A stretch of 52,209 nt of DNA, taken from positions 1 to 52,209 of IMG/VR virus record IMGVR_UViG_3300025674_000062; one strand, 5' to 3'. Made by a program: the position numbers and the translations under genes. Of the stretch, positions 1 to 52,209 are shown one piece after another (positions within the stretch are counted from its first letter, which is position 1; every line of letters starts with the position of its first letter). The notes beneath the pieces were generated by a model. It saw only the letters and a list, made by a program, of their open reading frames with translations. It was not told where the DNA came from and did no database searches. This DNA is from a virus. Lineage: Duplodnaviria > Caudoviricetes.

Positions 1-3
1 CAA

Positions 4-1629
4 TTGCCAAACTGCTACTTAGAAACCAGTTTTAATCTAAATGAACACCCTGAATTTGAACGTTTAGTGCTTTTTAACACAAACACTTTATCAATCGACT
101 CTGATGAATTTGATAGAAGAAGATACTTTACAGATTTTAATTTTTTTAGAAGTAGTAATGTAAATTCTCCAGAACCTGTTGTTAATGATTTAGCAGGAGA
201 TGTAACAAGATTTGAAAATATTGTATTAACATCTTACTCTCCTTTTTACTTAAACGGACCTTCAGTTGGAAAAGTTTTTCCAAATAAAATTAATATTAAA
301 ATATCAAACTTGGGAATAACACCAATAAATGTTGGAAATAATTTTAAAAAGTTTTTGCGTGAAAATAAATACATGTATAAGTTTGTTGCTGATATGATTC
401 AAGGAGCATCTCCACTAAAAGAAAGAGATGTTCTTCTAAACAACGAACCAACAAAAATAAGATATTATGATCTTTGGGATTATTTTGATGCATTAGAAAT
501 AGATGAAGATTGGTTTGACAATCATGTAGCTCTAATAAGACCGGAAGAAAAAGAAATAGTAGTAGATTCTTACAATGATGAAACGTATACTAAAACACTT
601 AATCATAATGGAGAAATTGTTTTTGTAAGAATAAACAAAACTGGTGAGGGAATAAACCAAAATTTTTGGGTGTATCCTAATTCTGAAGGAATAGTTGATT
701 TTTGCGATACACAAGTAAAGATTGAAAAAGATTACACTTACAAAGCTTTTGCATATGTTTTGATGATTGAAAACCTAGATGACGGTGGTGTTAATGTCGA
801 CCTATCAGATGCAGAACAACCAAGGCTTTATGAAATCCCAATAAGTGATGAAATTGTAGCTAGAGTAATGCAACCACCTCACCCAAGACCTCAAGTAGAA
901 TTTAAAAATATTAAAAACAAAAAAGACAAGATAAAAGTTATGCTTAATTTATCCTCGAATGAATATAAAAGTCTAAGCTACAGAGGTGTGTCTCAATCTG
1001 AGGAGGAGGATTTTGATTTAAATTATGCAAAATACGATCCATTCTCCACAAGAGATTCTTGTTTTCAATATGAAACAGAAAGAGGAAAATTCCAAATTTT
1101 CAAAATGGAAAAACATCCCACAAGCTATTATGACATTGGGTCTAACGCTTCCTCATTCAATGTAGAATCAGATAAATCAACTATGGCTCATTTTCAAGAT
1201 ACAATTGAACCATTTAAAGATTATTACTACATGATAAGAAGTTTCAATACATACGGGTATTATTCCAATCCCTCGCCAATTTACAAAGTACATATGACAA
1301 AAGACGCAAATGATACTTTCTTGCACGTTGAAACTGTTGACTTTCATGTTTCGGATCAAAACAAATATATGCTTGAGAAAACAATGGCAAAACTATTACA
1401 AGTTGTCCCTTCAAGTTATCAAACAACTTTAGTCACATCTGAGGAGTTTGGAGGATATGGCCAACCAACAGATCCCAATAATTTACCAGATCTTGGTCTT
1501 GTTGATAAAAAAATATGGGATACAAACACAAAATTCAAATTAAGATTAGTTTCTAGAAAAACTGGAAAGAAAATTGACATTAACTTGAATTTTAAATTAA
1601 CAAAACAAATTACTCAAAATACTGAGTAA
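4..1629 (+). CDS. hypothetical protein, probably virion/baseplate-associated (5' end likely outside window)
   Basis: Long ORF open from the window edge (TTG start at 4, no RBS visible), directly upstream of the putative baseplate cluster. Confidence 0.5.
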   Translation: MPNCYLETSFNLNEHPEFERLVLFNTNTLSIDSDEFDRRRYFTDFNFFRSSNVNSPEPVVNDLAGDVTRFENIVLTSYSPFYLNGPSVGKVFPNKINIKISNLGITPINVGNNFKKFLRENKYMYKFVADMIQGASPLKERDVLLNNEPTKIRYYDLWDYFDALEIDEDWFDNHVALIRPEEKEIVVDSYNDETYTKTLNHNGEIVFVRINKTGEGINQNFWVYPNSEGIVDFCDTQVKIEKDYTYKAFAYVLMIENLDDGGVNVDLSDAEQPRLYEIPISDEIVARVMQPPHPRPQVEFKNIKNKKDKIKVMLNLSSNEYKSLSYRGVSQSEEEDFDLNYAKYDPFSTRDSCFQYETERGKFQIFKMEKHPTSYYDIGSNASSFNVESDKSTMAHFQDTIEPFKDYYYMIRSFNTYGYYSNPSPIYKVHMTKDANDTFLHVETVDFHVSDQNKYMLEKTMAKLLQVVPSSYQTTLVTSEEFGGYGQPTDPNNLPDLGLVDKKIWDTNTKFKLRLVSRKTGKKIDINLNFKLTKQITQNTE

Positions 1630-1630
1630 T

Positions 1631-1638
1631 ACTATTTA
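1631..1638 (+). promoter_or_regulatory. ACTATTTA motif, candidate late promoter
   Basis: Intergenic copy of the recurrent motif, 30 nt upstream of ATG 1661. Confidence 0.6.
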
Positions 1639-1660
1639 TTATGATATTAGGGAGAAATTT

Positions 1661-2614
1661 ATGGGTTTTTTAGATAATTCTGGCGACATAATATTAGACG
1701 CTGTATTAACGGACCATGGTCGCAAAGTTTTAGCTAAAGGTGACGGTTCTTTTCAAATTACAAAATTTGCACTTGGAGACGAGGAAGTAGACTATTCTTT
1801 GTATGATACTACGAACACCAACGGATCAGCTTATTATGATCTCGAAATCCTTCAAACTCCAATTCTTGAAGCTTTCACAGATAACGCTGTTTCAATGAAA
1901 TCTAAACTGGTAACTTATGAAAGTCTAGAGCTTTTGTACCTTCCTGTGATTAAGTTGAATGAGATAATCGATGGAACAACAACGGCTCGACATTCAAGTG
2001 GATCATTTATTGTTGCTGTTGACGGATTAACAGAAAATGACAACGGAAGCACTTCAACGCAAAATGGTATTGGATATGATTCAACAGGAACAGCTGTTGC
2101 TGGTATTCTGTTTGGACAAACTACATCTACCGGTGGAAGAATAAGATTAGACCAAGGTTTAGACACAAACGCTATTACACCAGCTCAAACTCTTTCAGCT
2201 GATATGGTTGAGGAAAGCTACACAATTCAAATAGATAACAGACTAGGAAATATCAGAACTGTTGCAGGTGGAAATGTTTCTTTAGATTACATTGACGATG
2301 ATAATATTGCTTATTATACAGTAACTTCAGAAGATGGTGTTATTACCAATAATCCAAACACTGATACAGGTGGTGCTGGTCAAGTAATTGAAGGACCAAG
2401 AGGCACAATTCTAGAATTCAAAATTGGCTCTTCTTTGTCATTGCAAACTAGTACTTATCTATTTACACAACTTGGTTCAACTTCAAGACTAGATAACAGA
2501 GCAGGAAGCTCATCTGAAGTATATCATATTGATACACTAGTTAGAGTTACTGGAATGAATACTGGGTACACTATTGATGTTCCTGTAAGATTCGTAAAAT
2601 TTAAATCAACATAA
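1661..2614 (+). CDS. putative baseplate/tail-collar-like structural protein
   Basis: N-terminal LTDHGRKVLAKG...ITKFALGD resembles the N-terminal motif of tail-collar/baseplate proteins; GGAG RBS. Confidence 0.55.
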   Translation: MGFLDNSGDIILDAVLTDHGRKVLAKGDGSFQITKFALGDEEVDYSLYDTTNTNGSAYYDLEILQTPILEAFTDNAVSMKSKLVTYESLELLYLPVIKLNEIIDGTTTARHSSGSFIVAVDGLTENDNGSTSTQNGIGYDSTGTAVAGILFGQTTSTGGRIRLDQGLDTNAITPAQTLSADMVEESYTIQIDNRLGNIRTVAGGNVSLDYIDDDNIAYYTVTSEDGVITNNPNTDTGGAGQVIEGPRGTILEFKIGSSLSLQTSTYLFTQLGSTSRLDNRAGSSSEVYHIDTLVRVTGMNTGYTIDVPVRFVKFKST

Positions 2615-2627
2615 AGAGAGATAAAAT

Positions 2628-3764
2628 ATGGCTAATGTAGGTGCATTTAAAAATTTAGGTGAAAACGATATCGTTTCAACAAGAACGCTTCTTCATGAAG
2701 CTATTCCTTTAACGGGAACAATTGTTTCCGGAACTTATAATGATAATAATATAAAGTTTCATACTCATGGTATGTTTCAAACAGTTTATGATTATCCTTA
2801 TCTATCTTCTTCAGCAAACCACATTTTTGATATTACTTATGGTATGTCAACAAATTCTGCTGTTTATGATACAAGCGTAAATCAATACAAAAAGAAAAAG
2901 AACGTTTACAATCAAATGGCTCAAATTCTTGTAGGATATGATGTAACAGGTTCAGTTCTTGAATTCGACGCAGATGGAAATATTCTTGCTGGTGGAGCTA
3001 AACTAAGAGACAACTTTATTATCCCTTTTTCTCGTTTGCTTGTTAAAGATGAAATCAAGAAAGAGTCTTTCTCAATGGAGTTAGGTATCTCTTCTTCTGT
3101 TGATTTTGCCGGAGCGTTGTTCCAAGACAGAATAACCATTTCTGATGTTGGAGCTAAAACTTCTTACTTTGTAAACTCTCCTGCTGGAGAATATGCGATT
3201 CTTTATGCAACTGCTTCAAACCAAACAGGATATCTATTACACGATACAAACGTAACCACAATTGGGTCGAATGTTTATCATCCAGTTGGCTTGATTTATT
3301 ATCAAGCAGGTATTGTTGTCATTACTGGTTCTGTTTTTAAAGATCAATCTGATGGTGGAATTATTCATAACGATTCAGGTTCTTGTAACTTTTTCGATGC
3401 AAATTTAAATACTAGTTCTTCTTTTGATGAAATGACAGATCAATTTACAATTAAAACAATCGGAAACAACTTGAGAAATAGAATTTACAACATTTCTTTC
3501 AATAACACAACCGAGTTAAACTCAACAATCTACTTCTGTCGTGCAAATCACAACGAGTTTAATTACTCAACTAATCCAACTTACCTATCAGGTTCTAAGA
3601 TAATTGTAAAAGATGACAATCCATCAGCTGATCCGATTTCTTATATTACAACAATCGGTCTTTATTCTCCGAATAATGAATTAATGGCTGTTGCAAAATT
3701 GTCTGAGCCTTTGAAGAAAACACCTTCTCAAGAGTTTACCCTCCGAGTTAGATTAGACTATTAA
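2628..3764 (+). CDS. putative baseplate wedge/structural protein
   Basis: C-terminal YITTIGLYSPNNELMAVAKLSEPLKK motif of the tail-collar/baseplate type; C-terminus paralogous with the next gene. Confidence 0.55.
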   Translation: MANVGAFKNLGENDIVSTRTLLHEAIPLTGTIVSGTYNDNNIKFHTHGMFQTVYDYPYLSSSANHIFDITYGMSTNSAVYDTSVNQYKKKKNVYNQMAQILVGYDVTGSVLEFDADGNILAGGAKLRDNFIIPFSRLLVKDEIKKESFSMELGISSSVDFAGALFQDRITISDVGAKTSYFVNSPAGEYAILYATASNQTGYLLHDTNVTTIGSNVYHPVGLIYYQAGIVVITGSVFKDQSDGGIIHNDSGSCNFFDANLNTSSSFDEMTDQFTIKTIGNNLRNRIYNISFNNTTELNSTIYFCRANHNEFNYSTNPTYLSGSKIIVKDDNPSADPISYITTIGLYSPNNELMAVAKLSEPLKKTPSQEFTLRVRLDY

Positions 3765-3778
3765 TCTAGGAGGCTCTT

Positions 3779-5092
3779 ATGGCTGTTTTTAAGTTTGGAG
3801 AAAATGATGTCTTTGTGAATACTTTGGAAGCTTATCCCGAGACTAGCTTTTATATTCACTCAGGCACCGTTGTTATTGATTCAATTCCTGATCTTTCAGG
3901 AGCCAACCAATCAAACATTCTTCATGTTGATGATGGACATATTTCTCTTTATGAGATAAACGTCGACAGACCAGATGGACAAGAGATATCAGCTTCAATA
4001 ACAGCAGATGGTTATCGTTCTTATCCTTCGGCATTATCTGTTGATGGCTTATATGCATACAATGTTGTATATAGCAAAGGACAAGAGATTCCAGTCTCTT
4101 ACAATCTGTCTGGAACAATTTCTCAATATTATTATCCTGAACAAACAAGCAAAGTTTTTAAAGAAAGATTAACCACAATTCAAATTGAAAATAATACTCC
4201 TCCGCATAATGGTAGAGTAATTCACGGAGTAAAAACAGCACTTCCTGAAGAGTCTGTTAATAATGCAACACATCAAGGCTATCCTGTTCCTTATTCAATC
4301 GAGGGATTGTTGGATAAATACTCTTTTCAATCTCCTCACTTTAAAATGAAAACAGCTGCACCTTTACCAGAAAGAGACCTTAGAACGGCCGAAATGTCCG
4401 TTATTTCAATTCCTTCGATATTCTATGGGTCAAAGATTAAGAAAGGTTCTGTTGAGCTAAATTACTATGTTTCTGGTTCTAAAATAGGAACACTTACTGA
4501 TAGAGGTAGACGAGGAGAGTTAATTCAAACTGGTCCTGCCGGTTCAACAGGATCTGGTTCTGTTGCTGGTCTTGTGTTTTATCAAGAAGGAATTATTGTC
4601 TTGACAGGCTCTTGGCAATTAGGCGAGGATAATGGTATTGATTATTCTGGTTCCTCCGATACAATAAACAAGTGGACACATTTCGGATCAGGCTTGCACA
4701 AAGATATTTCAAGCTTCTCAACACTTCCCTCGGCATCTTTCTCAATTGATTTTCAAGGAACGACAAAAATTCCAACAATGGGAATGCTTTGCAAAGCTCC
4801 GTATTCTGAATTAAATTGGTCAAACAATCCAACATTTGTAAACCACAACTCAGCTTACTATGGAACATTTGGGTCTTCTTCGATTCATTACAAAGAAAAT
4901 GAAGTTGATGTTGCAAATATCACACATAAAGAATTAGTTGACTACGTTCCGGAACAAGTTAAAGAGACTTATATATCAAAAGTTGCAATCTATGATGAAA
5001 AGAAAAATCTTATTGGTGTTGCAAAAGTTGCCAACCCTGTTCGTAAGACACCGGATCGTTCATATTTATTTAAATTAAAATTAGATTTATAG
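3779..5092 (+). CDS. putative baseplate wedge/structural protein (paralog of 2628..3764)
   Basis: Shares G.(I/V)(F/Y)YQ.GI(I/V)V.TGS, N.S.NPT(F/Y) and YI..(I/V).(L/I)Y.....L..VAK...P..K motifs with the upstream gene. Confidence 0.55.
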   Translation: MAVFKFGENDVFVNTLEAYPETSFYIHSGTVVIDSIPDLSGANQSNILHVDDGHISLYEINVDRPDGQEISASITADGYRSYPSALSVDGLYAYNVVYSKGQEIPVSYNLSGTISQYYYPEQTSKVFKERLTTIQIENNTPPHNGRVIHGVKTALPEESVNNATHQGYPVPYSIEGLLDKYSFQSPHFKMKTAAPLPERDLRTAEMSVISIPSIFYGSKIKKGSVELNYYVSGSKIGTLTDRGRRGELIQTGPAGSTGSGSVAGLVFYQEGIIVLTGSWQLGEDNGIDYSGSSDTINKWTHFGSGLHKDISSFSTLPSASFSIDFQGTTKIPTMGMLCKAPYSELNWSNNPTFVNHNSAYYGTFGSSSIHYKENEVDVANITHKELVDYVPEQVKETYISKVAIYDEKKNLIGVAKVANPVRKTPDRSYLFKLKLDL

Positions 5093-5121
5093 TTGACAAC
5101 CTTAATATTATATGTTATAAT
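5093..5121 (+). promoter_or_regulatory. sigma70-type promoter TTGACA-N17-TATAAT with extended TG
   Basis: TTGACA 5093-5098, TATAAT 5116-5121 preceded by TGT. Confidence 0.85.
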
Positions 5122-5128
5122 AGATATT

Positions 5129-5644
5129 ATGATTATTTTAGGACTAGATATTAGCTCAAGTAGAATTGGGTATTGTTTGATAAACGAAAACGAAGATTTA
5201 CTTCTTGTTGATGAGATAAAGTTAAAACCATCTCAATCTCTTGAAGAAAGAGCCGACATCTTTAAAAAGACTATGGAAATAATAAAAGAACATTCGGAGG
5301 TAAATTATGTTTTCATCGAACAACCATTCATGGCATTCTCCGGAGGCAAAACAACAGCAGCGACAATGGCCAAGCTACAACGTTTTAATGGTATGTGTAG
5401 CTATGTGGTTCATAGTGTATTTGGCAGCCCTGCAACTCTCCTTCAGGCAAACAAAGCTCGGGGTCTCGTTGATCTCAAAATTAAAAGGGGCGAAAACACG
5501 AAGCTCAAAGTTATTGAGTGGGTTCAAGAGAAATACCCAACATCTTTTTTAGTTGAATACACTTCTCACGGCAATCCAAAACCCGGAACAGATGATAAGG
5601 CGGATGCAGTTGTCATAGCAAATGCTGGACTAAAAACTATTTAG
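5129..5644 (+). CDS. ruvC: RuvC-like Holliday junction resolvase
   Basis: ILGLDISSSRIG, VFIEQPF and DDKADAVVIA catalytic motifs; start moved to ATG 5129 because the track's TTG start is the -35 box. Confidence 0.8.
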   Translation: MIILGLDISSSRIGYCLINENEDLLLVDEIKLKPSQSLEERADIFKKTMEIIKEHSEVNYVFIEQPFMAFSGGKTTAATMAKLQRFNGMCSYVVHSVFGSPATLLQANKARGLVDLKIKRGENTKLKVIEWVQEKYPTSFLVEYTSHGNPKPGTDDKADAVVIANAGLKTI

Positions 5645-5662
5645 ACATAAAGAGGAATTGTT

Positions 5663-6376
5663 ATGTCAAATGATATGAAAGTGATCATGGAGAATTGGAG
5701 AAAAAATCTGGTTTTAAATGAACAAGAGATACTTGAAGAACAACTGTTGCTTGAAGGCTTTTTAGATAGTTTAGCAAAACTAACAGGAGACGTAAAAAAC
5801 ACATTCACAGTCGCTGGGCAATTAATGAAGGATAGCAAAAAAATTCCAAACTTTGTAGCGTTGTTAGATGATGAGGTAATAACCCCATCTATAAATAATA
5901 TAAAAGAAGTGTTGAAAAAATTACAAGATAAATTTTCCAAAGATGAAGACGAAGGCAATAAATCAATAATATCAGGAATTATAAAAAAAGTGAATGATGC
6001 TGTGAACAAAGTTTACGAATTTGTAAAACAAATACCAAGAACATCATGGAAAAAAGCAGCTGCTGCTATTGGCTTAGCTGTGGTTATAAAGTATTTTGCT
6101 TTTGAAACGTTTGTAGAAATACCAATAGAGCAAGGTATTGAAAAAGCTGTAGAATACTTTAATGAGGAAATTATGAACTTTTTAAACAAATTCTTAGGAG
6201 AAGCTTTAGTAGAAGCTTTGTCATCAACTTTCACAGGTGGCATAGCTACACTAGTTTCTGTTTTATCAAAAATAGTAAAAGGTACTTCTTTTGTAGCTCA
6301 AACTTTAGCTCCTGCTATTGAACCCTTCCAAGCTGGTAAACTAAGCTTATCAAGACTTGAAGAACAAGAAAAATAA
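5663..6376 (+). CDS. hypothetical protein, candidate internal head protein with variant leader
   Basis: Preceded by ACTATTTA (5636-5643) and GAGG; N-terminus MKVIMENWRKNLVLNEQEILEEQLLLE is rich in LxE sites; hydrophobic helices in the C-terminal half. Confidence 0.55.
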   Translation: MSNDMKVIMENWRKNLVLNEQEILEEQLLLEGFLDSLAKLTGDVKNTFTVAGQLMKDSKKIPNFVALLDDEVITPSINNIKEVLKKLQDKFSKDEDEGNKSIISGIIKKVNDAVNKVYEFVKQIPRTSWKKAAAAIGLAVVIKYFAFETFVEIPIEQGIEKAVEYFNEEIMNFLNKFLGEALVEALSSTFTGGIATLVSVLSKIVKGTSFVAQTLAPAIEPFQAGKLSLSRLEEQEK

Positions 6377-6384
6377 AAAACTTC

Positions 6385-6412
6385 TTGACAAATTTTCAAA
6401 ACGTGTTATACT
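6385..6412 (+). promoter_or_regulatory. sigma70-type promoter TTGACA-N16-TATACT
   Basis: TTGACA 6385-6390, TGT then TATACT 6407-6412, GGAGG RBS at 6421. Confidence 0.75.
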
Positions 6413-6430
6413 AAAATCACGGAGGAAATT

Positions 6431-6607
6431 ATGGAAGAAAAAAGAAAGATGTTGACCGACATCCTCGGTTCGTATTATCAAAAAGGTAATGAGCACTTGT
6501 ATCATTGTCCTTATTGTAAGCACCACAAGAAGAAAATGTCTGTAAACTTTGTAAAAAGGCTACTATTTACTTTTAGACATTTCATTTATCAGGAGACACA
6601 AAAATGA
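6431..6607 (+). pseudogene. truncated primase N-terminal remnant (58 aa)
   Basis: MEEKRKMLTDILGSYYQKGNEHLYHCPYCKHHKKKMSVNF aligns with the first ~42 aa of the primase at 7705, then diverges; not in the ORF track (under 60 aa). Confidence 0.8.
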
Positions 6608-6879
6608 AAATTACAAACCAACAATTAAGAAGAATTATCAAAGAAGAACTTCAAGCAACTCTACGAGAGAGCAAGGATGAAGCACTTAAAATGATTATGG
6701 ATTTAGAAAAAGGCGACGACTTGGGTATGATCCTCGATTTCAGCGATCTCAAAGAGTTGGTTTCAAATGGAGATAAAGAAGGGGCTCTTAAAGAAATCGG
6801 CTATATGTATGAAGGCACAGAAACAGCAGGCCACGATAAACTCTTGAGACGATTAGAAAGATTAATTAAAAAAATGTAA
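6604..6879 (+). CDS. leader-family protein 1 (small helical cargo)
   Basis: N-terminus MKITNQQLRRIIKEELQATLRE; ACTATTTA at 6562-6569 and AGGAG RBS. Confidence 0.75.
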   Translation: MKITNQQLRRIIKEELQATLRESKDEALKMIMDLEKGDDLGMILDFSDLKELVSNGDKEGALKEIGYMYEGTETAGHDKLLRRLERLIKKM

Positions 6880-6890
6880 TATAAAAAACT

Positions 6891-6920
6891 TATCTTTTTT
6901 TATCCTTTTTTATCTTTTAG
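6891..6920 (+). repeat. three phased 10-bp direct repeats TATC(T/C)TTT..
   Basis: TATCTTTTTT / TATCCTTTTT / TATCTTTTAG in tandem, just before ACTATTTA at 6923. Confidence 0.55.
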
Positions 6921-6947
6921 AGACTATTTAAAGTAAAAGGAGTTATC

Positions 6948-7121
6948 ATGTCTAATTTAAAAAATCTCAAAATCAACGAAGAGACCCACGAGAAGTTAAA
7001 GAACTATTGTAAAGAAAAGGGTTTGAAAGTTGGAAAGTTTGTTGAGAACTTGATTAACTCCAAGTTAGCGGAGGATAGTCAAAATGAACTCGGGAATTTA
7101 CAAAATAACAAACAAGATTAA
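6948..7121 (+). CDS. small ribbon-helix-helix-like DNA-binding protein (57 aa)
   Basis: Hand translation MSNLKNLKINEETHEKLKNYCKEKGLKVGKFVENLINSKL...; AGGAG RBS; strand-helix-G-helix pattern; overlaps the GIY-YIG start. Confidence 0.65.
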   Translation: MSNLKNLKINEETHEKLKNYCKEKGLKVGKFVENLINSKLAEDSQNELGNLQNNKQD

Positions 7122-7647
7122 TGGAAAGTTTTATATTGGATCTTCAAATAATATTGAGAGAAGGTGGCGACACCACAAGTCAAACTTGAGAAGCGGAACT
7201 CATACCAATGTTCATCTTCAAAATTCTTACGACAAGCACGGCGAAGATCAATTTGAGTTTGTATTGATTGAGGAAGTAAGAAGAGCTAACTTACTTGTGA
7301 AAGAGCAAGAGTATCTTGACGAAGCCTTTGGTGGAGATCAAGAAATCTACAACATCAGTAGAGTAGCCGGCTCTCCTATGGCTGGATTAAATCATACAGA
7401 GGAAGTCAAGCAACTTCTATCTGAAAAACTGTCTGGTGAAAACCACCCACATTACGGAAAGCCCGTGAGTGAAGAGTGGCGAAGAAAGATAAGCAAATCA
7501 AATAAAAGATTTACGGACGAAGAAGAAGCGACATTTAGAAAAAGATGGTTAGCTGGAGAAACCAAAGGATCAATTGCAAAAGAAATTGGAGTCCATACAA
7601 CAACGATAACAAGGGCAATTGAAAGGGCGGAAAGATTTAATTACTAA
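7084..7647 (+). CDS. free-standing GIY-YIG homing endonuclease with NUMOD3-like repeats and C-terminal HTH
   Basis: SGIYKITN...FYIGSS...RRW, EQEYLD, YNI; HTEEVKQLLS / VSEEWRRKIS repeats; IAKEIGVHTTTITR HTH. Confidence 0.9.
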   Translation: MNSGIYKITNKINGKFYIGSSNNIERRWRHHKSNLRSGTHTNVHLQNSYDKHGEDQFEFVLIEEVRRANLLVKEQEYLDEAFGGDQEIYNISRVAGSPMAGLNHTEEVKQLLSEKLSGENHPHYGKPVSEEWRRKISKSNKRFTDEEEATFRKRWLAGETKGSIAKEIGVHTTTITRAIERAERFNY

Positions 7648-7654
7648 TTTTTCA

Positions 7655-7683
7655 TTGACAAGTCTTTCTTTTCGTGTTATAAA
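7655..7683 (+). promoter_or_regulatory. sigma70-type promoter TTGACA-N17-TATAAA
   Basis: TTGACA 7655-7660, TGT then TATAAA 7678-7683, AGGAGG RBS. Confidence 0.75.
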
Positions 7684-7704
7684 ACAATTTAAAGGAGGAT
7701 AGAA

Positions 7705-8643
7705 ATGAAGACAGAAAAATTAAAAATCCTAAACGATGTTTTAGGAAGCCCAAAAAGACAGGGACAAGATGAGTATTATTATCATTGCCCTTTCTGCAAT
7801 CATCACAAGAAAAAGCTCGCAATAAACTTCAACAATGGGTTCCACTGCTGGGTTTGTGATATTCGTGGAAAGAACATTTACAGAATTGTAAGAAAGTTCG
7901 GTAACTATCAACAACGACAACGATGGTTGGAGCTTGATGGTAGACTTGATCTCGCAGACTTTGATAAGATATATAAAGAAGTAAATGAGATTGAAGAAGA
8001 ACCAACGTGCGATCTACCACCAGAGATGATTTCGCTTTGCAACAAACACCTTCCACGTTCTTCTGAAAGAGCTCTCGACTATCTTCATAGCAGAGGTATT
8101 GACGATTATCAAATAAAATTATGGAAGATTGGTTATTGCACCGAAGGAAGATATTCAGGCAGAATTATTATTCCATCTTTCAACCAAAATGGAGATCCAA
8201 ACTTCTTTATTGCTCGTTCTTATGTTGGACACAGAATGAAATACCTCAATCCAAGAACCACAAAGGACATAATTTTCAACGAACTAATGATTGATTGGGA
8301 TGAGCCTGTTGTGATTGTTGAAGGAGCCTTTGATGCTATTGTTGCAGGAACACAAGGCATTCCTATTCTTGGCTCAACCCTTAGACCAGAGTCTCGCTTA
8401 TTTCAAGCTCTTGCGATAAACGACACACCAGTCTACATAGGACTTGACCAAGATGCGGAGAAGAAAGCATCGTGGATGATTAAGAAAATGATTGAATACG
8501 ACATGGAAGTCTATAAGATAGATACCACAGCCGTTGAAGACATCGGTTCTATGACTCCTCGACAATTCGAGAACGCAAAAGATAGGGCTCAACCAATTGA
8601 TCCTGACTATTTCTTTTTTGACAAGCTTTTAAACGCTATCTAA
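7705..8643 (+). CDS. DNA primase (DnaG/T4 gp61-like)
   Basis: Zn finger CPFC...HCWVC, YLHSRGI, RIIIP, KYLNP, Toprim IVEGAFDA and GLDQDA. Confidence 0.9.
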   Translation: MKTEKLKILNDVLGSPKRQGQDEYYYHCPFCNHHKKKLAINFNNGFHCWVCDIRGKNIYRIVRKFGNYQQRQRWLELDGRLDLADFDKIYKEVNEIEEEPTCDLPPEMISLCNKHLPRSSERALDYLHSRGIDDYQIKLWKIGYCTEGRYSGRIIIPSFNQNGDPNFFIARSYVGHRMKYLNPRTTKDIIFNELMIDWDEPVVIVEGAFDAIVAGTQGIPILGSTLRPESRLFQALAINDTPVYIGLDQDAEKKASWMIKKMIEYDMEVYKIDTTAVEDIGSMTPRQFENAKDRAQPIDPDYFFFDKLLNAI

Positions 8644-8677
8644 CTATTTATTGTAAAGTGTTTTAAGGAGATCTAAA

Positions 8678-8971
8678 ATGAAATTAACAAACGCACAACT
8701 AAAACAAATCATCAAAGAAGAACTAAGCAAAGTTCTTAATGAACAAGATGGTGATTTGGAACAACTAGAAACAAGTCTTAAAGGCATGGGCTTTAATGTT
8801 GTAAATAACAGAACATCTCTAATGACTGATAATATTGAGATTGAATCAACTCCAGAGGGATTCAATATAATAGACCTTGATTATCCTGATCAGTCTAGAG
8901 AAATCAGCAAGTCTGTCGAAAAAGCTATAGAAGACATAAAAGACATAGTTAGACACAGAGGTGCTAACTAA
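8678..8971 (+). CDS. leader-family protein 2
   Basis: MKLTNAQLKQIIKEELSKVLNE; ACTATTTA 8643-8650 and AAGGAG RBS. Confidence 0.75.
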   Translation: MKLTNAQLKQIIKEELSKVLNEQDGDLEQLETSLKGMGFNVVNNRTSLMTDNIEIESTPEGFNIIDLDYPDQSREISKSVEKAIEDIKDIVRHRGAN

Positions 8972-8985
8972 ATTAAACTTTTTTC

Positions 8986-9014
8986 TTGACAAATCTTTTG
9001 TAATGTGTTATAAT
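8986..9014 (+). promoter_or_regulatory. sigma70-type promoter TTGACA-N17-TATAAT
   Basis: TTGACA 8986-8991, TGT then TATAAT 9009-9014, GGAGG RBS. Confidence 0.85.
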
Positions 9015-9043
9015 AAAAACACTTAATTAATTACGGAGGATTT

Positions 9044-12000
9044 ATGATTAAGAAACCATTACGCATCTGTCACTTCGCTGACACCCACATCCGGAACCTA
9101 AAATTCCACGACGAATACAGATTTGTATTTAATCAAATTTATAAAAAACTATTATCACAAAAACCAGATTATATAATTCATTGTGGGGATCTGGCTCACA
9201 CCAAAACTCAATTGTCGCCAGAGTACTTTGCTCTGGCTTCTGAGTTCTTAAAGAACTTAGCTGACATTGCACCAACTTACATTATTCTTGGAAACCATGA
9301 CGGTAATCTAAAGAATTCTGATAGGGAAGATGCTGTGTCTCCCATAGTAAATGCCCTAAACCATCCACAATTGCATTTGCTAAAGAACTCTGGGCGTGTA
9401 TCACCACAACCTGGCTTGTCCCTAAATGTCCTGTCAATCTTTGACAGAGACGGTTGGATGCGTCCAAAGACCGGAGACATTAACATTGCTCTTTATCATG
9501 GTGCTGTTATGGGATCAAGAACAGGCTCAGGCTGGGCTATGGAACACGGAGACGATGACATAAGCATTTTCAAAGATCATGACTTTGTTATGCTTGGAGA
9601 TATTCACAAGCCACAAATCTTAGACACAGAAGGTCGTGTCCAATATGCTGGTTCCACAATTCAGCAAAACTTCTCAGAAGATGGACGCAAAGGCTACAAA
9701 CTATGGAACATAAGATCCAAAGATGATTTTGATTGTCAGCATGTAATCTTCACAAATCCTCGACCATTTGTCACAGTAGACCTAGACCAAAAGGGTGGCA
9801 TACCTCAACACATTCATGTGCCTCACGGTTGTCGTCTAAGATTAATCTCAACAACAAATTTAGATAGTGCTACAATCCGCAAGGTTACCGATTTAGCGCG
9901 TTCTAAATACAATCCGGTGTCTTTGACCTTTCTAAACAAAGGAACATCTCAATTCACAACCTCGGGCGGAGAAGAGCATAAGATGGAGAACATGCGTGAT
10001 GCTTCCATCCAAGAACAATACATTAGAGATTATTTAAAGGATTATGACTTAGAAGAAGACTTGATGTGTCAAGTGTTGGATCTCAATACTAAATACAATA
10101 TAGAGGTTGAGAAAAGTGAAGAAGTCAGAAGAAATGTCAAATGGAATATTAAAGAGATGGAGTTCTCGAATCTATTTAATTATGGACAAGACAATAGGTT
10201 GGATTTTGATAGCCTTTCTGGAACTGTTGGCATTTTTGGGAAGAACTACAGTGGGAAGTCTTCTGTTATTGATTCTGCTCTTTATGGCATTTTTGGCAGA
10301 ACCAGCAAGGCCGAAAAGAAAAACGTTCACCTCGTCAATCAAAACAAAGACAAAGCCTCTATCAGAATGGTTGTGGAAGCAGATGGTCAAGAGTATCAAA
10401 TTACTCGCAATCTTAATAAATCTAGCAAGACCGTCAAAGGAAAGTCCGTCGCTACTGCCTCTGGTGATCTTGATTTCCATAATCTCACTACCAATTCTTC
10501 TTGCAACGGGGATTCTGTAAAAGATACCGAAGCTAACATAAGAAAGATCTTTGGCGACATTGAAGACTTTATGATAACTTCTATGGCTTCTCAAATGGAT
10601 TCTCTTTCTTTTATTAACGAAGGTTCAACCAAGCGTAAGAATACACTTGCGAAGTTTCTTGATTTGGACATTTTTGAACAAAAACTTAACTTTGCCAAGA
10701 AAGATTCCTCTGAGATTTCAGCGCTGATAAAACGTCTCAAGAATAAAAAGCTTGGAGAATTGTTGGTTGCAAAGCAAGAAGAAGTCGAGGAGATCAATGA
10801 TGATATTGATCAACAAACAGATCTTTGTAAAAAGCATACCAATCGTTATGAAGAATTGCTAAAAGAATTAGCAGACATAGAGCAAGAAATCAACTCTATT
10901 CCTCAACAAATTATTGACATTGATGAGTTAGAAGATGAGATCGATAGACTTGATGTCGAGATACATAAGGCTGGTGTTAAGGTTTCCGGAAATAAAACCA
11001 CTATAAAAGAAAACATTTTAGCAATTGAACAAGCAGAAGCTATTGTAAGCTCCATAAATGAACATAGGCTTGCGCAAATAATAGAGCAGTGTAATGACTT
11101 CGAGAAGTCTCTAAAAGCTTCTGAAAAGGAACTACAGGCTCTCAAAACAAAAGAAAAGCAGTCTATCAAAAAGATCAACATGCTTCATGACCATGAGTAT
11201 GATCCTAACTGTGAATACTGTTCTAATAACAAGTTTGTAAAAGATGCTACCAAAGCCAAAGATTATCTTCCAACTCTTGAGGAAGAAATTGAGGAGGTTG
11301 AAAAGATTATTGATGGTTGGAAGCTAAAGATCTTTGGGTTGGACAAAGAATCAGCTGAAAAAGATCTTCGAATTCTTGATGAGAATATAAGCAAAAGGGA
11401 CAAGTTTGTACAAATAAACAAAAACTTAGAGATTACAAATGAGTCTATTGTTTCAAAAATTTCTTTGATGGGTAACCAGAAAGCTTCTCTCGAACAACAA
11501 CGAGACGAGTATAATGCCAATAGGCAAGCAATTGAGAACCTATCTTCTCTTGTTAAAACCAAGAATGCTGTGAAGACTAAAATGAATGAAGCAAAAGGTC
11601 GCAAAGAAAGATGCGATAAAAAGATTCAGGATTTGTTAGTTGAGCTTGGAGCTGTTAAAAGTACCATCAAGCGTCTTAATGTTGAAAAACGAGAGCAGGA
11701 TGAATTGGAAGAATCTTTCATAGCTTATGAATTGTTTATGCGTTGCATGCATCCAAATGGAATTGCTTATGAGATTATCAAACAAAAACTATCTCTTATT
11801 AACGAGGAAATACAAAAGTGTCTTGCAAACATTGTTGACTTCCAAGTTATGTTCGAGGAAGATGGTCGCAATCTAGATATCAATATAAAGCATCCAAAGT
11901 ATGACTCTCGACCTATCTCAATGGGATCAGGCGCAGAGAAGACCATAGCAGCTATGGCCATTCGTCTTGCTCTTATCGAGATAACCAATTTGCCTAAATC

Positions 12001-12196
12001 TACGCTGTTTATCATGGATGAACCGGCAACGGCATTAGACCAAGAGCATATGGAGGGCTTTGTAAGACTAATTGATATGATAAAAGACAAGTTCAAAACA
12101 GTGCTATTGATCTCTCACCTTGATGTTCTAAAAGACTGTGTTGATAAAACGATAGACATACAGAAAGTTGGCGGTTATGCAAAAGTAAACTGCTAA
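9044..12196 (+). CDS. fused Mre11/SbcD nuclease - Rad50/SbcC ATPase (T4 gp47-gp46-like)
   Basis: Phosphoesterase motifs DTH, GDL, GNHD, HG, GDIH; Walker A GKNYSGKS; coiled coil with CEYC zinc hook; signature SGAEK; Walker B FIMDEP; ISH. Confidence 0.9.
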   Translation: MIKKPLRICHFADTHIRNLKFHDEYRFVFNQIYKKLLSQKPDYIIHCGDLAHTKTQLSPEYFALASEFLKNLADIAPTYIILGNHDGNLKNSDREDAVSPIVNALNHPQLHLLKNSGRVSPQPGLSLNVLSIFDRDGWMRPKTGDINIALYHGAVMGSRTGSGWAMEHGDDDISIFKDHDFVMLGDIHKPQILDTEGRVQYAGSTIQQNFSEDGRKGYKLWNIRSKDDFDCQHVIFTNPRPFVTVDLDQKGGIPQHIHVPHGCRLRLISTTNLDSATIRKVTDLARSKYNPVSLTFLNKGTSQFTTSGGEEHKMENMRDASIQEQYIRDYLKDYDLEEDLMCQVLDLNTKYNIEVEKSEEVRRNVKWNIKEMEFSNLFNYGQDNRLDFDSLSGTVGIFGKNYSGKSSVIDSALYGIFGRTSKAEKKNVHLVNQNKDKASIRMVVEADGQEYQITRNLNKSSKTVKGKSVATASGDLDFHNLTTNSSCNGDSVKDTEANIRKIFGDIEDFMITSMASQMDSLSFINEGSTKRKNTLAKFLDLDIFEQKLNFAKKDSSEISALIKRLKNKKLGELLVAKQEEVEEINDDIDQQTDLCKKHTNRYEELLKELADIEQEINSIPQQIIDIDELEDEIDRLDVEIHKAGVKVSGNKTTIKENILAIEQAEAIVSSINEHRLAQIIEQCNDFEKSLKASEKELQALKTKEKQSIKKINMLHDHEYDPNCEYCSNNKFVKDATKAKDYLPTLEEEIEEVEKIIDGWKLKIFGLDKESAEKDLRILDENISKRDKFVQINKNLEITNESIVSKISLMGNQKASLEQQRDEYNANRQAIENLSSLVKTKNAVKTKMNEAKGRKERCDKKIQDLLVELGAVKSTIKRLNVEKREQDELEESFIAYELFMRCMHPNGIAYEIIKQKLSLINEEIQKCLANIVDFQVMFEEDGRNLDINIKHPKYDSRPISMGSGAEKTIAAMAIRLALIEITNLPKSTLFIMDEPATALDQEHMEGFVRLIDMIKDKFKTVLLISHLDVLKDCVDKTIDIQKVGGYAKVNC

Positions 12197-12205
12197 ATCT
12201 CTTTC

Positions 12206-12248
12206 AAAAGCCTATTTAGTGTAAAAGCTATTTAGGCTTTTTTCTTTT
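12206..12248 (+). terminator. hairpin/intrinsic terminator overlapping two CTATTTA motifs
   Basis: AAAAGCCTA...TAGGCTTTT inverted repeat followed by a T-rich run. Confidence 0.55.
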
Positions 12249-12258
12249 GGAGATAACA

Positions 12259-12537
12259 ATGACAAGAGAAGAATTTTTAAAACTTGGAGAACAAATGGAA
12301 GCCAAAGCAAAAGAAATGGATTTAAAAGATAAACTTTATCTTGATAATAAGAACAAAGGTATTCTTGATGCAATTCAAGAGAAAGCAGTTTCTCGTAAGC
12401 TGCTCGTATTTATAGTAGCCACAGCTTTATTGTGGAACGCGCAATTAGACCCTGAAACTTGGGGAATGATTGCTATGATTTACATCGGCGGACAAACCGC
12501 TGTTGACTTTGCCAAGATGTGGAGACATGGAGCGTAG
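12259..12537 (+). CDS. putative holin (2 TM)
   Basis: SRKLLVFIVATALLW and WGMIAMIYIGGQTAVD hydrophobic segments; basic C-terminus; GGAG before ATG 12259. Confidence 0.55.
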   Translation: MTREEFLKLGEQMEAKAKEMDLKDKLYLDNKNKGILDAIQEKAVSRKLLVFIVATALLWNAQLDPETWGMIAMIYIGGQTAVDFAKMWRHGA

Positions 12538-12539
12538 TT

Positions 12540-12875
12540 ATGTTCTGGGTGAATAAAGCAAGAAGATGGATAATAGCTCATAAGAACTGGTTGGTTCTTA
12601 TGGGTCTGTTTGTTTTATCTTATGTTCTCGGAAAGAAAGCTAATAAGAACTATCTTGAAATGGCCAAGCTTGCCAAAGATCAATACAAAAAAGAAAACGA
12701 AGAAATTCAACGCCTACAAAAAGAAAAGCAAGTCAGAGATAAAAAAGCAGATGAAAAATCCAAAGCAGTTAAAGCTGCCCTTGAAGCTGAAAAACAAAGA
12801 AAGTTAGATGAATTACAAAATAAAAACGCTAATATCGACGATGTTTTTCAAGACATTGGAATAAAGAAAAAATGA
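12540..12875 (+). CDS. putative inner-membrane spanin-like protein
   Basis: Single N-terminal TM (WLVLMGLFVLSYVLG) followed by a charged coiled coil; follows the holin-like gene. Confidence 0.45.
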   Translation: MFWVNKARRWIIAHKNWLVLMGLFVLSYVLGKKANKNYLEMAKLAKDQYKKENEEIQRLQKEKQVRDKKADEKSKAVKAALEAEKQRKLDELQNKNANIDDVFQDIGIKKK

Positions 12876-13312
12876 AAATAACCAACAAACAATTGAAACA
12901 AATTATTAAAGAAGAATTATCTTACATTCTTAATGAACAAGAAGATAGAATTCAAAAACTTGCTCGTTATATACGAAATGGAGATACAGAAGATTTAATT
13001 CACGGTTTGGAATTAATTGAGGCTGCTGGGTTGGAACCATGGCACAGAGCTGATCTTTATCAGGCAATAAAGCAACATGTAGACCCGATAAAAGAAGAGA
13101 TGAAATCACTAAGTATGAAAATTTATGAGTTACGAGAACAGCTTTGGGGCCGGATACAGACACAACGACCACCTAATCATCTTGAACAGAAATTAAATGA
13201 AGCAGAACAAAAATATGAAGAATTAAAATTTGAACTGAGACAAATTGAACCAGTTCTTTCTAAATTTAAAACTAATTCTATGGTTTATGTTGATGATCCT
13301 ACAATGGAGTAA
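12872..13312 (+). CDS. leader-family protein 3 (coiled-coil cargo)
   Basis: MKITNKQLKQIIKEELSYILNE; ATGA overlap with the upstream stop. Confidence 0.75.
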   Translation: MKITNKQLKQIIKEELSYILNEQEDRIQKLARYIRNGDTEDLIHGLELIEAAGLEPWHRADLYQAIKQHVDPIKEEMKSLSMKIYELREQLWGRIQTQRPPNHLEQKLNEAEQKYEELKFELRQIEPVLSKFKTNSMVYVDDPTME

Positions 13313-13315
13313 CAA

Positions 13316-13711
13316 ATGATTTTACTATTACTTTCAACACTTGCTTGGGGACAAGTTCCCGAGTACACACAAATAGAGCAAGGTGAGCCTGCTCCATTCT
13401 CCGGTCGCCTCTTCAATGAGGAGGCATCGCAACTTATTGCTGATCAATTAGCAAATTGTGTTGAGAAGTGTCAAATTGAAATGGACTATCAGCTTGGCTT
13501 AGCTCTCGCAAGGAAAGAAGAAGAATTAACACAAATAAAATCTCAACACAAGTATGATAAAGAAATTCTTCAACTTAAAGTAGAAGCACAGCAAGAAAGA
13601 ATTCAAGAACTTGAAAAGCTAAAAACACCACCAAAAAGACAACTTTGGTTCACGTTAGGACTAATTAGTGGAGTAGGAATTACAATTTCAATAGCAAAGG
13701 CGGTAAAATAA
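13316..13711 (+). CDS. exported coiled-coil membrane protein (possible spanin partner)
   Basis: Signal-peptide-like MILLLLSTLAWG, GEPAPFSG, coiled coil, C-terminal TM; no lipobox. Confidence 0.45.
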   Translation: MILLLLSTLAWGQVPEYTQIEQGEPAPFSGRLFNEEASQLIADQLANCVEKCQIEMDYQLGLALARKEEELTQIKSQHKYDKEILQLKVEAQQERIQELEKLKTPPKRQLWFTLGLISGVGITISIAKAVK

Positions 13712-14847
13712 TGAAAATAACAAAACAAGATATCAAAAGAATGATCAAGGAAGAACTAAAAAAAGTTCTCTTAGAAGATATAAGTCCAGTACCAAATATG
13801 AATCCAAGAGACGCTCTTCAGTTTATGAGAGAAGAACTAGAAGGCAAAACGCTTATCTTTTGGGATTTAGAAACAATCTCGGGAATGACAAAAGAAAAGT
13901 ACTTACCACCAGAGTTACAAGAAAGAACTTACTCTGGACAAATAACACAAATTGGTGCGACAGCATATGAAATCGAATCTTTAGATGATGACCCAGCACA
14001 AGCTTTAGTTGGAGAACCATTTGAAAGAAAAGTGATCCTCACCCCTGATACTTTAATGCAACAAGCTTTTGAGAGAGAGCAATTGAAAGACCCTGAATCT
14101 TCTTTTAGCAGATTAGCAGCCCGTCAGCCAGATGCTCCAATAACAGTTGATAAAACACTTCAATTTACACACCATAGTGATCTAGATCTTGAAGACGTTG
14201 ATGAAGCAGATGCTTTGATTGAATATTTTAATTGGCTTGATTCTTTTGATAATAAGGTTTTGTTAGGTCACAACATAATCACATTTGATAATCAATTTCT
14301 TAAGAAAAGAGTTGAGTACTTAGCTGAGACTTTAGAAGACAAACAAAAAGTTGCTCAATTAGTCTCTGGTTACGATTCGTTTTATGATAATGACTTTTTC
14401 GACACTTTAAAGTTTACACGTTATTTGTTTAAGCAAGTTATCACTATGCTTAACTCATATGAAGACCCAATAGCAGCTCAATTCTTTGATCCTGAAACAA
14501 ATCAGAAAAAAATTCAACAAGGAATTACACAAAAATTTACAAGTAAATTATCAAGACTTATGCAAGTTTATGCAAAAGACGCAATTCAATTACATACTGC
14601 TGCTGATGATACGAGACAGTTGGTTAATGTTTTCTTTAAAATGTATCAAACAATAAAAACAGCACAACAAAATCCAGATTATGCTCGTCAGATGGCTTCA
14701 CCGCATCACACTAATCCTATTAAAGCTGCTAAGCAATTGTTCCCAGACGATTTAGAAAAACAAAAATCTGTAAGGGATTTGGCACCAGATGAGATTAGCA
14801 GAATGTTAAAAAGAAAAATTAAATTTCCAGAAGACTGGGAGGTTTAA
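13711..14847 (+). CDS. leader-family protein 4: DEDDh 3'-5' exonuclease (DnaQ-like)
   Basis: Leader MKITKQDIKRMIKEELKKVLLE; ExoI FWDLET, ExoII GHNIITFD, DTL, ExoIII HTAADD. Confidence 0.8.
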   Translation: MKITKQDIKRMIKEELKKVLLEDISPVPNMNPRDALQFMREELEGKTLIFWDLETISGMTKEKYLPPELQERTYSGQITQIGATAYEIESLDDDPAQALVGEPFERKVILTPDTLMQQAFEREQLKDPESSFSRLAARQPDAPITVDKTLQFTHHSDLDLEDVDEADALIEYFNWLDSFDNKVLLGHNIITFDNQFLKKRVEYLAETLEDKQKVAQLVSGYDSFYDNDFFDTLKFTRYLFKQVITMLNSYEDPIAAQFFDPETNQKKIQQGITQKFTSKLSRLMQVYAKDAIQLHTAADDTRQLVNVFFKMYQTIKTAQQNPDYARQMASPHHTNPIKAAKQLFPDDLEKQKSVRDLAPDEISRMLKRKIKFPEDWEV

Positions 14848-15233
14848 TGAAAAATAAAGATCCAAATTATATTGTAAAAGTAGAAAAAGCTATTGCAGAA
14901 AAATACGGCCAAGAAGCCATCGACAATCCAAAGAGGCACTGGACCGACGAAAAAGAGAAGGAATATGTAAAACAACTAAAAGATCTTTACAAAGATTCAA
15001 AACAAAAAGATGACTTCCAAGTTGAAGTTGGTGGCGTTTTTATTGCAGAGAAACTAATTACCAAAGAATCTAAACGCTCTTGCCCTACTTGTAATACTTA
15101 TTCATTCAAATCAAACGATGACGTTTATATGGCAAAATTTGATTGTTGTGAAAAATGTTATATCCAATGGGTTGAGGGACGAGAAGAACGATGGCTAAAA
15201 GGATGGAGACCCCAAAATGAAAATAACAAATGA
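14847..15233 (+). CDS. hypothetical Zn-finger protein
   Basis: CPTC...CCEKC; C-terminal WVEGREERWLKGWRP. Confidence 0.55.
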   Translation: MKNKDPNYIVKVEKAIAEKYGQEAIDNPKRHWTDEKEKEYVKQLKDLYKDSKQKDDFQVEVGGVFIAEKLITKESKRSCPTCNTYSFKSNDDVYMAKFDCCEKCYIQWVEGREERWLKGWRPQNENNK

Positions 15234-15846
15234 ACAATTAAGACAAATTATCAAAGAAGAGCTTGAAGCTGTATTAAATGAAGCTTATGCAGGACAGGGA
15301 GAAACCACAGGTTTATCTGGTCGAACAGGTTATGCAAAAAGCAAACAGCAAAAAGATCTAGAACGAGATGCTAAAGCTAGACAATCTCAACATTATGATA
15401 ACCAAGAAGCTGGTGAGAGAGCTTATAGACAACAACAAGCAGACAAAAAACAAGCAGCAAAAGACAGAGCTGCCCCTGGGAAAAGAAGTGCTAACATACG
15501 CGAAATGTCAAAGTTTGTTGTTAAAGATACCATAAGTGACTTGATAGGATTGATGGATAGTGATTTTGGACAACATAGAGGCGATAGAACCGGTTTTTTT
15601 AAAGCTTTAAAAAAGATTAGCGGAATGACAGAAAAAGATTTTATAAATAAAGTAGAAGAAACAACCGAGGCTTATATGACAAAAAAGAATATTACACAAT
15701 TACAAGACAGAGATATGAAAAAAATTGCAAACGATTCGGCATTTGAAATTAAACAATTAATTAAAGATGCTAAAAAGAAAGCAAGGAATAGAACATTTAT
15801 GCAAAAAGCTGGTAGTTTTTTAACAGGTAAAGGCTTCAAACAATAA
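15217..15846 (+). CDS. leader-family protein 5 (basic, helical cargo)
   Basis: MKITNEQLRQIIKEELEAVLNE; GGAG RBS inside the upstream gene. Confidence 0.75.
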   Translation: MKITNEQLRQIIKEELEAVLNEAYAGQGETTGLSGRTGYAKSKQQKDLERDAKARQSQHYDNQEAGERAYRQQQADKKQAAKDRAAPGKRSANIREMSKFVVKDTISDLIGLMDSDFGQHRGDRTGFFKALKKISGMTEKDFINKVEETTEAYMTKKNITQLQDRDMKKIANDSAFEIKQLIKDAKKKARNRTFMQKAGSFLTGKGFKQ

Positions 15847-15858
15847 AAGGAGAATCTT

Positions 15859-16413
15859 ATGAGCAACACAACATTAGAAATTATACAAGGACTTTCACAA
15901 GCAGCAGCTAATGCTTACGATGGCGCACATGATGAAAAATATTCTTACGACGGTCAAGCTCGCACAATGGGTTTGAAAAGAGAAGAAGGTTGTCCAATTA
16001 TGGACAAAAGAGTTATGGACGGCTTCAAAGTTCGCTTCTATGGTGACTCAATGATTCTTTCTTACCAAGCCGAGGTTATGCTTAAAGAAGTTTATGGTGG
16101 GAGATTTGAACAAGATATTGAATCAATGATGAATGATATCAAGAAATTCTTGCAAAAAGAATACAGAGCAGTTACAGGAAAGTCAGTGACCCTTACAGCT
16201 AAAGGTGAGCCTAATATCCTTGTTCAATCAACATCAAGAATTCGTAATTGGGTTGAGGCACAACAACACTTCAAGATTGGCGGAATTGAATCCTTGCCTA
16301 TTCTTGAGCCTTCAATAGACCAAACAAGAGACGTAACAAGAAAGTTCTTAGAACAATTTTCGGACAAACGCCCACAAAACGATACACGCAAAAAAGGAGC
16401 AAATCAAAAATGA
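15859..16413 (+). CDS. hypothetical protein
   Basis: AAGGAG RBS, 184-aa ORF upstream of the terminase. Confidence 0.6.
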   Translation: MSNTTLEIIQGLSQAAANAYDGAHDEKYSYDGQARTMGLKREEGCPIMDKRVMDGFKVRFYGDSMILSYQAEVMLKEVYGGRFEQDIESMMNDIKKFLQKEYRAVTGKSVTLTAKGEPNILVQSTSRIRNWVEAQQHFKIGGIESLPILEPSIDQTRDVTRKFLEQFSDKRPQNDTRKKGANQK

Positions 16414-16730
16414 AAATCACAAATGAACAATTAAAGCAAATTATTAAAGAAGAATTAGAAACAGTCCTCAATGAAGAAAGACAAGCTTTTGTTTTTTTTG
16501 ATCCATCTGGAAACATAGAACTTCAAAATGTTAGCATTGACGATAGTCAAAATTGGAATATTCCTGTTCATTATTTTGATCAACAAAGCTACAGGACTCT
16601 ATTGTCATTGAAAGGGAAACCATTAGGCCAAGAAGGTGCTCAATATTTCTTCAACATGATAAAAAGACTTAATGCTAAACCTGATAAATTGAACGTTGAA
16701 AAATTAGCAAGAGCAAAGGTCACCAGCTAG
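16410..16730 (+). CDS. leader-family protein 6
   Basis: MKITNEQLKQIIKEELETVLNE; ATGA overlap, AAGGAG RBS. Confidence 0.75.
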   Translation: MKITNEQLKQIIKEELETVLNEERQAFVFFDPSGNIELQNVSIDDSQNWNIPVHYFDQQSYRTLLSLKGKPLGQEGAQYFFNMIKRLNAKPDKLNVEKLARAKVTS

Positions 16731-16742
16731 TAAGAAGGGATA

Positions 16743-18329
16743 ATGTCTCTAAAACTTTCAAAGCAAGAAATAATAAAAGAAATCCTTAAGTGTGGAAAAG
16801 ATCCTCTCTACTTTATTAATAACTATTGTAGGATCTCTCACCCACTTAAGGGTTTAATTCCTTTTAATACCTATCCTTATCAAGATGAATTGGTTAAGGA
16901 TTTTAACGACTATCGCTTTACCGTCATTCTCAAAGCAAGACAGTTAGGTATTTCCACAATCTCTGCTGCTTATGCTGTATGGTTTATGTTGTTTCATAAA
17001 GAAAAGAACATCTTGGTAATGGCAACCAAGTTCAATACAGCAGCCAACTTGGTAAAGAAAGTAAAAATGGTAATGAAAAACATTCCTCCGTGGATGGCAA
17101 TTGCCGACATTACGATAGATAACAGAACCTCGTTCGAACTTTCAAATGGCTCCACAATCAAAGCTGTTGGAACATCAGCAGACGCTGGTCGTTCGGAAGC
17201 CCTATCTTTGCTTATTATAGACGAGGCAGCGCACGTTGAAGGACTTGAAGAGCTTTGGGCAGGTCTTTACCCCACTCTATCAACAGGGGGTCGTTGTATC
17301 GCATTATCAACGCCTATGGGGGTTGGAAACTGGTTTCACAGAACTTATGTGGATGCCGAGAATGGAGATAATGAATTTCACCCTGTATCCTTACCTTGGG
17401 ATGTTCACCCTGAACGTGATCAGGCATGGTTCGCAAAAGAAACCAAGAACATGTCGAGAAGACAAATAGCACAGGAGCTTGAATGTAATTTCAACACATC
17501 TGGTGAAACTGTTATTCATCCGGATGACATTGCTTGGCTATTGGAACAACAACAAGAACCTGAGTACAAAACAGGATGGGATAGAAACTTGTGGATTTGG
17601 GAAAAGTATCAAGAAGGTGTTCCTTATCTTATGGTAGCAGACGTTGCTCGAGGAGACGGAGCTGACTCTTCTGTATTTCACATTCTGAGAACGGATACAA
17701 TGGATGTAGTTGCTGAATACCAAGGAAAACCAACGATGGATCATTTTGCTCAGATTCTAAATGATGCTGGGAAAGAATATGGCAACTGCCTTATAGTCAT
17801 CGAGAATGTTGGCATTGGTATTGCTGCTTGTGAGAAAGTAAGAGATCTTGGATATCCAAACCTTTATTATTCAATCAAATCAACACATGAATATGTTGAT
17901 TCTCTTGAAGGAGAATATAATGACAGAGCAGTTATAGGATTCACAACATCTGTCAAAACAAGGCCTCTGATTGTTGCCAAGCTCGAAGAATATGTAAGAA
18001 ATAAGCTGGTAAGACCAAAGTCAAGTCGGTTGTTTCACGAAGTAAAAACATTTATTTGGAACAACGGAAAACCACAAGCAATGCGATCTTATCATGACGA
18101 CTTGATAATGGCTCTCGCAATTGCGTGTTGGGTTAGAGATACGGCTTTGGAAGTCTCGGAGAAAGATAAGTTGTATCAAGAAGCAATGATTTCTTCTATC
18201 AAATCATCACAAACCACAATGAACACAGCTATCAAAGGAATGAGAGGATACACTGGGACAAAGACACAAGAGTCACTAGAAGAGTTTCAGAAGACATACA
18301 AAGACTTTGCTTGGATTTTCAGAGGATAG
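16743..18329 (+). CDS. terL: terminase large subunit (T4 gp17-like)
   Basis: YPYQ, Walker A KARQLGIS, Walker B LLIIDEAA, STPMG, nuclease ADVARG...D and HDDLIMA. Confidence 0.95.
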   Translation: MSLKLSKQEIIKEILKCGKDPLYFINNYCRISHPLKGLIPFNTYPYQDELVKDFNDYRFTVILKARQLGISTISAAYAVWFMLFHKEKNILVMATKFNTAANLVKKVKMVMKNIPPWMAIADITIDNRTSFELSNGSTIKAVGTSADAGRSEALSLLIIDEAAHVEGLEELWAGLYPTLSTGGRCIALSTPMGVGNWFHRTYVDAENGDNEFHPVSLPWDVHPERDQAWFAKETKNMSRRQIAQELECNFNTSGETVIHPDDIAWLLEQQQEPEYKTGWDRNLWIWEKYQEGVPYLMVADVARGDGADSSVFHILRTDTMDVVAEYQGKPTMDHFAQILNDAGKEYGNCLIVIENVGIGIAACEKVRDLGYPNLYYSIKSTHEYVDSLEGEYNDRAVIGFTTSVKTRPLIVAKLEEYVRNKLVRPKSSRLFHEVKTFIWNNGKPQAMRSYHDDLIMALAIACWVRDTALEVSEKDKLYQEAMISSIKSSQTTMNTAIKGMRGYTGTKTQESLEEFQKTYKDFAWIFRG

Positions 18330-18330
18330 C

Positions 18331-18370
18331 TTGACATTCGATTTACTTTATGTTATAATAGAACTATTTA
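18331..18370 (+). promoter_or_regulatory. tandem sigma70 promoter plus ACTATTTA motif upstream of portal
   Basis: TTGACA 18331-18336, N17, TATAAT 18354-18359; ACTATTTA 18363-18370. Confidence 0.75.
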
Positions 18371-18388
18371 CTACGAAAAGGAATAGCT

Positions 18389-20356
18389 ATGCCCAAATAT
18401 AAAAAGTCGCCTTATAATCCTCAGTCGGATCTATTTAAGGCTCTTACAAAATTGTTTTCTGGTCCGATTACCCAGAGAAGAACACAAACAGGTCGTCAAC
18501 TAAGAAGACGACAATTAGATAATTATGCAACAAAGTTTCAATCAGCTACTGGTGCTCAATTTAAGAAGTGGGAATACAATCCCATAAACTCTGTTACTCT
18601 TAACATGATCTCAAACAGAAACAGAGCAGAGCGCTATGTTGATTTTGATGAAATGGAATATATGCCAGAGATCGCATCTTCATTAGATATTTATGCAGAT
18701 GAGATGACAACTCACACAGCACTTCGTCCGATGCTTAACATTAAATGTGCGAACGAAGAAATAAAACACATCCTCCATAATTTATATCACAATGTTCTTA
18801 ACATTGAACACAACCTATTTGGATGGGCAAGAACAATGTGCAAGTACGGTGATTTCTTTCTTTATCTTGATATTGATGAAGATATGGGAATTCGATCTGC
18901 TATTGGTCTTCCAACCAGAGAGATCGAGCGTCTTGAGGGCGAGGACCAAAGTAATCCTAATTACGTTCAATACCAGTGGAACACAGCTGGACTAACTCTG
19001 GAGAATTGGCAAGTTGCTCACTTCAGAATCCTTGGTAATGATAAGCATGCTCCTTATGGAACGTCGGTCCTCGAACCTTGTAGACGCATTCACCGTCAAC
19101 TTATTCTTTTAGAAGATGCTATGATGGCTTATAGAATTGTACGTGCTCCTGAACGTCGGTTGTTCAAAATTGACGTTGGTGGTATTCCACCGCAAGAAGT
19201 TGAACAGTACATGCAAAAAGTTATGTCACAATTAAAAAGACACTCAGTTGTAGATCCAAATACAGGTCGTGTCGATCTACGTTATAACCCTTTATCAATT
19301 GAAGAAGATTATTATATTCCAATACGTGGAGGACAATCTTCAACAGATATCACAAGTCTTCCCGGTGCAGCTTATAATGGCGGTATTGATGATGTTAAGT
19401 ATCTCAGAGATAAATTGTTTGCTGCTTTGAAGATACCTCAGTCTTATTTGACCATGGGCGAAGGTGCTTCTGAAGACAAAACCACATTAGCTCAAAAAGA
19501 TATTAGATTTGCAAGAACAATACAAAGATTACAAAGAGTTGCAATTGCTGAATTAGAAAAGATTGGAATAATACATCTCTACACGATGGGATACAGAAAT
19601 GATGATCTATTAGCTTTCACACTTCAACTAAACAATCCGTCTAAGATTGCTGAGTTGCAAGAACTTGAACATTGGGACAAAAAGTTTTCTGTTGCTGGAA
19701 ATGCAACAGAAGGATACTTCTCAAAACGCTGGATTGCGGAACACCTTTTCGGAATGTCTGAGGATGAGTTTCTTCGTAACCAAAGAGAAATGTTCTTTGA
19801 TAAAAAATTCGCAGCAAAACTTGAAGCTGCTACTGCTGGTGGAGAAGCTAGTGAAGACGCCGGTGGTGGTGGCGGACTTTCTGGTGGACTTGGCGACCTC
19901 GGTGGTGGAGGTGACCTTGGTGGAGGTGAAGATTTAGGAGGTGACCTTGGCGGTGACCTTGGCGGTGGAGACACCGGTGGAGGAGATGTCGGCGGCGACG
20001 AAGGGGGTGATACCGATCTGCTCGCCGAACCCTCTGCGAAACGTGATGATTCACCTTCATATGTTGATATTCCAAGAAAGGTTGGATTTAACAATCCCGA
20101 CACAAGACGAGGTCCATACAAAAGGCACCAATCTTCTTATGATAAAGGCGGTATGAAAAAGTCTATGCTCGGCTCCACAGGAATTGAGGCAGCAAGATCT
20201 ACAGGTCGTAACATTTATAAAGGCTATGTTGGAAATGAATTTTCTGTTTCCCAAGCAGCTGGTGGCTATTTAGAAGAAGAACAAAAACTAGAAACAGTAT
20301 CTCGCGAAGTCGAGATGCTTATTGAATCATTAAACAAAAAGGAATCAATAGAATGA
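18389..20356 (+). CDS. portal protein (T4 gp20-like) with Gly-rich C-terminal extension
   Basis: QLILLEDAMMAYRIVRAPERRLFKIDVG, EEDYYIP, DDVKYLRDKLFAALKIP, DIRFARTIQRLQ; follows the terminase. Confidence 0.93.
   Translation: MPKYKKSPYNPQSDLFKALTKLFSGPITQRRTQTGRQLRRRQLDNYATKFQSATGAQFKKWEYNPINSVTLNMISNRNRAERYVDFDEMEYMPEIASSLDIYADEMTTHTALRPMLNIKCANEEIKHILHNLYHNVLNIEHNLFGWARTMCKYGDFFLYLDIDEDMGIRSAIGLPTREIERLEGEDQSNPNYVQYQWNTAGLTLENWQVAHFRILGNDKHAPYGTSVLEPCRRIHRQLILLEDAMMAYRIVRAPERRLFKIDVGGIPPQEVEQYMQKVMSQLKRHSVVDPNTGRVDLRYNPLSIEEDYYIPIRGGQSSTDITSLPGAAYNGGIDDVKYLRDKLFAALKIPQSYLTMGEGASEDKTTLAQKDIRFARTIQRLQRVAIAELEKIGIIHLYTMGYRNDDLLAFTLQLNNPSKIAELQELEHWDKKFSVAGNATEGYFSKRWIAEHLFGMSEDEFLRNQREMFFDKKFAAKLEAATAGGEASEDAGGGGGLSGGLGDLGGGGDLGGGEDLGGDLGGDLGGGDTGGGDVGGDEGGDTDLLAEPSAKRDDSPSYVDIPRKVGFNNPDTRRGPYKRHQSSYDKGGMKKSMLGSTGIEAARSTGRNIYKGYVGNEFSVSQAAGGYLEEEQKLETVSREVEMLIESLNKKESIE
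19838..20010 (+). repeat. Gly/Asp low-complexity repeat (GGDL)n within portal
   Basis: GGGGGLSGGLGDLGGGGDLGGGEDLGGDLGGDLGGGDTGGGDVGGDEGGD; repeated GGTGACCTTGG at the DNA level. Confidence 0.85.
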
Positions 20357-20718
20357 AAATAACAAACAAACAACTAAAACAAATAATAAAAGAAGAACTT
20401 GATAATACACTTCAAGAAATGCAAGTGGGCTTAGGGCTTCCTCATGAATTTACAGATGAGGAATTAATCCAACACGCATCTGAATTTCTGAATACAGTTT
20501 ATGTTCCAGAAAGAACCGGAAGGATTTGGAGCAACGAGGATAATATAAAAGCTTTAGGATTATATAAGATTTTAGGAAACAGGGTGAGAGAAGCAGGTGT
20601 TTTCAATAATGATCCGACTGATGCAGATAAAGATGCGGCAAAAAGAAAACAGTGGGAACTTAGACGGTTACGTAGCGAACTACAGAATATTATATCCCGA
20701 GAGTTTTTAGATATTTAA
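20353..20718 (+). CDS. leader-family protein 7
   Basis: MKITNKQLKQIIKEELDNTLQE; ATGA overlap with the portal stop. Confidence 0.75.
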   Translation: MKITNKQLKQIIKEELDNTLQEMQVGLGLPHEFTDEELIQHASEFLNTVYVPERTGRIWSNEDNIKALGLYKILGNRVREAGVFNNDPTDADKDAAKRKQWELRRLRSELQNIISREFLDI

Positions 20719-20731
20719 CAAGGAGAAGCAA

Positions 20732-21526
20732 ATGAAACATAATAAGAAAAGAAATACCGCTTTTCTTTACGAATGCCTAATCAAAGAAATGACCAAGGCC
20801 GTTGTAAGAGGAGAGCTCAAAAAGAAACAACAAATTGTTGAGACGCTTAAAAGATTTTTCTCAAAAGGAAAACCTCTTTACAACGATCTCCAATTGTACA
20901 AACAACTAATGGAACCTCAAAAGCTTGAGGAATCTCTTGGACTTCGTTATATGAAAGAAGTAAAAGAAGACTGGGAAGCTTTAGATAGAAAAGAAATCTT
21001 TAACGAGCAAACCAATCTAATCAAAGAATTCAATCAAAATCTTCCAGAGGCATTTGGAAACTTTATTCCTAACTATAAATCAATTGCAACCGTGGGCCAA
21101 TATTTCCATTCTAGTGGCCTTAAAGCAAAGACTCGCCTATTGATAGAGGAAAAGGTAAAAGGACTTGTTATTTCGCATCCTCAAGCGATTAAAGAGGATA
21201 AAATGAAGCCTCTTGACAACCTTACATACAATACATTCGTTTCTAAATTTAATGACACATATAAAGAAACTTTGCTAAAAGAACAAAGAGAATTGTTGAC
21301 CAATTTCATTACGTCATTCTCCGACAATGGTTTAGGGCTCAAGATGTTCATGAACGAAGAGCTTGGAAGATTGAAAGAAGAATGCGATCAACTTAGTGAA
21401 GGCAAGTGGGCCGATAAGATAAAACTAATTAAAGAAAAGATTGAAGGGTTTAAAACAAAACCTTTAACCGAGGAAGTTGTGAAAGATGTGTTTCATATTC
21501 AACAATTATTAGCGGAGATCAAATAA
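20732..21526 (+). CDS. hypothetical helical protein, possible prohead core component
   Basis: Lies between portal and protease (position of T4 core genes); AAGGAG RBS. Confidence 0.5.
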   Translation: MKHNKKRNTAFLYECLIKEMTKAVVRGELKKKQQIVETLKRFFSKGKPLYNDLQLYKQLMEPQKLEESLGLRYMKEVKEDWEALDRKEIFNEQTNLIKEFNQNLPEAFGNFIPNYKSIATVGQYFHSSGLKAKTRLLIEEKVKGLVISHPQAIKEDKMKPLDNLTYNTFVSKFNDTYKETLLKEQRELLTNFITSFSDNGLGLKMFMNEELGRLKEECDQLSEGKWADKIKLIKEKIEGFKTKPLTEEVVKDVFHIQQLLAEIK

Positions 21527-22210
21527 ATGTATAGACCACCACAAGATATTATCACAGACATATTAAAAGAAGATATTGGTATCGATATACAAACCCCAAC
21601 AGGTATCAACATCCAAACTGAACCAGAAGAACGAGACTTGGATATTAAAATTCAAGGAGATAGAGATATCCATTTCACTGATCCTGGGATTGGAATAAAA
21701 ATTGTAAACCCAAACGAAAGAACAACAAAATTTGAAATGAACATTCGCAAAGCTCTTAATGGAGATCTTCTTGTGTTTGATCATGCTGACATTGACATTG
21801 TTCTCATGGTTGAGAAAAAGAAGTTGGTTGCATTTCCAAAAGACCTAATGTCAGAAGTCGTTTATGGTGCAGAAGCACGTTTGATGGAATGGATGAGAAA
21901 GAACGGTATTATTGAGTACGATTCAATCCAAGGTGGTAACGTTTATGGTTCTCTCGAAGGAAAGATTCACGAATCAAAAGAAAGAGATTCAATCAAGTCA
22001 ACCATCTATCAATTGTCCGAGTGGATAAAGTCCGAAGCTCCATCATCAAAAATGAAGAAAGGTCACGATGATATGATGCAAGATGCTCAATTGAAACCTG
22101 ACGAAGAAAACCATACAGAGCTAGGCGAAGTGCCTCATGCAGAAGAGAAGGGTTCTATTTTACAACATAATCTATTTGCGCCTTATCTGTATGGACGTTA
22201 CACTTACTAG
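21527..22210 (+). CDS. hypothetical protein (head module)
   Basis: Abuts the upstream stop, GGAG RBS, 227 aa. Confidence 0.55.
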   Translation: MYRPPQDIITDILKEDIGIDIQTPTGINIQTEPEERDLDIKIQGDRDIHFTDPGIGIKIVNPNERTTKFEMNIRKALNGDLLVFDHADIDIVLMVEKKKLVAFPKDLMSEVVYGAEARLMEWMRKNGIIEYDSIQGGNVYGSLEGKIHESKERDSIKSTIYQLSEWIKSEAPSSKMKKGHDDMMQDAQLKPDEENHTELGEVPHAEEKGSILQHNLFAPYLYGRYTY

Positions 22211-22217
22211 GAGTCTA

Positions 22218-22532
22218 ATGCTTAACTTTATACTCGCCGCTTATGGCTTGACTTTCATTCTTATTCACGGCAAGATCTTTGAAGACATCCGACCACCAAA
22301 AGATTACACAAAGAAATGGAACACACTTTTCCACTGCCCTTTGTGTATGGGCTTCTGGGTTGGTTGTTTTTTATTTTGCATTAACCGTTGGACAGAACTA
22401 TTTACATTTGATTACACAACCGCCAATTTCTTTATTTGCGGTTGGATTTCTGCTGGAACATCATATCTGATTTCTATGTTGGTTGATGACTTCGGCTTTC
22501 GCATTTCAAAAATTGGAGATAAAGATGAATAA
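22218..22532 (+). CDS. small membrane protein with CxxC (DUF1360-like)
   Basis: AGGAG before ATG 22218; hydrophobic helices; LFHCPLCMGFWVG. Confidence 0.55.
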   Translation: MLNFILAAYGLTFILIHGKIFEDIRPPKDYTKKWNTLFHCPLCMGFWVGCFLFCINRWTELFTFDYTTANFFICGWISAGTSYLISMLVDDFGFRISKIGDKDE

Positions 22533-22578
22533 AAAATGGATGCTACAACCAGTTCGTCGTTGCTGTTCAGGCAGCTGA
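22525..22578 (+). CDS. 17-aa Cys-containing peptide MNKKWMLQPVRRCCSGS
   Basis: GGAG RBS at about 22515; overlaps the upstream stop; ends in TGA followed by a GC hairpin. Confidence 0.4.
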   Translation: MNKKWMLQPVRRCCSGS

Positions 22579-22615
22579 CTCAAGCGGGTTGCGCCCGCAT
22601 TTTATGGAGAAAGAA

Positions 22616-23335
22616 ATGAAAATAACAAATAAACAATTAAGACAAATCATAAAGGAAGAGCTCAATCGTGTTTTAAGAGAAAACATGGGTTTAAAAATGT
22701 TTGTCCTCGTTGGTCCACCATCTGTTGGTAAATCAACTTGGATTAATAAAACTTTTGGACAAAATAGACCTTACGTCATCAATAGAGATGATATAGTTGA
22801 AGATGTTGCCTCAGAATATGGTTGGACATATGACGACATGTTTGCAACACCACCACAGGACGCAGAAATTGGCAGTGTTGACCAAAAATACGGTGAAGTA
22901 CAGAAACCACCAAGTTGGATGACTTGGGCAAAATCAGTGTTTTCAACTGTTATGGAAGCAAATGGGAAAGTTCATAACTTGTTTACACAGAGAGTAGCAG
23001 GTGCCGTAGATAGTGGTCAAGACATTGTAGTTGATATGACTAATATGAACAAGAGAGCCAGATCTGGTGCTTTAAAAGCAATTGAAGGTTCAGAAGATCA
23101 ATATGAAAAAATTGCTGTTGTTTTTGAATCTAAAGGAGCTGAAGAATTTATTAAAGCCGTTGCTCAAAAAAGAGCTGAGGCTGCTGCAAGAATGGGTAAA
23201 TCTAAAACAATCCCTCCTGCTGTTTTTGATAGAATGTTTGCATCATTTGAAGATGTAAGTATGGATGAAGGGTTTGATGAAATAGTGAGTGTGGATAATA
23301 GACAATTACTACAACAACTAGCTAGTGAGATGTAA
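22616..23335 (+). CDS. leader-family protein 8: P-loop kinase (AAA_33 / polynucleotide-kinase-like)
   Basis: Leader MKITNKQLRQIIKEELNRVLRE; VLVGPPSVGKST, INRDDI, IVVDMTN, R...R lid, IPPAVFDRM; GGAG before ATG 22616. Confidence 0.8.
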   Translation: MKITNKQLRQIIKEELNRVLRENMGLKMFVLVGPPSVGKSTWINKTFGQNRPYVINRDDIVEDVASEYGWTYDDMFATPPQDAEIGSVDQKYGEVQKPPSWMTWAKSVFSTVMEANGKVHNLFTQRVAGAVDSGQDIVVDMTNMNKRARSGALKAIEGSEDQYEKIAVVFESKGAEEFIKAVAQKRAEAAARMGKSKTIPPAVFDRMFASFEDVSMDEGFDEIVSVDNRQLLQQLASEM

Positions 23336-23336
23336 A

Positions 23337-23966
23337 ATGAGTAAACAATTATTAACAGAATTTTTTGAACTATGTCCCGATGGACGTTGCCTTGATCGTC
23401 TGAGCGAATCTCAAAAACGTGAGGTAATCCAAGAGGGGGCTGTTTATCTTGTTGGTCGTATTCAAACTGCTGACAAAAAGAACGGAAACGGACGTGTTTA
23501 TCCCGAGAAAGTTCTAAAGAAAGAAATACAAAATTATCAAAAAATCATAAGAGATAACAGAGCCACAGGCGAACTAGATCATCCGGATGATTCTGTTATA
23601 AACTTAAAGAATGTTTCACACATGATTACCGAATGTTGGTGGGAAGGAAAAGATGTCATGGGCAAGATCAAAGTTCTTGACACACCATCTGGTCGTATTC
23701 TCAAAGATCTAATCAATGCTGGTGTAAAACTTGGTATTTCTTCTCGAGGACTTGGTTCTGTTAAAGAATCAATGGGTAACACAGTAGTTGAAGAAGACTT
23801 CCAATTAATTTGTTTTGACATTGTAGCAGAACCTTCAACACCAGAAGCTTATGTTGCTCCTCGTGGATCTACATCTGGAATAAACAGAGGCGCAGTTAAA
23901 TTTAAAATAGCTGAGGGTAAAGAAAACAATATTGACCAACTATTTAATAAGATCTTGAGGGACTAA
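23337..23966 (+). CDS. prohead maturation protease (T4 gp21-like)
   Basis: NGNGRVYP, GELDHP, VSH, LDTPSG, GISSRGLGS, FDIVAEPS. Confidence 0.93.
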   Translation: MSKQLLTEFFELCPDGRCLDRLSESQKREVIQEGAVYLVGRIQTADKKNGNGRVYPEKVLKKEIQNYQKIIRDNRATGELDHPDDSVINLKNVSHMITECWWEGKDVMGKIKVLDTPSGRILKDLINAGVKLGISSRGLGSVKESMGNTVVEEDFQLICFDIVAEPSTPEAYVAPRGSTSGINRGAVKFKIAEGKENNIDQLFNKILRD

Positions 23967-24385
23967 TGAAAAAGCAAGAATTAAAAAAAATTTTAAAACC
24001 ATTAATAAAAGAGTGCATTAAAGAAGTAATATTCGAAGATGGCACTCTTTCATCAATTATAAGTGAAGTTGTCAAAGGTGTTGGAGAACCTATTGTTGAA
24101 ACAAAGCAAAGATTCCCAAAAAAACCACAACCTCAATATGAAACAGACGAACAAGCAAAAGCAAGATTAGCAAACCAAAGAAAGAAAATGATGGATGCTA
24201 TTGGTAAAGATGCTTACAATGGTGTTAATCTTTTTGAAGGAACCACACCAGCACCTGCTCCACAACAAACTGGGCAAGGTGCTTTATCTGATGTTGATCC
24301 AAATGACCCAGGTGTTGACATCTCATCATTTATGGGCAAGTCTTCCCTTATATGGGAAAAAATGGCAGGTAAAGATGGCAAATAA
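23966..24385 (+). CDS. hypothetical protein with leader-like N-terminus
   Basis: MKKQELKKILKPLIKECIKEVIFE, related to the leader family; follows the protease. Confidence 0.55.
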   Translation: MKKQELKKILKPLIKECIKEVIFEDGTLSSIISEVVKGVGEPIVETKQRFPKKPQPQYETDEQAKARLANQRKKMMDAIGKDAYNGVNLFEGTTPAPAPQQTGQGALSDVDPNDPGVDISSFMGKSSLIWEKMAGKDGK

Positions 24386-24581
24386 TTACACATATAGAGT
24401 AAAGAAGAAAGATAATATCGAAAGAGTTATCAAGCGTTTCATTAAGAAATGCAAAAAACTTGGAATTATTGACGAGATAAAAGATCGTCAACATTACACA
24501 AAACCTTCAGAAAAGAAACGAAGAGCTAAAGAAAGAGCAATTCGTCGAAGAAAGAAAGAAGAAAGAAAACGTAAAAAATAG
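24375..24581 (+). CDS. rpsU: phage-encoded ribosomal protein bS21
   Basis: NIERVIKRFIKKCKKLGIIDEIKDRQHYTKPSEKKRRAKERAIRR matches the bS21 pattern; true start ATG 24375 (68 aa). Confidence 0.88.
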   Translation: MANNYTYRVKKKDNIERVIKRFIKKCKKLGIIDEIKDRQHYTKPSEKKRRAKERAIRRRKKEERKRKK

Positions 24582-24608
24582 ACTATTTACAATAGTTTTG
24601 GAGAAAGA

Positions 24609-24962
24609 ATGTCGGACAATATTTATACAGCAGGTTTAGGAAACGTAGGCTCATATCAAGTAGCAGGAACCCCATATTTAACAGGTTCTTCTCTTGATAA
24701 TGAAGAAATATCTTTTAGTTTCCCAACGGTTACAAAAAAGATTGTAATTGAAAATACAGGAAGTAATCCAGTAAATTTCTATTTCTCAGGATCTTCTACA
24801 AAACCTTTTACACTTCCAAATGACAAGAAAGTTGAAATCGATGTAAAGTGTGTTCAGATATTTGTATCGTCCTCTGCTGCTTCTGGTGTTCAGTTGTTTG
24901 CAGAACTAACAAACATCCCAACAGGAAGAATGTATTCTCTTGATGGCTTGGAGGGTGTGTAA
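24609..24962 (+). CDS. small beta-rich structural protein, paralog A
   Basis: AGLGNVGSYQVAGTPY...FPTVTKKI...AELTNIPTGRM; ACTATTTA at 24582-24589. Confidence 0.6.
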   Translation: MSDNIYTAGLGNVGSYQVAGTPYLTGSSLDNEEISFSFPTVTKKIVIENTGSNPVNFYFSGSSTKPFTLPNDKKVEIDVKCVQIFVSSSAASGVQLFAELTNIPTGRMYSLDGLEGV

Positions 24963-25321
24963 TGAGCAATATTTATTCAACTGGTCTTCATCATGTCGGA
25001 GCTTATCAAGTTGCTGGTCGTCCTTATTGTGCGACAGGATCAGCAAATGGAGAAGACGAAATTACTTTTCCTAAAGTAACAAAACAAATTGTGGTATTGA
25101 ATACGGATTCTGCTGATGATTTGTATGTTTATTTTTCTTCATCCGCTCCTGATGGAAATAAATACAAGATTGCTTATGGCGAACAACAGACTTTTAACGT
25201 TAAATGTAAGCAAGTTTATCTAAGCGGTAGTTCTGGTAGCGATTATTCACTCTATGCTTCTTTGACCCATATTGACAAGAATAGAATGTATGCCCTTACG
25301 GGTTCTGGAATTTCGGAGTAA
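24962..25321 (+). CDS. small beta-rich structural protein, paralog B
   Basis: TGLHHVGAYQVAGRPY...FPKVTKQI...ASLTHIDKNRM. Confidence 0.6.
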   Translation: MSNIYSTGLHHVGAYQVAGRPYCATGSANGEDEITFPKVTKQIVVLNTDSADDLYVYFSSSAPDGNKYKIAYGEQQTFNVKCKQVYLSGSSGSDYSLYASLTHIDKNRMYALTGSGISE

Positions 25322-25323
25322 GA

Positions 25324-26484
25324 ATGAGTGATAATTTTAAACACACAGCAGGATTACAAAATGTAGGTTCTTATCAGGTTTCTGGTAAGCCGTTTGTTAC
25401 GGCTTCAACTGTAACTGATGGTTCTGAACAACAGATTCAATTTCCTGAGGTTTCGAATAATATAACGGTTAAATTGGATTCGGCTGGTGGGCAAGAAGTA
25501 AGCATACTCCAGGTTCAAGATGATTATGCTTTGCAAAACGGTAATTCTTTTAGTTCCGAAATTCTTTACTCTGAAGGAGTTACTTTATCTTATTGGTTTA
25601 AAACACCTTCATCAATGACTAGATCTTCTACCCAAACTGTTACTTATGCTTTTCCGCTAAATCCACAACCGCAACAAGGTTACCAAATAAGAATATTTAC
25701 AAACTCTACTTTACAAGTAAGATTTGCGTTTTATAGTAGCCCCAGTGATGCTTTCAATGTAAACAGAGAATTTGTGGATATTAACTCTTCAGTTGTTTTG
25801 CAAGCTGATACTGTTTATAACGTTGTCTTAGTAACAAGTGGAGGAGCAGCAAGTTCGCACTCAAATGATTCATTTCATTTTTATTTAAATGCGGTTTCTC
25901 AAGGTTCAGGTAGCCCAGCTAATTCTAGTTACGCTCGCGGAGAATTTAAAACAATACAGATTAATACACCAAGCTCAAGTCCACAGTTTAGTCCTATTAG
26001 TTATGCCATTTGGCGTGTTGCTTTAAATCCTTCAGATGTTTCTTCTTTGTATAATAACGGTAATTATGTCGATCCTACATCAGTTAGAAACTCAGATATA
26101 GCATTATTATGGAATTTTGATGAAAATGACTCTTCTTCTCCATCAACAGAAATTAAAGTAATTGACGAAATACAATCTTACCCTCTTATAGATAATAATC
26201 TAGACGGAGGAGAAATATATAATTTTAGTACACACACCTTTGGTGGCTCCGGAGGAGAACTAAGAGTTCACTTTAGATCAACAGGGTCTCTACCAAACGT
26301 TGAAACAAACAAGCACTATTGGACACTTGATTCCCAAAACGAATCAATAACAATGAATGTAAAATCAAAGGAACTATACCTTTCAGCAGACGGAGGAGAT
26401 TGCGATTATTCCGTCGAGGCAGAATTGACAAACATTCCAAGTTCAAGAATGTTTCAACACACAGGATCGGGAGTTGATGAATAA
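25324..26484 (+). CDS. paralog C with inserted LamG/ConA-like lectin domain
   Basis: Same N- and C-terminal motifs as A and B; central TLSYWFK, YNVVLV, FYLNA, IWRVALNPSDVSSLYN, LWNFDE. Confidence 0.65.
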   Translation: MSDNFKHTAGLQNVGSYQVSGKPFVTASTVTDGSEQQIQFPEVSNNITVKLDSAGGQEVSILQVQDDYALQNGNSFSSEILYSEGVTLSYWFKTPSSMTRSSTQTVTYAFPLNPQPQQGYQIRIFTNSTLQVRFAFYSSPSDAFNVNREFVDINSSVVLQADTVYNVVLVTSGGAASSHSNDSFHFYLNAVSQGSGSPANSSYARGEFKTIQINTPSSSPQFSPISYAIWRVALNPSDVSSLYNNGNYVDPTSVRNSDIALLWNFDENDSSSPSTEIKVIDEIQSYPLIDNNLDGGEIYNFSTHTFGGSGGELRVHFRSTGSLPNVETNKHYWTLDSQNESITMNVKSKELYLSADGGDCDYSVEAELTNIPSSRMFQHTGSGVDE

Positions 26485-29400
26485 TGGGAGAATTTGGATG
26501 GGCATATATAAGTGGTTCTAGAACAGTTGAAGCCAAAGGTATTGACGGATCAGTACAATACAAAGATGGTAACGATTTAAGTGGTTCTTCTAAATTTACT
26601 TTCAATGAAACTGATGGCCTAATTGTAACCGGAAGTGTTACGATATCTGGTTCTCTCACAGCAAATGAATACAGAGTTAATGTTGTTGATCAAACAGTAA
26701 CAAATCTTTATTCTTCAGGTTCGACAAAGTTTGGAAACACAGCAGACGATACACACCAATTCACAGGTTCAGTCTACTTTGCTAGTTCGACAACGACACT
26801 TTCAGCTTCGGCAGGATCAACTTTAATATACAGAGTTACAGGCTCTTATTGGTCTCAATTGAACCCAGCTCAACAATCAGCGGTATCAGTTATTGGTGAT
26901 TATTTTTATCTATCTTCATCAAATACGACACACAGAGGTATCTTAAATACAACAGTAACTTCCGGCTCTGATAGCGTTTTGGTTTCTGATGAAGCGGTGT
27001 TTTTAAGAGCTGATAATCCAGCTCTGGTAGTAAGCGGAGCAGCTGTGTTCAATGACCCTATATCGATACAAGGTGGTATCTTTGGAGCTTCTCCTGTTAA
27101 TGTTTATGCTCCTCTTTTATTTAGAAGAGATGACCTCAATGACACAGATGCACCTGATGAGGAAATGAGAATTGAAGGTGGAAAATTCGTTGGTAACTTG
27201 GTCCTTTCTTCATCAAACGACAATCATGGTTTATTCATTGAAGGTGCTGGTCGCTTGGTTATGAATTCACTACAAGATATTAGTGGCTCTGATGATTCTG
27301 ATGCTGAGCCTGCTCCCGAAATCTTGATGATTAATAATACTCCAGGTCAATTTTCTGCTCCGGTACTGGACATGAGAAACCTAAATGATGTGAATGTTGA
27401 CGAACATCAATTCTTTGTGACTAGAAGACATTCAAATTCAAGGTTTTATGCTGGTGAGTCTAGATACAGAATAGAACTTCCAGTTTTAACAGGGTCCAAT
27501 TCTTCTTCAGCTGATGATTATGAGACCGTGAATTATGATATTGCTAGAACTCTTGTTCAAACTGATCCTCGTCGTAATTCGCACTTAATGTTTATTCAGA
27601 CTTTGGAATCTAATATAGATCCTGAATATGAATTATTAGATGCTACTAACGACGCAGATAGAAATTTATCTGGTAGTGACGTTCCAATCATACATCCAAA
27701 TAGTCCTTTGTATGATTCTAATGAAGACAATTACAGTGCTAGTCTTTTTACTGTATTTGGAGCTGGGTCTTTTGCTAACGCTGGTCAAGGTAATAGGTAC
27801 GGTCTTAAAAGAGGTGTATTTGTCTTTGGAAATATTTTACCTCAAGCCGTCAATCTAAACGGCTCAGGGTTGGACAAAATTAGTTACCAATCTTATGAAG
27901 GTACAATAGGACACCCAGTAACACGTTGGGGTGACTTTTATATTCATGATAATAGACATATTCGCTGGGGACCTCAAGCTGGTGGTGGTTCTTATAAAAC
28001 ATTCTATAACTCAAACACAGCTTCAGCTGCTGATCGAGACGAAGAAAATACTGTTATACTTGGATACTCCACATCTTCAAACATGCTTGAAGTATCAGGT
28101 TCTCCAATGTATCTTTTAAATGGCCTGAATGTTGGAGGCGGAGAGCATATTAATTTTGGAGCAACAACCGGCTCAGATGGGTATGGAATTAGAGACAACT
28201 CCGGAACACTTCAATTCAAAAACTCTGGTGGAACTTGGGAAGATTTTGGAACAGGAACAGGAGATTCTACAATCGGTGCAGCAGAAGATGGCGATTACAC
28301 AGATGGCTTGTTTACAGATCTCACTTCCTCTATGCCAATTGGAACACCAATTGACAGATTTAATGAAGTTTTGAAGATTTTAGCTCCAAGTCCTGCTCCT
28401 TCTTTGAGTAGAATTGATTACACAAACACAGCAGGAATATCAGCAAAGCTTTCATTTGACTCCACAGATACAATAACAGATTATGCTAACTCCTCAACAG
28501 AAGCGGGATTTGATACTGTTACAAGAAACAATATCTACGAATCAGAAACCAGCGGCTCTAACGAACGACTTGGAATTTATGACGGAACACAAGACATCGA
28601 AGGTGTTTTAAACTTTAATGTCACAGCATCAACAACAAACGGTTATGATGCTTACACAGCAGATGCATTTGGTAATGCCGAGACAGGTTCATTAAAACTT
28701 GAACTAAATGGAACAGTTGTCCATACAGTCGATTTATCTTCATTCGGCTCAGGAAACAGTTACTTGAACACAACAGGTTCTGGTTTTACTTCAATATCAG
28801 TCACAGCTTCTTCATATGATGGAAATGGAGCTGAATGGTATATATTTAAATACAGGACAGCTCAATACAAAGTTGACACAGAAGATCAAAGAGCTGGTTG
28901 GAACTATGCTCGTGCTATTCATTCTATTGGCTCAACAGATTACGAAACAAATTATGTTGAATGGGTTAACGATCCTGATGGTTCTGTTTTAGCACTCTCG
29001 GCTACAAACGCAAGAATTGAAGATGTGTTCTTGACAGGTTCAAAGTTTGTATCTGGTGTTGAATACAATACAGATCTCACAGCTTCTTATAAAGCAGAGA
29101 TAAACAATATTTACAGAAATGTTTATCCGGATGGAAACATAATAACCTTTAACGAAACAAATTGTGATCCAATTACAGCACAATCTCTTTCAGCTCTTGG
29201 AGTTGGAGAAGACGAAACAAAAGTTGCTCAAGTTACAGCAAGCGTCAATAACGACCAAAACTTGCTTTTAAATGGCTCCATTTCTGTTTCCCTTAATGCA
29301 ACTCATCCACTTAAATCAAACCTCTCAAATAGTGGTTTAGCGTCCATTACGGGCATGCTAATAGACAATGATACAAGTGATCCTAATTCAAATCTTTCTG

Positions 29401-31823
29401 AAACGTTTATTGACGAAGATTTCAGAATAACATCGGGCTCTTATGATACACAAGCATCTGCTTCTTCTGCTACATGGGACTCCACAGTGCACATGACTTC
29501 TTCTGGACTCTCTGGATACAATGACGGAATGATACAATTCAACAGAAGATTGTACAATCCAGTTGATGGTGATTTGCCTGCTAGTGGAGACTTTTCTTCT
29601 CTTGCAAATGTCGAGACAGGACAACCTGATTACTCTAGCGAATCAGGAATAAGAACTTACTTTAGAAAAATACAAAACACCTCTGGTGGTGTTATCAGAG
29701 ATATGAAAATAACTTCTCAAAAGAGCGGATTTAAATTTAGTTCAGATACAATTGGACTAGACCCTAATGATGCTCACTTCTATATAAAAATTCCCGGGTC
29801 GACAGGGTGGATGAATATTTCAGAAACCTTTAATTATGGATTTACAGATGATGGAGATGGGGCTTACATCAATGGTGCTAGTGATAATTCAAATGCTACA
29901 GGTACAGGTAATTCTGTGCATTGCCTGACTTTTGGAACTCAATCAGTTGCTAACAATGAATATGTTTTAATAAAAATTGAAACAAATGGAATGTGGGGTT
30001 ACGTATCACAATTGGATTTTCAACTTGGTGCTTCTGATGTTGCTGCTCCGACAGAATCTTTGGCTCTTGATGATATTGATGCCGATGATACTGGTACCAC
30101 AGTTAAGTTGTCATTCGGTGCATCAAATACGGTATCTGACTACTCAAATGCAACTGGATCTTCAATTTCTTTGACGGACTTTGACACAAACAGCATTTAC
30201 AATGTTTCCGGAGACAGACGAGGAGTTTTCTCAAGCACAAGGATAATTAACGGAACTTTGAACGAAGATGTTGGATCAAACGGCTCCAACTACACTGCTA
30301 ATTCTTTTAAGGATGCTTACACAGGTTCTGTGGTTCTTGAAGTAAACGGTACCGAAGTTCATACAGTTTCTTTGGCAAACCTCAATGCAATAACAAACGA
30401 TTTTAACGGAAATTCATCAGGTTTTAGTTTATCTTCTGTTTCTTTCTCAGAGACAACAGATGGAATTCCAGATTACACAAAGCCTTACAGAACAGGAACC
30501 TATCAAGTAGGAACAGCCGATCAAAACACTGGTTGGAACTATGCGAGAGTAATTCATAGAATTGGCGGGACTGATACTGAAACCAACTATGTGGAATGGA
30601 TCATTGATCCTTCAGGCTCTGCAAATGATACAGAAGTTTCTGTTCCTGTATTGGATAATTTTGATCATTCTGATGTTTACTACCAATCAGGAATTGGATA
30701 CTTTGCTTCAAATCCATCGGCCTCGTTTGCCTTCACAGGATCTAATTTCTACAGAAATGTTTATCAAAATGGAACAGCTATTACTTTTCCAATTACAACA
30801 AATTGTTCCGTATCAAATATAAGAATAACCGGTTCAGGAATCACAACGTTCGATTCTGCTGTTTCTTTTACTTCAATGCCAGCTTTGAACAATACAACCG
30901 GTTGTGAAACTACAAGTATCGAAGTAACCGGTACAATGTTGTACGATGGAAGCTCCACATCAATAAGTGGAGGTCTTGGGTTATTCACAGACCGAGATGT
31001 AACTGTAACTGGTAGAATACTGCATCCATTCAAATCTGATAGAACAACGAACTCAGCTTCCAAGACTTCTTTCATGATTTATTCAGGCTCTATCGGAAGC
31101 ACTAATCTTAATACTAACGAATACTTTAACACTGAAGATTACAGAATTGTTTCTGGTAATTATGCTAATCAAGCGGCTATAACTTCTTCAGCTAACACTT
31201 GGGATTCCACAATCTCAGTGAACGACACAGCTTCCAATGCTCCTCATGCTGATGGTTTGGTTACTGTAAATGGTTATGCAATTTCTCCATTTAATATTGG
31301 AGTTGCTGGTGATACTAGAAATGTTTCTGATGGTGGGTCTCTCCAAGCTCCCTCATCTAATCCAAACTATTCTACGTTAGACGAAGATGTGAGAACAATT
31401 TATCGCTATTTCAGAAATGAATCAGGAGCATCTTCAATTACTCCAACTATTACTTTGTATGGAGACGCTAACCTAATAGCAAAATCTGGAGCTTTTTATA
31501 CGGGAACTCTTGGAGCAAACAAGAATATAACAGTTGAAATGAAAGTCTCATATGATCCTACTTACACTGGACTTGATGACAAATCAACGGCTTGGGCGGA
31601 TTGCATTAGACCTTATCAAAGTGGTGTTCAACCAACAACTGATGGTGTTGGAATCTTCAATGGTGGAGGTTCTGATTTAAATCAAACAGTTACTACTGGA
31701 GGTCGAGCAATTCCACTACAACTCCAACAATCACAGATAAGAGACGATCAATATTTTGTTGTCAAAATATCAGCACATAAAGACTGGACAGGCTATCTAT
31801 CTAGAATCCAAATAACATACTAG
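26484..31823 (+). CDS. very large virion structural/fibre protein with ~545-aa internal duplication
   Basis: 1779 aa, rich in S/T/G/D/N; two copies of ...LE(L/V)NGT.VHTV...GWNYAR.IH.IG.TD.ETNYVEW..DP.GS. Confidence 0.7.
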   Translation: MGEFGWAYISGSRTVEAKGIDGSVQYKDGNDLSGSSKFTFNETDGLIVTGSVTISGSLTANEYRVNVVDQTVTNLYSSGSTKFGNTADDTHQFTGSVYFASSTTTLSASAGSTLIYRVTGSYWSQLNPAQQSAVSVIGDYFYLSSSNTTHRGILNTTVTSGSDSVLVSDEAVFLRADNPALVVSGAAVFNDPISIQGGIFGASPVNVYAPLLFRRDDLNDTDAPDEEMRIEGGKFVGNLVLSSSNDNHGLFIEGAGRLVMNSLQDISGSDDSDAEPAPEILMINNTPGQFSAPVLDMRNLNDVNVDEHQFFVTRRHSNSRFYAGESRYRIELPVLTGSNSSSADDYETVNYDIARTLVQTDPRRNSHLMFIQTLESNIDPEYELLDATNDADRNLSGSDVPIIHPNSPLYDSNEDNYSASLFTVFGAGSFANAGQGNRYGLKRGVFVFGNILPQAVNLNGSGLDKISYQSYEGTIGHPVTRWGDFYIHDNRHIRWGPQAGGGSYKTFYNSNTASAADRDEENTVILGYSTSSNMLEVSGSPMYLLNGLNVGGGEHINFGATTGSDGYGIRDNSGTLQFKNSGGTWEDFGTGTGDSTIGAAEDGDYTDGLFTDLTSSMPIGTPIDRFNEVLKILAPSPAPSLSRIDYTNTAGISAKLSFDSTDTITDYANSSTEAGFDTVTRNNIYESETSGSNERLGIYDGTQDIEGVLNFNVTASTTNGYDAYTADAFGNAETGSLKLELNGTVVHTVDLSSFGSGNSYLNTTGSGFTSISVTASSYDGNGAEWYIFKYRTAQYKVDTEDQRAGWNYARAIHSIGSTDYETNYVEWVNDPDGSVLALSATNARIEDVFLTGSKFVSGVEYNTDLTASYKAEINNIYRNVYPDGNIITFNETNCDPITAQSLSALGVGEDETKVAQVTASVNNDQNLLLNGSISVSLNATHPLKSNLSNSGLASITGMLIDNDTSDPNSNLSETFIDEDFRITSGSYDTQASASSATWDSTVHMTSSGLSGYNDGMIQFNRRLYNPVDGDLPASGDFSSLANVETGQPDYSSESGIRTYFRKIQNTSGGVIRDMKITSQKSGFKFSSDTIGLDPNDAHFYIKIPGSTGWMNISETFNYGFTDDGDGAYINGASDNSNATGTGNSVHCLTFGTQSVANNEYVLIKIETNGMWGYVSQLDFQLGASDVAAPTESLALDDIDADDTGTTVKLSFGASNTVSDYSNATGSSISLTDFDTNSIYNVSGDRRGVFSSTRIINGTLNEDVGSNGSNYTANSFKDAYTGSVVLEVNGTEVHTVSLANLNAITNDFNGNSSGFSLSSVSFSETTDGIPDYTKPYRTGTYQVGTADQNTGWNYARVIHRIGGTDTETNYVEWIIDPSGSANDTEVSVPVLDNFDHSDVYYQSGIGYFASNPSASFAFTGSNFYRNVYQNGTAITFPITTNCSVSNIRITGSGITTFDSAVSFTSMPALNNTTGCETTSIEVTGTMLYDGSSTSISGGLGLFTDRDVTVTGRILHPFKSDRTTNSASKTSFMIYSGSIGSTNLNTNEYFNTEDYRIVSGNYANQAAITSSANTWDSTISVNDTASNAPHADGLVTVNGYAISPFNIGVAGDTRNVSDGGSLQAPSSNPNYSTLDEDVRTIYRYFRNESGASSITPTITLYGDANLIAKSGAFYTGTLGANKNITVEMKVSYDPTYTGLDDKSTAWADCIRPYQSGVQPTTDGVGIFNGGGSDLNQTVTTGGRAIPLQLQQSQIRDDQYFVVKISAHKDWTGYLSRIQITY

Positions 31824-31830
31824 GTCAATA

Positions 31831-33747
31831 ATGAGTACAGGAAAAACTAATTTAACATCAACCCAATTTGCAGCCAAGAAACTTCTAGGTAAAGCTCACA
31901 CATCTAATAAGTTATCAGATGTTAACGAATCGATACCCTCAAATGTTTCTATGCCTTCTGATGGTATCTATGCTGAACCTATTCCCAATAGCCCTGGTGA
32001 TACTTTCTACACTCTGTATTCAGCTTCTGCTGGTGATCCTGCAACAGTTGAAAGAGTTTATTTTGATATTGTTGGAATTGACGGAACTGAATATGATGCT
32101 AATGATTCTGATGGTGGAGGCGATGAAGCTTCTGATTATGGTAAGCATGGATATTACCTAAAGCTTCCTTCAAACTATGAATCTACTTCATCAAATCCAA
32201 ATGCTAGCACCGGATCTTTTACGAACGGTAAACGCATTTATGACTCTCGTGGTGCTCTACAACTAGTACACCCATTAATATCAAATGCTTCTCCAAATAA
32301 ATATTTCTTAAAGTTATATAAAGGAGATCCTTCAAACCCAGCAAATGAAATTACTTCTGGTGATTCAATTGATTGGCAAATTGATTATTATTCCGGTGTT
32401 GTCTTTATTCAGGATTTCAATTCTTCAATTGTGCCGGTCACAGCTTCAGCTTATCTTTATGTTGGAAAATACTTAAATGAAAAACTTTCTGATATTGATA
32501 CAGAAGCCGGCAACATTACGGTAAAAGATGAAGGTTCTATTGTTACTACTTCCGCTTCTTCATTAAATTTTGTTGGTTCTGGTGTTGTAGCAACCAATAG
32601 TGGAGGAGATGTAACTGTAACGATTGACGATGCAGCTATAACTGCTTTGAATAATCAGGCAGAAAACAGACTTGTAACAATTGGCTCAACAACAACAGAA
32701 CTAGACGGTGAAGCAAATCTTACATTTGACGGATCAGAGTTAATATTAACCGGCTCTTCTATTTTTAATGGCTCTCTGACTTCGTCTAACATTGTGCCAT
32801 TGTCAGATGAGCAATATGATCTTGGACAAGTTGAATTAAGATATGAAAACCTTTATGCAAAGTTCTTAGATGGTGGACTTATGTTCACAGCTATAAATGA
32901 TGAAGGAGCTACAATTACCAGAGGACAAGCTGTTTATGTAAAAGGTATTTCTGGTCAAACTCCTACAATAGCACTTGCTGCTGCTGATGATGCTTCAAAA
33001 ATGCCAGTTATGGGTTTGGTTGCTGATGGTACTTCTAATGATGGTAACGAAGTACGAATAGTCACTCTTGGAAGACTTAATGGATTTGATACCTCAATGT
33101 TTTCTGCTGGTGACACTTTGTACGTTCAAACAGGATCTGGTGGAGTTTCTGGTAGCTTAACTAATTCACCACCTACTGGTTCAGGTGCCTTAATACAAAA
33201 TATTGCAAGAGTTCTTAAATCAGATAATTCAGGACAAGTAAGGGTTGGTGGTGCTGGAAGAACTAACGCTACTCCGAATCTAGATAAAGGCCACATTTTC
33301 ATAGGTAACGATTCCGACCAAGCAGTTCAAGATAATACAGTCTTTATTTCTTCTTCTGTAAACAAGGTAGGTATTAATACCATAAACCCCACACACACAT
33401 TAACCGTTAATGGTACTGTGTCTGCATCAGCATATGTAGGAATTGAAACAGGCATCTCCTATTCAAGAACCCAAGTTACCACAACTATCACTGCATCAGT
33501 TTCTTCAACAATTCTTGGAGTCACGGCTTCTTCTGCTGTTGAAATAAGATTACCTTCTGCTGGAGATTATGATGCCGGACAATATTTTACTGTAAAAGAC
33601 GAATCAGGATTGGCCAATTCTAATAGTATAACCATCCTTGCATCAGGTTCTCAAACTATTGACGGACAAGCTTCAATCGTTCTTGAATCGCCGTACGCCG
33701 CCGTAAACTTATACTCAAACGGCACCGATAAATTCTTTATTTACTAG
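31831..33747 (+). CDS. virion fibre/decoration protein
   Basis: ITVKDEGS, GRTNATPNL, KVGINTINPTHTLTVNG fibre motifs; C-terminal LPSA...SQTIDG...LESPYAAV domain. Confidence 0.65.
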   Translation: MSTGKTNLTSTQFAAKKLLGKAHTSNKLSDVNESIPSNVSMPSDGIYAEPIPNSPGDTFYTLYSASAGDPATVERVYFDIVGIDGTEYDANDSDGGGDEASDYGKHGYYLKLPSNYESTSSNPNASTGSFTNGKRIYDSRGALQLVHPLISNASPNKYFLKLYKGDPSNPANEITSGDSIDWQIDYYSGVVFIQDFNSSIVPVTASAYLYVGKYLNEKLSDIDTEAGNITVKDEGSIVTTSASSLNFVGSGVVATNSGGDVTVTIDDAAITALNNQAENRLVTIGSTTTELDGEANLTFDGSELILTGSSIFNGSLTSSNIVPLSDEQYDLGQVELRYENLYAKFLDGGLMFTAINDEGATITRGQAVYVKGISGQTPTIALAAADDASKMPVMGLVADGTSNDGNEVRIVTLGRLNGFDTSMFSAGDTLYVQTGSGGVSGSLTNSPPTGSGALIQNIARVLKSDNSGQVRVGGAGRTNATPNLDKGHIFIGNDSDQAVQDNTVFISSSVNKVGINTINPTHTLTVNGTVSASAYVGIETGISYSRTQVTTTITASVSSTILGVTASSAVEIRLPSAGDYDAGQYFTVKDESGLANSNSITILASGSQTIDGQASIVLESPYAAVNLYSNGTDKFFIY

Positions 33748-33844
33748 AAACATTTTTGGTCGTTTAGAAAACTAGTTTCTATTTAACACCTAGGGCGCTT
33801 TGTGCGCTCTATTTTATAACATATTTTCTATGGAGGATTATAAT

Positions 33845-35353
33845 ATGGCTTATAAATTTCAATTGGGAGCATTTACTGCTTCTGGTTCTATCAAAGCTGA
33901 AGAAGGTTTTGATGCGAACTCTCAAAATATTGCTTCTGTTTTAACAGCTTCTGTTTCTGAACTTGATGTTAATTCTGGTCAAGCTGTTATTAGCGCAAAT
34001 GGTTTAGGTGTTTTTCAAGGCGGTCTTAATGCTGCTGATCAAGGTATCGCTTCTGCTGGTGCTATTTCTGGTGTATCAACAATTTCTGGCTCTGGTAAGT
34101 TTCAAATGGCTTCTATGGCTCTTGGTGGAGTTGATGTATCTGCTACTGCTGCTGAGTTGAACTATCTTGCTGGTGCTGATGCGAATATCAATAGCTTAGT
34201 TCTTCCAGCTTCAACAACCATTTCTTCTTTTGGTGCTTCTATTATAGATGATGCTGATGCTTCTGCTGCTAGAACTACTCTTGGTGTTGCTATTGGATCT
34301 GACGTTCAAGCTTATGATGCAGAATTGGCTGCTATTGCTGGTTTGACTTCTGCTGCTGACAAAGGTATTCAATTCACAGGTAACGGAACCGCTGCTACTT
34401 ATGACTTGACTGCTGCTGGTAAAGCACTTCTTGATGATGCTGATGCGTCTGCTCAAAGAACAACTCTCGGCGTTGCTATTGGATCTGACGTTCAAGCTTG
34501 GGATGCTGATCTTGACACATTGTCAGGAATGCAGTCTGGTGCTCCTGCTGCATTGGCTCTTTTGACATCGGCTGAAGTTGCACTTCTTGATGGTGCTTCT
34601 AGTCTCAACAATACAGCTTCTAAGGCGGTTATCTTGGACGGTTTGGGTGATCTTTCTATTGCTGGTTCTGGTTCTATTACTGGTGATTTGACTGTTTCTG
34701 GTGATCTTGTTATCTTAGGTGCTACTGTTTCTGCTTCTGTTGAACAATTGTTGATCCAAGATGCTTTAATCACTATTGGTGATGGTGATGCATCTCTTCA
34801 AACTGGCAGAGGTTTTGAAATTGGTAATGATTATGCTTCTTTCAAGACAGCGAATGCTGATCTCTCTGGCAATGGTGCTGAAGATTATTTTGAATCTTCT
34901 ATTGCTCTTTCTGCTTCTAGTGTTTACGGTGGAACTCTCTTGGTAGCCGAAGCTTACACAAGTAATTGGGATATCACATCTACACATATTTCTGGTGGAT
35001 TGCCTGTTTCTGCTTCTGCTTTTGTTGGTGATGGTTCTCAATTAACTGGAATTACCGCTGATTCTGTTACTTTAACACCAGTTTCAAAAGCTGATACTGA
35101 TACTTTGGAAGCTAATAAAGTTAACTATTTTGGTGATAACTCAAATGCTACTTGGAATGTAAATCTTCCTGCTTCTCCTGATGCTGGTGATTACATTTAC
35201 ATTAAAGCTGCTGACATTACCGGAACAGGTAGAATTAATATTAACAGAGCTGGATCTCAAACAATTGATGGTGAAATTTCAATTACTCTTGAGTCTCCTT
35301 ATGCTGCTGTTACATTGATCTATGTTGCTTCAAATGATTGGAGAGTATTCTAA
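33845..35353 (+). CDS. virion fibre protein
   Basis: GGAGG before ATG 33845; repeated DDADASA.RTTLGVAIGSDVQA.DA.L; C-terminal domain shared with 31831..33747. Confidence 0.65.
   Translation: MAYKFQLGAFTASGSIKAEEGFDANSQNIASVLTASVSELDVNSGQAVISANGLGVFQGGLNAADQGIASAGAISGVSTISGSGKFQMASMALGGVDVSATAAELNYLAGADANINSLVLPASTTISSFGASIIDDADASAARTTLGVAIGSDVQAYDAELAAIAGLTSAADKGIQFTGNGTAATYDLTAAGKALLDDADASAQRTTLGVAIGSDVQAWDADLDTLSGMQSGAPAALALLTSAEVALLDGASSLNNTASKAVILDGLGDLSIAGSGSITGDLTVSGDLVILGATVSASVEQLLIQDALITIGDGDASLQTGRGFEIGNDYASFKTANADLSGNGAEDYFESSIALSASSVYGGTLLVAEAYTSNWDITSTHISGGLPVSASAFVGDGSQLTGITADSVTLTPVSKADTDTLEANKVNYFGDNSNATWNVNLPASPDAGDYIYIKAADITGTGRININRAGSQTIDGEISITLESPYAAVTLIYVASNDWRVF
34247..34506 (+). 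repeat. imperfect direct repeat (2 copies, 186-nt spacing) in fibre gene
   Basis: GATGATGCTGATGC...GTTGCTATTGGATCTGACGTTCAAGCTT at 34247 and 34433. Confidence 0.8.
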
Positions 35354-35397
35354 TCTAGATTATTCTTGTCGAGATTATTATCTTTGCTCTCAAAAAG

Positions 35398-35424
35398 AAG
35401 GTCGGGCTTTTGCTCGGCCTTTTT
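35398..35424 (+). terminator. intrinsic terminator
   Basis: AAGGTCGGGC-TTTT-GCTCGGCCTTTTT. Confidence 0.7.
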
Positions 35425-35449
35425 CTATTTATTGAAAAAGGAGAAATAT

Positions 35450-36415
35450 ATGTCTTACAAATATTCAAAAGGATCTCAAGTTATTGGAGATTTAAAAGCG
35501 GCGGATGATGCCGAGAGAAATACTATGATTGATTTTGGAGAGGACCAAATCGATTTTCAAACAGGTGGTTTAACAAGATTAAAAATTGAAAACAATGAAA
35601 TAACAACAACGGTTCCAATACATATAAGCGGATCTCAAACAGAAGGCTTGAGAATAGGAAAAGCAGGAAATCATTTTAGAGAAATACAATTTGAAACAGA
35701 CGGAGTCGACACAGCTTTTATTCAAGTTGATTCTTCTGAAGGTATGGTAATTGGATGCCAATCACTAAACGATGAGATTATTATTCAAACAACCGATGGT
35801 GGAGGACTTGGAGAAGTTGCTAGATTTACAGCAAACAAAAGAGTTGGAATTGGAGAAACAAATCCTCAAGAAACACTACATGTTAGTGGAGGTACTATTA
35901 TAGAAAGTGATTTAAAAGTCAATATGAATATTTTAGATTATGAAAATAAAAGCTTTATTAAGAACATAGATACAGGTGGCTTCTTAGCATCAGCTCCTAA
36001 CACTAACACCTTAAGACTGCCAAATGATACAACATCAGAATCTACAACTGGTGTCAATTACAATACTATATTTGTATGCCCTTTTAGTGGAAGTGTTGAT
36101 AAATTAATAATAAGAAGTTCTAACGATGCTCTTGGCGGAAGTCTTGCAGATCTTGGAGACTTAACAGCTTCAGTTCAAATCGGGTTCGATGGCAAAGATG
36201 GTTATTTAATTGATTCAAATCCAGATGCTGAAGAAACTGTTGCAATAGCTAATGCGCAATTAGGAGCTAATACAAATATAGTTTTTAATTTTACAGGATC
36301 TAACTTTAGCCCAAGTGATGTTTTTTCAGTCTCTTTAAAACCTACAAACAATTGGAATAATAATGGTAATAAATACATCAACTTTACTATTGTCTCGTCT
36401 TATCTTTTGGATTAG
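35450..36415 (+). CDS. fibre-like structural protein
   Basis: AAGGAG before ATG 35450; RVGIGETNPQETLHVSG fibre motif; TCTATTTA upstream. Confidence 0.6.
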   Translation: MSYKYSKGSQVIGDLKAADDAERNTMIDFGEDQIDFQTGGLTRLKIENNEITTTVPIHISGSQTEGLRIGKAGNHFREIQFETDGVDTAFIQVDSSEGMVIGCQSLNDEIIIQTTDGGGLGEVARFTANKRVGIGETNPQETLHVSGGTIIESDLKVNMNILDYENKSFIKNIDTGGFLASAPNTNTLRLPNDTTSESTTGVNYNTIFVCPFSGSVDKLIIRSSNDALGGSLADLGDLTASVQIGFDGKDGYLIDSNPDAEETVAIANAQLGANTNIVFNFTGSNFSPSDVFSVSLKPTNNWNNNGNKYINFTIVSSYLLD

Positions 36416-36479
36416 AGGCTTTTCTAGTTTCTTAAACTATTTATTGTGATAAACGTTTATTAAAAATAGGAGATTATAG

Positions 36480-37523
36480 ATGTCATCTATGTTAGAACAA
36501 GCTATTGTTGATGCTAAGGCTTTAAAAGAAGCAGCTCTCAAGAATGCAGAGCAGGCGGTAATCGACAAATATTCCTCTGAAATTAAAGCTGCTGTTGAGG
36601 AGCTATTAGAAGGAAATGATAACTCACAAAAAGAAGTGATTCAAGAAGAAATGGATATTCCATTTGCCTCCGATCCTTCTCTTGCTGATGATGAGCCAGT
36701 TGAAATGGAAATGGAATTTGAATTTAATCCAGAAGATTTTCGTCTTGATTTGGAATCAATCAAACAACAAGCAGAAGAAGATCCAACAAGCGGCGGAGAA
36801 CAGCCACAGGACACCGAATCTCTTGCGGCAGACATTGGTGCCTCCGAAGCTCCCGAAGAGCCTCCAGCGGAAGATATGGGCGATTTAGGCGGTCTTTTGC
36901 AAGAAGGTGAAGAGGAAGAAGATGATTTGTTAAATGAATTGATTTCTATGCTTGAAGATGATGAAGAATTATTGGATGAAGCTCTTGTTGTTGATATGGA
37001 AGAAGTTAAACATGGTCATGTTGTAACAGATAACTCAGCAAGAAAATATGATGCTGAAATGGAGTTGGCAAAACAACAATCAACAAAGTATCAAGAAAAA
37101 GCTAAAGAATTAGAAAAACAAGTCGGAGAATTACAAAACTCTGTTCTTATGTATCAAGACAAACAGGATCAATTAAGAACTGTTCTTGATGACATGAAAG
37201 GTAAGTTAGAAGAAATGGTTTTACAAAATGCTAGACTTTTGTATAGCAATAAAGTTTTACGCGATGCCTCCTTGAATGAGCGACAAAAAGATAAAATTGT
37301 CGAAGCAATCGCTAAGGCGGAGACTTTGAAAGAAGCAAAGACTCTTTACACAACTCTTAAAGAAACTACAGTGGGTACCAAACAAAATGGTCCAAAATCA
37401 CTAAGTGAGTCAGTACAGAGAAAGCAGGTTCTTTCTGCACATCTGCCAAGACGCAAGCAAGAAAACATAACAGAGTCGCATGATTTTGCTTCTCGTATGA
37501 AAAAACTTGCTGGCATAGACTAA
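36480..37523 (+). CDS. prohead core scaffold protein (T4 gp22-like)
   Basis: Acidic and coiled-coil, many LxE sites, ends RMKKLAGID; immediately upstream of the major capsid gene; ACTATTTA 36436-36443. Confidence 0.75.
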   Translation: MSSMLEQAIVDAKALKEAALKNAEQAVIDKYSSEIKAAVEELLEGNDNSQKEVIQEEMDIPFASDPSLADDEPVEMEMEFEFNPEDFRLDLESIKQQAEEDPTSGGEQPQDTESLAADIGASEAPEEPPAEDMGDLGGLLQEGEEEEDDLLNELISMLEDDEELLDEALVVDMEEVKHGHVVTDNSARKYDAEMELAKQQSTKYQEKAKELEKQVGELQNSVLMYQDKQDQLRTVLDDMKGKLEEMVLQNARLLYSNKVLRDASLNERQKDKIVEAIAKAETLKEAKTLYTTLKETTVGTKQNGPKSLSESVQRKQVLSAHLPRRKQENITESHDFASRMKKLAGID

Positions 37524-37541
37524 TATAAAGGAGAAATTAAT

Positions 37542-39293
37542 ATGTCTATTATTCAAACACTAAGTGAAGGCATTGTCAATCGTGATCTTAAAAAAGAAGG
37601 TGCTGCACTTTTAACTAAGTGGGAAGCTACCGGACTTCTTGAGGGTATTGATACCCAACAAGGTAAGCACAATATGGCTCGTCTTCTCGAAAATCAAGCG
37701 AAGGAACTTCTTCGCGAATCTAACGCAATGTCAAATGGTCAAGTTGAAGGTTTTGCTTCAGTTGCTTTCCCAATTGTACGTCGTGTTTTTGCTGGATTGA
37801 TCGCAAACGATCTCGTTTCTGTTCAACCAATGTCTCTTCCAAGTGGATTGATCTTCTTCTTGGATTTTGTTTATTCACCAAGAATTAACGATGATTCTGT
37901 TACCGCTAGTGGTACAGCTGATCCTCGTTTTGGTAATGCAGTATCTAAATCGATTTATGGTACAGATCAAGTTGGTTCTCAAATTACCGGTGGTGTTGAT
38001 CTCGTAGGAAGTCTTGGAGAAAACCTTTCTGGTCCTAGACAAATGGTAGGTTATTCTTATGCTTCTCCTCTTAAAAAAGCTGATATTGCTGGTACTGGTC
38101 ATGAAACTAGTTTTGGAATTATTTCTGCTTTGACAGAAGCTCAAAAGAAAGAAATTAAGTATGATCCAGATGTTCTAGCTGAAACTTCTTCCTATATTTT
38201 AAAATTAGCTATTCCTAAAACTGATTTTAGTAATGCAGACTTCAAAAATCTTGCAGCATTTAATATCTCAGGTTCTTCTTTGGCTTATTCTGATGGCGGT
38301 GGTTCAGATGTTAATGATGATGATACTAAATTAATTCGTCGATTGACTTCTGATGATGGAACTAACATCAACTTTTTCTTTGTTGGTCCTGCTGCTTTGG
38401 CTAACATCGATCCAGATGGCAATGTTAGAATCGACCACCCGGAAAAAGATGAACTTACTTCAACTGCCGATAAGCTTGGTGCTATTGATGGATTCAACTT
38501 CCCGTTTGAAGGAAGCGGCGAATTGCCAGAAATCGACATCAAAGTTGACTCAATCGCGATTACAGCTCAAACCAAAAAGCTTAAAGCAAAATGGACACCT
38601 GAGTTGGGTCAAGATTTGAATGCTTATCACAACCTTGATGCTGAAGTAGAACTTACATCGATTCTTTCTGAGCAAATCGCTCTTGAAATCGACCGTGAAC
38701 TTCTTGCTGATCTTGTAAATGGCGCAACTGCTGCAACATACTACTGGTCTCGTTCACCTGGTCTTTTCGTTAATCGTACAACCGGTGCTGAGCTTGGTGC
38801 TACATCTGCTGCTCCTGACTTCACAGGAACTGTTTCAGAATGGTACGAAACTCTTATCGAAACCATTAACGACGTTTCTGCACAAATCCACTTGAAAACA
38901 CTTCGTGGTGGAGCTAACTACATTGTTTGTTCTCCTGAAGTTGCTAACATTCTTGAGTTTACCTCTGGATATCGTGCAAACGTTACAGCTGATGCTGACA
39001 AAGGAACCATCGGTGCCGTTAAGGTTGGTTCTCTTTCTCGTAAGTTTGACATCATCGTTGATCCTTACTTCCCAAGAAATGCTATTCTTGTTGGACGTAA
39101 AGGCGGCTCATTCCTTGAGTCTGGATACGTTTATGCTCCTTACGTTCCACTTCAAACAACACCTACAATCTTCGGTGTCGAAGACTTTGTGCCACGTAAA
39201 GGCGTAATGACTCGATACGGTAAGAAGATGGTTCGTCCTGATATGTACGGTCTTGTAATCGTTCGTGGTCTCCTTGGAGAGGAAGGTTCTTAA
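37542..39293 (+). CDS. major capsid protein (T4 gp23-like)
   Basis: KW..TGLLEG, LLENQ, VSVQPMSLPSGLIF, KLKAKWTPELGQDL...DAEVEL, YAPYVPL, GVMTRYG. Confidence 0.95.
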   Translation: MSIIQTLSEGIVNRDLKKEGAALLTKWEATGLLEGIDTQQGKHNMARLLENQAKELLRESNAMSNGQVEGFASVAFPIVRRVFAGLIANDLVSVQPMSLPSGLIFFLDFVYSPRINDDSVTASGTADPRFGNAVSKSIYGTDQVGSQITGGVDLVGSLGENLSGPRQMVGYSYASPLKKADIAGTGHETSFGIISALTEAQKKEIKYDPDVLAETSSYILKLAIPKTDFSNADFKNLAAFNISGSSLAYSDGGGSDVNDDDTKLIRRLTSDDGTNINFFFVGPAALANIDPDGNVRIDHPEKDELTSTADKLGAIDGFNFPFEGSGELPEIDIKVDSIAITAQTKKLKAKWTPELGQDLNAYHNLDAEVELTSILSEQIALEIDRELLADLVNGATAATYYWSRSPGLFVNRTTGAELGATSAAPDFTGTVSEWYETLIETINDVSAQIHLKTLRGGANYIVCSPEVANILEFTSGYRANVTADADKGTIGAVKVGSLSRKFDIIVDPYFPRNAILVGRKGGSFLESGYVYAPYVPLQTTPTIFGVEDFVPRKGVMTRYGKKMVRPDMYGLVIVRGLLGEEGS

Positions 39294-39326
39294 TCTTAGA
39301 TTTTGAATCTAGCTTTTCAAAAAATT

Positions 39327-39360
39327 CCCTCAAACTTTTGTTTGGGGGTTTTTTCTTTTT
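39327..39360 (+). terminator. intrinsic terminator after major capsid gene
   Basis: CCCTCAAAC-TTTT-GTTTGGGGG followed by TTTTTTCTTTTT. Confidence 0.8.
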
Positions 39361-39427
39361 GGAGAAACTACTTATTATGAACAGGTCGTTAAGGACCTCA
39401 ACTTTTTTTAATTAAGGAGATTATATT

Positions 39428-39862
39428 ATGGCTAAAGTTGCAAGAGCGGCGAGAAACGCTTCATTAATGAGAGTAGAGTCTGTCTCTGCTGATAAAACTA
39501 TTTTACCTGCCGAATCAGGTGAAATTTATTTAGTAGATGGAAGTTCTGATAGAACTCTTACACTACCAGCTGTTAAAGAAGGGGCATATATTAAAGTCAT
39601 TCTTTCTGTTGCTTGTGGTGTCGGAACAACAGTCACAATCCAAGCTGCTCCAAATACAGTTGATATCTTAGGAGTTCTTCAACAAGTAAATGCTGCTGAT
39701 CATAGTTCGGCTGGTGCTGATGCTGGAGCTGCTGCTGATGACAAGGTAGTTTTTGGTAATAGTTGTGCTGCTGGTTCATATGTTGAATTAGTTTGTGATG
39801 GAACCAAGTGGTTTGCTAGTGGTTTCTCACATGGCGGAACTTTAACATTTGCTGCTTCATAA
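39428..39862 (+). CDS. small beta-rich capsid decoration/structural protein
   Basis: LTLPA...G...(I/V).V, GSYVELVCDGTKWF, similar to the C-terminal domains of the upstream fibre genes; ACTACTTA 39367. Confidence 0.55.
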   Translation: MAKVARAARNASLMRVESVSADKTILPAESGEIYLVDGSSDRTLTLPAVKEGAYIKVILSVACGVGTTVTIQAAPNTVDILGVLQQVNAADHSSAGADAGAAADDKVVFGNSCAAGSYVELVCDGTKWFASGFSHGGTLTFAAS

Positions 39863-39872
39863 TAGGTGACCT

Positions 39873-40205
39873 ATGGGACGTAAAGCAAAAAGAGCTAAAG
39901 TACTCGTACGAAAGATGCGAATCACAGGACAAGAAATTGATCCTGTGGTTGCACGTCGTTGCGGTGTAGAAAAGCAAAACCAAAAACTCATTGACGCTCG
40001 ACTTGAAAAAGAAGCAGAAGAAAAGCGAATAGCAGAAGAAGCAGAACGCAAAAAGCGTGAAGCCGAAGAAGCGAAGCGAAAGGCAGAGGAGGACGCCAAA
40101 CGTAAAGCTGAAGAAGCAAAGAAAAAAGCCGAAGCTTCTAAGAAAAAGAAAGCTGCTGCTGAAAAAAAGAAAGCCGAAGCCAAAAAAGAATCTCCTGAAG
40201 AATAA
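39873..40205 (+). CDS. K/E/A-rich charged helical protein
   Basis: Low-complexity EAE.KKR repeats; AGGTG RBS. Confidence 0.5.
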   Translation: MGRKAKRAKVLVRKMRITGQEIDPVVARRCGVEKQNQKLIDARLEKEAEEKRIAEEAERKKREAEEAKRKAEEDAKRKAEEAKKKAEASKKKKAAAEKKKAEAKKESPEE

Positions 40206-40237
40206 AAATTTAACACATATGTTAGTCCTCCGCTCTC

Positions 40238-40276
40238 GCCCCATGCCTCTCCAATTGCTTGGGGCTTTTCTTATTT
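40238..40276 (+). terminator. putative terminator
   Basis: GCCCCA...TGGGGC followed by TTTTCTTATTT. Confidence 0.45.
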
Positions 40277-40310
40277 AAAAAACTAGTTACTTGGAACGGA
40301 GGTTATATGC

Positions 40311-41561
40311 ATGTCACTACCAACTTTAACACCAACATCAACACAATCAGCGATTATTCTTCCTGTTACCGGAACAATATCTAACGTTGCTGCTGCTTGC
40401 CCTATGGGCGTTTATAATTCTTCTGATGAATTCCTATCAGGAGCAGTAAAGCAAGTCAAGTTTACCTACAAAAGACTTGGAGGTGATGTTCTTGATATTG
40501 AATTAACAGAACAAAATGTTTATGCGAATTACGAAGAAGCAGTTCTTGAGTACTCTTATATAATAAATCAACATCAAGCAAAAAATGCTTTAGGTCCAGC
40601 TCTTGGATCTCCAACAGCCTCTTTTGATCACAAAGGCGAAACAACAGCAGGAGCAGATGGTGCTTCTCTCAAATACCCAAAGTTCACCTTTGACTATGCT
40701 TTTAAAATGGGTGATAAATTTGCTACTGAGGCAGGTGTTGGAGGAACAGAACCAATCTATTCAGCTTCTATCTCAACTGTTTCTGGACAACAAGATTATG
40801 ACCTTCAAGATCTTGTTTATTCTGCATCTTTAGAATCAGGCTCACCATTCTCTGGTTCTGTTGGAAACAAAAGAATCAAGATAAGAAAAATGTATTATAT
40901 TTCTCCTCAACAAATGTGGAGATTCTATGGATATTATGGCGGACTTAATGTTGTTGGAAACTTTCATAACTATGGTCAATATGCTGATGATTCTTCATTT
41001 CAAGTAATTCCGGCATGGCAAAATAAACTTCAAGCAATTTCTTATGAAGACCATCTTTACACAAGAACATCACACTATTCATATGAAATCATTGATAATA
41101 AATTGAGATTGTATCCAATACCTTCCACTGTTTCACCGGAGAAGTTTTGGTTTAGATTTACAATTGATGGGAATTCAAGCCCTTTTACAGATGATACAAA
41201 TGTTGGACAAGATGGCGTGAACAATATGAATACTTTGCCGTTCCAAAACATACCCTATGAGTCCATCAATTCAATGGGTAAGCAATGGATAAGGCGATTT
41301 GCTTTGGCGCTCTCAAAAGAGACCCTCGGCCAAATAAGAGGCAAATTTGGAGGTAACATACCAATACCGGGAGACAATATAACTCTCAATGCTTCCGATC
41401 TATTGAGTCAAGCTAAAGAAGAACAAGACAAGTTAAAAGAAGAGTTAAGAAAAATACTTGAAGAAACAACATATGACAAACTTATTGAAACAGATAAGAA
41501 CATGGTTGATAACCAAAATGCAATTGTTCAAAAAGCACCTCTTGGAATTTTTGTAGGATAA
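40311..41561 (+). CDS. neck protein (T4 gp13-like adaptor)
   Basis: RLGGDVLDIELT, WIRRFALALSKETLGQIRGKF...IPGDNITLN; position after the capsid gene. Confidence 0.8.
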   Translation: MSLPTLTPTSTQSAIILPVTGTISNVAAACPMGVYNSSDEFLSGAVKQVKFTYKRLGGDVLDIELTEQNVYANYEEAVLEYSYIINQHQAKNALGPALGSPTASFDHKGETTAGADGASLKYPKFTFDYAFKMGDKFATEAGVGGTEPIYSASISTVSGQQDYDLQDLVYSASLESGSPFSGSVGNKRIKIRKMYYISPQQMWRFYGYYGGLNVVGNFHNYGQYADDSSFQVIPAWQNKLQAISYEDHLYTRTSHYSYEIIDNKLRLYPIPSTVSPEKFWFRFTIDGNSSPFTDDTNVGQDGVNNMNTLPFQNIPYESINSMGKQWIRRFALALSKETLGQIRGKFGGNIPIPGDNITLNASDLLSQAKEEQDKLKEELRKILEETTYDKLIETDKNMVDNQNAIVQKAPLGIFVG

Positions 41562-41566
41562 AATAA

Positions 41567-42058
41567 ATGTCAGATGATAAATGGTCAAAATTAGATGCTC
41601 CGCCTCCTCCAATGTTCCTTGGAGAGAAGGAAAAAAACCTTGTAAAGCAAGTTAACGATGAAATCATCGAGAGAGTTGTTGGACAACAAATCTTATATTT
41701 TCCAATTGATATTGAACATACAAATTATCACCCTCTTTATGGTGAAGCAATTGAGAAAACCTTTCTTCCTCCTGTTAGAGTGTTTGCAAGAGTTGAATAT
41801 GGTGGTGTTGAGACAAATGTTATTGACAATATTGGTTTAGATAAAAAAACCACTTTGAAAGTTATGTTTCATAAAAGAAGATTAACAGAAGATCAAAACC
41901 TTTTTGTTCGAGAAGGTGATTTTGTAAGATATGGTTCTATTTTTTATGAAATCGTAAAAACAAATGAACCAAAGCACCTATTCGGTCAAGCTGATACTCA
42001 ATTCGAAATCATTGCTGACTGTATAAGAGCAAGAGATGGCGTATTTAACGCGGAGTAA
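41567..42058 (+). CDS. neck/head-closure protein (T4 gp14-like)
   Basis: GQQILYFP, LYGEA, EGDFV.Y, FYEI; synteny. Confidence 0.7.
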   Translation: MSDDKWSKLDAPPPPMFLGEKEKNLVKQVNDEIIERVVGQQILYFPIDIEHTNYHPLYGEAIEKTFLPPVRVFARVEYGGVETNVIDNIGLDKKTTLKVMFHKRRLTEDQNLFVREGDFVRYGSIFYEIVKTNEPKHLFGQADTQFEIIADCIRARDGVFNAE

Positions 42059-42061
42059 ACA

Positions 42062-42898
42062 ATGACAACAGAAAATATTGAATTCAAAGCATCGACAATT
42101 GAAACTATTGACACAAGCATTTATGAGTGGATTGAAAATTCTTTAGATCTTCACACAACAACAAACAAAGGGTTATTTAAGGTACCCGTATTATGGCTTG
42201 GGACTGAAAGAACTTGGCAAATTAAGAACGACCAAAGAATTAGAGACAAAGTTGGTAAGTTAATCTTGCCTTTAATCACAGTTAATCGTGATTCAATTAC
42301 AAAAGATCCTTCATTTAAAGGATCATTTCAAGCAAACCTATTTGAACAACAAGATTATAAAGGTGGAGCGACACCTGTTGATTCTAATATCAATCAGGAT
42401 AAAACTCAAAACTTCCAAAATTCAATAAGAACAAGAAATACAAACAACCAACAACAAACAGGTAAAGTAAAAGATAATAATCAGATAATCTATAATACTT
42501 ATAATGCTCCTATCCCTGTTTACGTCAATACAACATATTCTATAACACTAAGAACAGAATATCAACAGCAAATGAATGATCTTATGCAACCATTTATCAC
42601 AACAACAGGGCAAATTAATTCTTTCTTGTTAAAAAAAGATGGACATAGATATGAAGCCTTTATTCAACAAGATTACTCTATGAACAATAATACAACAAAC
42701 ATTGGCGAAGAAGAAAGAATGTTTGAAACAAAAATACAAATTAAAGTACTTGGTTATTTGGTGGGAGAAGGGTTCAATAGATCCCGACCAACTCTTTCTA
42801 GGAGAGAGAATCAAGTAAAAGTAAGAATAACTAGTGAAAGATCCATAGTCGGTGATAAAGTTCCTTGGAAAAAGAAGGATAATGACTATAGAGATTAA
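42062..42898 (+). CDS. tail terminator/sheath stabilizer (T4 gp15-like)
   Basis: VPVLW, LPLITV, PVYVNTTYSITL...QQMNDLMQ; lies before the sheath gene. Confidence 0.65.
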   Translation: MTTENIEFKASTIETIDTSIYEWIENSLDLHTTTNKGLFKVPVLWLGTERTWQIKNDQRIRDKVGKLILPLITVNRDSITKDPSFKGSFQANLFEQQDYKGGATPVDSNINQDKTQNFQNSIRTRNTNNQQQTGKVKDNNQIIYNTYNAPIPVYVNTTYSITLRTEYQQQMNDLMQPFITTTGQINSFLLKKDGHRYEAFIQQDYSMNNNTTNIGEEERMFETKIQIKVLGYLVGEGFNRSRPTLSRRENQVKVRITSERSIVGDKVPWKKKDNDYRD

Positions 42899-42957
42899 GC
42901 GTTTCAGTTTTTTCACAACTACTTATTAGAGAAAAAGTTTATTTTAAGGAGAAAATA

Positions 42958-45831
42958 ATGCCTACAAGATTTGATTTTATATCACCCGGAATCCAACTTA
43001 ACGAAGTTGATGAATCCCAAATTCCATCAGTTGTATCTGATGATACCGGTCCAGTTATTATTGGACGCTCACTTTCAGGTCCTGCTATGAAGCCGATCAA
43101 AGTTAAGAATCTTCAAGATTTTAATGAAATATTTGGTTTGGGAATCTCTGGAAAAGGAAATAAAAATAACGATGTCTGGAGAGATGGTAACACTCTTGGA
43201 CCAACTTATGCTGTTTATGCTGCTCAAGCTCATTTAGCTTCACAAACAACTCCTGTTACATTTTTAAGACTATTAGGAGAGAAATCTGCTGATGCTACAA
43301 CAGATGCTCAATATGCTGGTTGGAATATTGCTGATTCTTCAAATCCTTCTGCTACAATTGCTAACAATAAATCAGCTTATGGATTGTTTATTTTACCTTC
43401 TGCATCTCATGATTCAAACGCTACTGGTTCTCTAGCGGCTATTTTCTATGTTAACGGTGGATCGGTTCAATTATCAGGAACTATCGCTGGTGATGGTGTA
43501 ACAGATACTACATCTTCTGTTGGTACTTTGATTAAATCCGTAGGTACTTCAGCAAATCGTTTCACAATTGAAATAAGAGATGCTAGTGATGAAGAAGTTA
43601 CAAAAAAGACTATTGATTTCACACCAGGTTCTTCAAAATACATTAGAAACCAATTTAATACTAACCCTCAATTACTTGAGGCAAACAAAAATTTTGGATT
43701 AACAAACAAAAACTATTTTCTTGGTGAAACATTTGAACAATCTGTTCATGAATATGGTGGAACCTCAACTACAGCTGGTGCTCAATTAGGTATTATCTTG
43801 GCTCTTGATTCTGGTTCTTTGAATTACGGAGATCACAAGAAAGACATGCTACCAGCAAAAACAGGTTGGTTCTTAAACAGAAAATCTGAAGATAACACAG
43901 ATGGTGAAAAGCTATTCCGCCTTGTTTCTCTTCATGAAGGTGAATGGTTGCAAGCTGGATATCAAGTTGCTATAAAAGATTTGACACTTGGAAATGACGT
44001 TGAACCAAATTCAACATTCACACTTGAAATACAAGATAAGCATGGAAATGCAGTTGAACAATTCTCAGGCCTTAATTTAGATCCTTCATCAGAAAAATAT
44101 ATTGCAAAAGCAATTGGTGACCAATATCTTTCTTGGGATGCAACGAACACAAAATACAATGTTCGAGGAGAATACACAAACAAATCAAATTATGTTTATG
44201 TTGAAATGGCATCCGCTGTTACTTCTCAACAACTAGAAGATGCTCATGCTCTTCCTGTCGGGTGTCTTGGTCCTTTAAGAGCAAAAGGGTTTTCAATTGT
44301 AAGTGGTTCACAAGTTGTTGCTAAAGCTGATACTCCTTTATCTGGTAACACAGCATATGCTCAAACATCAGTTGTAGCTAATGCTAATGTGCCTCATGCT
44401 GGTGGAGATGCTGATATCTTTGCTAATGTTCCTGATGCATTCTCAGGTTCTTTTGTATTCCCATCTTTAAGACTCACAACACAAAACGCCAATTCAAATG
44501 GAAAGAACTTTGCAAAAACAGACTTCCAAGGTGTTCGTCATCATAGAGCGACAGCAACAACAAGAGACGATTCTTTCATTGATTTGGTAAGAGTTCTTCC
44601 CGGTAATGCAACACTTAACTTAAATCATCACTTGGGCGAAAACGAATCACTTCCTGCTTCTCATGAATATTCTTACATTTTCTCTCTTGATGATGTTGTT
44701 CAAGATTCAAATAACACAAATGAATATTATTATGAATCAGGTTCTTATGATGCTGGTACTTCTTATTCAAAAGCTCAAGGTTCCATTAAAGACCTTTTCC
44801 AAGATAAAGTTCGTCAATTTAGAGTTCCTTTCTTTGGAGGACATGATGGATTGGACCTTAAAGAAGTTGAGCCATTCTCAAATAAAAACTTGACAGATAA
44901 AACAAGACAAGAATCTTATGCTTACAATTCAGTCTTCAAAGCTCTTGAATCAGTTCAAGATCCCGAGGTTGTTGAATATAATGTTCTTGCAATCCCAGGT
45001 ATCACACACACAGATGTTACTGATGAGGTTTTAAGAGTTGCAGCAGAAAGAAAAGACCACTTGGCTATTATCGATATCGAAGGCGGTTACAAACCTGCTT
45101 ATGAATCTAATGGTTCTGTTACCACTGGTGGTATCAATGGAACAATTACTTCTCTCGAAGGAAGAAAATTGAACACATCTTACGCAGCTGCTTATTATCC
45201 TTGGGTACGCTTAAGAGATAGAATAGGCGGCCAAAATGACGTATTGTACGTCCCTCCATCGGTTGCTGCCATTGGTGCCCTAGCTAAGTCTGATAAAGCA
45301 TCAGATCTATGGTTTGCGCCCGCAGGATTCAATCGTGGTGGTATTAATGAACTTGGTGGATCTCAAGGTCCAATTATAACAGGAACTTGGGAGCATCTAA
45401 CAAAAGATGATCGCGATGACTTGTATCAAAACAACATCAACCCAATTGCAAGATTTCCTTCAATGGACCAAATTGTAATCTTTGGACAAAAGACACTTCA
45501 ACAAACAGATTCTGCTCTTAACAGAATTAATGTTAGAAGATTGTTGATTTTCCTCAAGTACAGAATTGGACTTATCGCTGATACTATTTTGTTTGATCAA
45601 AACGTAAGCACCACTTGGAATCGTTTCAAGTCAAGAGCAGAAAGAGAATTAGTTGATGTTCAAAATAGATTGGGAATATCTGAGTTCAAATTGGTTCTTG
45701 ATGAAAAAACAACAACACAAGACTTGGTAGATAGAAACATCATGTATGCTAAGATATTTATCAAGCCTACGAGATCAATAGAGTTTATTGCAGTTGACTT
45801 TATTATCTCAAGATCTGGTGTAGAATTCTAA
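42958..45831 (+). CDS. contractile tail sheath protein (gp18-like)
   Basis: SPGIQLNEVD, YAAAYYPW, VPPS, WFAPAGFNRG, INPI, FGQKTLQ, RINVRRL, IFIKPTRSIEFI; ACTACTTA 42918. Confidence 0.95.
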   Translation: MPTRFDFISPGIQLNEVDESQIPSVVSDDTGPVIIGRSLSGPAMKPIKVKNLQDFNEIFGLGISGKGNKNNDVWRDGNTLGPTYAVYAAQAHLASQTTPVTFLRLLGEKSADATTDAQYAGWNIADSSNPSATIANNKSAYGLFILPSASHDSNATGSLAAIFYVNGGSVQLSGTIAGDGVTDTTSSVGTLIKSVGTSANRFTIEIRDASDEEVTKKTIDFTPGSSKYIRNQFNTNPQLLEANKNFGLTNKNYFLGETFEQSVHEYGGTSTTAGAQLGIILALDSGSLNYGDHKKDMLPAKTGWFLNRKSEDNTDGEKLFRLVSLHEGEWLQAGYQVAIKDLTLGNDVEPNSTFTLEIQDKHGNAVEQFSGLNLDPSSEKYIAKAIGDQYLSWDATNTKYNVRGEYTNKSNYVYVEMASAVTSQQLEDAHALPVGCLGPLRAKGFSIVSGSQVVAKADTPLSGNTAYAQTSVVANANVPHAGGDADIFANVPDAFSGSFVFPSLRLTTQNANSNGKNFAKTDFQGVRHHRATATTRDDSFIDLVRVLPGNATLNLNHHLGENESLPASHEYSYIFSLDDVVQDSNNTNEYYYESGSYDAGTSYSKAQGSIKDLFQDKVRQFRVPFFGGHDGLDLKEVEPFSNKNLTDKTRQESYAYNSVFKALESVQDPEVVEYNVLAIPGITHTDVTDEVLRVAAERKDHLAIIDIEGGYKPAYESNGSVTTGGINGTITSLEGRKLNTSYAAAYYPWVRLRDRIGGQNDVLYVPPSVAAIGALAKSDKASDLWFAPAGFNRGGINELGGSQGPIITGTWEHLTKDDRDDLYQNNINPIARFPSMDQIVIFGQKTLQQTDSALNRINVRRLLIFLKYRIGLIADTILFDQNVSTTWNRFKSRAERELVDVQNRLGISEFKLVLDEKTTTQDLVDRNIMYAKIFIKPTRSIEFIAVDFIISRSGVEF

Positions 45832-45875
45832 TCTACACCACTATTTAATAATAGAATTTACAGGAGAAATAAATT

Positions 45876-46427
45876 ATGACATTTTGGAGTTCACCAGCCG
45901 CTGATCCTAAAAGAAAATATAGATTTTTGGTTAGACTTTTCAATCAAGAAATAGCTTGGTACGTTAAATCTGTTACAGCGCCATCTTACGAAATCACATC
46001 AATTGAACACGCTTTTTCAGATCACGTATTCAATTTTCCCGGAAAAATCAAATGGTCTGATGTTGAAGTAACTCTTGTTGACCCAGCTGGTGATAATGAT
46101 GTTGTTCATAAAACACTTTCTTTGATTCAAACAGCAGGATATGAAATTCCAAAATTTGGTGATTTGGATAATGCATTTAAAACATTTACCAAAGCTTCTC
46201 TTGTTGGAAACAATGGAAACCTTTCAATTGAAACACAAGACGCTGAAGGGAATACTATTGAAAAGTGGACACTTCACAATGCTTTCATTACAAACGTAAA
46301 GTTTGGTGACTTTGATTATAGTTCAGAAGATATGAGAGAAATTTCATTGTCCTTTAAATACGATTGGGCTTCTTGCGAATTTGAAAACGGTGCGAAAGCT
46401 GGTAGTGATTTCTTCACTAATGGATAA
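45876..46427 (+). CDS. tail tube protein (gp19-like)
   Basis: PKRKYRF, VKSVTAPS, PGKIKWSDVEVTLVD, EKWTLHNAF, FGDFDYSS...YDW; follows the sheath; ACTATTTA 45840. Confidence 0.85.
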   Translation: MTFWSSPAADPKRKYRFLVRLFNQEIAWYVKSVTAPSYEITSIEHAFSDHVFNFPGKIKWSDVEVTLVDPAGDNDVVHKTLSLIQTAGYEIPKFGDLDNAFKTFTKASLVGNNGNLSIETQDAEGNTIEKWTLHNAFITNVKFGDFDYSSEDMREISLSFKYDWASCEFENGAKAGSDFFTNG

Positions 46428-46440
46428 CACAGAGGTTTAA

Positions 46441-47151
46441 ATGTCTTTTTGGACAAGTCCGGATATGAAAATATTGCCAAAGTTTAGGTTTTCCTTAAAC
46501 TTTGGCGGTGTTATTTGGTGGGTAAAGACAGCACAGTTTCCAAAATTGTCGCAAGAGAAGAAAGAAATCCAAACAGGATTTGGTGGTAATTCAGTTTACA
46601 AACCAGGACCAGCCAAGTGGCAGCCAATAACAGTTACGTTTGCAGATGTTATGATTCCACAAACAGAAGGTGTAACAACAAGAGATATGTCTACACAAAT
46701 GTTTTGGTTTGGGATGGCTAATATTCTTGACGACCATCAACAAAAATCTGGACTTTTAATTTCTAGAGAAAATGGAGTTTATAATGAAGGCTTTGTTGAA
46801 ACGTGGTTGGATGGCGTTCTTATCGAATCTGGTGGAAAGTTAAATAAAATTGAAATCGAAAGACATTATCAAGAAGAATATGATGCTAATGAGAAGTGGA
46901 TTGTAGAAAATATCTTGATATCTGAAATTGATTTTGGTGGAGGAGATTACAGCTCTGATGAATTAAATGAAATTTCGATTACCTTTTCATATGACATTGC
47001 AAGACCAGAGACAACTGATGAAGCGTCTCCATTTTTCCAAGCTGGTGAGGCTAGTTCAAACTTGCAACGAGAAAAGAAACAAAAAATTAGAAAAAGGGTT
47101 CAAAAGAGAAAAGCAAAAAACAAACCAAAATGGAAAGCTAGCTTAGATTAG
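46441..47151 (+). CDS. second tube-fold protein (tube paralog/initiator) with basic C-terminal tail
   Basis: MSFWTSP, PGPAKWQPITVTFAD, EKW, DFGGGDYSSDELNEISITFSYD align with the tube gene. Confidence 0.7.
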   Translation: MSFWTSPDMKILPKFRFSLNFGGVIWWVKTAQFPKLSQEKKEIQTGFGGNSVYKPGPAKWQPITVTFADVMIPQTEGVTTRDMSTQMFWFGMANILDDHQQKSGLLISRENGVYNEGFVETWLDGVLIESGGKLNKIEIERHYQEEYDANEKWIVENILISEIDFGGGDYSSDELNEISITFSYDIARPETTDEASPFFQAGEASSNLQREKKQKIRKRVQKRKAKNKPKWKASLD

Positions 47152-47159
47152 GAGTAAAA

Positions 47160-47984
47160 ATGAGCAGAAACAATAATGATAGAATCGGGCCCCCGGTTGA
47201 GCCCGCACAACAACCAGCCGAAAACCCATTATTAAACTTTGTTAAGCCAACATTGTTTGTCGATCTTCCTTCAAAAGGAAAAGGATATCCCGAAGGTCAT
47301 CCTTTGAAAGATCAAGAAGTAATTGAAGTTTTTCAAATGACAGCAAAAGATGAAGATATCTTAACATCAGAATCTTTAATAAAGAAAGGAATTGTCCTTG
47401 ATCGTTTTATTCAAAACATTTTGGTGGACAAATCGATCCAACTTGATTCTATTTTGATTGGAGATAAAAATGCTATCCTTATAGATTCAAGAATAACAGG
47501 ATACGGTCCAGACTACAATACAGAAATTGTATGTCCTTCTTGTTTCACTAAGAATCAAGTAACATATGATTTAAATGATAAATCAATTCATTATGGATCT
47601 TCTTTGGAACCAAACGAAAAAGGTCTTTATGAATTAAAGTTACCACAATCTGGTGTTACTTTAGAAATTAAACAATTGACCTCAAAAGAAGAGCGTTTAA
47701 TTGTGGAAAGAATGACAGATTCTAAAAAGAAGAAAAAAGATGAATCAACAGTAACAGATCAATACAAACTAATGGTTGTTTCTGCTAATGGTGTTGAAGA
47801 TAAAGGAATGGTTAATCAATTTATTGAACTTATGCCTCTTAAAGATTCTTTAACTCTTAAAAAGTTTTATAAAGAAATTTCTCCAAATGTTGAGTTAAAA
47901 TTTGACTTTGCATGCAAATCTTGTGGTTATGAACAAGAACTGGAGGTTCCGCTTGGAGCGGAGTTTTTTTGGCCTAAACAATGA
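47160..47984 (+). CDS. baseplate hub assembly / tail assembly chaperone (T4 gp26-like)
   Basis: VDLPSKG, MTAKDEDIL, GDKNAIL...RITGYG, two CxxC motifs, ends FFWP. Confidence 0.7.
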   Translation: MSRNNNDRIGPPVEPAQQPAENPLLNFVKPTLFVDLPSKGKGYPEGHPLKDQEVIEVFQMTAKDEDILTSESLIKKGIVLDRFIQNILVDKSIQLDSILIGDKNAILIDSRITGYGPDYNTEIVCPSCFTKNQVTYDLNDKSIHYGSSLEPNEKGLYELKLPQSGVTLEIKQLTSKEERLIVERMTDSKKKKKDESTVTDQYKLMVVSANGVEDKGMVNQFIELMPLKDSLTLKKFYKEISPNVELKFDFACKSCGYEQELEVPLGAEFFWPKQ

Positions 47985-48159
47985 ATATTCTAAACAATTG
48001 TATGAACAAATATTTCTTATGAAACATTATGGGGGTTGGTCTTTTATTGAAGTTTACAATTTGCCCGTTGGATTAAGAAACTGGTTTTACCAAAGATTGG
48101 TTCAACAATATGAAGAAGAAAACAAAGCCGCCGAAAAGGCATCAAAGAAGACCCGATAA
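47965..48159 (+). CDS. chaperone C-terminal extension (gpT/gpE'-like), probably made by frameshift
   Basis: The +1 frame reads FFGLNNEYSKQLYEQIFLMKHYGGWSFIEVYNLPVGLRNWF and overlaps a T7 run; no clear RBS. Confidence 0.55.
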   Translation, partial: FFGLNNEYSKQLYEQIFLMKHYGGWSFIEVYNLPVGLRNWFYQRLVQQYEEENKAAEKASKKTR

Positions 48160-48174
48160 TAATCGGGTTTTTTT
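48151..48174 (+). terminator. intrinsic terminator
   Basis: ACCCGAT-AATA-ATCGGGT followed by a T run. Confidence 0.75.
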
Positions 48175-48209
48175 AATTAAACTACTTATTAATAAGCGAG
48201 GAACTACTA

Positions 48210-48578
48210 ATGGAACTAGACTTTACAAAAAAGAAATTATTAACCGAATCTTGGATGAGAGCATTTGCAGATTGGAACAAAACATTTCTCCGTTATATGT
48301 ATGGAGAAGATGTTACAATGACTGCTGACTTAAAGGCTCATCAAAGGCTCTCAGAGGACGATGAAGGCCCCAAACTAAAGTTTGTGATACGAGGAGAGAT
48401 TGAAGACGTTAAAGCCTATTCTCGAGCAATTATGGCCGAAAAAGAATATCTTGATAATTTCATCAAGCATGGAAAGGACCATCCTCAATCTCAAAAAACA
48501 AAAGAGATGTTGGACCAAGCCGTTGGACACTTTGAACAAACAACGGGAATTACTTGGCCATTCAAAGACGAGGGATAA
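48210..48578 (+). CDS. hypothetical protein
   Basis: ACTACTTA 48181-48188, GAGG RBS; N-terminal LLTE. Confidence 0.6.
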   Translation: MELDFTKKKLLTESWMRAFADWNKTFLRYMYGEDVTMTADLKAHQRLSEDDEGPKLKFVIRGEIEDVKAYSRAIMAEKEYLDNFIKHGKDHPQSQKTKEMLDQAVGHFEQTTGITWPFKDEG

Positions 48579-48581
48579 TAG

Positions 48582-51050
48582 ATGGCTACAGATAAAGAAG
48601 AAATATCAGAATTAGAAAAAAAGAAAAAACTTCTAGAAGAAATAAAAGAACTAGAAGAAGAAGAAAGAGCAGCTCGTCTTAGAAAAGATAAAATTGCTGA
48701 TATGAAAATAGAGCTTTCTACTATGGAACAGCTTGGTATGCTACGTGATGCTGAGATTCAGAAACAAGAAATTGAATTAGAAAATTTAAAATTAATGAAA
48801 AATAAGATTAATGAAAAAATTTCACTTCAAAATCAAATAAAAGAATTAGAAGATCAAAGAACGGAAGGAATTAAAGAAGACACAGAGAATAGCAGAGAAC
48901 TAAAAAGACAAATAGAAGAACAATTATTCTTTTTAAACTTACAATTAGAAGACTACGAAGAAATAGATAATACACTAGAAGATATTAATAAGAAAATTAG
49001 TGATCAAGAAGATAAAGTAGAAAAAATTAAAAAAAATACATCAGAATATGATGATATTCTTGGAGGAATTGCATCAAAAATTGGCCTTGGAAATTCAAAA
49101 CTTTTGAAAACTGTTCAAGGCTGGACAGATATCGGAAAGAAAATTGCATCTTCAAAAGAAGAACAAGAGAAGTTTGCCAAAGCAGCTAAACAAATGTTTT
49201 CAGTTCAAAATATTGCTGCTTCTATTTTGGAGTCCTATGTTGGATTAGCCTTGCAAATTGATGCTGCTGGAGCAAAAATGGCTGCTGCGACAGGTGCTGG
49301 AACAAAATTTCAAGATGTTTTATCAGATGTTAAACTTGAAGGTTACGAAATGGGAAGATCCATCGAAAACACTTCTCAAGCTCTTTTGGCTTTCAATGAT
49401 AATCTTATCGGAATGAACGACATGTCATTTGAATCAGTAAAACAGCTTGGAGCAATGGGAGCTGACTTTCAAAGACTTGGTGTTTCAGGTCAAGAGTTTA
49501 CTCAAACCCTAAATATAATGACAAAATCAATGGGTGTGTCTAATAAACAAGCTGCCGAGTTAACTCAAGAACTTGCGATGATCGGAACAAATATTGGTCT
49601 ATCCTCTCAAAAAATGATAAAGGACTTCTCAGCTGCTTCGTCAGTTCTTGCGGCACAAGGAACAAAATCTATAAAGATATTTAAGAATTTAGCTGCCGCC
49701 GCAAGGAACTCTGGTGTTGAAATGTCAGAATTGCTTGGAATTGCACAAAAATTTGATACATTTGCGGATGCCGCCGAGACAACTGCGAAACTTAATGCTG
49801 TTCTTGGGTCTCAAATGTCAGCAACAAAAATGTTAATGATGGATGAAGACAAAAGAATTGAACAAATCATTAAATCTGTTCAAGCATCTGGTCAACAGTT
49901 CTCTCAAATGGATAAATTTACTCAAAAAGCCATTGCAAATGCCGCTGGAATATCTGATATGGCTAAAGCAAATCAAATATTTGGCATGTCTCTTGGTGCT
50001 TACAGAAGATCACAAAAAGAAATGAATAAACAAGCTGATATACAGCAAAAGTTTGCTGATGCTGTTAAAGCCACCATACCATTACAAGAAAAGTTTGCAA
50101 ATGCGATTCAATCTATTGTTGCAAATAAACAATTCATGGGATTTTTGGAATATTCTATTGATTTAATTGAATATTTTGCTATAGGTATTGCCAAGATCAA
50201 TACTTACACTGGTGGGTTGATCCCTATTCTTGTATTATTTGGTGGTACTTGGGCATTTTTAAGTGGTACAATTGGACCACTTTTGGCATTATTTGGACCT
50301 TTAATAGCTGGTTTATTTGGAGCAGGAGAAGCTGCTGTTGTAGCTGGGTCTCAAATGCCGGCAGCTGCTGGTGGAATAGCTGCGGCAATAGAGATAATTG
50401 CTGCTGCTGCATTGGCAGGCGCTGGTGGAATTGGTGTATTGATTTTAGCTGCTATGGGAATTGGTGTTGCTATTGGTATTGCGGCATTTGGTATCTCTTT
50501 TCTTGTTGAATCTTTTGGAGGTCTTGGAGAATCTGCATTGCCAGCTGCACTTGGAATATGGGCTTTTGGTTATGCTCTAGCAGCAATAATTCCTGCATTA
50601 GTTGCTGTTGAAACCGTTGGAGGACCTGCTATTGGTCTGATACTATTATTAGGTCTTGCGATGGGAGGAGTGGCTTATGCTGTTGACATGGTAGCTTCAA
50701 GTTTATCTTCAATGTTTAAAGAATTGAATTTATTTGCTTCCGCAATGGTTGATGGAGCTTTTGATAATGTTTATCTATTAGCGGAGGGAATAAAAGATGC
50801 TTCTGCTGCTTTAGATGGCTTGGGAAGTCAAAAGAAAATTGAACTAATGACAACATTGAATTCAATGGCAACAATCGCATCAGGTGGAAAGTATATAGCA
50901 GGACAAGCCGCAGGTGCATCGGCAAGTTATTCTTTAAGTAACTTGTTCAATCCAAGTTACAGTATTAATAATTCATTTGGAAACTTGAAATTAGTTCTTG
51001 CAGATGGAACACAACTTGATGCTTACATCCATGGTGTAATGCAACAATAA
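48582..51050 (+). CDS. tape measure protein
   Basis: Long helical coiled coil then Ala/Gly-rich hydrophobic segments; downstream of tube and chaperone genes. Confidence 0.8.
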   Translation: MATDKEEISELEKKKKLLEEIKELEEEERAARLRKDKIADMKIELSTMEQLGMLRDAEIQKQEIELENLKLMKNKINEKISLQNQIKELEDQRTEGIKEDTENSRELKRQIEEQLFFLNLQLEDYEEIDNTLEDINKKISDQEDKVEKIKKNTSEYDDILGGIASKIGLGNSKLLKTVQGWTDIGKKIASSKEEQEKFAKAAKQMFSVQNIAASILESYVGLALQIDAAGAKMAAATGAGTKFQDVLSDVKLEGYEMGRSIENTSQALLAFNDNLIGMNDMSFESVKQLGAMGADFQRLGVSGQEFTQTLNIMTKSMGVSNKQAAELTQELAMIGTNIGLSSQKMIKDFSAASSVLAAQGTKSIKIFKNLAAAARNSGVEMSELLGIAQKFDTFADAAETTAKLNAVLGSQMSATKMLMMDEDKRIEQIIKSVQASGQQFSQMDKFTQKAIANAAGISDMAKANQIFGMSLGAYRRSQKEMNKQADIQQKFADAVKATIPLQEKFANAIQSIVANKQFMGFLEYSIDLIEYFAIGIAKINTYTGGLIPILVLFGGTWAFLSGTIGPLLALFGPLIAGLFGAGEAAVVAGSQMPAAAGGIAAAIEIIAAAALAGAGGIGVLILAAMGIGVAIGIAAFGISFLVESFGGLGESALPAALGIWAFGYALAAIIPALVAVETVGGPAIGLILLLGLAMGGVAYAVDMVASSLSSMFKELNLFASAMVDGAFDNVYLLAEGIKDASAALDGLGSQKKIELMTTLNSMATIASGGKYIAGQAAGASASYSLSNLFNPSYSINNSFGNLKLVLADGTQLDAYIHGVMQQ

Positions 51051-51065
51051 TAAAGGAGAAATAAA

Positions 51066-51659
51066 ATGGGTGGTAGTCTTTTAAAAACTTTTGGCAATGA
51101 AACAGATCAACAGATTCATGTTTATTCCTTTGCTAGAAACAAAATATGGTCATTTAATGGAGATATTCAATCCTTTAGTGATAGTTATTCTACAAATGTA
51201 AATCAAGAAGCAGTTTATGGAAGAATTGATCAGATAAAAACTTATTCCGGAACAACTCGAGAAATATCATTTAGCGTTCTGATAGAGTCAGAAACACAAG
51301 AAGATGATTTCTTTGACCAAGTAAAACTTATGGCCTCAACTATGTACCCTGTTTATGATACTGGTAATGTACTAATAGATAAACCAAACATTCTAAAAGC
51401 TCCTCCATTGTATGCAGTTAAATGTAGTCCATTACTAGTTGGAGGCTATCAACCCCCTAATATGGAGAGTAACTTGTTGCCAGGGTTCTTTACTTCTTTT
51501 GGAATTGATTATAACACAACAGATGGTGTTGAGGTTGGAGATGCTGAATCTGTTCCAAGAGAAATTACCTTGAATTTTTCATTTTCTCCTTTGCATGATA
51601 GAATGGGTGGCTTCAATAACAATAATGGTCCAATGAGTGATAAAAGTTGGCCTTTTTAG
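51066..51659 (+). CDS. baseplate/tube-initiator-like protein
   Basis: SFSDSYS...VYGRID...YSGTTREISFS, APP, PREITLNFSF; follows the tape measure gene. Confidence 0.6.
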   Translation: MGGSLLKTFGNETDQQIHVYSFARNKIWSFNGDIQSFSDSYSTNVNQEAVYGRIDQIKTYSGTTREISFSVLIESETQEDDFFDQVKLMASTMYPVYDTGNVLIDKPNILKAPPLYAVKCSPLLVGGYQPPNMESNLLPGFFTSFGIDYNTTDGVEVGDAESVPREITLNFSFSPLHDRMGGFNNNNGPMSDKSWPF

Positions 51660-51668
51660 GAGATAAGC

Positions 51669-52007
51669 ATGTCAAGATACAATTCAAGAAATAAAGTCAT
51701 TAACGACACAGAAGAATATAGAACAGACGAGATATTTGAAGATCGCGGAGTTCAACAGATAACTCAATACCAAACTCCTCAATTTAAAAGATTGACCGAG
51801 GTTGAGTACAATAGAGTTCCATTTCAAAGATATTATTGGAAGAATGGAGATCGCTTTTGGAAACTTGCAGCAAAGTTTTATGGAGACAAAACAAAATGGT
51901 GGGTTATTGCCGGATTTAACTTTATTCCAACAGAAGCGGAAGTTGAAGAAGGACAAGAGATAAGAATACCAACTAACCTTTCAATTGTAATGGGATTATT
52001 TACATGA
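51669..52007 (+). CDS. LysM-like baseplate protein (gp53/tail-X-like)
   Basis: GDRFWKLAAKFYGD...WWVIAGFN...GQEIRIP. Confidence 0.75.
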   Translation: MSRYNSRNKVINDTEEYRTDEIFEDRGVQQITQYQTPQFKRLTEVEYNRVPFQRYYWKNGDRFWKLAAKFYGDKTKWWVIAGFNFIPTEAEVEEGQEIRIPTNLSIVMGLFT

Positions 52008-52209
52008 GCATTATACAATCGATCAAAGATACTATTGTAAAAGAACTTAAATCTGGTGGAAAATGGATTTTCATCAGCCCAAGTGATTACGATCCAAATA
52101 AACACAGAAAAATTAATCCAAATACAGAAATATTTCCGGAATTATGGGCTTGTGTAGCATCTGTATCATTATTTGCTGCTACTTTGACTCTTGGCATTCA
52201 GCAAAAATA
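52004..52209 (+). CDS. hypothetical protein, 3' truncated by window
   Basis: ATGA overlap with the upstream stop; frame open to the window end (MSIIQSIKDTIVKELKSGG...). Confidence 0.5.
   Translation, partial: MSIIQSIKDTIVKELKSGGKWIFISPSDYDPNKHRKINPNTEIFPELWACVASVSLFAATLTLGIQQK

What the first reader, a model, noticed from the sequence alone, without database searches (positions are those of the whole stretch)
6604..23335. Modular capsid-targeting leader system: one 22-aa leader fused to at least 8 unrelated cargos
Seen: genes at 6604, 8678, 12872, 13711, 15217, 16410, 20353 and 22616 all begin with a leader of consensus MK(I/L)TNxQL(K/R)QIIKEELxxxLxE (13711 is the most divergent). IKEEL is at residues 12-16 and L-x-E at residues 20-22 in all eight (LRE, LNE, LNE, LLE, LNE, LNE, LQE, LRE). 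Similarity stops right after E22. Codons vary synonymously between copies, so selection is on the peptide and this is not a DNA repeat. Known: the T4 prohead protease gp21 cuts after Glu in (I/L)-x-E, and T4 internal proteins carry a short N-terminal capsid targeting sequence that is removed this way before they are injected with the DNA (IPI* blocks GmrSD restriction). A gp21-like protease is encoded here at 23337. Inference: this is a distinct, longer helical packaging tag that loads diverse proteins into the prohead, is cleaved, and delivers them at infection. It would form an exchangeable set of early effectors and a possible protein-delivery tool.
Basis: partly seen in the sequence, partly recalled or inferred. 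Interest (0 to 1): 0.92.

Follow-up and report, generated by a model that had tools for sequence, protein, structure and literature searches.

The report
Shared leader peptide on phage cargo
Eight unrelated genes of an uncultured T4-like phage begin with the same 22-residue helix, which ends in the cutting motif of the phage's head protease, so they are probably loaded into the capsid and delivered with the DNA, though nobody has shown this.

Summary
Exactly eight + strand ORFs start with MK(I/L)T(N/K)xQ(L/I)(K/R)(Q/R)(I/M)IKEEL..L.E. Identical residues often use different codons, and similarity ends at E22.

The window is a whole IMG/VR record, about 29% of a roughly 180-kb T4-like phage. It encodes a Peptidase_S77 (gp21-type) protease at 23337.

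- 7,660 protein clusters match its profile.
- It sits almost always at the N-terminus, with 5-25 matches in each of five larger related genomes.
- It is nearly absent from cellular genomes.
- 197 tagged proteins fall into 167 cargo clusters.

A second leader, MKxLFENWxKFLxE, heads other unrelated proteins. Orthologues of the 22616 polynucleotide-kinase-like cargo carry different leaders in different phages.

Both leader classes, and T4's own MKTYQEFIAE tag, share hydrophobic-x-x-hydrophobic-(L/I)-x-E just before the cargo.

A T4-style capsid-targeting propeptide is the best reading (about 0.55). Packaging, cleavage and injection are not shown. Neither leader was found in five cultured T4-type phages, three of them named by earlier notes for virion mass spectrometry.

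This scan noted T4-style leaders before on other DNA. I found no paper on this leader.

The parts
6604..6879 (+). Leader gene 1, 91 aa. Leader 6604-6669 (MKITNQQLRRIIKEELQATLRE); orphan acidic body.
   Evidence: No Pfam or PHROG hit. Lies in an insertion next to a GIY-YIG endonuclease gene.
8678..8971 (+). Leader gene 2, 97 aa. Leader 8678-8743; orphan body.
   Evidence: No family hit.
12872..13312 (+). Leader gene 3, 146 aa. Leader 12872-12937; orphan helical body.
   Evidence: Only sub-threshold family hits.
13711..14847 (+). Leader gene 4, 378 aa. Divergent leader 13711-13776 (MKITKQDIKRMIKEELKKVLLE) on a DEDD-type exonuclease-like body.
   Evidence: RNase_T 4.7e-6. Of 55 homologues, 53 hold the leader region, and all 53 keep this leader subtype with L-x-E-D at 20-23, although the bodies are only 33-38% identical.
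15217..15846 (+). Leader gene 5, 209 aa. Leader 15217-15282; basic body (pI 9.9).
   Evidence: No family hit; the ESM Atlas gave nothing usable.
16410..16730 (+). Leader gene 6, 106 aa. Leader 16410-16475; lies directly upstream of the large terminase gene.
20353..20718 (+). Leader gene 7, 121 aa. Leader 20353-20418; lies directly downstream of the portal gene, the slot where T4 has prohead-core gene 67.
   Evidence: one orthologue in a related contig; T4 gene order.
22616..23335 (+). Leader gene 8, 239 aa. Leader 22616-22681 on a polynucleotide-kinase-like P-loop kinase; lies directly upstream of the protease gene.
   Evidence: AAA_33 2e-13, with the domain starting at residue 28. In the model the leader is helix 5-23 at lower confidence, then the first strand at 26. 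The best fold matches are polynucleotide kinases. The search found 725 homologues; I read the best 120, which carry several leader classes.
5675..6376 (+). Candidate second-class leader protein: MKVIMENWRKNLVLNE..., a variant of MKxLFENWxKFLxE. The ORF is called from 5663; the leader starts at Met5.
   Evidence: The class B profile hits only this window ORF, E 6.7e-6. No Pfam family.
23337..23966 (+). Prohead protease, Peptidase_S77 (T4 gp21 type). The ELDHP and SSRGLGS motifs line up by eye with T4 gp21 ELNHP and SSRGLGS. The N-terminus holds LLTE8, as T4 has LIE9.
   Evidence: The T4 LIE-9 remark is from passages of PMC9026906.
23966..24385 (+). Conserved small head-module protein. Its N-terminus, MKKQELKKILKPLIKECIKEVIFE, holds three overlapping I-x-E units. 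A kinase orthologue elsewhere carries a similar N-terminus.
   Evidence: Not significant against the class A profile (E 24).
36480..37523 (+). Candidate scaffold: an acidic, helical 347-aa protein encoded directly upstream of the capsid gene. It holds 13 [LI]xE sites.
   Evidence: By position and composition only. No family hit.
37542..39293 (+). Major capsid protein (gp23 type). Predicted maturation cut after LLRE59, that is after base 37718.
   Evidence: PHROG major head protein 6e-68. E59 aligns with E65 in T4 gp23's FLTE-AEIGG stretch; that gp23 is cut after E65 is my recall. E59 is invariant in the 3-way alignment.
18389..20356 (+). Portal protein (T4 gp20 type).
   Evidence: Portal_T4 1.9e-76.

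Best explanation
The 22-residue leader is a capsid-targeting propeptide of the T4 internal-protein kind.

Proposed mechanism:
- The leader forms an amphipathic helix that docks the newly made protein onto the scaffolding core while the prohead assembles.
- The S77 prohead protease encoded at 23337 then cuts after Glu14 (I-K-E), after Glu22 (L-x-E), or after both.
- The freed body stays in the head and leaves with the DNA at the next infection.

The leader reads as two tandem units of hydrophobic-x-x-hydrophobic-(L/I)-x-Glu: L8..I11 I12 . E14, then L16..V19 L20 . E22. The same unit occurs once in a second leader class in these phages (W8..F11 L12 . E14) and once in T4's tag (Y4..F7 I8 . E10).

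Shown: the sequence pattern, its distribution, its co-occurrence with the protease, and leader swapping on one cargo.

Inferred: docking, cutting, packaging, ejection, and any anti-host role of the cargos.
For: 1. The tag is a peptide, not a DNA repeat, and it is N-terminal.
- 38% of identical residues use different codons.
- In 80 IMG/VR loci, 180 of 196 motif hits have a Met exactly 10 residues upstream.
- With a looser regex, 220 of 235 hits have a start codon there.

2. Conservation stops at a Glu.
- In 214 unique leaders, positions 1-16 carry 3-4.3 bits, apart from variable position 6 (1.4 bits). V19, L20 and E22 carry 1.6-2.1 bits. Positions beyond 22 carry under 0.6 bits.
- Positions 11-16 were fixed by my regex; positions 1-10 and 17 onward were not.

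3. The tag is restricted to phages that have the protease.
- 17 of 27 larger leader-bearing records encode Peptidase_S77, including all 4 estimated at 78% complete or more. The 10 without it are 20-62% complete.
- One genome for each of 185,579 prokaryote species gave only 5 confirmed loci, in 4 metagenome-assembled genomes. Two of those 4 also encode S77, so they are probably binned phage contigs.

4. The bodies are extremely diverse. 197 tagged proteins form 167 BLASTP clusters, 148 of them singletons. Only 9 Pfam families appear among 140 representatives.

5. A second, unrelated leader converges on the same ending.
- MKxLFENWxKFLxE heads 74 unique proteins in the loci I held.
- E14 is present in 65 of 74 and [LIVM]12 in 68 of 74. 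Conservation drops after residue 14. The bodies form 50 clusters.
- At least 600 pattern matches occur in IMG/VR.

6. Leaders are swapped on one cargo.
- Of the best 120 of 725 homologues of the 22616 kinase, a rough regex split gives about 45 class A-like, about 38 class B, 17 '..IFE' and 9 '..YLFE' leaders.
- 105 of 120 have [LI]xE within 25 residues before the kinase core.

7. The pattern matches T4.
- T4 ipII and ipIII both begin MKTYQEFIAE.
- Passages of PMC9026906 say residues 4 and 7 serve targeting, residues 8 and 10 serve processing, and gp21 cuts after L/I-X-E.

8. The protease's specificity is probably kept. The glutamate of T4 gp23's FLTE stretch (E65; that gp23 is cut there is my recall) aligns with LLRE59 here. 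The protease keeps an N-terminal L-x-E, as T4 gp21 does.

9. Leader genes sit in and beside the head module at varying slots. Here they lie after the portal gene and before the protease gene. In a relative one lies between the protease gene and the next conserved gene.

10. Fused proteins hold 2-4 leader copies, some internal and without a Met, as expected for protease-jointed polyproteins.

11. One tagged body is a YkuD L,D-transpeptidase, a family I recall as acting on cell-wall peptidoglycan. It starts with this leader and I saw no signal peptide by eye. Delivery from the virion would explain how it gets there.
Against: - There is no direct evidence of packaging, cutting or ejection.
- The leader has no sequence similarity to the T4 tag. 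The class A and class B profiles find nothing in T4, Atu_ph07, HTVC008M, Syn9 or P-SSM2. Published virion proteomes of those phages therefore cannot be transferred to this leader.
- The hydrophobic i, i+3, i+4, i+7 spacing is what any amphipathic helix shows. Only the Glu adds specificity.
- E22 is missing in 75 of 214 leaders.
- The cargos have a median pI of 5.0, the same as other ORFs of the window. They are not basic like the T4-type internal proteins described in the T4 review.
- Two window cargos look like ordinary nucleic-acid enzymes (an exonuclease and a polynucleotide kinase). Five of the eight genes lie among replication genes.
- All T4-like phages have an S77 protease, so co-occurrence shows clade restriction rather than a functional link.
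- Many counts come from loci that I fetched by similarity to the leader.
Confidence: 0.55

Rival explanations
1. The leader is a docking or oligomerisation helix for a common partner that is not the prohead. Candidates are a phage hub protein, a replication or repair complex, or a condensate. It gathers many accessory proteins in the infected cell and is never cut or packaged.
For: - It is a predicted amphipathic helix directly abutting the folded domain.
- Two cargos are nucleic-acid enzymes, and five of the eight genes lie among replication genes.
- The cargos are acidic like ordinary cytoplasmic proteins.
- Internal copies in fused proteins show that the motif also works away from an N-terminus.
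Against: - It does not explain why conservation ends at a Glu preceded by L/I-x in two unrelated leader classes.
- It does not explain why different leaders replace each other on the same kinase.
- It does not explain why leader genes are inserted inside the portal-to-protease block.
- No candidate partner is known.
Confidence: 0.2
2. The leader is the recognition sequence of a modifying or degrading enzyme, as in RiPP precursors or a timed degron. One enzyme would then act on many tagged proteins without any link to the capsid.
For: - One leader with many unrelated bodies is the logic of RiPP leader peptides (recalled).
Against: - No Radical_SAM domain above the Pfam cut-off was found in the window or in 4 related genomes, one of them complete. 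That is 0 of 5, while the 14 control genomes all matched.
- The bodies are whole proteins of 60-420 residues, including enzymes, not short core peptides.
- I did not test for other classes of modifying enzyme.
Confidence: 0.07
3. The shared start is a nucleic-acid-level feature. It could be a recombination arm that lets cargo cassettes move, or an A-rich start region kept for translation, with the peptide a by-product.
For: - The leaders are A-rich, and some pairs share up to 21 identical bases.
- Leader genes behave as single-gene inserts at varying slots.
- One lies in a GIY-YIG endonuclease insertion.
Against: - Protein identity (72%) is held with synonymous codon changes at 38% of identical residues. 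The median shared exact run is 11 nt.
- The peptide is kept at 7,660 clusters and at internal, Met-less positions.
- In the exonuclease family the leader is far better conserved than the body.
- Recombination between leaders may still occur as a side effect.
Confidence: 0.05

Closest known systems
Capsid targeting sequence (CTS) of phage T4 internal proteins IPI, IPII, IPIII and Alt, removed by the gp21 prohead protease
   Same: - A short N-terminal tag on otherwise unrelated proteins.
- The tag ends in (L/I)-x-Glu.
- The same genome encodes a gp21-type S77 protease.
- Hydrophobic residues sit at P7 and P4, L/I at P3 and Glu at P1.
- Tagged genes vary between related phages.

Sources: passages of PMC9026906 and PMC3012670; T4 ipII and ipIII N-termini.
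   Different: - 22 residues instead of 10, readable as two tandem units.
- Aliphatic rather than aromatic residues at P7 and P4.
- No detectable sequence similarity.
- At least two leader classes in one clade.
- Mostly acidic bodies.
- 5-25 profile matches in each of five larger related genomes, 6 clear leaders in the one complete genome, and thousands of cargo clusters.
- Fused multi-leader proteins.
- Nothing has been tested experimentally.
N-terminal packaging signal of phage P1 DarB
   Same: An N-terminal stretch of 30 residues is sufficient to direct a protein, and a foreign reporter, into the capsid (abstract and passages of PMC9024508).
   Different: P1 uses it for one large antirestriction protein within a stepwise Dar assembly. 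The passages I read describe neither a family of tagged proteins nor protease removal.
Cleaved propeptides of head and ejection proteins in giant phages (phiKZ, 201phi2-1, SPN3US)
   Same: A diverged gp21-like protease cuts many head proteins after Glu, and propeptides can hold several cut sites (passages of PMC9026906).
   Different: In the passages I read, those propeptides are not one shared leader sequence. Here a single conserved leader heads unrelated proteins.
RiPP leader peptides shared by many precursors
   Same: One conserved leader, a hypervariable remainder, and many paralogues per genome.
   Different: The bodies here are whole folded proteins. No maturase of the radical-SAM type was found.

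Membership tests
T4-type capsid targeting sequence / internal-protein system | The same short tag at the N-terminus of otherwise unrelated proteins of one phage | tested here: met
   Eight of eight in the window. Their bodies fall in separate BLASTP clusters.
T4-type capsid targeting sequence / internal-protein system | The tag ends in the prohead protease motif (L/I)-x-Glu | tested here: met
   Window: 8 of 8 have L-x-E at 20-22 and I-K-E at 12-14. Relatives: [LI]xE at 20-22 in 102 of 213. I-K-E at 12-14 in 209 of 213, but my regex partly fixed those positions.
T4-type capsid targeting sequence / internal-protein system | A gp21-type (Peptidase_S77) prohead protease in the same genome | tested here: met
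   PF03420 at 2e-33 at 23337. Found in 17 of 27 larger leader-bearing records, including all 4 that are 78% complete or more.
T4-type capsid targeting sequence / internal-protein system | Sequence similarity to the T4 tag MKTYQEFIAE | tested here: not met
   The leader profiles find nothing in T4 at E up to 1. Only the P7/P4/P3/P1 pattern is shared.
T4-type capsid targeting sequence / internal-protein system | Tagged proteins are present in the virion with the tag removed | not testable with these tools
   No cultured phage with this leader is known to me to have a virion proteome. The nearest cultured phage, Flavobacterium phage immuto, has only a short look-alike.
T4-type capsid targeting sequence / internal-protein system | The tag alone is sufficient to load a foreign protein | not testable with these tools
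   This needs an experiment. The co-fold of leader and scaffold gave no verdict.
T4-type capsid targeting sequence / internal-protein system | Bodies are small basic DNA-associated proteins | tested here: not met
   Median pI is 5.0, and 64% are below pI 6, the same as other window ORFs. Only 15217 and 16410 are basic. T4 Alt shows this is not a strict requirement.
RiPP-like leader served by a radical-SAM maturase | A radical-SAM enzyme encoded with the tagged genes | tested here: not met
   PF04055 above the cut-off in 0 of 5 records (the window and 4 relatives, one complete). The 14 control genomes all matched.

The most novel reading that the evidence does not exclude
An uncultured clade of T4-like phages, about 180 kb and including jumbo relatives, uses a small 'address code' of interchangeable leaders. 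There are at least two classes, possibly four or five, all built on hydrophobic-x-x-hydrophobic-(L/I)-x-Glu.

The code would load thousands of unrelated proteins and protease-jointed polyproteins into the capsid. That would make these the largest pool of virion-delivered effectors yet seen, including RNA-repair-type and cell-wall enzymes.

The doubled unit of the 22-residue class would set a different loading rank or copy number from the single-unit class.
Probability: 0.3. Interest if true: 0.85.

Novelty: new variant of a known kind. Interest (0 to 1): 0.68.

Why it matters
If the reading is right:
- A simple sequence rule would pick out the proteins that a large clade of uncultured T4-like phages injects with its DNA. 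Such proteins act before any phage gene is expressed, so they are prime candidates for counter-defence and host take-over.
- It would give function-level context to thousands of orphan protein clusters.
- It would show that the T4 capsid-targeting principle is a general, modular code rather than a peculiarity of T-even coliphages.
- It would offer new tags for loading foreign proteins into phage heads.

If the reading is wrong, a 22-residue peptide kept on 7,660 clusters of unrelated proteins still needs an explanation.

Tried and rejected
Steps that led nowhere:
- Co-fold of the candidate scaffold (16-row alignment) with leader residues 1-40 (130-row alignment). The verdict was 'no answer', score 0.00, and the controls were not run. 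It counts neither way.
- tblastn of class A and class B leaders against 50,697 phage records. The only matches were two weak ones in one uncultured 484-kb record, and none for class B. The queries are short and the low-complexity filter is on, so sensitivity is poor.
- Profile searches of that 484-kb record found 16 divergent leaders. Flavobacterium phage immuto has one short form, MKKSQLRQIIKEAL; a second look-alike in immuto (gene 198) I saw only by eye. Mel-JY01 has only a C-terminal look-alike, and RM378 has none.
- The T4 late-promoter motif TATAAATA (recalled) gave 4 matches against 3.5 expected. The sigma-70 scan was at background. Expression timing could not be read.
- The ESM Atlas on 15217 gave nothing above chance.
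- Basic-protein test: the cargos are not basic.
- Radical-SAM rival: not supported.
- The idea that the conserved protein at 23966 carries the same leader: not significant against the profile (E 24). It is kept only as a look-alike.

Literature searches for the motif and for CTS-type leaders in marine or uncultured phages returned no paper on this leader.
- I read passages only of PMC9026906, PMC3012670 and PMC9024508.
- All other titles I saw only in listings.
- I did not read the Atu_ph07 paper (PMC6102473).
Virion proteome tables there could bear on the claim.

Full report
WHAT IS THERE

The window is a complete IMG/VR virus record of 52,209 bases, estimated at 29% of its genome, which implies about 180 kb. 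It is a T4-like myovirus fragment.
- It holds a T4-type portal (Portal_T4, 1.9e-76) and a gp23-type major capsid protein.
- Its large terminase is closest to Flavobacterium phage immuto (45%), Microcystis phage Mel-JY01 (42%) and an uncultured 484-kb phage (39%).
- It encodes a Peptidase_S77 prohead protease at 23337 (2e-33). The ELDHP and SSRGLGS motifs line up by eye with T4 gp21.

Eight + strand ORFs (6604, 8678, 12872, 13711, 15217, 16410, 20353, 22616) begin with MK(I/L)T(N/K)xQ(L/I)(K/R)(Q/R)(I/M)IKEEL..L.E.
- A six-frame regex finds exactly these eight.
- A profile separates them (E 2e-9 or better) from everything else in the window (next best E 0.27).
- Protein identity averages 72%, and 38% of identical residues use different codons.
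- After E22, identity is 0-6 of 40.
- Seven of the eight have a GGA/GGAG-type ribosome-binding site in the 30 bases upstream.

THE BODIES

- 22616 is a P-loop kinase. AAA_33 starts at residue 28.
  - The AlphaFold model has mean pLDDT 89.9. The leader is helix 5-23 at pLDDT 64-77, running straight into the first strand.
  - Its best structural matches are polynucleotide kinases: mammalian PNKP and Clostridium thermocellum Pnkp, E about 1e-6.
- 13711 is a DEDD exonuclease-like protein (RNase_T 4.7e-6).
- The other six have no Pfam or PHROG family.

HOW FAR THE LEADER REACHES

A profile of the eight leaders finds 7,660 clusters at E 0.001 or better, among 1.84 billion representatives clustered at 50% identity. 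That library carries no names, and I saw only the best 150.

In IMG/VR at least 597 stretches match the core pattern, and 144 were confirmed. In the 80 loci kept:
- 180 of 196 motif hits have a Met exactly 10 residues upstream.
- With a looser regex, 220 of 235 have a start codon there.

Five larger related genomes give 5-25 profile matches each at E 0.1 or better. A stricter local search of the one complete 187-kb genome finds six class A leaders (E 0.01 or better), five of them 6-12 kb from its protease gene.

Cellular genomes are almost free of the leader. One genome for each of 185,579 species gave five confirmed loci in four metagenome-assembled genomes. Two of the four also encode S77, so they are probably binned phage contigs.

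Among 27 larger leader-bearing records, 17 encode S77, including all four at 78% completeness or more. The ten without it are 20-62% complete.

Cultured and named phages:
- T4, Atu_ph07, HTVC008M, Syn9 and P-SSM2 lack the leader.
- Phage immuto has only a short form, MKKSQLRQIIKEAL.
- The 484-kb uncultured phage has 16 divergent copies.

ANATOMY OF THE LEADER

In 214 unique leaders:
- Positions 1-16 carry 3-4.3 bits, apart from variable position 6 (1.4 bits).
- V19, L20 and E22 carry 1.6-2.1 bits.
- Everything after 22 carries under 0.6 bits.
- Positions 11-16 were fixed by my regex; the others were free.

E22 is present in 139 of 214, and [LI]xE at 20-22 in 102 of 213. The near-invariant I12-K13-E14 is also an (L/I)-x-E site.

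I read the leader as two tandem units: L8-x-x-I11-I12-x-E14 and L16-x-x-V19-L20-x-E22.

THE CARGO POOL

197 complete tagged proteins from the loci fall into 167 BLASTP clusters, 148 of them singletons. Of 140 representatives, only nine Pfam families appear, one member each: YkuD, DUF6321, AAA_33, tRNA_lig_CPD, RNase_T, TPR_19, a weak Annexin, YkuD_2 and DUF5754.

Median length is 122 residues and median pI 5.0, no different from other window ORFs.

NEW OBSERVATIONS THAT BEAR ON FUNCTION

1. Leader swapping. The kinase has 725 homologues.
- Among the best 120, the extension before the kinase core is class A-like in about 45.
- About 38 carry a quite different leader, MKxLFENWxKFLxE (class B).
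- 17 carry '..SLIRESLNTIFE' and 9 carry 'MKFKSTKQFVNYLFE'.
- [LI]xE lies within 25 residues before the core in 105 of 120.
- These class counts come from rough regular expressions.

2. Class B is itself a shared leader.
- With only M1, positions 4-5, E6 and W8 fixed, 74 unique proteins in the held loci carry it.
- E14 is present in 65 of 74 and [LIVM]12 in 68 of 74. Conservation falls after residue 14. There are 50 cargo clusters.
- IMG/VR holds at least 600 pattern matches, of which 41 were confirmed; the 14-residue query makes confirmation weak.
- An unsupervised clustering of the first 15 residues of 1,189 ORFs gives class A (227) and class B (62) as the two largest groups. Part of those loci were fetched through one or the other leader.
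- In the window, the protein at 5675 is a class B variant (E 6.7e-6).

3. Fused forms. Ten of ten top hits that I fetched hold 2-4 leader copies, some internal and not preceded by Met. One related genome has a 362-residue two-leader protein between its protease gene and the next conserved gene.

4. In the exonuclease family the leader, with L-x-E-D at 20-23, is kept in all 53 homologues that include the region. The bodies are only 33-38% identical.

COMPARISON WITH T4

T4 ipII and ipIII both start MKTYQEFIAE.

Passages of PMC9026906 state that:
- the first 10 residues suffice for packaging;
- residues 4 and 7 matter for targeting, and residues 8 and 10 for processing;
- gp21 cuts after L/I-X-E;
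- related phages have other proteins with CTS-like starts.

PMC3012670 (passages) calls the internal proteins a diverse set of defence proteins with only a conserved CTS.

Counted back from the Glu, all three have a hydrophobic P7, a hydrophobic P4, L/I at P3 and E at P1:
- T4: Y(P7), F(P4), I(P3), E(P1).
- Class B: W8, F/Y11, L12, E14.
- Class A: L8, I11, I12, E14, and again L16, V19, L20, E22.

This is my inference. An amphipathic helix gives such spacing anyway, so only the Glu at the conservation boundary is specific.

The glutamate of T4 gp23's FLTE stretch (E65; that gp23 is cut there is my recall) aligns with LLRE59 of the window's capsid protein. Both proteases keep an L-x-E near their N-terminus. 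The cutting rule is therefore probably conserved.

VERDICT ON MECHANISM

The best reading (0.55) is a capsid-targeting propeptide cut by the S77 protease, with the bodies carried in the head.

Rivals:
- A docking helix for another partner (0.2).
- A recognition tag for another enzyme (0.07). No radical-SAM gene was found in 0 of 5 records.
- A DNA-level or translation-level feature (0.05). Synonymous variation and internal copies argue against it.

The remaining probability is for something not thought of.

Against the best reading:
- There is no direct evidence.
- The cargos are acidic.
- Two cargos are ordinary-looking nucleic-acid enzymes.
- Genes lie among replication genes.
- Co-occurrence with S77 may only reflect the clade.

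NOVELTY

The principle of one targeting tag with diverse bodies and gp21 processing is known for T-even phages. New here are:
- a distinct 22-residue, two-unit leader;
- a second leader class in the same phages;
- leader exchange on one cargo;
- fused multi-leader proteins;
- the scale.

Six literature searches returned no paper on this leader. Supplements were closed.

Earlier notes of this scan report T4-style leaders and cargo polyproteins in other uncultured T4-like phages. They are unchecked AI notes and I used them only as leads.
- I tested the radical-SAM caution.
- I tested the Atu_ph07 lead: the leaders of this window are not in that phage.
- I partly tested the recombination-arm idea.

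Noticed in passing
window 6431-8643: A 58-aa ORF (6431-6607) repeats the N-terminal zinc-finger part of the primase at 7705 (22 of 39 identical, E 3e-15). Between the fragment and the full primase gene lie leader gene 6604, a 57-aa ORF (6948) and a GIY-YIG/NUMOD3 homing endonuclease (7084-7647). A leader gene therefore sits inside what looks like an endonuclease-linked insertion that duplicated the 5' end of the primase gene.
   Followed up: partly
window 19900-20100 (portal C-terminal part): The portal protein carries a long Gly/Asp/Leu-rich low-complexity stretch (GGGGGLSGGLGDLGGGGDLGGGEDLGGDLGG...) before its C-terminal tail.
   Followed up: no
L078:482-1279: A class A leader heads a YkuD L,D-transpeptidase domain (catalytic SGGCIRL). 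I saw no signal peptide by eye. This looks like a cell-wall enzyme that could reach the wall only from the virion or at lysis.
   Followed up: partly
proteins P0001, P0003, P0006, P0011-P0013, P0018, P0023, P0024; L095:3827-4915 (- strand): Proteins of 300-660 residues hold 2-4 leader copies about 100-200 residues apart. Some copies are internal and lack a Met. They could be fusions of neighbouring leader genes or true polyproteins.
   Followed up: partly
held IMG/VR loci: A third recurrent N-terminus, MAxRKNKKRIDPRYFMDEKT (21 members), passed my 'unlike body' filter. It may be a conserved small protein with indels rather than a leader.
   Followed up: no
window 24609-25321: Two tandem paralogues of about 118 aa (MSDNIYTAGLGNVGSYQVAGTPYL... 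and MSNIYSTGLHHVGAYQVAGRPYC...) follow the head module. They match no PHROG family and are conserved in relatives.
   Followed up: no
PP395634.1 (Microcystis phage Mel-JY01) 53614-53688: A leader look-alike (MKITREQLKEKIRIIVKRVLNEAMK) forms the C-terminal end of a 428-aa hypothetical protein, not an N-terminus.
   Followed up: no
window 9044-12196: A single 1050-aa ORF joins an SbcD-type Metallophos nuclease domain (residues 6-190) to an SbcC/SMC-type ATPase (369-1041). T4 has these as two genes, 47 and 46 (recalled).
   Followed up: no
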